In this document: positions 1 to 58,659 of the stretch, one piece after another
Layout of the letters: the number at the start of each line of letters is the position of its first letter
Numbering within the stretch: position 1 is the first letter of the stretch
Source: Fonticula alba ATCC 38817
Lineage: Eukaryota > Protista > Nucleariida
Length of the DNA: 58,659 nucleotides
Strand: one strand, 5' to 3'
Assembly (NCBI GenBank): GCA_000388065.2
Contig: KB932208.1
Program-made: the position numbers and the translations under genes
The notes under the pieces: generated by a model
The model's input: the letters and a program-made list of their open reading frames with translations, nothing else
Told to the model about the DNA's origin: nothing
Database searches by the model: none

Positions 1-1162
1 GGGGGGGGGTTATCGATCACACACTGGCGTCGAGAGGCGGCTCGAGATGGGGGGGGGGGAGATCAGACGAGTGGTTCACGCTGGACAATGGCCCTGGGAA
101 GACGGCCCTCAGGATGCCGGGACGCATTGCAGGCCGCTTTTTTATGGATTGCGACTGTGGTGTCCTGGGTGACCCGGCAAATGGGCCCCTGAACTTGAGG
201 CCTCGGCAGTGGGGGGGAGGGGCGGCGAAATGGACCCTTTGTCAACTTGGCCATTGCTCGGGCGGCTAGTGGGCGAAAGGATGACATGGGCACACTCAAT
301 GTGTCACTTTCCTCGAGCAGGCGCTGGCCGGGCCTCGGCCATGCCTCATCTTCCCAAGCTCTTTCAGGAGAGGCCAAGGAGGTGGCATTCCCGGAACAGG
401 CTTTGTTCCCGAGAGCAGATGGCCAGCTTGCCGGCTCCATGGGTCACACAACATGGAACATGAACATGGGGAAGATGCTATGCCGCGAAATCCAGTGCCT
501 TTTGCTGTCAGCCGGCCGGCGATTAGAAAGCGGGACTGGGACGAGCTGCAGGCAGGCGTGGCAACCAGCTCCTGCTGGCTGGACAGGCAATGTTGACCCA
601 TTTGGCTGTGAGGTGGTGGCAGTGTGGATAGTCGCCCGGCAGGCCGATCATCCTTGACCAGCAGCCCGCCCCGCTCGGCTATTGAACCGCACACGCAGCT
701 ACATTCCCTCCAGTCATTGACCCGCGGCCCTTGGCTGGGGAGGCGCGCCGGACAGGCACCTGCTCCGGGTCCGCGCTGGATGCTCAGTCCATCGACAGGG
801 CACCGACTGCACGTGCCGAGACATGATGCCTCTGGGGCCTTCTCGCGAGCCGCTTCGGCGCAAGAGCCTCCGATCGCGGCTCAGGCTTGTCGGGCCCTCA
901 TGCCAATGAGTGCATCTTTTTGTTGGGTGTCATGCTCATAGGTGGCGATGAGTGGGAAAATCCGTGGCCCTCACTTCATCCGCCCCACAATGCGATGAGG
1001 GTGTCTTTCTCTCGCACAAACATGCAAACACAATCGACAGCATGAGGACAAGTGCAGGCCACCCTGAGTCGGTGGGACGATGTGCGAGCACAAGGCGAAC
1101 AGCATGTGTATTAAATGGCGCAAGCGAGGCGGGGAAATAGGAACCAGTGGAGGGCGGCAAAG

Positions 1163-1292
1163 GAGAGAGAGAGAGAGGGGGGGGGGAGAGAGTGAGAGAG
1201 AGTGAGAGAGAGAGAGAGAGGCAGAGAGAGAGAGAGAGAGGCAGAGAGAGAGAGAGAGTGAGAGAGAGAGGCAGAGAGAGGCAGAGAGAGAG
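1163..1292. repeat. Compound (GA)n microsatellite with G-run and GGCA/GT interruptions
   Basis: Read directly from the sequence; it generates the low-complexity SLSL/ERER ORFs in the track. Confidence 0.95.
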
Positions 1293-2217
1293 GGAGACCA
1301 CGAAAACGTTGGCAGCCCTGGAGAGAGACACCTTCTGATATGCTTCAGGGCACATGCGCTGCGAAATGCGTCACGTTCAACATTCATACACCTGATCTAT
1401 ACATCGTGCTTGATCGCGCTCCATGGATGTACCCTTTTTCGAGGCCATTCGCCCCGGGGCACGGAGACACGCAGGCGCCGGTCCCTTCGGATGGTTCACG
1501 GGGCCCGTGCTTTTGAGGATTACATCTGCTCTCACCCCGCTTCGAAGGCCCGGGCATCCGGTGCTCACAAGGGGATGTCTCATTTATCGATAGAGTCGAA
1601 ATTCGAGAAAGGCGGCCACTTTCACCCGGGTCTCCCTTGGCCTGAAATGGCCCCCCGGCGGGGGTATATCTTCGGATTATTAAATGTGAGCTGCTCGAGA
1701 TCAAATGACCGAAGATGAGGCGGACACCATACACATCGGTCGTCGGGCAAACCTCCCACTACCCGGGGTCATGGCGGATCCTTTAGGGACGTTTCATGGT
1801 GAGAAAAAGGGCCCCTCAAGTGTACGGCCTCCGGGGATGGGGCTCCAAAGGCGGATGTCTCCCGCTGTGAAGGTCGACGGCGTCGCGTGGTGTTCCTCTC
1901 CCTCATGTTTGCCATACACAGCCGGCCCCTGTGGTCCCTGCCCGATGTCCCCCGCGGTAAAGCCACGCGGCTGTGTGGCTACCACGCGAGTGCCTTTGGC
2001 GATGGTGTCGGCATCTTGTTCTGGTAAAGCCCCCCCCCCCCCCCGCTGGTGGGCCGTCCTCCTCCCCACGGGAAGGCATTCAAGAGAGGCCCCCCAGGGT
2101 CCCCGAGGCCGCGATATCCTCCGCAATTGCGCCTCCCTCTGGCCCCCTCCTTGCCTTGCCCTCCCCTCGCGCCTGCTGCTTCCCATCGCCTGCCCCCGGG
2201 GCCCGCTCCTTTCGCCG

Positions 2218-5200
2218 ATGGCACCGCGCCTGGCCCTCTGGCTGGTCGCCTGTTTGGGCGTCTGTGCTGGCAGGCTTGCGGCCGTTGGGGCCGCTCCTGC
2301 CCCTCACGCGACCCAGGAGCCGGAGATTGTGACCTTGCCGCAGAGCATCACCCTCTATTATCATCAGCTTGCCAGCTCATGGGCCCCACGGCCGGATACC
2401 ATCCTCGGCAATGCCCCGGTGTTCCATGGGAGCGAAGGAACATCGCTTGCTCGCGTGGATCCGGCGAACGCCTCAGTGATGGTGGTTCACCAGCGGGAGA
2501 TGGATCTCTCCGACCATTCTGACCATCGGTTGGGTGGAAGTTTCGGCCTGGTGACCCCCCTGCGGTTCGGGCCGGTTGCCACTTTCAATCCGCTGACCAC
2601 CCGGCCGGTGGTTTCGCCCAGTCGCGATGGCCCGATGTTGCTCTTTTTCATGGAGAACTCCATTCAAGCCTTGATCGAAGGCACCTGGCAGGGCCATAGC
2701 TTGAGCCCCTCGCAGTCCATCTTGGCATGGCATTCCTTGGGCTCGAAGTTCCTGCAGGTGTTGCTGTTCGACTCGTCCAGCGACCATCTCCTGGTTCTGG
2801 CCCTCTCGCATGGACAGTCACCTGCTGTCTTGCCGGCGATGGGCCTTTCGCCCGGGGTCGCCAGGGAGCGTCTGCATGCGGTTTCCGGTGTTGGCCCATC
2901 GTTTGTCTTTTGGTTTGACGATATCTTCGGTGTGGTGGCCCTCCCATGGGGAGGCGCGGTGATTTTGGGAAGCAGCGACACCCCCCCGGGGGGGACTATC
3001 GTGGATCTTGCCGCCTCGACCATCCTGAACTCCGACCAAGGCGACATTGCCCTCCTGCATCAGGACCGGGTGTCAGTCTGCTTGAATCACACACCCCTTG
3101 CCGAGTGTGAGACGTGGTTCCATGTGGCCCGTCCCCCGGGGCTGATGCCTGGCTCGGCGGCTCGCTTGTACCTGCCTGCTCCGGGGTCCCTGCATGAGCC
3201 CGTCAAATCGATCCTCTTCCAGGACACCGGTACCGGGCAGCTGTGGTGGCTGCACTTTGATACCCTCCGGCGATCGCCCTCCAGCTGGCAGCGGCTTCTC
3301 CTTCCAAATGGCCTCGCCCTGTCGGAAATAGTGGCCTTGCGCCCGGTACGCCTGGCCATCCGGCCTGGCTTCTCGACCTGGGGTGTTGGCAATGCGGTCG
3401 ATGCGTTTGTCGCCTCCGGCGACTTCCTGTGTATCGAGGATTCCAGTATCCTGTGCGGCCGGCCGAGCGAGCCTCGGGGCTATGCATGTGCCCCTGGCTG
3501 GGCTCCTTCGCATGGGCTCTTCCCCGGGCAGCTGTGCGGTGCTTGTCTCTCGGGCCACCGTCGAATCGGCCAGTATGGCGCCCCGGGTGCGCGCTGTCTT
3601 GGTGACACGATGTTCCCATGCGCTGGGAGGGGGTTGTGGGGGGGGGATACCTTGTCTCTGCCGTCCCAATGTGCTGTTGTCCCTGTTCCACGATGTGTCG
3701 GGTGAAGGGTCATGCTTCATGGCACCTCCTGGCCGAATGCCTTTCTTTCCCCTTGCTAACGCCCCATGCGGGCCCGCTCTTCGGCCGGCTGCTGTCCCCC
3801 TTGTCCCATGTTCTCCCCCTTGCCCGGCCTATGGCTCGCTGGCTCAGCCTCGTGCAGCCCCTGTGCCGGCCCGCATTGTCGCCAGTGTCTCGACCACCAA
3901 GGCTGTGTTCTATGTGAGGAGGGTTTTGTGCTTTTCCTCGACCCCAGCACCAGGGTGAGCACCTGTTTGGATTCCTGCCCGGCGGGCTATTCCTCCATGG
4001 CCTCGGGCGGTTGGCGCTGCCTCCCGACCGATCGAGCCATTCCTCCCCCGGGCATCCGGCCGCAGACCATTGTCTTGTCGGACTTCCCCGCTTCCCCGGT
4101 GGAATTCTTTGTCCCGAGTTTGCTTTGCTCTGTCAACGGTGTGATGCACTTGCTGCCGGAAAACCGCAGCCCCTCGCTGCTGGAGCAAAATCTCCTCGCC
4201 TTCCGGTCGACCAGCCAAAGTGCCCCCCTGTGGATTCGGGTTGCCCATGACGGGAGCCTCACATCCTCGACCATGGATGGGTGGCCCTTTTCCCAGGCGG
4301 GACCCGGGACATCCCCTCCGGCGGCGCAGTCCTATGTGGAGGTGGTCCTGGCATCCCAGGGCTCGGGGCCGCGGATTCTCAGTGTCTTGTGCGACCGGAC
4401 CGGCAACCTGCGCGTGGCCCGGATGGAATGCCGCCATCGGCCCCCGACCGAGGATGATCCTTGCGAAGTGGCATACTTCTGGGAATTCGACAGGCAAGTG
4501 GGCTGCCTCTCGGTGGGCCTGCTCGGGAAGGATATCGTGTCGATTGTGATGACGTCCGATGTGAAACCCACCCACATCATGCCGGTCAGTTCGACTGGCT
4601 CGGCCCTCGACCTCTGGCCATTGTCCGGGATGCATGGGCATCCAGTCGAGTTTCCGGTCGGGTGGTTTCCGAGAGACTCGCCCCTCGGCGACTGGGCCTT
4701 TGCCATGCCGAAGCCCGGGACCCAGGCGCGCGTGCTGCCGGCGGCCATGCTCCGGAAGATGGACAGTCGTGTGGCCGGATTCCCCGGGGCCACCTTGCAT
4801 CCTCCTCCCTCGGGCTACGAGCCCATACTCCTGGCGACCGGCCTTCGACGGTCGGACGGATTGGGGGAATTTTTCCTGGCGGGTCTGGCCCAATCCGGCG
4901 ACGGCCCCATGCTTTGGGAGGTGTGGCACTTCCCGGCTCCCGGGCGCGACACCGGGCTCATTGTGAGCATGCCTCACCGGCGCGAGATCCTCGGGCAGCT
5001 GCCCAGTGGCTTTTCCCAGCCCGGCGACAATCCCCAAGGGCGCTTCTTCTCGCTGGCCCTGGCCCCGGAGTCGGAATACCCGGCTGCCATGTTGCTTGTC
5101 ACTCGACGCATGGTTGGCTGGGCCCGTCTCTACTGCCCGATGGGGCCCGGCGAGCGGGTCCATTGTTGGCTCGAGCCGGCCTCCTTCGCGATGTTGGATC

Positions 5201-8200
5201 GGGACATCAACGCCCTGCCCATGGTGAATGTGCTCCCGCTGCCGGCCGGGGTGGCGGAAGCCCAGCTGGGGCCGTCGCCCTCCCGGGCGGTCTTCATGGC
5301 CGATGGCTCGGCGAATATTCGCGTCTTGCTGCTGGACGATGGGGCCCCATGTGTCGCTGGCACTGAGGGTCCCCTGTGCCAGCCCTGTGATTCGCTGTGC
5401 CTTGCATGCTCGGCCTCGGGCCCGGAGGCGTGCACGGCTTGTCGCCTGTCGCCTTTCGATCGGCCCGGCGTGTGTGTGGATGCCTGTCCCGAGGGCCTCA
5501 TCGAGTCGGGCAACGTGTGTGTCTGCGCCGGCGGGTGCGTGGATTGCGCGTCGCTTGGACACCCGCACGAGGAATATCACTGCCGGGCATGCCCGCCGCG
5601 GATGGCGCCCCTTGGGGGCACTTGTCAACCGTGCCATTCCTCATGCACGATATGCACGGCCCCCGGCAATCCGAGCGCGTGTGTTTTCTGCTCGGTCGGG
5701 AGTTTCGGCACGCTCGATGGTCGGTGTCTGGCGAGCTGCCCGGAAGGCACCTGGGCCGATATACCCAATGCCGCGTGCTGGCCATGTCCCACCGGCTGCA
5801 CACAGTGTGTCTCGGGAAGCCAGTGCACCGTGTGCTCCGATCGGCGCTTCCTTGCTCCTGGAGGCCAGTGCGAGCGCTGTGAAGACTCATGCGCCTCGTG
5901 TGAGAATGCGGCCAGCTGCACCGACTGCCAGCCGGGATTGGTCTTCCTCGATACCAATCCCATGGTGGCCTCCCTTTGTGGGAGCACCTGCGCACCGGGC
6001 GAGTATGTCGGCACGGAGCGATGCATGGCCTGCGGGCCGACGTGTGCCCTGTGCGCCGGGGCCGGCGATGCGTGTGCGGTGTGCGCGGCCGGACACCGGT
6101 GGTCGGGTGCCCCGCCGGCCGCCGGCGCCACCGGCGCCTGCGTGCCCTGTCCGGATGGGTGCGATTCGTGCACGGCCTCCCGGTGCCTGGCCTGTGAGCA
6201 GGGGCTCTTCCTGGACCGGCATGAGGGTTGCGTCCAAGCATGCCCCCTGGGCACCTACAACGACGGCCCCACAGGGACCTGCCAGCCGTGCGACGTGTCG
6301 TGTGCGGCCTGCGCCGGGGGCCTGGCCGGCGAGTGCACGGGCTGCGCCGCCGGGCTGGAGCTCGTTGCCACCGAGCCGGGGCTGGGCACGTGCGAGTCCG
6401 GCNNNNNNNNNNNNNNNNNNNNNNNNNNNNNNNNNNNNNNNNNNNNNNNNNNNNNNNNNNNNNNNNNNNNNNNNNNNNNNNNNNNNNNNNNNNNNNNNNN
6501 NNNNNNNNNNNNNNNNNNNNNNNNNNNNNNNNNNNNNNNNNNNNNNNNNNNNNNNNNNNNNNNNNNNAATTCCTGCCCACTTGGCACATCGGTCCAGGGC
6601 GGCTTGTGTTCCACATGCCATGGGTCGTGCCTTTCCTGCTACGGGCCTGCTGCCAACCACTGCCTCTCCTGTCGGTCGGGGGCTCCCCTGCTTCTGGAGG
6701 GTGCCTGTTTGTCTTCGTGCCCGGAGGGGACGACCGAGGAGGGCGGCTCGTGCGTCCCCTGCCCGGTGGGCTGCTCGGCATGCACGGACCCGGCTACCGG
6801 ACAGTGCTCTGTTTGCCGGGCATCATGGGTGCTGCTTGCTGGCACCTGCGTCGAAAGCTGCCCCCCGGGACAGTATGCGGCCGATGCCGAGCTCGGGGGC
6901 CAGGTGTGCCGGGCGTGCGACGGCACATGCCTCGAGTGCTCCGGGCCCGGCCCGGCCAAGTGCTCGGCGTGCCCGCCGGGGCTGATGCTCCATGAGGGCC
7001 GGTGCGTGGGGTCTTGCCCGGTGGGCATGTTCGAATGCCTGCTGGCCGGGCGGTGCGAGGCCTGCCCGGCCGGGTGCACGGCATGCACCGTGGCCGAGGA
7101 GAGCCCGGTGGGATGCGCGGCCGCCTGCTCGGCCTGCCAGGGGGGCCTCTTCCTGTCCTTTGCCACGGGCGAGTGCCTGCCTGGCTGTCCACCCGGGGAA
7201 TATGCCTTGGCCGGGGCATTCTCTTGCGCCCGGTGCCATGCCAGCTGTCGGAGCTGCTTCGAGAGGGAGCAATTCTGCACGAGCTGCCCCTCGGACGAGG
7301 CGTGGCTCGACTACGAGGCCGGCGTGTGTCTGAGTGCGTGTCCGGAAAGGCCCGTGGCGGAGGTGGAATTCCCGAATGCGCTGCCGCCGGCCCCGAAGCG
7401 CGCATGCCTGCCCTGTCCGGATGGATGCGATCGCTGCCGGCCCCGGTCGCCTGTGCCGGAGTGTGTGTTCGATGCGACCGGCGGCCTCGGCTGTCCGGCG
7501 ATGGCATCGTGCGACCTCTGTGCCACGGGGCTGCTGCTTCTGCAGGGCTCGGCATGTGTGAGCGTGTGTCCGGAGGGCTTTTTCGCCGACGTCGCCGAGG
7601 TCCCGCCGACTTGCTCGCCGTGTCACAGGAAGTGCTCCAGTTGCGTGGGCCCCGAGGCGGAAGACTGCACGGACCGGTCCCCGGGATCCCGTCGTCTCGG
7701 TGCGCACTGTGCCCTCCTCTTGGGGTTTTTCCTTTTTGCCCCCCGCCAGCCACTCACGTCCTCCCCCTCCTCCGCCACCTGTGCCCCTTCCTCCCCTGCC
7801 ACATCCCTGTGCTGTGCGCATGTGCATGGTGCGCACGGTTCCCGGTGACTGACTTCGCGGTGCTGGGGCTAGCTCTCGGCTTGGGCATCGGCCTCGGTGT
7901 GTTGCTTGTCCTGCTGCTGCTTTTGGTGGTGCTCTTCCTCCTGTGGCGCGTTCGCCAGCAACGCAGCGCCCTCAACAAGGTGTGCCCCTCGGCCGCGTCA
8001 TGGCTTCATGTGTATTCCACGTCCGGCGAATGGCCGTGTCTGACCACTTCCTCCATGTGCATATGGCACTGTAGCCCCCTGCTGGGGATGATGAAAGTAC
8101 GTGGGAGAGCGCTTGTCGCTGGAAGCCGCCCCGGGGCTGCGCCGGTGGGGAATGACTAACCGGCTGTATGGGCAGATGCCACGGTACTCAATACGATGGT

Positions 8201-9435
8201 GGAGTTGTCGCTGCCCGGGAGCATTCTGGTGGACATTGGCCAGAATTTTGCGCCCCTGGCCGGGGATGGCCTCGGCGCCGGGACCCAAGCGCGTGTGTTT
8301 GCCGCGCGCGCTGTCGGTGCCGGGACCTCCGACCGGCTGGGCTGTCCGGCGGTGGTTGCCATCAAGCAGCTGAAAACCGACCGACTGACGGCGTCGCAGG
8401 GGCTGCTCTTCCAGAATGAGGTGGCGCTGATGTGGCTGCTCCGGGACCATGGGAACATCGTCCGGCTGTATGGCTACAGCGAGACCCCGCCGGCCATCAT
8501 CATGGATCGCTTCGACACGGATCTCGGGCTGCTGCTTCACTCGGAGGCGGTCATCGAGGATGCCGTCCTCCTGGATATCATTCAACAATGGGGTGCGCTT
8601 GGGCGTGGGGCTCCTCCGGGTCGTGGCCGTGGCGGCAGTCCGACGGGCCAGGGGTGGGCGGGGGGCGTTTATGGATCTTCGCTTGGCTGCTCATCGGTCC
8701 AAGCCGGGGACTGATGGGTCTTTCTTCTTCTTTTTTTTTTCCTTTCCTTCACCAGCCACCGGCCTGGAGGCGATGCATACGCAGGGCGTGGCCCATCGAG
8801 ATCTGAAGCCGGGCAATGTGCTTGTCAGCCAGCGCCCCGGCGGCCGGTGGCATGCGGCCCTCGGCGATCTGGGCGCCAGTCGGAATCTCAATACCGACCG
8901 GTCCTCGGCCCTGGTCACCGATGCCCCTGCGCTGAATGCCCTCACGGCTCGGTACGCGGCGCCGGAGGTTTTGACCGCCGTCCAGCGGCGCCGAGGCCTG
9001 GAAATGGAGCTCCTCCTGCCGGCGGACATCTTCAGCGCGGCCATCATGCTTTGGGAGTGCCTCACTCGGACAACTCCCTGGGCCGGTGCGTGTGGGGGCT
9101 TTCCTTCTTTCCTCCGCATCTCCCCCGCTGTGTTCGCATTTCGGCCTCTCTCTCTCTCTCTCGTCGGGCTCCCTGCCGGCGGGGGATGGCCGAGCAGGGT
9201 GGGCGCCCTCGCCCTGGCACAAGACTGACCCCCTCGCGTGACAGGGAAAACCTTTGAAGAGATCACCGCCGATGTGTTGTTCGGGCACCGGCCGGACCTG
9301 GGCGCCCTCCGGACCGAATCGAACACCCCGCAGGTGGATCTCCTCCAGATGGCCTGGGATGCCAATCCCCATGTGCGGCCGGTGGCCGCCTCCTTCCGGC
9401 AAAAGTGCGCCATGCAGGCGGCCCTTCATCGCTGA
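2218..9435 (+). CDS. Receptor-like TKL-type Ser/Thr kinase with furin-like Cys-rich stalk (RD type), ~2095 aa, 7 exons
   Basis: Exons 2218-3586, 3848-7699, 7873-7979, 8075-8096, 8176-8592, 8756-9085, 9245-9435 sum to 6288 nt, in frame, all GT-AG. Signal peptide MAPRLALWLVACLGVCAG; CxxCHxxCxxC / CPxGxY repeats from ~5350-7680; TM LGLGIGLGVLLVLLLLLVVLFLLW. Kinase motifs GAGTQA, VAIK, FQNE, HRDLKPGN, DLG, YAAPE, DIFS. An N-gap lies inside exon 2. Confidence 0.9.
6403..6567. other. Assembly gap (165 N) inside the furin-repeat exon
   Basis: N run; the reading frame is preserved across it. Confidence 0.99.
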
Positions 9436-9623
9436 GGGGTATTCCCAGAGAGGGGGGGGGGCGGGGAGGTGGAGCGTGATGGCAACGACGTGCATCGGCG
9501 CGGTCGGTGTGGCCGACGAATGCACCCCAGCCGTTCCCGCGAAACCCCCATCTGGTGCAAGTGTTTGGTGCTTGGCCCTGGCCGGGGGGAGAGGAGCCCC
9601 TCGCGGCCGGGGGGGGGGGGGGG

Positions 9624-10408
9624 NNNNNNNNNNNNNNNNNNNNNNNNNNNNNNNNNNNNNNNNNNNNNNNNNNNNNNNNNNNNNNNNNNNNNNNNNNNNN
9701 NNNNNNNNNNNNNNNNNNNNNNNNNNNNNNNNNNNNNNNNNNNNNNNNNNNNNNNNNNNNNNNNNNNNNNNNNNNNNNNNNNNNNNNNNNNNNNNNNNNN
9801 NNNNNNNNNNNNNNNNNNNNNNNNNNNNNNNNNNNNNNNNNNNNNNNNNNNNNNNNNNNNNNNNNNNNNNNNNNNNNNNNNNNNNNNNNNNNNNNNNNNN
9901 NNNNNNNNNNNNNNNNNNNNNNNNNNNNNNNNNNNNNNNNNNNNNNNNNNNNNNNNNNNNNNNNNNNNNNNNNNNNNNNNNNNNNNNNNNNNNNNNNNNN
10001 NNNNNNNNNNNNNNNNNNNNNNNNNNNNNNNNNNNNNNNNNNNNNNNNNNNNNNNNNNNNNNNNNNNNNNNNNNNNNNNNNNNNNNNNNNNNNNNNNNNN
10101 NNNNNNNNNNNNNNNNNNNNNNNNNNNNNNNNNNNNNNNNNNNNNNNNNNNNNNNNNNNNNNNNNNNNNNNNNNNNNNNNNNNNNNNNNNNNNNNNNNNN
10201 NNNNNNNNNNNNNNNNNNNNNNNNNNNNNNNNNNNNNNNNNNNNNNNNNNNNNNNNNNNNNNNNNNNNNNNNNNNNNNNNNNNNNNNNNNNNNNNNNNNN
10301 NNNNNNNNNNNNNNNNNNNNNNNNNNNNNNNNNNNNNNNNNNNNNNNNNNNNNNNNNNNNNNNNNNNNNNNNNNNNNNNNNNNNNNNNNNNNNNNNNNNN
10401 NNNNNNNN
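9624..10408. other. Assembly gap (785 N) starting after a poly-G run
   Basis: N run. Confidence 0.99.
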
Positions 10409-10659
10409 GGGCGGGTCGAGCGGCTCGCGTGCCTAACTATGCCTTTTGGGCTTGCGGCGTGGAGGGCCAGTCTCAACCAGCGCGGGGGCAAGACAATTCT
10501 CCCTCCCCGTATCCGCCGCCACTTCACTTCCTCCGGTGGATTTGGCTTTCGGCCTTCCGCTCGCCCGAACCACTCTTCTTGCTCGCTCGCGCCGGCCAAG
10601 CTCTTGGCCTCTTCCTCCTTTTGCGGTTCTCCCTTTTGGCCGTCGCCCGCCCCGGATCG

Positions 10660-11688
10660 ATGCGCTGCTTCACGGCACCCCCCCGCCGGGCTTTGGTCTT
10701 GGCCCTATTCCTGGCACTGGCCATGCTGGGAAGCTCCCTGGCCCTGCCGGCGCCGGCCGACCAGCCGGCCTGCGGCGCCGGGCAATACGCCTCCCCGGGC
10801 AGCCCGCCGGTCTGTGCACCCTGCCATGCCTCCTGTCGGAGTTGCTTCGACCGCGAGGACTTCTGCACCTCCTGCCCGATGGATGGGGCGTGGCTGCTGC
10901 CGGGGACTGGTGTGTGTGTTTCCGCCTGCCCGGCGGGCCAGTTCATCGGCGTGGCCTTCCCCGGGGCGGTGGCCCCGGCCCCGGGGCAAGTTTGCCTCAC
11001 CTGCCCTGATGGCTGTGAGGCGTGCTCGAGCCCGGGCGATGCGCCCGCTTGTGTTCTCACACCGGACGGGTCTCTGGACTGTCCGGCGGTGGCGCGGTGC
11101 GACCGCTGCGCCGAGGGGCTGCTGCTGCTGGATGGCACGACGTGCGTGGCAAGCTGCCCGGAGTCCGGGTACCTGACCGACTCCGAGGGCAAGTTTGCTC
11201 GGGTCCCGGCGTGTGTGGCGTGTGCGCCCCAGTGCACTGCGTGCAATGGGCCCGGGGCCGAGCAGTGCACCGCCGGCCCGGAGGCCCGGCGAAACCACGC
11301 CCTCGGTACGCATGCTGGCCCTGGCTGTGCCTGGCCCGGGCTCCTCCCTTTCCCTGGCTCTTCTCCTTCGTCGCACGATCGCTCCGTTCGGGCCGCTGCC
11401 TGCCTGCCTGCCTGCCTGTCGACTGACCGCTCGTTCCTTCTTTCTTTCTTTTTTTTTCTTCCCGGCGGGCCAGTCATCGGCTTGAGTGTCATCATTGGGC
11501 TGGTGGTGCTGGCCATCCTGATCATCGGCCTGACGCTGGCGATCCTGCGCCGTGCGAATCGCCTTCGGCGGAAGGACCGCCCGGCCCCCTCGCCGCCCTC
11601 GTCCCCCTCGATGACCACGGATACCGGCCGGTCCCGGCGTGCCGGGCCGTCGGAGAGCTCCATCCCGATGGATACCCTGCGCCGCTGA
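10660..11688 (+). CDS. Kinase-less single-pass receptor-like protein with ~4 furin-like repeats, ~286 aa, 2 exons
   Basis: Exons 10660-11305 and 11474-11688 (861 nt, phase-1 GTACGC..CAG intron). Signal peptide (ALVLALFLALAMLGSSLA), CHASCRSCFDREDFCTSCP repeats, TM VIGLSVIIGLVVLAILIIGLTLAIL, then a ~45-aa basic and Ser/Pro-rich tail. Confidence 0.85.
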   Translation: MRCFTAPPRRALVLALFLALAMLGSSLALPAPADQPACGAGQYASPGSPPVCAPCHASCRSCFDREDFCTSCPMDGAWLLPGTGVCVSACPAGQFIGVAFPGAVAPAPGQVCLTCPDGCEACSSPGDAPACVLTPDGSLDCPAVARCDRCAEGLLLLDGTTCVASCPESGYLTDSEGKFARVPACVACAPQCTACNGPGAEQCTAGPEARRNHALGTHAGPGCAWPGLLPFPGSSPSSHDRSVRAAACLPACLSTDRSFLLSFFFFLPGGPVIGLSVIIGLVVLAILIIGLTLAILRRANRLRRKDRPAPSPPSSPSMTTDTGRSRRAGPSESSIPMDTLRR

Positions 11689-14249
11689 GTGGCCGGCCAT
11701 TGTCGGGTGCCCAGGGCCACCCCCCCCCCCCCTGGCATCGGCGGTGGGCCGGGGGCCCATGCGGCGCGTGCCACGGGCGAGGTGGAAAGAATAAAAGACA
11801 CGAAGAAACTTCCCCGGTGTGCCGCGCACACATGCACGCATGTCCCGGCCTGGAGGGTGGGGCAGCATTCTCGGCTGCCCCCCAGACGGGAAGGGGCCCC
11901 ATATTGGGGGACAATGTTTGTTTTTTTCGCTGTTTCCCTTGAACGACCCCTTGTCGGTCAGGCCCTCCCCACAGGGTCGACGCCGGATGTTTTCCCGTAT
12001 GCGCATCAGCGCGGCCTGGGGCGGGCTGACGATGGCCGGTGCCGGCAACCATGCATCAGGCACCACGGATAAGCTGGGGGGGGGGGGCGGCCTTGTAGCT
12101 CCGTTCGCCACGGAGGGCACCGAGCCTGCGGGTAGAATGACGACTTGGCGCGCGGGGGAGCATGTGGCTGGCTGTCGTCGGGGGGCAGAGGTGGGCCGTG
12201 ACTCGACAGCCACAACAACAACACCACCCCTCGGTTGGACGGGCTCACGGAAAGCCATGGAGCCGGGGCGGCTTTCGCCCGGCTTTCGGAGCGAGTATGT
12301 GTCCGGAGCAGGCGGACATTCCAGATGCCAGCGAACCCCGCGGACGACCCCGGCCCTCACGCCAAGGCCAGGTGGCCACACGCCGAGGCGGGGACAGGGG
12401 CACGACGGGACTCCCTTGTCAGGGGGGCCACCACGCCGGGGAGGACTCCCCCCCCCCCCCCCCCCCCCCGGCCCGAGCGGGGGGTGAGACGCGAAGGGCG
12501 AGGGGTTTCCGGGGAGCGAGTTTCCCCCACCGCCCCTCAGGCCCCCTCCGCTGACCGTGATAGAGAGGGATAGATTGCCGCCGGGAGAGCTGGGTCTCTT
12601 CGGTCCTGCTGGCCAAGGGGCACCAGGAGACACTCGCTCGGGCGCCGGGCCTGGAGCAGGGGGCCTGCGAGCGGTCAAGCGAGGCGACCGAAAGGACGCG
12701 AAAAGGGGGAATCCCACGCGGGCTCGCCAATGTGCGGCGCCCCCCCCCCCCCCCCGCTCCGGCCCTCGCGGGTGGCAACACGCGGCTCCGAGAACGTCCC
12801 CGTGGTTGCGCGCCGGCATAAATGGCCGTCGGCCAAGGGGGGCGAGGCGGGCGCGGGTTTGACGGTCCTAGCATTCTGCCAGGCTCGCACCTCCTCCGGG
12901 GGAAGCCCGACGCGGCGGGCTCCAGCCTGCGCGCGGCATCCGTCCCTGAGCACGGCACTTCTTCAGGACTGTCTCCCAACCCAGGACCGATCCAACGGAG
13001 CGTGTCCGTCCGGGGGAGCCCACCGCCGCGGACACATGCCTGCAGGCACAAGAGATACACACATGCACACGAGTATGCTCGGATAAATAAGCCACCAAAA
13101 ATACAATCGCTCGAAAAGGTCCCAACAGGGACCGTGTGTGTGGTCGGGAGCCGGCAGAAGCTCCCTCGCGATTCTGCATGTGCAGAACAACGGCGCCCGC
13201 GATGCGAGTTGGAGCTCCTGCCCATTTCTCTTCCGAAGAATGCTATTCCGAAGAACATCACGGGGATTTTTCCAAAAGTGTCGCTACGCGATCGCTTGCA
13301 GAGGGCGGACGATGTGCTCAGAGGGCAGGCAGCAGCCGGAGGAAGGTGGTGTCTACATTCGGGAGTCATCATTATTCCCAGTTCGGGAAGCTCCGGCCAT
13401 GGGCCGTTGCCGCTCCTTCCGAACGCGGGTTGGGCGCCTCGCATCCTGCCAACTCTCCCTTTGTCGAAACCGAGTTCCTGGTCCGTGACGGGGCCGCTGC
13501 CTGCCTCGGGGCATAGCGGCCCGGATCCTGTTGAGCCTCGTCGGGCCTCCGCCCCGGTGGCGGGAGGGCGGAATGGCCACCCTCGCGAAGCATGAACTCT
13601 CTGACGGGCGCAGGGGGACTTCTGCTTTGGGGATGGACTGGCGGGTGTCTGGGCGAGCGCTGACGACCGGCCCGCCGCATGAGGCAAATCCATGCTCGCC
13701 GACAGACCAACCCCTGTGCCCTCCCTCGGCGCACTCGAGAGATGGGTGCCCGGCGATGGGCCGAGTCGCGGCTTTCTGGGATATCCTGCACCGCGCACCT
13801 CTCTGTCGGCCGAGTAGATGCCCGGTGGGCCTCCGCCCGGGGCGCGAGCGCACACACCGCCCGGCCGCGCTCGAAAACACACCCGACCAGGAAGAGACTC
13901 GCCGTCCGCGCCCGTTGGGACCTGGGCATGTTGACTTGCCCTCTTGGGCTGGCCTATGGGGGAAGATCCCTTTGGGTTTCAGTGGCAAGCGATCCGCCTC
14001 CCGCGCTGGCTGGCCCCATCTGCGATGGGTATAAAAAAAATGAAGGGGACCCGCCCCAGCGCCAGATCTCGTCACCAGCATCCCTCTGGATGGTTTTTTT
14101 CATTTCCGCCCCCCCCCCCCTCGCTCCATTGCCCTCCTGTCCCTACTTGCCTTCCTTTGCCTCCGTGCCCTCGTTGCTTGCACCACCCTCTCGATCCCCC
14201 TGTCCCCTGCCCGCCCCTCTGCCCCTGCTGCCGCTGCCCCCACCCCGAA

Positions 14250-16756
14250 ATGGCCGACGTTCTTCCGATCCCGGTGTCCCCTCCCCAGGATACCGGCATT
14301 GTGGCCCTCTTCAAATCCGGCCAGCGCCTCAATGTCCAGTATGGGGACTTCATCATCTCCGGAAGCATCCACAGCAACCGAGCTCAGTTTGATTTGTGTT
14401 GCCCTGTCGGCGGGGCAACCGGCCTCCGGGATAGCCTGCCCAGTCGCCATGGCCGGGCTCCCCCGAGCAACGAATCGCCAATGTCCCCCGAGCCCTGGCT
14501 CCAAAAGGTGCACCCGCCTTCAACCCAGCCTCGAGGCCTTCCCGGCTGCTGGGAGTGGCTTCCTTTGCCTTTTGGCGGCTCTCGCATGCCGCACCGGAAA
14601 TATGAAGACTGACCTCTGGTGGGGGATGGCGGTGTGGCATGGCGGCTGTGGGCATGTGGGCGCGGTCTTCATCGGCAGGTTGCCACCCCGGGCGAGGCGC
14701 TCCACGTCGCCGGCCGCGAGGCCCTGCTGCTCGACAACGGGCGGATCGTGCGCTTCACCTTCGACGAGGCCGGCATGGCCGAGACCGGGGTCCTCTATCG
14801 TCATGTGCCGGGCGCCGAGGGTGTCGGCTTCACGGTCAACAAGTCGCTTTTGTATTTGGCCACCGAGCCGGCCACCCTGCTGGGCTTCCAACTGCGTGAA
14901 GATCTGGTCCTCTTCGATGTACGCGCCCTGGGATGGCGTCTCCGCGCGCCGGCTTGTTGCTGCCTGCACGCTCGGAAGCACTGACCCGCGCTGTCTCCTC
15001 CCGGCCCCGGGGCCGTGCATTTCGCTGTCCGCCCGCCGGGATTCCCCCCTCGCCCGGGCCCTTGCAGGACTCGCCCGGGGATCTGCCCACCGAGGGCGTC
15101 TGCTCCTTCAATGCCGGGCATGTGGTGCTGAACTTCGGCAACATGGTGGCCAAGCTGCGCTTCGGGGCGACCGGACCCGATGCCGGAAGCCTGACAGCCT
15201 TGTCGGTCTTCCAGGTGGAAAGCTGCCTGGCCGGGGCCGGGGTTTCGCCCGAGGCCGGCTACCGGGCCCAGAACGCCCTCCGGGGCCGGGGGGAAAATGG
15301 CTTCCGGAATGTGGTCCCCTCGCCGGCCCGGGGGCTCTGTCCGCCGGCATGCCCCTGTGCCAGCCTCCGTTTGCCGAAGCAGGTGTCTGCCCATCATAAC
15401 CGCGTGCTGGTGGTTCGTCATGGCCGACTGCTGTTGGCGGAATTCCCGATGCCGGTGGCGACCCTCGGGGTGTCGGCCCCGCCCGCCTGTCGAGCCCATG
15501 AGTCCATCCTCATGGAGGGGCTTCCGGATGGCGCGTGGCTCGAGCTCACGGTCACCCCCGGGCTGGTGCTCCTTGTGGACCCCAGCCGGCGGTGCGGCCA
15601 TTACATTGACCTGGGGCGGCCGCTGTCTCGGTTTTCCCTCTTCCGCAAGGTGCGCTCGTGTGCGGGCGACGGGGGGCCGTGGCCGGTATCTCGGCCCGAT
15701 CGTCCCATCGGGCGGGGCATCTGGGAACTGGACCCTGACTTGTGTATCTTCCTCCTCTTCCCCCTTCCCCCGCTGGCATCGGGCGCATGTCCGCCCTGGC
15801 CCCCCCCCCCCCCCTCCCGCTTGGTGCGTGTGCGCTCTTCGGCCATACCCGGCAGATCGCACTGCCTCTGTTCGAGGACAGTGTCGTTTCGGGGTCGTAC
15901 CAGTTCAGCCGGACAGTGACGCTCGTGGCGCCAGGGGGCCTCAACTCGTTGACCGTCTCCGAGGGTGCCAATGTCAATATCCTTACTCGGTTTGCCGAGC
16001 CCATGGCGATGATGCCCTTCCGCAGCAACCAGGGGACTCTCTGTCGGCCGCGTGCGAATGCTCCGGAGGTCTTCCGGATCGAGGTGCGCCGATGGCCCGG
16101 GGGGCGGGGGTTCCTCCTGGAGGGAGATATGATCGCCAGAGGGGGCCGCCTCGATGCGCGTCCTTTGTCCCGCCGTCAGCACGGCGCCCCGTTCGACCGC
16201 GTGGAGGGGGTTGCCCATCTCTGACAGCATGGCCCCCTTTCCTTTTCTCCCTTCCACGCACACACACACACACATACATCCACCTTGCCGTCCTCGCGGT
16301 CACTGTGTGGCCTCCGCAGGTGGAGGGCTTCGGAGACATGGTCCCAGCCGGGCGGCTGATGCTGGGCTCCAAGCGCGCCCTCTCGCTGCATGAGAACTTC
16401 CTCGTGTGTCATGAGTATGTCCTCGGGACGGAGAGCTTCCGCCTGGCAGGCTTTTCCTTTGCCTTGCAGCTGGGGTCCTCGGGCATCGCCGGTCCGGGGC
16501 GCCTGAGCCTGCAGCAAGCTTCCCCCCCGCAGGATGGTCGGCTTTGCGTTGTTATCGATGGCCAGTGGGCGATGGACGTGGACCTTGAGGCCCGGAAGGT
16601 GTCCGGCCTCCGGTCCTGGCTGCCGGCCGGCTGGCCTCAGTCGGGGGTGCGTGCGAAGCATTTGCAAAGGGAGCCCGCCCGGATATCCCGGGCCAGGGGG
16701 GAGCATCCCGACCGGTGTGCCCCGACACTTCCAGTAACGATAGTTTGCCGGGCGCG

Positions 16757-16804
<48 letters not shown>

Positions 16805-17274
16805 ATGTGTCGTCGGGCTGCCTCATGCGTGCCTTTCCCCCGGGGGGTGGGGGTGGATGCCTTCGCCTGGACAGACCGATCGGCTGCCCCCTGGTGGGAT
16901 GATGACCACCGTGCGACAGGAGCTGGCGGTGGCCGGGCCCAGTGGCGTGCTTCTGTACGGGCTGCAGGCTGCCGGCGAGCAGCTGGCCATTGACCAGCAG
17001 CCCCGGACGGCTTGGCGGAGTGCCAGCCGCCCGGCCGGCATCTTTGCCCCCCTCGAGCCGGACACACTGGCCGTTGCCACCGGCGGGGAGGTGCACTTTG
17101 TCCGAGCCACGGCTGACGGCCCGGTCCTTCGCTCCATGTCCTTCGTGCGTGCCACTCCCCTTGCGGGGCCCCTTGGCAGTGGTGTGCTGGCGGCCCCGGG
17201 CCCGTTGCGACATCCATGGCAAACTGACCGACGATCGTCCTGCCCCCGTCCCACTCGACACGGTGCTGGGAACT

Positions 17275-17309
<35 letters not shown>

Positions 17310-18872
17310 GCGTCCGGGATGAAACGGTGGCCCGTGGTGGCCATGGGGCCTCCGTAGGATGACAAGGTGGTCGCCGTGTTCGGGCATCGGTCGACGCGTG
17401 AATCGCTGGCCGTTTTGACCCGGAGCTCGGTTCAAATTTTCCACAACTGGTGCGCCTCCGCCATCGGCCGAGTAAAGCCATGCTTCCCATCCCGAAGGCA
17501 GGGGAGGGCGGTGCTGAGGTGATCTAACATGCGCATGTGCCTGCGTCTGTGCGCGGTCAAAATGCCCAGGGAGAGTGCATATGACATCCCGCTCGGTGGC
17601 CGCCAGTGCCTGGCCGTCACGCAGTTGGATGACGGGTCGCTGGTGCTGCGGTGCAGTGATGGGTTTTTCGACCTGCTGAACTTCGATGCCCTGATGTTTG
17701 CCGAGCGCCATGTCCAGTGGCGTGACCAGCCGGGGCCCCTTCCTGGGACCGGCACGCCCGAGCAAGTCTGGGTGTGCCCCTGGTTCTCGCTGTCGTGGGT
17801 GGCCCGGCACCCGGGCGGGCGCTTTGTCTTCCACACGGCCAACCGCCAACCGGATGTCTATGAGCCGTGGGCCTTCCTGCCGACGAGGCGCTCTTTCGCT
17901 CTGGATCTGTCCTCCTGGCCCGGGGCCGGGGAGGACGCCCCGGCCGGCGCGGTCTTCCTGCAACATGGCGACCGGCGCTTCTGTGTCATCCTGTGCGTGA
18001 TGCTTCTTCCCCTGCGGCGGGGCGGCTGCCGCCCGGTAGGGGGGGGGGGGGGGGGGGGGGGGGCACCAAAAGTGATTTGTGCCTGTTGGGCCTCCTCTTC
18101 CCCCCCCACACCCAGGGGGGCCTCCATACAACACGTCCCCCCTCGGGAACGATGAACTCCTAACCGGCCCAGCACATAGCATCCTCCGTGCGCGCTTTCT
18201 CTTTCTCTCTGTCTCTCTCGCGTTGGGCTTCCGCTCGGAAAAGGGCCAGGGCCGACGAGCGCACACGAAGCGGAGGGCGCCGCGCGCGCGCCCCACACGG
18301 CCCGGGCCAGTGGTGGATCCCCCTGTTTCGCGGGAGGGGGGGGGGGAGGGGGCCCCTCCCGGGGGGGGGGGGGTTCGGGGGGGGGGGGGGGGGGGGGGGG
18401 GGCCTTTCCTCCCTCGTGGAGACATTGATGACTGACTCATCTGCGACCGGATGCGCGGCGATCGCGGCGGATTGTCCCGGCACCACACCCTGCGGTCCCC
18501 GTATCGACCACGCCACTGGTGGCCGGCCTTGCGTCTGCCTTTCCCAGCTTCGGGCAGAGGATGGCCCTCATCCCGGAGGAGGATTTGATTCGGCTCTTCA
18601 TCGACCCGACCGACCCGAGCATTTTGGGGCAGCCCCTGCAGTGCAGCATTGTCAATGTCGGGCTGCCGCTGTCCTCCGGCGACATGCTGACCCTGGGCCC
18701 GGAGGTCCGGCCTCTGCATCCGACCGTCATCCTGTCGACCGTGGTAGAGGGGAAGTCGGCTTTCGGGCCCAAGTCCCTGCCCATCGAGGGCGAGTCCGTG
18801 CAGATGGGTCAAATTCGTGTGGAGCTCTGGACGCCTGCCGCAGGGGCTCCGGACGGGGCCGCAGCCTGCTGA
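14250..18872 (+). CDS. Hypothetical intracellular beta-rich protein (~938 aa, 9 exons), possibly multi-beta-propeller
   Basis: Exons 14250-14507, 14679-14918, 15068-15649, 15856-16155 (or to 16200), 16320-16646, 16875-17144, 17358-17449, 17570-17992, 18548-18872. Phases all match (2817 nt), donors fit the local consensus, and a CTAAC branch site lies at 17524. No signal peptide. Blade-like motifs (ELAVAGPSGVLLY, TLAVATGGEVHFV, SLAVLTRSSVQIF). Function not recognised. Confidence 0.75.
16759..16802 (+). repeat. (CA)22 microsatellite in an intron
   Basis: Direct reading; lies in intron 16647-16874. Confidence 0.95.
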
Positions 18873-20349
18873 CGCGTGGCTGAGCTCTCCAGCCAGGCCC
18901 CATCCGGGCGCTCGGACTGGGATGCAGGGTCCGGGCTGTGGTGCCGGATATCGGCCATCATGGGCCGTCGATCGCGAAATGAATGTCCAATGCCAAGCCA
19001 TGCGGGCTTCTTGCCGTGGGCGGTGTCTTATTCGCGTGGCGAGGCATGTCGTGGCGAGGGGAATGGGTAACCCCGGATTGGCTCTTCCGGGCGCCATTCT
19101 CTTGCTCGGTGATGAGGCCAGCGTGCGGGCGGGGGGCTGCCGGGTTTCTTGCATCGGGCGAGGGGCAGCGCGCCTGTGCATGTTCGGCCGGGCGCCAGCC
19201 TCCCAGTACATCGGGCATCCATGTCCATGAGGGCGGAAGGCCGAGGGCGCAGGGGGGCGGGGGGGGGGGGGGGGGGGGGGCGATTCCCCCGCAAGTGCCC
19301 GCCTATTGGGACAATCGGAGTGGCGTGTGATCTTGCTCCCTACAAGCGGATGCTCGCTCGGGCAACGCGGCCTAATCCGAAGGGGCTGCGATTGCGAGCC
19401 TGCCCCCGAGCTGAAAGGCGCGGGGAGTTGGCCCGTGAGAAGGGCCTCGGTGGCAGTGTAGAATCGACCCACCGGCGGCTTGCTCAGGCGGATCCTTTCG
19501 GGCGTCGTTGCACGTTTGTGCTGTGTTTTTTTTCTCGGCGGGGCCGGGGTCCTGCTGGGCAGAGGCACGCCGCATTGTCTGCAGAGCTACATTTGTTGTT
19601 GGAACTCCGGCCGCTTTCTCCCCCGGAGGAGCCCTCCGAAGCGCGTCATTCGTGCTGGCGTGCAGGTCCAGTGGGAGGGGCATTGTGCGAGGACCAGATG
19701 TTCTGGACCTTGGCGGGCTACTGCTACAAGAACACCCGGGAGGCCGGGGACGACCGGGTAGCGCCATATAGGGGTGGGGCGAGCGGTTTCCCCCTCCGGT
19801 CATGGGACATGGGCATGCCTGCTACGATTGACACGGTCCCTTGTACTGTGCCCCGCCACGGCCCTCTGGCCCGGCGGCCTGCCCACATTCGAACGGATGC
19901 ATGGGGTGGCCAGCATTGCCGGCCGCTGGTGGGGCCCGGCCTCCTCTTTTGCGGGTCTGGGGAGTGTCGTGGTCTTGGTGCCGATGGCCGGCGCGTTGGA
20001 TGCGCGCTTGGCTCCGGCCGGGGCATTTGATCTGACGGTCAGTGTCGCGTCTGCCGTGCAAGCCGCATCAATTGCGCGTCTTCCCGCCTGAGTGTGTGCC
20101 TTGCTGCCGGGGGGAGAGCCCCGGGCGGCGGGGCAGCCGGCTGGCAGGTGAGGTGCTGTCCTCGTCGGATGCCCCCGGGGCACCGTGAATACAGGGGGCG
20201 TGGAGTGGCGTTAGCCGACGGACACCATTTTGACGGCCATCTGGGCCGGGGGTGCCGACCGCACGCGGGGGGGGGTCTCGTCTTCGAGGGCCGGGGAGGA
20301 CCAGACAACTGAGCCGCCCGGTAGGCGATCAACTAGCATGACATCCGTT

Positions 20350-21800
20350 AAGCCAGTGTGTCATCTTTGATCATTGCCGGACCACCTCTTGATGTCTTTT
20401 CCTCGACCGCCCTCTCGGTGCGGCACCACCCGCAGTCGTTGCCAGGGGGCATCCACCGAGCCGGCCTTTCGGCCTCGGGCCGGTGGCCGAAGGGAGAGTC
20501 CCGCATGGGGACGCTGCCTTTTCGGGCATCACTCGTGCCGGACTCCCACACAGTCAAGACGGTACACCTCCAGTAACCGGGAATTCGGGATTTGGTCTTT
20601 GGGGTGAGCATGGGATGGCCGGTCGGGGGAGGGCCTTCTCGCCATTCCCATCGGCACGTGGGTTGTGTGACGGCTCGATGCCCTTAGAAAGGGGATCAAC
20701 TGACCTGGGGAGCATCTCCACGGATGGAACTCGGCCTGGCCAGCTTACCAAGGGCCCGATGTGGGTGTTCATCAGGGGGGCGTGTGCTTTTGGAAAGCCC
20801 TCCGACAGACGATGGGGGCACTGGGCCCGGGGAATGGCATGTGCACCGTCCTCCGGGTGCGATGGGAGAAACCCCGATGAAGTCGCCGGGTGCGGGCTTG
20901 CAGTCGGCCAAGGCCGAGGATGCGTCGCTGTCTGTCGCCTGTGGTCCTTCTTCGGCCCTTGCTGCTCCTTGTCACTGATGTTGCGGCGCGCAATCGATGG
21001 TCGACCCTCTGGTCGGGGGTGTGATCCCATCGTCGAGCTCAGGCGGGGAGTTCTGGATAAGAGGCAATTGGTCGATGATCGGTACCCCTCTGAGCCAAAG
21101 CCCCGTGACACTTGTATAACGGCAGACTTGCGCGATGAGGGTGCTGATGGCTGCTTCTTTCACTCCTGTGTCTCCGGGCCCTCTCCTTTGCCGGTATGCC
21201 AAGCAGGCAACCCCGATGAGCGGGACATGCGGCAGGGGCAGCCATGGTCCGGTGTATGTCTGTGAGCTAAGCAATGTCATCGGCTCCATGGCATCCGCTG
21301 TGTGGCCGCATATCTCCCACCAGAGAGAAGGCGACCCTCGGGTCCGAGAGGGAGCTCAGTGGGATGAGGCAACACAAGATGAAGATTGATTTTCCATCCC
21401 CCCAGTGAGGCCGAGAGTCGGAGCTTGCGCGCGTCGGTGAAGCGGGCAGGCCCTGGACCCGGGGCACTCTTGGTAACCATCTTCAAAGAGAGCTAGTTTC
21501 GAATAAGCGGATCAGCAGGAAGGATGCCCGGGTGCCAGGAGCAGCATCGGGGGGAAGACCGCGGGCGGAGTCGACCTTGATGGGGATGTCTCCAACGGAG
21601 AGAAGAAGGGGGGGATTGAGGGAATGGGTTCTCGAGCCCCGTCGGGTGCATACGACAAAGGGGATCGTCGCCGCGCAAGTGGGGAGATCTCGCTGCAATG
21701 AAGGGTCTCAGGGGAAATAGGGTACCCCGGCCCAGAGTGGACAACATCTTCGTCTGGCACACATGAGGAGCTCTCTCACCCCCGAGGGGCCGCGAATGCT
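20350..21800 (-). pseudogene. Probable decayed fragment of the receptor ectodomain (hinge plus domain 2)
   Basis: Broken frames give VCTRRGSRTHSL..LLSVGDIPIKVDSAR (cf. VCQRNAGPSATLYSL..ILALGSTHLTLDPR in 25365-32010), SQTYTGPW (cf. VSYDGPF) and LLEVYRLDC (cf. MVGWARLYC), in colinear order. Boundaries approximate; similarity judged by eye. Confidence 0.4.
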
Positions 21801-22222
21801 GGTGCATTACTGCTTCGAGGAGGAAGGACATGAGCAGGCTCAGTTGAGCCGGGGAGAGGGACCGCCCGAGAGAGGCGAGCTGAAGGGGCCAGCCCGAAAG
21901 AGACGGCCTGACAGGGCTTCGATGTGGCTAGTGGGGGGAGGGCCGCGTCGCAGTGGTCGGGAGGAAAAGAGGGCGATGGGCGTGGTGAACTGGGGAAGAG
22001 GAGGACCGCGGTCGGTGGGTCGTGGCACGGCGACTGGTCGCATCATCCGGCTCGCGGAAAAGTCACCTTCGTCGCGCTGACGACGCCCACGGGGGCCTTC
22101 ATTGCTCCAGCAGTGAAGAAAGCCCTTATTCTGCCAGGGGAGCCGACGGTTCGGGGGAGAGGAGATCGATGGGAAATCCCAAGAGGCAAGAATAAAAGAC
22201 TCTCTCGTAGTCACCACAGAAT

Positions 22223-22296
22223 GGCCGCGTAGCTCAATTGGATAGAGCACCTGACTACGGATCAGGAGGTTGTGTGTTCGAGCCGCATCGTGGTCA
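22223..22296 (+). tRNA. tRNA-Arg(ACG): tRNA-Arg (anticodon ACG), intronless
   Basis: Acceptor GGCCGCG/CGTGGTC + A; D arm TAGCTCAATTGGATAGAGC; anticodon arm CCTGA-CTACGGA-TCAGG; T loop GTTCGAG; 74 nt. Confidence 0.97.
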
Positions 22297-22299
22297 ATG

Positions 22300-22307
22300 T
22301 TTTTTTT
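22300..22307 (+). terminator. Pol III oligo-T terminator (T8) of the tRNA
   Basis: T8 run 3 nt after the discriminator base. Confidence 0.85.
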
Positions 22308-25300
22308 GCTCCGGCGGACGGAAACTTCCTCCCGGGGCCCGGACCCGAGGCATCAAGGTTGGGCAAGCGTCTCCCGTCGAGCCGTTCGGCGCATTTCCGG
22401 TCTCTCGGTCAGCCTGTCAGCCGTGGTCTGCACCCTGTCCGAGGGAGGTCTTCGTAAATGGATGCCTGACCACGGGCTTCGCCGGCTGGTCTGGGCCCGT
22501 ACAGAGTACAGAGCGGGTCTCGGTGACTCGTGGCATCGGTGGGAAAAGTGCGCGGAACACGGCGGAGACGGTCCGGATCCCGGGGGATGCGATTGTGCGA
22601 GAGGGGGGTGCCATTGGCCTGGAGGCTGGGACAAAGGCGACGATCACTTTGATCTGGGGCTTCGGACGAGGAGAATGTGACGCCGCTCGAGGTCGACATA
22701 TGTCCTGTAAGAGCATCGGGCCTCATCTTGAGATCTCCGCCTTTCGGCCAGGCTCTATGGAACACCCTGTGAGCTGCGACCAACGGTCCGAAGCGGACAT
22801 GCTCGGGGACATGGCAACACACGATGCGAGGCGGGGCCGAATTCCGGCAGCAGCTCGGGCGCGGCCGCCGGGCTGAGCGTCCCCCTCCCCCGGCATGGCG
22901 AATAGGGGGGCATAGCAGGCAGTGTGCAATGGAAGCCGGCTGGTGATCGGGAGGTCGGGTGTGGTGCCAAATGGTTGGGGGCGTCCAGTGGTGCTCTGGT
23001 CCGGGGAAGGGATCGGGCTTTGAAAATCAACATTGGGGCAGCCCGAGTGGTCGGTGGCTGGCGATGAACGATGGTCTGGGGCCTGGGGAACCGGCATCGA
23101 TGGCCTGCCGCAACACGCTGCCCATCGACCCCGAGGTCACCTCTCCAGCGAGGGCTTTGGGGCTTGTCCGGCCATCGCCAGAGGGTGAAGATGTCCGATC
23201 TCCTTGGCGACCTAAAGGGTCGGCCGTGCGATGGGTCAAGGGAGGCGGTTTGGGCTGCACTCCTGCGTCGGCCGCTCCGGAGAGCGTGCACCACACGCGC
23301 CCTACCCGCAGCAACAATATAAGCGTGTCACGGGAGGGGCCCGCTTGCACTTGGCCCCTTGGACGAGACATTCGCGGACAGGTATCGACGGTTTCCCCGA
23401 GGTCTGGGGGTCGTAGAGGCGCTCCAGCCGGCGTGTGTCGAGAACTGGGTCGCCTTAGACCGAAGGCCCCATCATCATCGCCGGGAAGGCACTGGTCATG
23501 CGAACGTACATAGGGACCGGGCGTTTGTCGCTGCGCATGCGGTGTGCCAAGCGTGCGACATTCCCAACATGGTCTTGGGCCCGCTTGGCCCCGGGCATCT
23601 GTGATCTCGGCAGCCCGGCTTGAGGGCTGGCCGCCGTCCCTCGGCCGGCCATCGTGGGACTTGGCCACCCTGCGGCGATCGCCGCCTCTCGGCGATTTGA
23701 TGCCCGAGACCCCTCCCTGCTGGGGCTTCTCTCCTGGCGAGGGGCCTCTGAGGCACATGTATTGACATCTCACGTGCAAGGTCCTCGAAGCCCAAAACCC
23801 GGGGAACCCACTCACTCTGCGATCGTGCCGGAGCAAAGGGCTCCTTTGGTGCGGGAATTCGTCGCATGTGGCGAAAGATCGACCTCTGAAAAGAACAGCG
23901 CGCGCGTGGACACCCGTTGGCGAACAGAGATTCACATGCATTCACATGCCTCCTTGCCATTCCAACCACTCCGCACTAAGATCTCTTCACCAGTTCCCCC
24001 TGATCTAGCCACCTGCGGGGCCCTTCCCCGGCTGGAGCTGACAGCGGGAAAGAGGGAGAGAGACCCCTGACGGATGCTATGCCGGAAATCTGCACCGACT
24101 GGGGTGATCCCCGAAAGCAAAGGGAAGACCGCGTCAATCTGGACCATGGAAAGTCCCAAACTCGGCGAGCCGGTGCGAATCGAGATGGCGAGCAACGGCA
24201 ACCGACCCACTCTAGTACGCCCCACCGGGTCCAAGAGTAGGCCTTTCAGCAGGCGCCCAGGGCCCGGACAGAGTCACCACATGTGCCCTCGCGCGCGCGC
24301 GCGCGCCCCTCGAGGTCCGGCAGCTGGGGGAACCGCTTCTCGGGGATTGTGGGCGGAGGGATGTGCCCAGGTGCCCGCGGATCGAGGCCCGGACCGGAAT
24401 CCCCGCGGTCTGGCCTGACATGCCCGCCTCGCATGGAGAATCCCGACCAGCACTTGCCTTCAAAGGCCACCTTGTGGCCTTCCACCCCGCAATCCCCCGC
24501 GTGAGCGGCTCTTATTCTTGGATGTCGCGGAGCTGGGTCCACCCGAAATGCGTGTAATTCAGAAGGTAATCGAACCAGCCACACGTGGCGCCCCCGGAAA
24601 GGAAGCCTTGGACCAGACACAAGCGCCAGCTCATGGCTTTTGCCCGGGTGGGCGGTCTCCCATGTGATGATTTAATTGCCAACTCTTGATGATGACCCTG
24701 GCGCCGCCCATCCCGGCGGGGGGGGGCGGGGGCATCGCTGCCGATCCGAGCTTCGGGCATCCGTTTCGGAAGAATACACAAGCCGCCGCCGCCGCCGCCG
24801 ACTGCCCAGCCCTGTGTGTGATGCTCACACCTACCGGGCCCCGGAGAGGGGCATCCGGCGAGCCATGCCGAGAAACAAAAAGCGTGTCGCAGCTCGACTT
24901 GTGGACCCTCCTGGCATGGATAGCTCTCCCACCCTGTGCTGACCGCGTGTATCCATCGGGCGCCGCCCCATTCGGATCCCCACGGCTCCGGGGATTCGAA
25001 TCTCCCACGTTCACCGCCATGCGAGCCGCCGGGGCCAAGGAAAAACTCCGACCCAGTCGGCCAGCATCTGCCGCGCCGGGATCCACCTGCCTCCCTGGGC
25101 CGGGGAAGGGGGGCCCCCTCCGGTCAGAGGAGACAGCTCGGAAGCCACTTGGTTTGCCTTCTTTTTTTTTTTCCTCCTTTTTAGGACACCACCCTCGGCC
25201 TGGCACCGTGCACCGCTCTGACAAGCATCAACTTTCCCCTCCTTCCGCTGCTTCCTTGCTCTCCTCCCCCCCCCCCTTCCACCTGGCTTCCCTCCTCTCC

Positions 25301-25364
25301 CACCTTCCTGGCTCACTCGCTGCTCCGGCTCGGCCTGTGGCTCGCTCCGCCGAGTCGCGTTCAA

Positions 25365-28300
25365 ATGGCGAGCCATGCCTGGCATAGGTCCGGCGCCGGT
25401 AGGCTGGCGCCGGTCCTCTGGCTGTTTGTCGGGTTCTTGGTGACCCTGGCCCGAGGCACGGGGCCGCTCCTGCTGCACGGAACGCTGCACGCTCCCTCGA
25501 CGGCCGGGCGTCTGATGGGATTTTCGACGCCCCTCGGAGAGCCATCGATAGCTGTTTACGAAAAGTCGACAAGTATCCTGGAGGCTCGCGAACAACATGT
25601 CAAGCTGGACCGCCTGACTGACATCCGGTGGGGTGTATTCTTCTCCGACATCGGGCCCTACGCCTTGGTTTGCTCGGCGCCGACTCCCCCTTCGGCGAAT
25701 CCAATGCATATGGTTCTGCCGGGGGCATCCCTGCCGGGGCCCCTGGTCCTCGAGTACTCCCACACTCATGTGGGCGTGTGCGGGCTGACCGCGGCCCTTG
25801 CATGGACCATGCCGAATACGCAATTGCTCGCGGCCCAGAGTGTGGGCCAGGACTCGGTCGACCTCCTGGTACTTGTTGATGTCGGGTCGAGTGCCGTCAC
25901 CTTGAAGATCCTCCTCGTGGAGTTGGATGTTCTTGCCGGCCAGTTGATGTATCATGACCTGTCTTTGCCGGCCATGGAGTCTGCCCCGGTGTTGGCTGTT
26001 CCCGGACCCGGGCGAACGTTCTTCTTCCTGGAGCCCAACCAACACCTGTGGTATGTTAGGCATCAGGGGGGTGGCTCGGCCGAGGTCTCCGGCATCGCGG
26101 TTCCCACTTCGGGCGTCCTTCAAATGATCTCCTCTCGGGTGTCCTCCCCTTCGGGGGATTGCCCGACCGGGGATTTGATCCTGCTGCTGGATGGGTCGCA
26201 TATTCGGGTGCATCCCTGCCCGGCCAGCATGGGCACGCCGTTTTCCTTTTCTCTGCCCCCTGGCACGGTGGGCGGCCCCACTGGGCGCATCATCCTCCCC
26301 CCGGCCCTTTCGATGGAAGAAGTCTTGCCATTGCTCTACTACGCTGAATCATCGCCGGGGGAGCCCCCGGACCGATGGCAAAGCTATGGCGCGCGGACAT
26401 CCACAATCGCCAGGCCACCTGGCGGCCGGTGATCACCCCGGCCGGCGTCAATCCGATGGAGGCCGACTTCATGAGCCTGATCGTGGATTTGAATGGGCCC
26501 CGGTGGATCCTGGCCGTCGGCCATGTGGGCCTGCTGGAGCCGGACCTCTTTCGCTGTGACCCCGATTCGAGCATCGTCTGCGACCGGGAGGATTTCCTCC
26601 TGGGTACCTCGCTGGGATGGATGTGCTCGCCGGGGCGCCAGGCCAGCCCCTTTGCAGACGATGAGCGCCTGTGCGGCGCATGTGGCGACGGCTTCTACTT
26701 GGACCGTCCGGGTGCGTGTGTGTGTCTGTGTGTGTGTGTGTGTTTGTGTGTGTGCTTTCCCCGTTCCTTTTCCTTCTTCTTGCTTCTCCTCCTTTCCGGC
26801 AGTTGACTCGCGGCTGTCGGTGCCAGGAATTTGACCAGCGTCAGGCCGGGGTCCGATGGCCGGCCAAGAGGGATCCATGCACTGACCCATCCTTTGGTGA
26901 CCTTGCAGCGCGCCTGTGCCGCCCCTGTCCAAAGGGGTGCACTTCATGCTCCGGTACCGAGTGCTTCCAATGCCAAGCGCCGTTGCTGACGGAGCAAGCC
27001 CCCGCCGGTGGCGGGGTGAACTGTGTGAGTGCCTGCTCGCCGGGCTTCACCGAGCTGGCTGGGGTTTGCCAGCGTAACGCCGGCCCATCGGCAACCCTGT
27101 ACAGCCTCACGGAACGCCCGACCATCAACTCGTCTTCCTCGGCCGGGTTGACGATTCTGGCCCTGGGCTCCACGCATCTGACCCTGGACCCGCGGGATTT
27201 CGGTACGCCCTCCCTGTCGGCGAGGGCCCTCAGCACGCCGTCTGCTGCTCGGGAGGGGGTTTTGTTCTTCATTCCGGACGCCAGGACCCTGTGGATGCCG
27301 GCCGCGGCCGCGAGCGACCCCTCTCGGCCGCCCCTCGAGGAGATCACCCTCTTTCCCGGGTTCCCCTCGGCCGGCGTGGCGTCATACACGGAAATCGGGC
27401 CCCTTTTGCTGCCCTCCGAGGCGGTTCTCCCATTCGCCATGTGCACGGGCCAGGAGGAGCTCCTCCTCGGGGCTCTGTCCTGCTCGCTGCTTCCCGAGCC
27501 GGATGGCACGTCCCGCGCCGTGTGCCTGGGGGTCCCCGCTCCGATGCCGCAATATGTCGTCAGCCGGCCTTGCCGGATGGTCCGTCGAATTGGCGATCGC
27601 CATGTTTTGGCCTACCTGGACGGGAATCGGGCGGCCCTCTACTTTTTCGATGAATCCTGGCGTCTCCTTGACATCGCTGGTCGGACCCAGGATGGGCTAC
27701 TCCTCCCGCGGGTTTTGGCCCCGGTCGGGCCGCGATCGCTGCCGGACTTGGGGGATCCCACGGACTGGTTTGTCCAGACGAATCTCAGCGGCCAGGCAAC
27801 CGCACTGCCTCTGGATCTTCTTGAGGGAGATGCTCGCCGGCAGGCCCTTGCCAACCGGCTGTTTGCGAGCCACACCGTCTTCGGGACGCCGGTGCTCTTG
27901 CGGACGGCAGGTCCCCACGGTCCGGGCCGCCATGCGCACGAACTCATCATGACTCGCGTGTTGCCGTCCGGCCATTGGGAAGCCTTTTCGGCTCCCGGGG
28001 ACATGCTGCCATCGGGCCGAACGGTGGACCTGCCTACCCTGCGGCACAATCTCGGCCAGGTGCCCATTGGCTTGGGCGGGGGTCCCAGTCGCTTCCAGTC
28101 TCTGGAAATCGACGGCCTGCCCGAATTCCCGGCCGCATTGCTGCTCGTGACGGAGCGTTTCTTGGCCGTGGCATTCTTTCGGTGCTTGGCGGTGGCCGGC
28201 CCGTGCTCCCTGCTGCCGGCTACCTTCCTGCCGCTGGGAAGGCTCATCACCGGCCTCAGTAGCATGGATGTCATCCAGAGCCCGGGCCAGCCTGCTCAAG

Positions 28301-31300
28301 ACCCAACGGCCATACTGGCGATGGCCCTGCTGGCCAAGACGTCCCTGGGCATGGTGGAGATGCGTATTGAGTACTCCTGCCCGAGTGAGACCTTTGGCCC
28401 GACATGCCTGCCCTGTCACCCATCGTGCCGCGAGTGCTCGGGCCCGGGTTCCGACAGCTGCACCGCCTGTCGGGCGGCCATGCCCGACGACCCGGCCATC
28501 TGTTTGAGCGCCTGCCCGCCGGGCCTCATCCTGGATCCACAGGCGCTATGTCGGTGCCCGGGCTCCTGCCTCCGGTGCGACCCGGTCACGGGGCCTGGGG
28601 GTGGCTATCGGTGTGGGATGTGCCAGGCGGGCTGGGCTGTCGGTAGTCCGAATTCCACCCTCTGTCAGCCGTGTCACTCGACCTGCCTCGAATGTGCGGT
28701 CCCCGACAGCATGCATGCCTGTACAGGCTGTCGCCCGGGGACTTATCTCCACCAGGGGAGCTGCGCGTCGGCCTGCCCGTTGGGCCTCTGGCCGGACGAC
28801 CAGACGGCCGAGTGTCGGGCCTGCCCGGCTGGCTGTGTGTCATGCATGTCGGATGGCATGTGCGAGAGCTGCGCGGGGGGCTTTTTCCTCGATGGCAATG
28901 GCCAGTGCGCCAGGTGCGATGCCTCTTGCATGGCATGCTCTCGGGCCGATGCCTGTGAGGCATGTCGCCCGGGGCTGATCTTCCTCCAGCCCGATGAGCA
29001 TGTGGCCTCGCTGTGTGGAAGTACCTGCGGCCCGGGCGAGTATCCGGGCGTCGATCGATGCGCCGCATGCCATGAATCCTGCGATCTCTGCGCCGAACGC
29101 GCGGACATGTGCCAGGTGTGTGGCGATGGCTTCCGGTGGGCGACCGGGCCTCCGGCCGCCGGGCGGACGGGGCCTTGCGTCGCCTGCCCGGCCGGGTGTG
29201 CCTCCTGCACGGCGGACCGGTGTTACTCCTGCGCCCCGGGCCTCCTGCTGTCGTGGGATGGGGTTTGCTTGGCCGCCTGCCCGGAGAGCACGCATGGGAC
29301 CGACGAATCGTGCCAGCCGTGTGACCCCTCCTGCCTGGCATGCGCCGGGCCAGGCCCGGACCAGTGCACGACATGTGCCCCGGGGCTGGAACTGCTGGAG
29401 GTCTCGGCCCTGGTGGGCACCTGCGAGTCGCACTGTCCCGAAGGCCAATATCGCGATCTGGCCTCCGGCGCCTGTGCGGCTTGCCATTCGGCCTGCGCCA
29501 CGTGCAATGGTCCCTCCGATCGGGATTGCTGGCGGTGTCGGGATGCCCTGCTGCAGGATGGGGACTGTGTGCAACACTGTGCGGCGAAGCATGTCGCCGT
29601 GGGGGATCGGTGTCTTCGATGCCATGCCTCGTGCGATCGCTGTGCCGGGGTCCGGAGCACGGAGTGTTTGCCCAGCTGCGCCGGCGGGCTGTTTGCCCTG
29701 CCGGCCGGGCAATCCCCCATGCGCTGTGTGTCCAGCTGCCCGGTGGGCTACAGCACCATGGGGTCCGGCTGCGCCAAGTGCCAGGATCACTGTGCCAGCT
29801 GCCCGGCCTCGCGGGATGTGTGTGCTCTTTGCGATCGGGGCTGGCTGCTTGAGAGCCCGGATTGCGTGGCCTCCTGCTCGGCTGGGTCTTCGCCACAGGG
29901 GAACATTTGCATGGTATGCCACGATTCCTGTGGGACTTGCTTTGGCCCGGGCCCGGGGCACTGTCTCACATGCGGCGATCATGCCCCGCTGCAAATGGAC
30001 ACCCATTGCTTTGGGACCTGCCCGGAGGGGGCCTTCCAAGCCGGTCACGAGTGCTTGGCGTGTAGTGCCGTCTGTGCCAGCTGCTCCGGTCCCCGGAGTA
30101 CCGACTGCACCGGCTGCGCGCCTGGCCAGGCCCTCTATGCGGGGACCTGCTTGGCGTCCTGTCCTGAGGGGCACTTCGCCGAGGGGGGCATTTGCCGGCC
30201 ATGCGACCAGGCATGCCGGCGTTGCGACCGGGCGGGATCATGCACCGCCTGCTCCGAGCCCCTCCTGCTCCAGGCCGATGGGGAGTGTGTGGCGTCCTGC
30301 CCGGCCGGCTGGCTGGCCTGCCATCCAAGTGGCCGGTGTGAGCCCTGTCCGGAACACTGTGCCGAGTGTGTCCCGGCCGGGGCCCAGTGCATGGCGGTGT
30401 GTCAAAGCTGCCGGCCCGGCTTCCAGCTCTCCGATGGCCAATGTGTCGATGGCTGCCCGGCCGGGGAGTTCCTCGATCCCTCGTCGGGCATTTGCGCGCC
30501 CTGTCAATGGCCGTGCTTGACATGCGGCAAGGCCGCGGAAAGGTGCACCGCCTGCGCGCCCGACAGCGGCCATCTGATGCCGGAATCGGGCACATGCGTG
30601 CCCGCATGCGGGGCCGGCTTTGCGGCCGTCCGCGGGGTGTGCCAGGCCTGTCCGTCGGGCTGCGAGCAGTGCACGGCCGGGCCCGGGCAGGCTGGCTGCA
30701 AATGGGCAGCCGACGGGACGCCATCCTGCCCGGGGGTGGCCACATGCGATGCCTGTCACGCGGGTGGCTTGCTGCTGGAGGGGACATCCTGTGTGGGTGT
30801 CTGCCCGCCAGGGTGGTATCCCGATCGCGAGTCTGTCCCGGCTGGCTGTCGGCCCTGTCACAAGGGGTGTCTTGAGTGTGATGGCCCGGGGGCGTCTGAC
30901 TGTGCACGGGCCCCGGGCTCGGGGGCGACGCGCATTGGCCTGGCCATTGGCCTGGCGGTGGGCTTGCTCGTGGTGCTGGTGCTGCTGGCCGTGCTTGCGG
31001 TGCTGTGTGTGCGCCACCGCCGGCGGGCCATGATGCTTGCCAAGGGGCCCGACACCGAGGATGCCACCATGCTGAACACCATCCTGGAGCTGGCCCTGCC
31101 GGGGGCCATTTTGGTGAATGTGGACATGGACTTCCGCCGGCTGGACATGACACTGGGCGCCGGGGGCCAGGCCAGCGTGTATGCCGCGCAGTCCGTCGGG
31201 CCGGGGATCATCGGTCGGCTGGGCTGCCCGGAGACGGTGGCCGTGAAGCGCATGAAGGCCGAGACCATGCGGCCGGTGGATGTCTCCCTCTTCCAGAATG

Positions 31301-32010
31301 AAGTGGCTCTCATGTGGCTCCTGCGTGAGCATCGGAATATCGTCCGGGTGTATGGCTACAGTGAGATGCCCCCGGCCATTGTGATGGAGCGCTTTGACAC
31401 GGACTTGAAGACTCTGCTGCACTCGGCGGTGGCCCTCACGGACCGGCAGCTGGCCGACATCATACGGCAGTGGGCCTCCGGCATGGAGGCCATGCACGCC
31501 CACGGGGTGGCCCATTGCGACCTGAAGCCGGCCAATGTCTTTGTTCGGATGCATGATGACGGAATGTGGCATGTCGCGCTGGGCGATTTGGGCACCAGCC
31601 GGAATCTGTCGGCCGAGCGGTCGTCGGCTCTGGTGAACTCCTTCCCCGAATTGAATGCCATGTCGGTGCCGTATGCATCGCCGGAGTTGCTTCGGGCCTT
31701 CCGGCAGGGTGTTCCCCTGGACCGGGGGGCCTTCTTGCCGGCCGATATCTACGCCGCTGGGATCATGCTGTGGGAGTGCTTGACCCGGTCGACATCTTGG
31801 TCCGGTCTCTCGATGGAGGTGATCATGGAGGCAGTTTGTCAGGAAAATGCCCGGCCCCCGGTGGAGCAACTCCCGGCCGAGGGCCCCTTCGTCCATGCCC
31901 GGGACCTTGTCGAGGCAGCATGGCAGCTGGATGCACAGCGACGCCCAGATGCCGGCACCTTCCGCCAGCAGTGTTCCATGTACTTTGTGGCGGCCGGGGG
32001 TCTCGATTGA
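25365..32010 (+). CDS. Receptor-like TKL-type kinase with furin-like stalk (non-RD, HCD), ~2130-2150 aa; frame discontinuity near 26360
   Basis: Signal peptide (LAPVLWLFVGFLVTLARG). Exon 1 is 25365-26711 with a frame switch between ORFs 25365-26432 and 26375-26806. Phase-1 intron 26712-26908 (GTGCGT..ACTGAC..TGCAG). Single exon 26909-32010 carries the furin repeats, TM (IGLAIGLAVGLLVVLVLLAVLAVLCV) and kinase (GAGGQA, VAVK, FQNE, HCDLKPAN, DLG, YASPE, DIYA). Confidence 0.85.
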
Positions 32011-33029
32011 GATCCCCGCCCCCTGAGAGGGGCTTGGCCCATCCTCCATGGCCGCGGACAATGGGATCTCCTTTTTTGCTGGAGTTGCATCGTGATTTTT
32101 CCCTGCACTCGTGTGGTGTTTCGTTACTGGGACCAGATGGGGGGGGGGGAGCAGGAGGGCAAGACAGCCCGGGGACGCGCAAGGGGTCCGTGCTCCTCGG
32201 TGACGGATCGCCGACGCCGGGGGCCGCGTTTAACGTGTCTCGGATTGCCCCATGTTGGCACGTCGGGCATGGGCGAAGGGGCGTGGCAGTCGGCCGGCCG
32301 CGGAGGGCCCTCTGGCCGATACCTCCAGGGGTCCCGAGTGGTGCGCGACTGTCAGGATGAAAGGGGGACGGAAGGGAGTCACGGTCGCAGGAACAGGCAA
32401 TTGGGAGGCAGGCGTCCGACTGTTCGGACAGGAGAGCGAGCCTGGTGGCCGATGGCCTCAGATCCGGCCCGGGGATGGTCGCCTGTTAGGCGAGATTTCT
32501 TCTTCGAATGGCCGATCAAAGGCGGCCTGTGGGAAAGACCGGGCGCAGGAAGAGAACGGGCGGCAGCAGAGGGGGGCGATTTTCGATGACTACAAAAGGC
32601 CACTATAAAAGCTCCCTTTACGGGGGGGGGGCAGGGGGGTCGGTGTCGTCAGCATGTCTCCTCGATCGCTGCCGGGTCCCTTTGAAAAGTGCCATCGTAG
32701 CATGCCTGGACACGCGGCTGGCCGGCCCCCGGGCCTCGCACTGGCCAACCGGCCGACTGCCCCCCCCCCCCCCCCCCCCCGCCCCAGTGCGTGGTGGCCC
32801 TGTGGTGCCGGTTGGCGGCCCCCGGGGCCGGGGCGACATCGGGCTTCGGCCATATGGGGCGCACGATGCCAGTGGGGACCCCTCCCCTCGCGGCCGAGCC
32901 ACGCCCAGGGGGATGCCGGCTGCGGACGCCGGGCACGCTCGCGGGACAGTGGACATTGCTGGTGACTTGTATTTCGTCGAGGTGAGTGAGGCCCCGGCTC
33001 GGGAGGGATGTCAAGGGGGGGGGGTCGAT

Positions 33030-36000
33030 TCACTGGTCAGGGAGCATGGTCACCAGGGTGGCAGCCAGGTGGCGAAGGCTGGCAGCCGGTGGTCTTGCCG
33101 GTGCTTCGGGGGCCCACAGCAGGGGCAAGGTGTCGAGCAGATTCTGGCCGAGAGACGGGCTCACCCGGGTGACAGGGTCGGCGGCGTGGTGGAGCTCCGG
33201 GCGCCGGCCGGCGGTCACACTTTCGGCGATGCTCATGAAGGAGCCATCCTCCCAGGGAACCCGGCGGGCGATTGTCTCCCAAAGCAGGAGGGCAGCGGCA
33301 TATATGTCAGCCGGAAGATAGAGGTTTGCCTCGACAGGGCGTCGGCGCTGGAAGGCGACCAAAACCTCGGGCGCCGCATAGCGCGCAGTCATGGCATTCA
33401 GCTCGGGTGCATGGGACACCAGGGCCGAGGACCGGCTGTCGGAGAGATTGCGACTGGTGCCGAAATCCCCGAGCGCCGCTCGCCAAGCACTGCCATCGGG
33501 GCTGACAAAGACATTGGCCGGCTTCAAGTCGCAATGGGCGACACCATGGCCATGCATGGCCTCCAAGCCGGTGGCCCATTGCAGAGCCAAATCCAGTCGA
33601 GTGTGCAGGGACAACTCGACCTCCGAGTGGAGGAGGACGCCCAAGTCGGAGTGGAAGCGCTCCATGACGATGCCGGGCGGGGACTCGCTGTAGCCGAACA
33701 GCTGGACGATGTGATCCTGGTGGCGGAGCAGCCTGTGCGAATGGATGTGTGAGTGGCCTTTGTGTTCTTTGGGCTCTTTGTGTTCCCTGTGTGTGTGTGT
33801 GTGTGTGCGGCAGACAAGGGCCCCATGTGCGCAGATAGCAGGAGAGTGGGCGAAAGAGAGAGAGAGAGAGAGAGAGGAGAGGGGCATGTACCACATGAGG
33901 GCGATTTCGTTTTGGAACAGAGCAACATGGCGGGGGGTCATTGTGGTCGCTTGGGGAGGGAACAGAGGGAGGCAGCGGGGGAGTCAGCCATTCCGAGCGG
34001 AGGCCACATAGCGGGACCACATGACGAAGCATACCCTTTAGCTGCTTGATGGCCACGATATCCGGGCAATTGAGGCGCGCGGAGATCCCAGCACCGACGG
34101 CTCGCGCGGCAAAGACAGTGGCCTGGGCGCCGGTGCCGAGGGCCGTGTCGATCGGGGTGAAGTCCATCCCCAGGTCCACCTGGATGGCGCCCGGGAGGGA
34201 AAGTTCTTTCCGCCACCCCACGACAGGACATGTCAGTCAGGCAAAGGGCGAGGCCGAGGGGAGGGGGGGGGAGGGGGGCATGTCCGACGGCTGGCGTACC
34301 GACAAGCGTGTTGAGGACCGTTGAATCTGAAATCCGGGGGTCAGTCACGGGGATGGCCAGGGGGAACGGGCTCTCAAAGCTCGGCCATGGGTACGCACTC
34401 TCATCTGGGTCATCCTGAAAGGCCAGCACGGGATGAAGGAGGAAAGGAGTGCGGTCAATGACGGAAGATGGGGGCGAAGGGCAGGGCGAGGCTCGGAAAA
34501 GGCCGGGGCGGGGGCATGCGCACGGAAGGTTTCGGGGCCGGGGCTCGACGCAAGCGCCACAACAAACAAATGGCCAGGGCCAGGAGAAGCAGCAGCAGCA
34601 ACAGTCCCAGCCCAACGCCCAGTCCCAGGGCTTCGGGCGACACGGGGGGGGGGGGGGGGGGCGCGTCGATCAGTGATGGGCCATGGCACCGGAAGATGGG
34701 AGGAGGGCGGGGGACATACCAAGTCGATGATCGACCGCGGGTCGGGGGTTGGTGCACTCGTCCCGGCTTGGGCCGAAGCACTCGCCGAGGCACGAGGAGT
34801 GGCAGGGGCCGCACGCGGGGACCGGGGCGTCCCAGTGGTCGAAGAACCCGGCGGGGCATTTGGAGACGCAGGCATTGCCCTGCAGCAGGAGGGAGTTCGG
34901 TGCACACCGGTCGCAGGAATCGGCCTCCCGGCAGACGAGCAGGCCATGGGCGTCCGCCTGGCAGCCGGGGTGCATGGCGGAGACCGTGCATTGTTCGCAC
35001 TCCGCCGGGCAGGGGAGGCAAACGCGCTGGCCGAAGTGCGAGGCGTACTGGACCGCCGGACAGGCGGGCAAACATTCGCCGGTGGCCACCTGCAGCCAGT
35101 CATCCTCGTTTGCACAGGCCGTGCAATGGTCCGGAGATGGATGGCAAGTGGCACACCGGGGCGCGCACCGGGCACACGTGGCCTGGGGGGCAATCGGGCT
35201 AACATCAAACACTTCCCCGGGGGGGCAGGTGTCCTGACATTGCTCGGTCACCAGAGACAGCATGAGCCCCGCCCGGCAGGCGGTACAACGAGCCGCACAG
35301 GTGTCCGGAGATGCGGCATCATGGAAGCAGCTGGTGCAGTCGGGCGGGCAGGCAAGGCACCTGCGGACATCGGGACAGGGGAAATGGCCCTCCGAGCAGG
35401 CTTCCGTGCAGCGGGTCTGCTCCAGGAGCTGCCCCTCCCGGCAGGCGGTGCAATGGCCAGCGGTCGGGCCGTCGCACATGAGACACCCCTCGTGGCAGGG
35501 CTGGCAGAGGCGTTGGTCGGGGCCGGCATCGATGGCAAACTGGCCCGCCGGGCAGGCTGGCTCGCATGTTCCGCGCAGGGTCAGCGGATGGCCGGACTTG
35601 CAGGCGGTGCATTGGTGAGCATCGGGCCCGTGGCAGGCGGCGCAGGCCGTGTGGCAAGGGGCACACTGGCCGTGGTCCGGGAAAAAGCCCTCCGGGCAGG
35701 ATGCCAGGCACCGGTGGTCAAGCATGACCGACTCATCGGCATGGCAAGTGAGACAGTGCCCGGGATCGGGGCCGTAGCATGTGGCACAGGAGCCGTGGCA
35801 GGGGGAACAAAGGCCGCCCCAGGGCGAGGTGCCCTCCGGGCAGGGGCTGTCACACGTGTCGGCCGGGAACAAGAACCAGCCGCGGTTGCATTGGGCACAG
35901 ACATCGGCAGACACCGGGCAGGTGGTGCAGTTATCCCCGCACGCAACACAGCCATCCTCGGTGGTCCGGTGGCCGGCCGGGCAGGCGGACACACAACGCA

Positions 36001-39000
36001 TGGGCCCCTGCCCGGCCGGGAGGGCCAGCAAATCCGACCGGCAGGTGCCGGTGCAGTCGGTGCTTCGGATGCCGGTGCACTGGTGGCAGGAGACATGGCA
36101 CGGAAGGCAGCGACCGGCCATGGGGACGTGCTGGGGGGCGCATTCTTGGACACAGGTGCTCCCCTGGAGGAGGTGGTCCTGACACCGCCAGCAGTTCTCA
36201 TCGGTGGGCCCATTGCACTCGGCACAGGCCTCATGGCAGGGGAGACATGCCATGGAGGAGTCATCCCGGAAATGGCCCTCCAGGCAGGGAGACTCACATG
36301 CAAGCAGGCCACCCGGCCGGGGGACCTGCTCGAGGCCGGGGATGCAGGCGGTGCATTCGTCGGCCGATGGCCCGGCGCAGTCGGCGCATGTGGCATCACA
36401 CGGCTGGCAGGCGGCCAGGGCCGGTTGCCCGAATGCCCCGGCCGGGCAGGAGGCCACGCACCGACCGTCATGCGTCAGGAAGAGGTGCCCCTCGCAGGAG
36501 AGGCACATGCTCGAGGTGCAGGATGTGCACCCCGCGGGGCAGGCCATGCACGGGCCGGCGCCCGAAAGCCAGCCAGGAGGCCGGTGGAATCCGGGAGCAC
36601 ACACCTCGCAGGCGTCGGGGGCTCCGGAACACAGGGCACAGGACCGGTGGCAGGCATGACAGCGGCCGGGCCCGGGGAAGTCCCCCGGGTCGCAAGTGCT
36701 TGTGCACAGAGAGTCGAGCAGGGCATCCGGCGACAGGAAGACCAGCCCCGGCTGGCAGGCAGTACACGCACTGGCCGATGTGCAGGTGAGGCAGGCCGAG
36801 TGGCACACCGAGCAAGACCCGTCGCCGGCGTCAAAGCGCCGGGCATCACACTGGTCACAGGTGCCGGGTGTGGAGCAGGCAATGCAGCCGCTGTCGCAGG
36901 GGACACAGCGGCCATCCGCCAGGCGGAAGCCCATGGGACAATCGGTGGCACATGTCCGGCCATCGGGCTGGAGGGCCGTGGCGCCGGGGCAGGTCAGGCA
37001 GGCGATCGGGCTGCCGGGATGCGTGCATGTGGCGCAAGATGCGTGGCAGGCGTGGCAGGCGGTGGCCGTCGCATTGGGGGCCGTGCTGGCCGGGCAGGTG
37101 GAAACACATGTGCCGGAGTCCGGCAGCAGGAGCAGCCCCGGCTGGCAAGAGAGACACCTGTTGGGCTGGGAATCGCAGGAGGCACACCCGGGCACGCATT
37201 CGAAGCAGACGCCCATGGTGGCCTCCAGGAGGAAGCCCTGGCGGCAGGCCGTGCAACGGAAGGCATCCGCACAGGTGCTACACCCGGCCGGGCAGGGCTC
37301 GCATGCACGGGCATGCTCGTGTGGCCAATACCCGGGGGGGCATTCGGCCGCGGGAGCACATGAGCCATTGGGCTGGCGATATGCCCGGTCGTCGGAGCAG
37401 GCCAGGCAGGCAGTCGGGCTGCCCGGGGCCGCGCACTGGCTACAGGTGCTGTGGCAGGCCAGGCATCGGTCGGGGGCCGGGTCCGAGGGATCGAGTGCCA
37501 TGCCGGAGGGGCAGGCCGTGCAGAGGACCGACTCCCCGACTTCGGGGGCCGAACAGGCAGCACAGTCGGCACGGCAAAGGCATGCCCCGGAGGCGTGGCG
37601 ATGGAGGCCAGGCGGGCAGACGGGGAGACATGTGGCCGGGTCGGCGGGCAGGAAGAAGTTGCACCCGGGCTGGGAGCAGTCGGTGGCCAGGGGGCCGTGG
37701 CATGCTTGGCAGTCTTCATGGCAGGGGCCACACTCGGGGGCATATGTGCCCAGGGGACATGCCTCCGGGGCCACCTGCAGCAGGAAGGTGCTGGACGGAT
37801 TGGAGCGTGACACGATGAGGAAAGCGGCGGCGGCGGGCTGGCCATCCGAGAGAGAGCCCGACTGGGGAAGTTGAGCCGCGGTGATGAAGGTATGTTCGGT
37901 GACCGACAGGCCGGCCGGGTAGGTGGACATGTGTGAAGGCCCCAGCTGGCAGACGGCGTGGCCCAGGGGACAATGTAGCAGAAGGACGCCGAAGAAGTCG
38001 CGGTGCAACACCACTAAGGCACTGGGGTATTCGGGATACCCCTGCAGGTGGAGGGCCTGCGCATGGAAGACAGTCGAAGGGGCAGTGGATTTGTTCAGGG
38101 GGAGGGGGCCGCGGCTGCTGGGGGACCCGGCGATTTGCCGAGTGCGCTGTTGGGGCTCCATGCCGAGTGGATAATGGATGACAAGCCAATGGGGCACGGT
38201 GTTGATCAGGGCGATGCCCGTCAGCAGAAGATCATACTGGGGCAGGTGATGCGGTCGGGAACCGGAGGCCAATGCCATGGGGCGCCAAAAAATGGATGGC
38301 ACAATGCCGGAGTTGAGCATGTGGATGGGCCATGTGCTGGAGTGTGCGGCCGGGCGCCCAGCCGGAGGAGCGGGCTGCTGGCGCGGGGATGTGCTGCTGG
38401 TCGAGGTCCCGGACCGGGTGCCCACCGGGTGCCGGGACACCGCCGGGGCAAGTGGCATGACGTTCGGGGGATTGTGGGTCTGGATGTGCTGCCAGTCCTT
38501 GGTGGAGGTGCGTGCATCGCCGAAACTCACCAGGTCCCAGGGATGAGCAACGAAGCCGGCATTTTGGATGTACTGATAAACCCACGAGACGGGCTGACCG
38601 GTGGCCGGGTTGGTGTGGATGGCCATGGCGGCGGAGGTCCTTTGATCGGCTGTCAGGATGCCCTCCACTTTGATGAGGCTGCCGTCTGGGCGGAGCTCGT
38701 GAAAGGGACCATCATAGGAAACGACCGTCGGCGAGATGCGATTGCCAAGGGCTTGGGTGGAAAGGGACGAGGCCGGAGTCGCCAGTGGGGAGTGCAAAGC
38801 GGGGCATTCATCCTCCTCGCCATGAAGCGGAAGGTGGCACTCGAAGGTGATCTGGGACTGCTGGCCGGAAAGCACAATGAGCAACACCAGGCGGATGGTA
38901 TCGCCCTGGCGCAGTGGGCCAAGCTCGAACATCTGCCGGACGGAAGAGACGCTGGGAAGTCGCTCCAGCGGGTGGACCTGCAGCGGAGCTGTCAGGTCAC

Positions 39001-40751
39001 TGGCCAGGCTCCGGACATCGACCATGGCAAAGGTGCCGGTTTGCAAGATGGCCAACATGCCACCGGGCTCCCGGGCCGACAGCGAATCACGGGAAAGGTA
39101 GAGCCGGCCGTCTCGGTGGAACATGCGAGTTGGAGTGAGAGCCGCGATGTTTTTGTCGGCCTGCTGGGAGATCCGTGTCAGGGGCATATGGGGCCGGGAG
39201 GGGGGAGGATCGGGCTGGCACTCGGCCTGCGCCGGTTGATAGCCCGGGCCGCAGATGCTCACGCATTGGGCAGAGGGGGCGCCATTTACCAGGGTCCGAC
39301 GGAGCAGGTAGCCATCCATGCAAGCGGTGCACACCCCGGCCACACAGGCTCGACAGTGGTCTCCGGGGCAGGGCCGGCAGTCATCTGGGCAATGGTCGAG
39401 GCATGGTCGTGTGAGTAGCGTGATGTTGGTGGCGGTGGGAGGGGGGGAGCAATGCCAGGGGCAGGGGGACGGGGGCAGGAAACATGGGTGTACATCGGTA
39501 TGGAGAAAGGGCCACCGCGTGGAATCCATCGGCGCACGCGGCACAAAGCTCCATCGGCGAAGCCAAGGGCGCGTACACCCGACCGGGGGCGCATTTCCAC
39601 GAGCCGGTGGCCGGGTCGCACACGATCGAGGGGTCGGCCCCGGTGCACCCGAACAATGGGCCGGTGGGGAACACGCGCACATGTTGATGGGCCAGCCACA
39701 GTTCGGGGGGATGTGCGCGGGCATTGGCCATCGACACGGGCAGCATGGCGGACTGCAGGGGATTGAAGTGGCCCGGAGCTCGAACACGCTGCCACAGAAG
39801 CCGCGTGGGGTGGTAGTTCACGCGCCAGAGGGCTTTCGTGGATTGGTGGACCAGATGCAAGTACCCGGTGGGGAGGGTGATGTGCGGCACACGGGGGACC
39901 ATGTGGAGGAGGAGGTGGTCTTGGGCCTCGGACAGGGGACTGGTGAGGAGGTCGAGCCAGGTGTTGTTGGGACCCAGGCCAATGTAGATCTGCAGCTCGC
40001 CGGGCGTGACAATGACCAGATCCATGCGATCCGGGTCGGCCGTCAGGAAGCGCGTGGCAGCCATGTCGAGGATTGGCTGGCTGGTCGAGGTGGCTCGCGA
40101 TCGGGCGCCCTCTTGCAGCCAATACCAAGAAGAGGGCGTGGCTAGGAAGAGATTCCCGGGAAGACCGGCGGTCGCACTCCTCGGCTCAACGGCCAACTTG
40201 GACGAGGAGAAGATGTTGTTCTCGAAGTGCAGGAGGACCGCGGCGCCCTCATGATCGACCAGGATCCGGGCCACCGTCGGTGCGATAACATCCACCGCGA
40301 GGATAACTGGTTGGATGTTCCCGTCGAAGGAGTAGGGGTGATTGTTATGTTGCCAGGTCAGGTAGACAAGTTGTCTGTCTTGCCAGGCAAACATCGGCTG
40401 CTGAAGCTCCGGCGTAGGGAGGGCCATGAGCGTGGGGACGGCCGTTTCGGGGATATTGAAGAGGGTGAAGGATAGGTCGCTTTGTCGGGAGAAGAAGGAC
40501 CCGAGGCGCAGGGAGGGGAATAGGCCCTGCTCGGTGCGCTGCGGGTAGAAGTTGGCTGCTCGGTTGTCAAAGACGTATTGGACAATGGATCCCGGGGAGT
40601 ACATGCGGCCGAAGTTGTGGGCCGGCAGGGGGTCCATCTGGTGGGGGCTTTCCACGAGAAAGGTGTCCGGAAGGTCCACATCGGCTGTGGACCCGGCCCA
40701 CAGCGGGCTGAGGAGTGCAAGCACCGCCAGGAGCAACGTCCAGAGCGACAT
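33030..40751 (-). CDS. Receptor-like TKL-type kinase with furin-like stalk (non-RD, HCD), ~2334 aa, 8 exons
   Basis: Exons 40751-39494, 39384-34720, 34630-34524, 34414-34399, 34326-34300, 34205-34035, 33949-33892, 33732-33030 sum to 7005 nt, in frame, all GT-AG. Signal peptide MSLWTLLLAVLALLSPLWAG; TM LGLGVGLGLLLLLLLLALAICLLW; kinase GTGAQA, VAIK, FQNE, HCDLKPAN, DFG, YAAPE. Confidence 0.9.
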
Positions 40752-41399
40752 GTGGCTTTTGGCGGGCGAGCAAACGGTCTGAGGGAGGATGGGTGGGGGG
40801 AGGGGGGGGGGGTGTGCTTGTCGGAGTTGACCAGGGCGTGGGACCCGGGCCGAGCCATCCTTTTGGAGGGGAACCTGCGGCGATCGTGTTCGTTTGTTAC
40901 TTCTCCCCGCCAAGGGGCCCCGATGCATGTGGAATCCCCATCCGACGAGACCCCATCAGTTGATGCCGGCCGACCAGGGGCGGGGCGGGGCGGGGCGGGG
41001 GGGGGGGCCACGCCCCAGGTGCCAACTGCATTGTCCCGGCCGCTGCCACGCCTCGCTCGAGTGCCAACCCTCGGGCCTTGGGGGCACATTATGGCCAGGC
41101 GGCGGTCGGGCAGGGCGCGGGGAGCGTCCGGATCATGCCGGGTTGCGAGGTCCTCGTCTGGGGGGAGCACGGGGGGAGGAGGCGGGGGGGTCGTTGCAGC
41201 CTCTCCCGCGGGAGGAACACCAGGAGAAAAGGCATCTGAATGGCGGGCCTTGCCGGGCCATGTTCGCTGCCCCCCCCCCCCCCCCCATCCCCTGCCCGGA
41301 AAGTGAATGCCCCTCGGGTTGAGGCCAGCGCTGCGCGTCGAGAACCGCGGCCCTCAAGGCGTCAGCTTGGGATGCCTTCCGGGCCGGCACCCATGTGGC

Positions 41400-43450
41400 G
41401 CCAACCGGCCGTCCCGGATGGTGGCGGCTCCCCTCGGGGGCATGGGCGGTCCCGGGTGCCGTGCAAGATGTTGGCTGTGGCTCGAAATGCATGGACCCAA
41501 TATGAGCGCCGGGGACGGGATCATGAGAGAGGGGGGCGCCCGAAAGGGTCCTGCGCTTGGATGGCCGGCAAAGGACCGGACTCCCGGGAGAGCAGAGGTA
41601 TGGTGTTCGTGATGTTGGCCGGGCTGGGAGGGGATGATTGGTCGGAGCTTTCCGCCGGGTGGCGGCAGATCACCAACTGGCGGTGAGTGTGCCATCATGG
41701 CGGGCAGCGGAGGCGCTCTGTCGCACGAAGCACATGGTGCCCGGCTACTGTGGCTGACCCTCGGAAGGACGGGCCTCGTGCAGGCAGATGTATGCGCCCT
41801 TGCCGCATGATTATACATGGGGAGGGATTACTGGTCGGCCGAGCCGACAGGCCAATAGCGCCATTACTGGAGACGGGAAGAGGAAGCGGGGCGGAGTCCA
41901 TGTCCAGCATGGGCCGCCAGACCGGCTGATGATCCGTCCAATGGGGCCGGCGCGGGCTCGGAACCAGAGAACCGGGATCCATCCGGGGGACACCCGTACG
42001 CCCACCAGTGCTCCAACGCTCGGCGTGATGCCAACCATGGCCCAGGCAGCATGCAGTCGAAGGGGGCCAGGGGTGGGTCGAAATCCGCCAGGCTGCAAGG
42101 AGACGGCTCGGCCGGCGGACAGGGCCGATATTGCCGAGAGAGGCCAGGGTCTGGGTCAGGCCCTTACGGGCCCGGGAAGCTGTAGCTGCCGTGGTCCACC
42201 GGCATGCTGCTCGTGGGCTGAACATGTCCATGCCTGGCGGCCAACACCCACGGATGATGTGGGGATCGCGGCTCGGGGAAGTCGATTAGGTCCGGCGGGG
42301 GGCCTCATCTATATTATTGCCCCATGGCCCCGACCGACGGGTCTCCAGGCCCCTCTCCGGTCCTGCCCACCGGAACGCGGACAACAAGCCGAGGATGGTC
42401 CTCGGACCAAGGGGGGGAGTTGGAGTCTGGCACGTCGATGGTCGGTGGTCATGGTCCCTCCGCGAGTTCTTTCCGCATGCTTGGAGGGACATGCGATGGG
42501 AGGTTCATTGGGGGGCCCCTCGTTCGGATGATGGATGTGCCTTCGGGCAGGATGGCCATGTCGGGCCGTGCTCGAAATAACCGGGGCAAGGCGGGATTCC
42601 TGCCTGGTCGCAGGAGCCAGGACGGCCTGGACCTCGTATGGGAGGGCGCCTCCGAAGGAAGTGGTCACTCAGCACCGGTGAGTGTCTTCCTCGGAGGCGG
42701 GAAGCGATGATGTGGGATGGTACTGTGACTAGCGGGGCGCCAGGCCGCCGGGCCGGGCGGACATGGACTGTCCGCGGAAATGTCCAAATACTTTACTTTC
42801 GAGCTGCTGCGCTTCGTCGATGCACCTCTTCCTGGCTGTACGGTCGACTGGTCCACTGGCACACGGTGGATCAGGCCCCGGTTCCCCTGCGATGGGCTCC
42901 CTTGGAGAAGCGTGTTCCCCTGTTCAACGGTCAGCTGGTATGTACCAGCGCGGGGAGATCCCAACTTGGGGGGTGCCGCCAGGAGATCTCTGTCTGGACT
43001 CTGGCGATTCTCATGCCTGGCCACAGGGCGACGCGAGTGGTCGTTCCCTTTTCGCCCCCATCCACAATCTTTTTTTTTTCATTCAGGCCGATGTAGCCCG
43101 CTTGGCATCCCGGCCGGGGTAACCGCGCAAGGCACCGTGCACCGGACCAAAGCATGGGCCCCACTGGCCCCATCATCCCGCAGGAGCACGCTCCAATGGT
43201 CCCCCTTTCAACGGGGGCACACGGGCATAAACCTCGACCAAGGCTAATGCCATTGGGACACACGATAGAGGCCCTGCACCATAACCACGCGTATGTGCCG
43301 CCAATCGCGCCAGAGACGCGACTGGGCTGCTGCTTCTGTGGCAGGAGAGAAAGAGGGGTGTATTTCCACGCAATGTATCCGGGCAAGAGCCCGCCACGGA
43401 CACGCGAGCACGATGTGCTGGCCGCCGGCCCTGCCTGGCCGGAGACCGCT
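41400..43450 (-). pseudogene. Probable decayed paralogue (end of domain 1, hinge, domain 2)
   Basis: LWRDWRHIRVV (cf. LWLAHQHVRVF), then a frameshift to SIVCPNGISLG..CAP..GACSCG (cf. SIVCDPATGSWKCAPG / SIVCDREDFLLGTSLG). A phase-1 GTGCAC donor at 43142 sits at the family hinge-intron position. SPRAGTY (42958) to SCTAPGTAHAPE (41465) is 1493 nt, versus 1494 nt for CGPGY to CPLGTYAPE in the 33030-40751 gene. Judged by eye. Confidence 0.5.
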
Positions 43451-43560
43451 CACATGAATTGCCCCCCTCCGGAGGCGACTCCCCCGATGTAACTGGTTGT
43501 GTCTTTGGGAGGGGGGGGCTTTCCCCGGGGGGGAGGGGGGCGGGAGGCGGAGTGGCGATA

Positions 43561-45805
43561 TCAGTCAGCCTCGCACATCAGGCCATCCGCCGAGAGAGTG
43601 TACCCCGGGGCACAGGCCACACACTGGAGGGCACGCTGCTCCGGGTGGTGGGGGTGTTTGACAAAGCAGTGGAGGCAATGGTCCGGGCACGGCACGGCAA
43701 AGCGGTCCTTCTGGGTCTGGTAGAAGAGCCCCCAGCCGGGCTGGGTGAGGGCATCGGCCGTGCACCGGGCGGCCGGGGTGATATCGAAGGAGCTGGCCGG
43801 GTCCAGCTGCTTGACCCGGGGGATGTGGTTGGGGCTGGCGGTGCACTGCATGCAGCCGATGCCCAGGCCGTTGTAGCAGGTGCCGCAGCCGCCGCCACAG
43901 GGGAGGCAAGCCTTGGCATACTTGTAGAAGCCCTCCGGGCAGGTGGTGAAGCACTCGCTGTCGCCGAAGAGGGCGTGGGCGAACTTGCAGGCGGTGCAGT
44001 TGGTGGCATTGGTGCAGGTGGCGCAGCCCGGGTCCAGGCAGGGCAGGCACTGCTTGCCGACTTGGTAGAAGCCCTCCGGGCAGTGGGCCACGCAGTACTG
44101 GCGCTGCTTCTTCTCGCGCGGCAGGACCAGCAGCATGCCGTCCCGGCAGACGGTGCAGTTGTCGGTGTACAGGTGGCATTGGGCGCAGTTTTCGTGGCAG
44201 GGCTGGCACTGTTGCTGGGCCGGCAGCGGGTCGAAGTCCCACGTGGTGCCGGAGCCGCAGGGCGAGTAGCACTCATCGGCTCCGAGGATGAAGGAGGGGT
44301 AGCACCGGTAGCAGGTGTACTTGTCGGTGCACAGGGCACAGTCCACATCGCAGGGGGAGCAAATGCCGAAGCGATTGTAGGTGGCCCCGGGGCAGGTGGT
44401 GCGGCAGGCATTTTGATGGAGCACATGGTTGGGGGTCTTGCAGCTGAGGCAGATGCTCGGGTCTTCGTGGGCACACCGCTCGCACTTGGGATCCAGGCAG
44501 GGGGAACACCGGCCGGCCAGGGAATCCTTGGTCGTCTGGGGGGGGCAGGTGTGACCACAGGAGCCGTCGGGATGGGCGAAAAAGCCCCGCAGGCAGGAAA
44601 GACACCGGGCCGGATTGGTCGGGTCACAGTGGAGGCAATTGCGCGGGCAGGCGAGGCATGTGCCGGCTCCATTGTCCACCGTGGTGGCCGGGCATTGGGG
44701 CTCGGCTTCGGGGTCGCCGTGGGCACCGTAGCCCCGGACACAGGCGCCCGTGTGGACGGGCTGGCCCTGGGCGGCGAAGGCCTTGGTGCTGTGTGCCAGG
44801 AGGAAGCGCCCGGCCGGGCACCGGGTGCAATCCTTGGCTCCGGGGCCGGCGCACTCGTCGCACGAGTCATGACACTGGAAGCACACGCCGGGGCGGCTGC
44901 ACTTCAGCAGATGGCCATACTCCGGGCGGGCGAACACCTCGTCGGTGGGGGCCGCGTGGCGGGACATGGGCCAGGCCGCGCAGTCGAAGCCCTCGGGCAC
45001 CAGGCGCCGGGGGATGCAGTGGTCGCCGCAGGGGAGATGGTCGGCCGTGGGGCAGGCACTGACACAGCGCCGGTCGGCATTCAGCCAGTACCCCGGGGCA
45101 CACTGGGCGCAATCTTCATTGATGTGGGGATGGGCAAGGACCTGGCAGCCGGGCAGGTCGAGGGGCTCCGGGTGGCAGAACCCCTCGCCGGCGGCTTGGA
45201 ACCGACAGACGGCACACTGCTTGTGGTTGCCGGGCACCACGTTCCAGCAGTGGGCCGGGCCAATTTGCAGGAGCTTCGCGCTGGACACCGCCAAGTCGGG
45301 GAGCTCCTTATCCAGGAAGGCATAGCCATCGACCAGGCGATAGGCGCTACTGTACTGGAGGCACTTGAGGTCGCCGGATTCGTACTTGGCGCGGAGGCAC
45401 CGGCGCAGGCTCGGGTAGCAATACTCGTGGTTCAGGGCCTCGCCTGATGCCAGTCCAGCGGGGAGGGGGGGGGGGGGGGGCAAGAAACACCGGCACAAAG
45501 CCCGTCCATGGCAGGAGAGGAGGGGGGGGGCAGTGGACAGAGTGCAGGGGGATGCTCGGTCAGGCGGCGTGGGGCATGCCTCCAGGGAGCAAGGCGGATG
45601 CAAGGGAAGGGGCGGGGTGCATGTGGAAGGCGTGCATGCGGACATCGGGGGGCCATGGGGCGTGGGTCGTCGTACCGGGGGCATTGCATCTGGCACTCGT
45701 GATGCGGGTGAGGTCCTCCTGGGCACTGGCAAAGCCCACGACGCCGCTTGCCAGGAGGAGCAAGAGGGCCGAGAGGAGACGCCAGCCGGGCGTGGCGGGG
45801 AGCAT
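43561..45805 (-). CDS. Secreted furin-like Cys-rich repeat protein without TM or kinase, ~670 aa, 2 exons
   Basis: Exons 45805-45676 and 45443-43561 (2013 nt, phase-1 GTACGA..CAG intron). Signal peptide WRLLSALLLLLASGVVGFASA; continuous CxxC / CPxGxY repeats; ends LMCEAD* with no hydrophobic anchor. Confidence 0.85.
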
Positions 45806-46228
45806 GTTCACAACGGGCACCGTTGGTCGGAGAAGGAGGGGGACCTTGGGGCGGCGGGGTGTCACTCTTCGATGGGGGGTCAGTGGGCGGCGGATGGGCG
45901 AAGACAGGGGCTGGGGTGGCGGGGGGTGTTTGGTCATGTCGGGCGCCGGAAATATCGGCACGAGTGGGGCATTTATACCCCTCTGGCTGGGGGGGGGGGA
46001 GACCAACGACTGTGGCCCGCATGGTGGATGGCAGAAGGGAAGTGAATGTGTGGGGTGCTGCACTGCGGCCGGGGTGGGCGTACACGGAGGGGTCCACCGA
46101 GACCAAGCAGGCAGTCGGGCGAGCGTAGATCCGCCTCAGGGACGACCACATGCGGTAGGTTGCGCATGGGTATCGAGTGTCCAGGGCTCGAGGGGAGGGG
46201 GCGGAGGGGGAGGCGCGTTGCCTGGTCC

Positions 46229-46309
46229 GAGGCCCTGGGCCCTGCCCGAGACTCAGGCCTAGCATGAGGCCCTGGGCCCTGCCCGAGACTCAGGCCTAGC
46301 ATGAGGCCC
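46229..46309. repeat. Perfect 37-bp tandem duplication (2 copies plus 7 bp)
   Basis: GAGGCCCTGGGCCCTGCCCGAGACTCAGGCCTAGCAT at 46229-46265 and 46266-46302. Confidence 0.95.
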
Positions 46310-47690
46310 GGGCGAGGGGACGGCAGGTGGGACATCTTCCAGGCTCTTTGTTAGCTGTTGAGAGGGGCCAGGCAGTTGCTCCGGGGGTGTTCACGCGGAC
46401 TCATGCGCACGCACGCCGGTTGTGGACAAAAATGCCCAAACATGAATTGGACCCAGGGAAGAGGTGGTGATCCTGCTCCCCCCCCGGGTCCGAGAGAACC
46501 CCAGAGAGGGGACGGCCGAGGGTGATCGGCGGCTGGAGGGGCGGGAAACACGAAACAGGGGGCCCCATGGCGCGGGTGGAATGCCCTTGGCAGGGGGCGC
46601 CCGGCGTGCCGGATCCGCTCGGACAGGCATCCCCTGGCGGGGTGGCAGATTTTCGCGAAGGCGCTCCCTGGTGCTCCCGAATTCGTGATCTCCTTCTTCA
46701 GATCGCTGGTGGAATATCACCCGAGGGTCGACTGGTACGCGGGGAGTTGGAGATGGGGTCCGCCGTGTCGACTTGCGCTGCCGAGGCGGCTTCCGATTGC
46801 CGGCTGATGGCCGCCCCCCCCCCGCGGTGGACACAAGGAGGCCCGCCCGAGGCTGGGGCGCCCTCTGACATTGAGAACTGCGGCGATCCTTCATCCGAAG
46901 GAGCGGGTACTTTTCCCCTGGTGCGGGGAATGCCCGGCCCGGGTGTTGGCTGGGTATAGACGAACTGACCGATGATCTGGGAGTATGCCATCTTGGCGGA
47001 GGAAGGGATGTGATGGGTTTGGCCAGATGCGCGTCTCCACGCCCGGCAAAGGGTCCCGGGCGGGACCGAGCCTCCGGTCGAAGACGGGGCGGGTGACAGC
47101 CCCTTTGTCGAGGCCCGCCGGGTGGGGAATCATTTGCTTGGGTCCCCGGGGGCCGGGGAATAAACATATCGGGCTCAAGGGGCCCGGCTTTAGTGAGAGC
47201 TCGAGGGTCAACAACGGCATGGCAAGGGATTGGGGAGGCGGGATTCATGCTTCAAGTGCCTCCCAGTGGTGCATGGGGTCAGAGACGCTGGGGCCACGGG
47301 GGACCGAGGAGAGGGGGAGGCGATGGCCAAGGTGGCCCAGAGGCGACGCGACGCGCCGCGCCACGGGGAATGAGGGGGGGCGCGAATGCGGCACAGTCGC
47401 TGCAACCCCTCGCGTGCTCCCTCGACCCGGGAAGGCTCATGGACGTTATGCTCGAAAGGTCATCCGGTGGCGCAGGCCATCACAGACCTCGGTGAGGGAT
47501 TAGGGGGGACGAGATTCAACCTCGGAAGCAGGGAGGCGGGGCCGGGAAGGTGAACGGGCAGGGCGGCGCCCGAGCAACGGCGTGAGGTAGGCGCGCATTG
47601 GAAGAGGGAGAGCCGCTGGCTTCTCGCGCCGGAACTTGGGCGTGTGGCCAACGCCAAGCCAAAGGACATGCCTCCGGCCAGCGGAGGATC

Positions 47691-47969
47691 ACTTTGCCCA
47701 AAAAGAGGTCCTTGGATTGGGGGCAGACCGGGGGGGGGGGGGGGGCAAGCCATTCACCTGGGACAGGATCTCGGGCGGGGTAGTGACCCCCCTCTAGCAG
47801 GCATCAAGCCCGGCGTGGGAATGACGACATCCCCTGCCTGCAGGACACGATGCATGGCACCATGCTGGATGGTGAGATGCAGGACACCACGCGGACCAGG
47901 AGGCGCCGCCAGGGGAAAGTGCCCCCCGGAGCCATGCCCCCAATCCAAGGGCCTCTTTTTGGGCAAAGT
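47691..47969. repeat. 35-bp inverted repeat (1 mismatch) around a 209-bp spacer
   Basis: ACTTTGCCCAAAAAGAGGTCCTTGGATTGGGGGCA (47691-47725) is the reverse complement of 47935-47969 at 34/35 positions. Confidence 0.9.

Positions 47970-58659: not shown

What the first reader, a model, noticed from the sequence alone, without database searches (positions are those of the whole stretch)
2218..45805. Candidate recognition system: one RD kinase, two non-RD kinases, a kinase-less receptor, a secreted form and dead paralogues in one cluster
Seen: five intact genes share furin-like repeats, and together they cover every topology of a receptor system (three kinases, one TM protein without kinase, one secreted protein), plus three probable relics. 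Established: plant immunity combines RD co-receptors (BAK1), non-RD pattern-recognition kinases (FLS2, XA21) and kinase-less receptor-like proteins. Inference: this cluster could be a convergent system for recognising microbes, prey or kin in a protist, evolving by birth and death.
Basis: partly seen in the sequence, partly recalled or inferred. Interest (0 to 1): 0.85.

Follow-up and report, generated by a model that had tools for sequence, protein, structure and literature searches.

The report
Fonticula receptor kinase gene neighbourhood
This stretch of the amoeba Fonticula alba holds three large cell-surface receptor kinases, a mini receptor without a kinase and an unrelated secreted cysteine-rich protein; the receptors belong to a family of about 60 genes with very variable tips, but nothing shows that these five genes work together as an immune-like system.

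Summary
The window is the last 58.7 kb of Fonticula alba scaffold KB932208.1. All five genes exist and are annotated in GenBank.

- **Gene A** (2218-9435, +) has an HRD (RD) kinase.
- **H696_05065** (10660-11688, +) is a 286-aa kinase-less mini receptor.
- **Gene C** (25365-32010, +) and **gene D** (33030-40751, -) have HCD (non-RD) kinases.
- **H696_05070** (43561-45805, -) is secreted.

RNA contigs show gene A spliced, with the in-frame stop at 3703 inside an intron. They also show that the apparent frameshift in gene C is a one-base assembly error, so GenBank's model is cut short at the N-terminus.

No relics were found. The secreted protein belongs to a separate six-member family.

The cluster's make-up is not special. 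In the family of at least 56 paralogues, 28 of 41 kinases are non-RD. A, C and D sit in three different subclades, each nearest to genes on other scaffolds.

New here: both cysteine-poor heads are predicted beta-propellers, not EGFR L domains. Head identity is about 20% against about 60% for the kinase. 47 of 49 membrane spans carry GxxxG motifs.

A recognition role is plausible for the family but untested. The scan has flagged this family on other Fonticula DNA several times.

The parts
2218..9435 (+). Gene A: receptor kinase with an RD (HRD) catalytic loop. GenBank's model has 1939 aa; my spliced model has 2095 aa including 55 X for the gap. Order: signal peptide, propeller head 1, short Cys-rich module, propeller head 2, furin-like stalk, membrane span, TKL-type kinase.
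   Evidence: Gene call. The spliced model gives one open frame from the signal peptide to the stop.
3587..3847 (+). Intron 1 of gene A (GT..AG, 261 nt). It holds the in-frame stop codon at 3703-3705.
   Evidence: Joint seen in runs X2, X3 and X4, and depth is 0 over 3600-3799. Homology to paralogues stops near 3598 and resumes at 3851.
6403..6567 (.). Assembly gap inside gene A's furin-like stalk. About 145 residues are expected here, against 55 codons as written.
   Evidence: RNA loose ends at 6402 are.
7873..7979 (+). Separate exon of gene A for the membrane span (LALGLGIGLGVLLV..., tandem GxxxG). It is flanked by introns 7700-7872 and 7980-8074. A 22-nt micro-exon follows at 8075-8096, then intron 8097-8175.
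   Evidence: RNA joints, splice letters, translation, GxxxG count.
8176..9435 (+). Kinase domain of gene A in three exons (8176-8592, 8756-9085, 9245-9435). HRD lies at 8794-8802. VAIK, DLG and the catalytic Asn are all present.
   Evidence: Intron 9086-9244 is seen in RNA. Intron 8593-8755 is inferred from the frame, GT..AG ends and low depth.
9624..10408 (.). Assembly gap between gene A and the mini receptor. It is intergenic as far as can be seen.
10660..11688 (+). H696_05065, the mini receptor, 286 aa. It has a signal peptide, about four furin-like repeats (25 Cys), a membrane span without GxxxG, and a Ser/Pro-rich tail of about 60 aa. There is no kinase. Exons are 10660-11305 and 11474-11688.
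   Evidence: The best match is gene A residues 1568-1739, at 52% identity. All 24 aligned Cys are conserved. No RNA run was listed as holding it.
25365..32010 (+). Gene C: receptor kinase with a non-RD (HCD) loop at 31513-31521. The true product is about 2149 aa with a signal peptide and head 1. GenBank's model (P0001, 26375-32010, 1812 aa) is cut short. Intron at 26712-26908. The membrane span and kinase are not interrupted by introns.
   Evidence: RNA covers 25251-31199. The corrected frame is open over 2149 codons.
26352..26356 (+). Run of five G in the assembly. All RNA contigs have six. This one-base assembly error explains the apparent frameshift in gene C.
   Evidence: 'put in behind 26356: G' at full depth in X1-X4.
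33030..40751 (-). Gene D (P0026, 2334 aa): receptor kinase with a non-RD (HCD) loop at 33528-33536 and a DFG motif. Head 1 exon is 39486-40751. Head 2 and stalk are 34715-39388. The membrane-span exon is about 34530-34691. Kinase exons are 34036-34206, 33888-33953 and 33030-33731.
43561..45805 (-). H696_05070: secreted furin-repeat protein, 670 aa, 78 Cys, with a signal peptide and no membrane span. Exons are about 45674-45805 and 43561-45450. It belongs to a separate six-member family.

Best explanation
The finding is an old neighbourhood of members of one large gene family specific to Fonticula alba. The family encodes type-I receptor Ser/Thr (TKL-like) kinases. Next to them sits one gene of an unrelated small family of secreted furin-repeat proteins.

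Each full receptor (A, C, D) is built in the same order:
- a signal peptide;
- a seven-bladed beta-propeller head;
- a short cysteine-rich module;
- a second beta-propeller;
- a stiff stalk of about 1000 residues of furin-like repeats, with 47-62 CxxC motifs counted over the whole protein;
- a membrane span with tandem GxxxG motifs;
- a kinase with all catalytic residues.

SHOWN: the gene structures; transcription and splicing of A and C; the domain order; the RD or non-RD state of each kinase; the family's size and spread; and the gradient of divergence from head to kinase.

INFERRED: the propeller heads bind outside ligands. Binding brings receptors together through the GxxxG membrane spans. 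The kinases then signal, with RD members switched by activation-loop phosphorylation and the Cys/Gly members regulated differently or relying on a partner. The mini receptor is an old partial copy of gene A's membrane-near repeats. It may modulate such complexes or may be silent.

The genes most likely act as separate sensors of the surroundings (bacterial prey, other cells or substrate), not as one fixed RD plus non-RD plus kinase-less plus secreted unit.
For: IDENTITY. The window codes for proteins 100% identical to F. alba entries on KB932208.1.

FAMILY. At least 56 F. alba paralogues lie on at least 14 scaffolds. Outside Fonticula only generic furin-repeat proteins (PCSK5) or generic kinases match.

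KINASE. Pfam Pkinase E 8.6e-30. The best solved relative is B-Raf at E 1e-18. VAIK, HxD, the catalytic Asn and D[LF]G are all present.

HEADS. The AlphaFold2 model of head 1 has pLDDT 84.8 and pTM 0.87; head 2 has pLDDT 76.8. Both match beta-propellers such as DDB1 BPB and Nup133. Only Fonticula paralogues match head 1 closely, at TM 0.81-0.82.

EXPRESSION. RNA shows spliced transcripts of A and C.

MEMBRANE SPAN. GxxxG is present in 47 of 49 spans.

DIVERGENCE. Mean pairwise identity is 0.22 for head 1, 0.24 for head 2, 0.51 for the stalk and 0.61 for the kinase.

THE CLUSTER IS NOT A SPECIAL UNIT. The tree places A, C and D in three subclades. The family base rate is 24 HCD, 4 HGD and 13 HRD. 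The secreted gene is of another family.

MINI RECEPTOR. 24 of 24 Cys are conserved with gene A, and the intron before the membrane-span exon is kept.
Against: - No ligand, localisation, kinase activity or interaction has been measured for any member.
- Expression evidence comes from assembled contigs of four small runs from two samples of one study. Culture conditions are unknown.
- D and F were not checked against RNA here.
- The mini receptor has no RNA support.
- Physical clustering of an RD kinase, two non-RD kinases and a kinase-less form is also what a co-receptor design would look like, and my data cannot exclude co-regulation.
- A second F-type gene (H696_05297) lies close, by locus tag, to receptor-family genes H696_05292 and H696_05294. 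This hints that the neighbourhood of the two families may not be pure chance.
- The kinase tree used a quick search and has many weakly supported forks.
Confidence: 0.7

Rival explanations
1. The cluster is one functional recognition module convergent with plant pattern-triggered immunity. Non-RD receptors (C, D) bind ligands, the RD kinase (A) acts as the shared co-receptor, the mini receptor acts like a receptor-like protein, and the secreted protein acts as a decoy or ligand. The locus evolves by birth and death.
For: - The topologies and the RD and non-RD states are as described.
- Non-RD kinases with Cys at this position are linked to innate immune receptors in plants and animals (PMC8463890).
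- Heads are hypervariable.
- GxxxG membrane spans would allow heteromers.
- Another note of this scan reports an RD plus non-RD pair elsewhere in the genome (unchecked).
Against: - The composition equals the most probable random draw from the family, P = 0.44.
- The members are distant paralogues from three subclades.
- RD kinases mostly sit together in one array on another scaffold.
- There are no relics in the window.
- The secreted protein is unrelated to the receptors.
- Gene A has full-size heads of its own, unlike a short co-receptor.
- The mini receptor lacks the GxxxG motif and RNA support.
Confidence: 0.12
2. The family, this cluster included, serves cell-cell adhesion or kin recognition during collective feeding and aggregative fruiting. 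It would not sense microbes. This would be comparable in role to polymorphic self-recognition receptors of other social amoebae.
For: - Fonticula alba is an aggregative organism (PMC5055082).
- It has large, variable ectodomains with propeller heads on long stalks.
- Other family members carry integrin-alpha-type FG-GAP modules (P0079; scan notes, unchecked).
Against: - No data exist on expression during aggregation or on polymorphism between isolates; only one strain is sequenced.
- Sixty very different heads fit many different ligands better than self-matching.
Confidence: 0.12
3. Part of the cluster is decaying. The mini receptor is a silent remnant of a partial duplication, and gene A is broken within the unread gap. 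Fewer than five genes would then be functional.
For: - No RNA run was listed as holding 10660-11688.
- RNA contigs next to the gap differ from the window at about 2% of positions, and the 126 bases after the gap are not matched in the same way.
- About 90 residues are missing beyond the nominal gap length.
Against: - The mini receptor keeps an open frame, a signal peptide, 24 of 24 Cys and its splice sites at 52% identity to gene A. A dead copy would not be expected to do so.
- Gene A is transcribed and correctly spliced on both sides of the gap.
- The index look-up is a weak negative.
Confidence: 0.06

Closest known systems
Entamoeba histolytica transmembrane kinases (TMKs, e.g. PATMK)
   Same: Both are large, lineage-specific families in an amoeboid phagocyte. 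Both are type-I proteins with a signal peptide, a CXXC-rich ectodomain (25 CXXC repeats in PATMK), one membrane span and a cytoplasmic kinase. PATMK is on the cell surface and takes part in phagocytosis (PMC2211552).
   Different: - No Entamoeba protein appeared among the listed matches, so common descent of the whole architecture is not shown.
- The Fonticula proteins add two beta-propeller heads.
- They keep the catalytic residues checked (VAIK lysine, HxD aspartate, catalytic Asn, D[LF]G) and a GxGxxA form of the glycine-rich loop. PATMK lacks the conserved glycine-rich motif and may be a pseudokinase (PMC2211552).
Plant receptor kinases of pattern-triggered immunity (non-RD EFR, FLS2 and XA21 with the RD co-receptor BAK1; receptor-like proteins)
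   Same: - Both are large expanded families of single-pass receptor Ser/Thr kinases.
- In both, RD members coexist with non-RD members, and the non-RD members carry Cys in place of Arg (EFR C848, PMC8463890).
- Both have kinase-less relatives.
   Different: - The ectodomains are unrelated: propellers plus furin repeats here, leucine-rich repeats or LysM in plants.
- The best solved kinase relative here is B-Raf, not a plant receptor kinase or IRAK.
- The RD member here is a full-size receptor, not a short co-receptor.
- No immune function has been tested.
Animal EGFR/ErbB and insulin receptor families
   Same: Both alternate cysteine-poor and cysteine-rich ectodomain modules. Both have furin-like repeats (Pfam GF_recep_IV and Furin-like_2 hits), a single membrane span with GxxxG-type motifs and a cytoplasmic kinase.
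   Different: - The cysteine-poor modules here are beta-propellers, not L-domain beta-helices.
- The catalytic loop is HxDLKPxN, the Ser/Thr type, not the tyrosine kinase type.
- Fonticula has no tyrosine kinases (PMC4342544).
- The stalk is about ten times longer.
Met/Ron and plexin-type receptors (Sema propeller followed by a cysteine-rich PSI module)
   Same: Both place a seven-bladed beta-propeller at the tip, followed by a small cysteine-rich module, on a stalk leading to a membrane span. In Met the span leads to a kinase. This comparison rests on my own knowledge of those families.
   Different: - No Sema, PSI or IPT match was found in Pfam or among the fold matches.
- There are two propellers here.
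- The kinase is of the TKL type.
R-spondin-like secreted furin-repeat proteins (comparison for H696_05070 only)
   Same: Both are secreted and made of furin-like cysteine-rich repeats. UniProt names two of its Fonticula paralogues 'R-spondin Fu-CRD domain-containing'.
   Different: The similarity is generic to the repeat. H696_05070 has 670 aa and 78 Cys, and no other domain was found. No relatives outside Fonticula were found beyond PCSK5-type repeats.

Membership tests
Eukaryotic protein kinase superfamily (Pfam Pkinase, PF00069) | Profile match above the curated cut-off. | tested here: met
   Gene C scores 104.4 bits against a cut-off of 31.7, E 8.6e-30. GenBank's models of A and D carry PF00069 and PF07714.
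Eukaryotic protein kinase superfamily (Pfam Pkinase, PF00069) | Catalytic residues: VAIK lysine, HxD aspartate, catalytic-loop Asn, DFG/DLG aspartate. | tested here: met
   A has VAIK, HRDLKPGN and DLG. C has VAVK, HCDLKPAN and DLG. D has VAIK, HCDLKPAN and DFG.
TKL (tyrosine kinase-like) group of Ser/Thr kinases | Kinase domain closest to TKL members such as Raf, MLK or IRAK. | tested here: inconclusive
   The best solved relatives are B-Raf and RAF1, but only at E 1e-18 to 1e-13. GenBank names the genes 'TKL protein kinase'. No kinome-wide tree was built.
Receptor tyrosine kinases of the EGFR/ErbB type | Cysteine-poor ectodomain modules are receptor L domains (right-handed beta-helix). | tested here: not met
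   There is no Recep_L_domain hit. Both heads are predicted as beta-propellers with good confidence.
Receptor tyrosine kinases of the EGFR/ErbB type | Tyrosine kinase catalytic loop (HRDLAARN or HRDLRAAN type). | tested here: not met
   The loops read H[RC]DLKP[GA]N. A published survey found no tyrosine kinase in Fonticula (PMC4342544).
Plant RLK/Pelle - animal IRAK family, which contains the non-RD immune receptors | Kinase domain groups with RLK/Pelle/IRAK kinases. | tested here: inconclusive
   All 60 listed solved-structure matches are B-Raf or RAF1. No plant receptor kinase or IRAK is among them. No explicit tree with those families was made.
Plant RLK/Pelle - animal IRAK family, which contains the non-RD immune receptors | Non-RD catalytic loop, with Cys or Gly in place of Arg. 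| tested here: met
   C and D have HCD. Across the family there are 24 HCD, 4 HGD and 13 HRD. This is a shared trait, not proof of membership.
Furin-like cysteine-rich repeats (Pfam PF15913, PF14843) | Profile match above the curated cut-off. | tested here: met
   Gene A's stalk scores Furin-like_2 37.4 (cut-off 28) and GF_recep_IV 34.2 (cut-off 29.5). Gene C (27.7 and 23.5) and gene F (27.5) fall just below the cut-offs. Gene D matched only the VSP model (23.1 bits). The mini receptor matched no family; it is placed in the family only through the family profile and its 52% identity to gene A.
Entamoeba transmembrane kinase (TMK) family | Sequence kinship of the whole protein to TMKs, beyond shared CXXC repeats and a generic kinase. 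| tested here: inconclusive
   No Entamoeba protein is among the 120 listed matches. The search favours close relatives and has length limits. The architecture is alike (PMC2211552).
The Fonticula double-propeller furin-stalk receptor family (defined here) | Head 1 - Cys-rich module - head 2 - stalk - GxxxG membrane span, colinear with the family profile. | tested here: met
   A, C and D align along the whole profile. H696_05065 matches only profile positions 1626-1795. H696_05070 matches only repeats, at 58-72 bits, so it is not a member.

The most novel reading that the evidence does not exclude
The family of about 60 genes, of which this cluster is a sample, is a germline-encoded repertoire of diversified recognition receptors in a bacterivorous, aggregative relative of fungi. 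Its double-propeller tips evolve very fast, or are kept different, while the kinase end is kept alike, possibly by gene conversion. Most of its kinases have independently taken the Cys/Gly non-RD form known from plant and animal innate immune receptors. That would be a third, independent case of the link between non-RD kinases and recognition receptors.
Probability: 0.25. Interest if true: 0.8.

Novelty: new variant of a known kind. Interest (0 to 1): 0.45.

Why it matters
Fungi are reported to lack receptor kinase architectures (PMC6733946), and Fonticula has no tyrosine kinases (PMC4342544). Yet this sister lineage of fungi carries dozens of single-pass receptor Ser/Thr kinases with an ectodomain plan I found described nowhere in the papers held.

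If the variable propeller heads bind bacterial or cellular ligands, the family would give a tractable case of how an amoeba tells prey, partners and kin apart. It would also test whether loss of the RD arginine goes with recognition receptors outside plants and animals.

For this particular 44-kb cluster the practical results are:
- corrected gene models (gene C is about 337 residues longer than in GenBank);
- evidence that the mix of gene types here is what the family's make-up predicts.

Tried and rejected
1. **Gene C as a frameshifted pseudogene.** Rejected. RNA contigs of all four runs carry one more G at 26356, which restores one frame from ATG 25365.
2. **The stop at 3703 as a nonsense mutation, or two separate genes.** Rejected. 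It lies in a spliced intron.
3. **Relics.** I searched with a family profile with filters off, and with 59 paralogues. None was found.
4. **The 914-aa gene at 14250-18872 as a diverged paralogue.** Rejected. It has no Pfam hit and no profile similarity to either head.
5. **EGFR-type L domains.** Rejected in favour of beta-propellers.
6. **Head 1 and head 2 as an internal duplication.** No profile-profile similarity was found, probability 0.7%. Both being propellers, very old kinship cannot be excluded.
7. **H696_05070 as a truncated receptor.** Rejected. It belongs to a separate family.
8. **A closer fold relative for head 1 in AlphaFold DB clusters.** Only Fonticula paralogues match closely; the rest are generic propellers at TM about 0.5.
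9. **Literature.** Seven full-text searches found no description of Fonticula receptor kinases. This covers only the library held.
10. **Expression of the mini receptor.** Only an index look-up was possible, and it listed no holder.
11. **dN/dS on the heads.** Not attempted. At about 20% identity the sites are saturated.

Full report
**Where the window comes from.** The longest open frame (26671-32010) is 100% identical to a GenBank protein of Fonticula alba called 'TKL protein kinase'. That gene lies on scaffold KB932208.1 of assembly GCA_000388065.2. The window corresponds to record positions 1800733-1859391, which are the last 58.7 kb of the scaffold. Composition is 60-70% G+C. There are three runs of N: 6403-6567, 9624-10408 and 53515-53534.

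**What is annotated.** GenBank's gene calls inside the finding are:

| Gene | Window coordinates | Strand | Length (aa) | Note |
|---|---|---|---|---|
| A | 2218-9435 | + | 1939 | kinase |
| H696_05065 | 10660-11688 | + | 286 | mini receptor |
| unnamed | 14250-18872 | + | 914 | unrelated, no Pfam match |
| C (P0001) | 26375-32010 | + | 1812 | kinase |
| D (P0026) | 33030-40751 | - | 2334 | kinase |
| H696_05070 | 43561-45805 | - | 670 | secreted |

**Gene A and the first gap.**
- RNA contigs from four runs (two samples, one study) lie on gene A. They show GT..AG joints at 3587-3847, 7700-7872, 7980-8074, 8097-8175 and 9086-9244. Depth is zero inside the first intron, so these runs are RNA and not contaminating DNA.
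- The stop codon at 3703 lies in that first intron. Homology to paralogues stops near 3598 and resumes at 3851.
- With one more inferred intron (8593-8755), the exons give a single open frame of 2095 codons from a signal peptide to the stop at 9435.
- The gap at 6403-6567 falls in the furin-like stalk. The family profile is matched up to position 1286 on the left and from 1431 on the right.
- Nine paralogues have 142-146 residues where the gap is written as 55 codons. The true gap is therefore probably near 435 nt.
- RNA contigs extend 83-255 letters beyond 6402. The first thirty letters read, in frame, CPEGQYRDGV, a typical repeat start. These contigs differ from the window at 8-12 of about 500 positions, so they may belong to a near-identical paralogue or reflect poor assembly beside the gap.
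- Frame continuity is thus likely, not proven.
- The second gap lies between gene A's stop and the mini receptor's start.

**Gene C.**
- Upstream of GenBank's start, the frame 25365-26432 is homologous to the first head domain of paralogues. It then runs into another frame at about 26345-26380, with no room for an intron.
- All contigs of all four RNA runs have one extra G behind 26356, a run of five G in the assembly.
- With that G, the frame is open from ATG 25365, which is followed by a signal peptide, to the stop at 32010. That gives 2149 residues, in line with the paralogues.
- GenBank's model is therefore cut short by an assembly error, and gene C is a complete two-head receptor.
- RNA covers 25251-31199, and depth falls to a minimum over 26600-26999, where the inferred intron 26712-26908 lies. 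No splice joint was listed there; the intron rests on GT..AG ends and the frame.

**The kinases.**
- Three kinase domains are present, at 8176-9435 (+), 30991-32007 (+) and 33030-34206 (-).
- Catalytic loops are HRDLKPGN in A and HCDLKPAN in both C and D. The ATP lysine, catalytic Asn and D[LF]G are present in all three.
- The loop is of the Ser/Thr type. The nearest solved kinases are B-Raf and RAF1, at E 1e-18 to 1e-13.

**The mini receptor.**
- H696_05065 has a signal peptide, about four furin-like repeats, a membrane span encoded by a separate exon as in A and D, and a Ser/Pro-rich tail.
- Its best match is the membrane-near part of its neighbour, gene A, at 52% identity. All 24 aligned cysteines are kept. 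This argues for constraint.
- It is the only protein of its size class that the large database returns.
- It lacks the GxxxG motif.
- No RNA run was listed as holding it, which is a weak negative.

**The secreted protein.**
- H696_05070 has a signal peptide, a 223-nt intron, 78 cysteines and no membrane span.
- It matches the receptor profile only through generic repeats, at 58-72 bits.
- It has five closer Fonticula paralogues of 496-678 residues at 43-71% identity.
- It is therefore not a secreted form of the receptor.
- One of its paralogues, H696_05297, lies close by locus tag to receptor-family genes H696_05292 and H696_05294. This deserves a genome-wide test.

**Relics.** tblastn with 59 Fonticula paralogues, and a profile of 23 full-length members run without filters on all stop-to-stop frames, find nothing beyond A, the mini receptor, C, D and F. 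The 914-aa gene shows no similarity to either head profile and no Pfam family. The 'dead paralogues' are most likely the first exons of A, C and D seen as separate open frames.

**Architecture.**
- Conserved cysteines divide the ectodomain into a Cys-poor head 1, a module with about 13 conserved Cys, a Cys-poor head 2, and a stalk of about 1000 residues.
- With alignments of 22 paralogues, AlphaFold2 gives confident all-beta models: head 1 with pLDDT 84.8 and pTM 0.87, head 2 with pLDDT 76.8.
- Both match beta-propellers, for example DDB1 BPB, Nup133 and LGI1 EPTP, and weakly some lectins.
- In AlphaFold DB only two Fonticula proteins match head 1 closely (TM 0.81-0.82). Everything else is a generic propeller at about 0.5.
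- The two heads show no profile similarity to each other.
- The membrane spans of 47 of 49 members carry tandem GxxxG motifs. This is a classic helix-packing motif (my own knowledge) and fits signalling by dimerisation.

**The family.**
- One search lists at least 56 Fonticula paralogues in the searched length range, on at least 14 scaffolds. Fourteen lie on a 619-kb scaffold and sixteen on a 2.3-Mb scaffold.
- About 17 lack a kinase.
- Outside Fonticula only proprotein convertase-type furin repeats or generic kinases match.
- Among 41 kinases, 24 are HCD, 4 HGD and 13 HRD.
- A kinase tree places A, C and D in three different subclades, each nearest to genes on other scaffolds. It needs at least four RD to non-RD changes. 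It also shows that eight RD members form one clade, all on the 619-kb scaffold.
- A, C and D are 51-56% identical in the kinase and 15-24% in the heads.

Mean pairwise identity rises along the protein:

| Region | Mean pairwise identity |
|---|---|
| Head 1 | 0.22 |
| Cys-rich module | 0.35 |
| Head 2 | 0.24 |
| Stalk | 0.51 |
| Membrane span and juxtamembrane | 0.57 |
| Kinase | 0.61 |

Some pairs have 90% identical kinases with 17-20% identical first heads. That points either to very fast head divergence or to homogenisation of the 3' end.

**Reading.**
- The cluster is real and its genes are live as far as tested.
- Its mix of types is what the family's base rates give. One RD among three kinases has P = 0.44.
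- Its members are old paralogues, so the locus gives no sign of a dedicated RD co-receptor design or of recent birth and death.
- The wider idea, that this family is a recognition repertoire, is consistent with the divergence gradient, the non-RD majority and the kinase-less forms. EFR also carries Cys at this site, and non-RD kinases are linked to innate immunity (PMC8463890).
- That idea rests on analogy only.
- The closest described analogue in an amoeba is the Entamoeba transmembrane kinase family, with CXXC-rich ectodomains and a role in phagocytosis (PMC2211552).

**Literature.** Published surveys state that fungi lack receptor kinase architectures (PMC6733946) and that Fonticula has no tyrosine kinases (PMC4342544). 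I found no paper in the held library that describes these Fonticula receptors. The scan itself has flagged the same family on other Fonticula DNA at least eight times; none of those notes had a follow-up.

Noticed in passing
window 26352-26356: The assembly has a run of five G where all RNA contigs have six. Because of this, GenBank's protein for gene C (P0001, 1812 aa) starts at an internal Met and lacks the signal peptide and the first propeller, about 337 residues.
   Followed up: yes
window 14250-18872 (+): An annotated 914-aa gene sits between the mini receptor and gene C. It has no Pfam match and no similarity to the receptor family. It contains (CA/GT)n tracts in or near it.
   Followed up: partly
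window 55410-56933: A tandem array of units of about 230 nt (3.8 copies, 72-77% alike) lies near the scaffold end. It gives a long spurious open frame at 54978-56609. No telomere-type repeat is seen at the last 400 bases of the window, which is also the scaffold end.
   Followed up: partly
window 7873-7979, 11474-11688, about 34530-34691, and 30934-31011: The membrane span is encoded by its own small exon in genes A and D and in the mini receptor, but it is fused to its neighbours in gene C. Gene C has no intron from 26909 to its stop, so it appears to have lost the introns of its 3' half.
   Followed up: partly
window 8075-8096: A 22-nt micro-exon in gene A's juxtamembrane region is supported by RNA joints in all four runs.
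   Followed up: yes
window 5886-6402 and 6568-6693: RNA contigs beside the first gap have higher depth and differ from the window at about 2% of positions. The stretch just after the gap is not matched in the same way. Either a near-identical paralogue is expressed or the assembly is poor next to the gap.
   Followed up: partly
other F. alba scaffolds (proteins P0007, P0016, P0018, P0019, P0021, P0030, P0043, P0046): Eight RD kinases form one clade on a single 619-kb scaffold. Where compared, pairs have kinase identity of 80-90% but head identity of only 17-31%. This suggests gene conversion of the kinase end or extreme head divergence.
   Followed up: partly
other F. alba loci: H696_00016, H696_00019 and H696_00021; H696_05297: The secreted furin-repeat family of H696_05070 has three members among the first 21 genes of a 4.8-Mb scaffold. 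Another member lies next, by locus tag, to receptor-family genes H696_05292 and H696_05294. Both families may favour scaffold ends or each other's company.
   Followed up: no
window 26712-26790 and about 33790-33880: (GT)n and (CT)n microsatellites sit inside introns of genes C and D. In a raw six-frame reading they look like odd CVCVCV or SLSLSL peptides.
   Followed up: no
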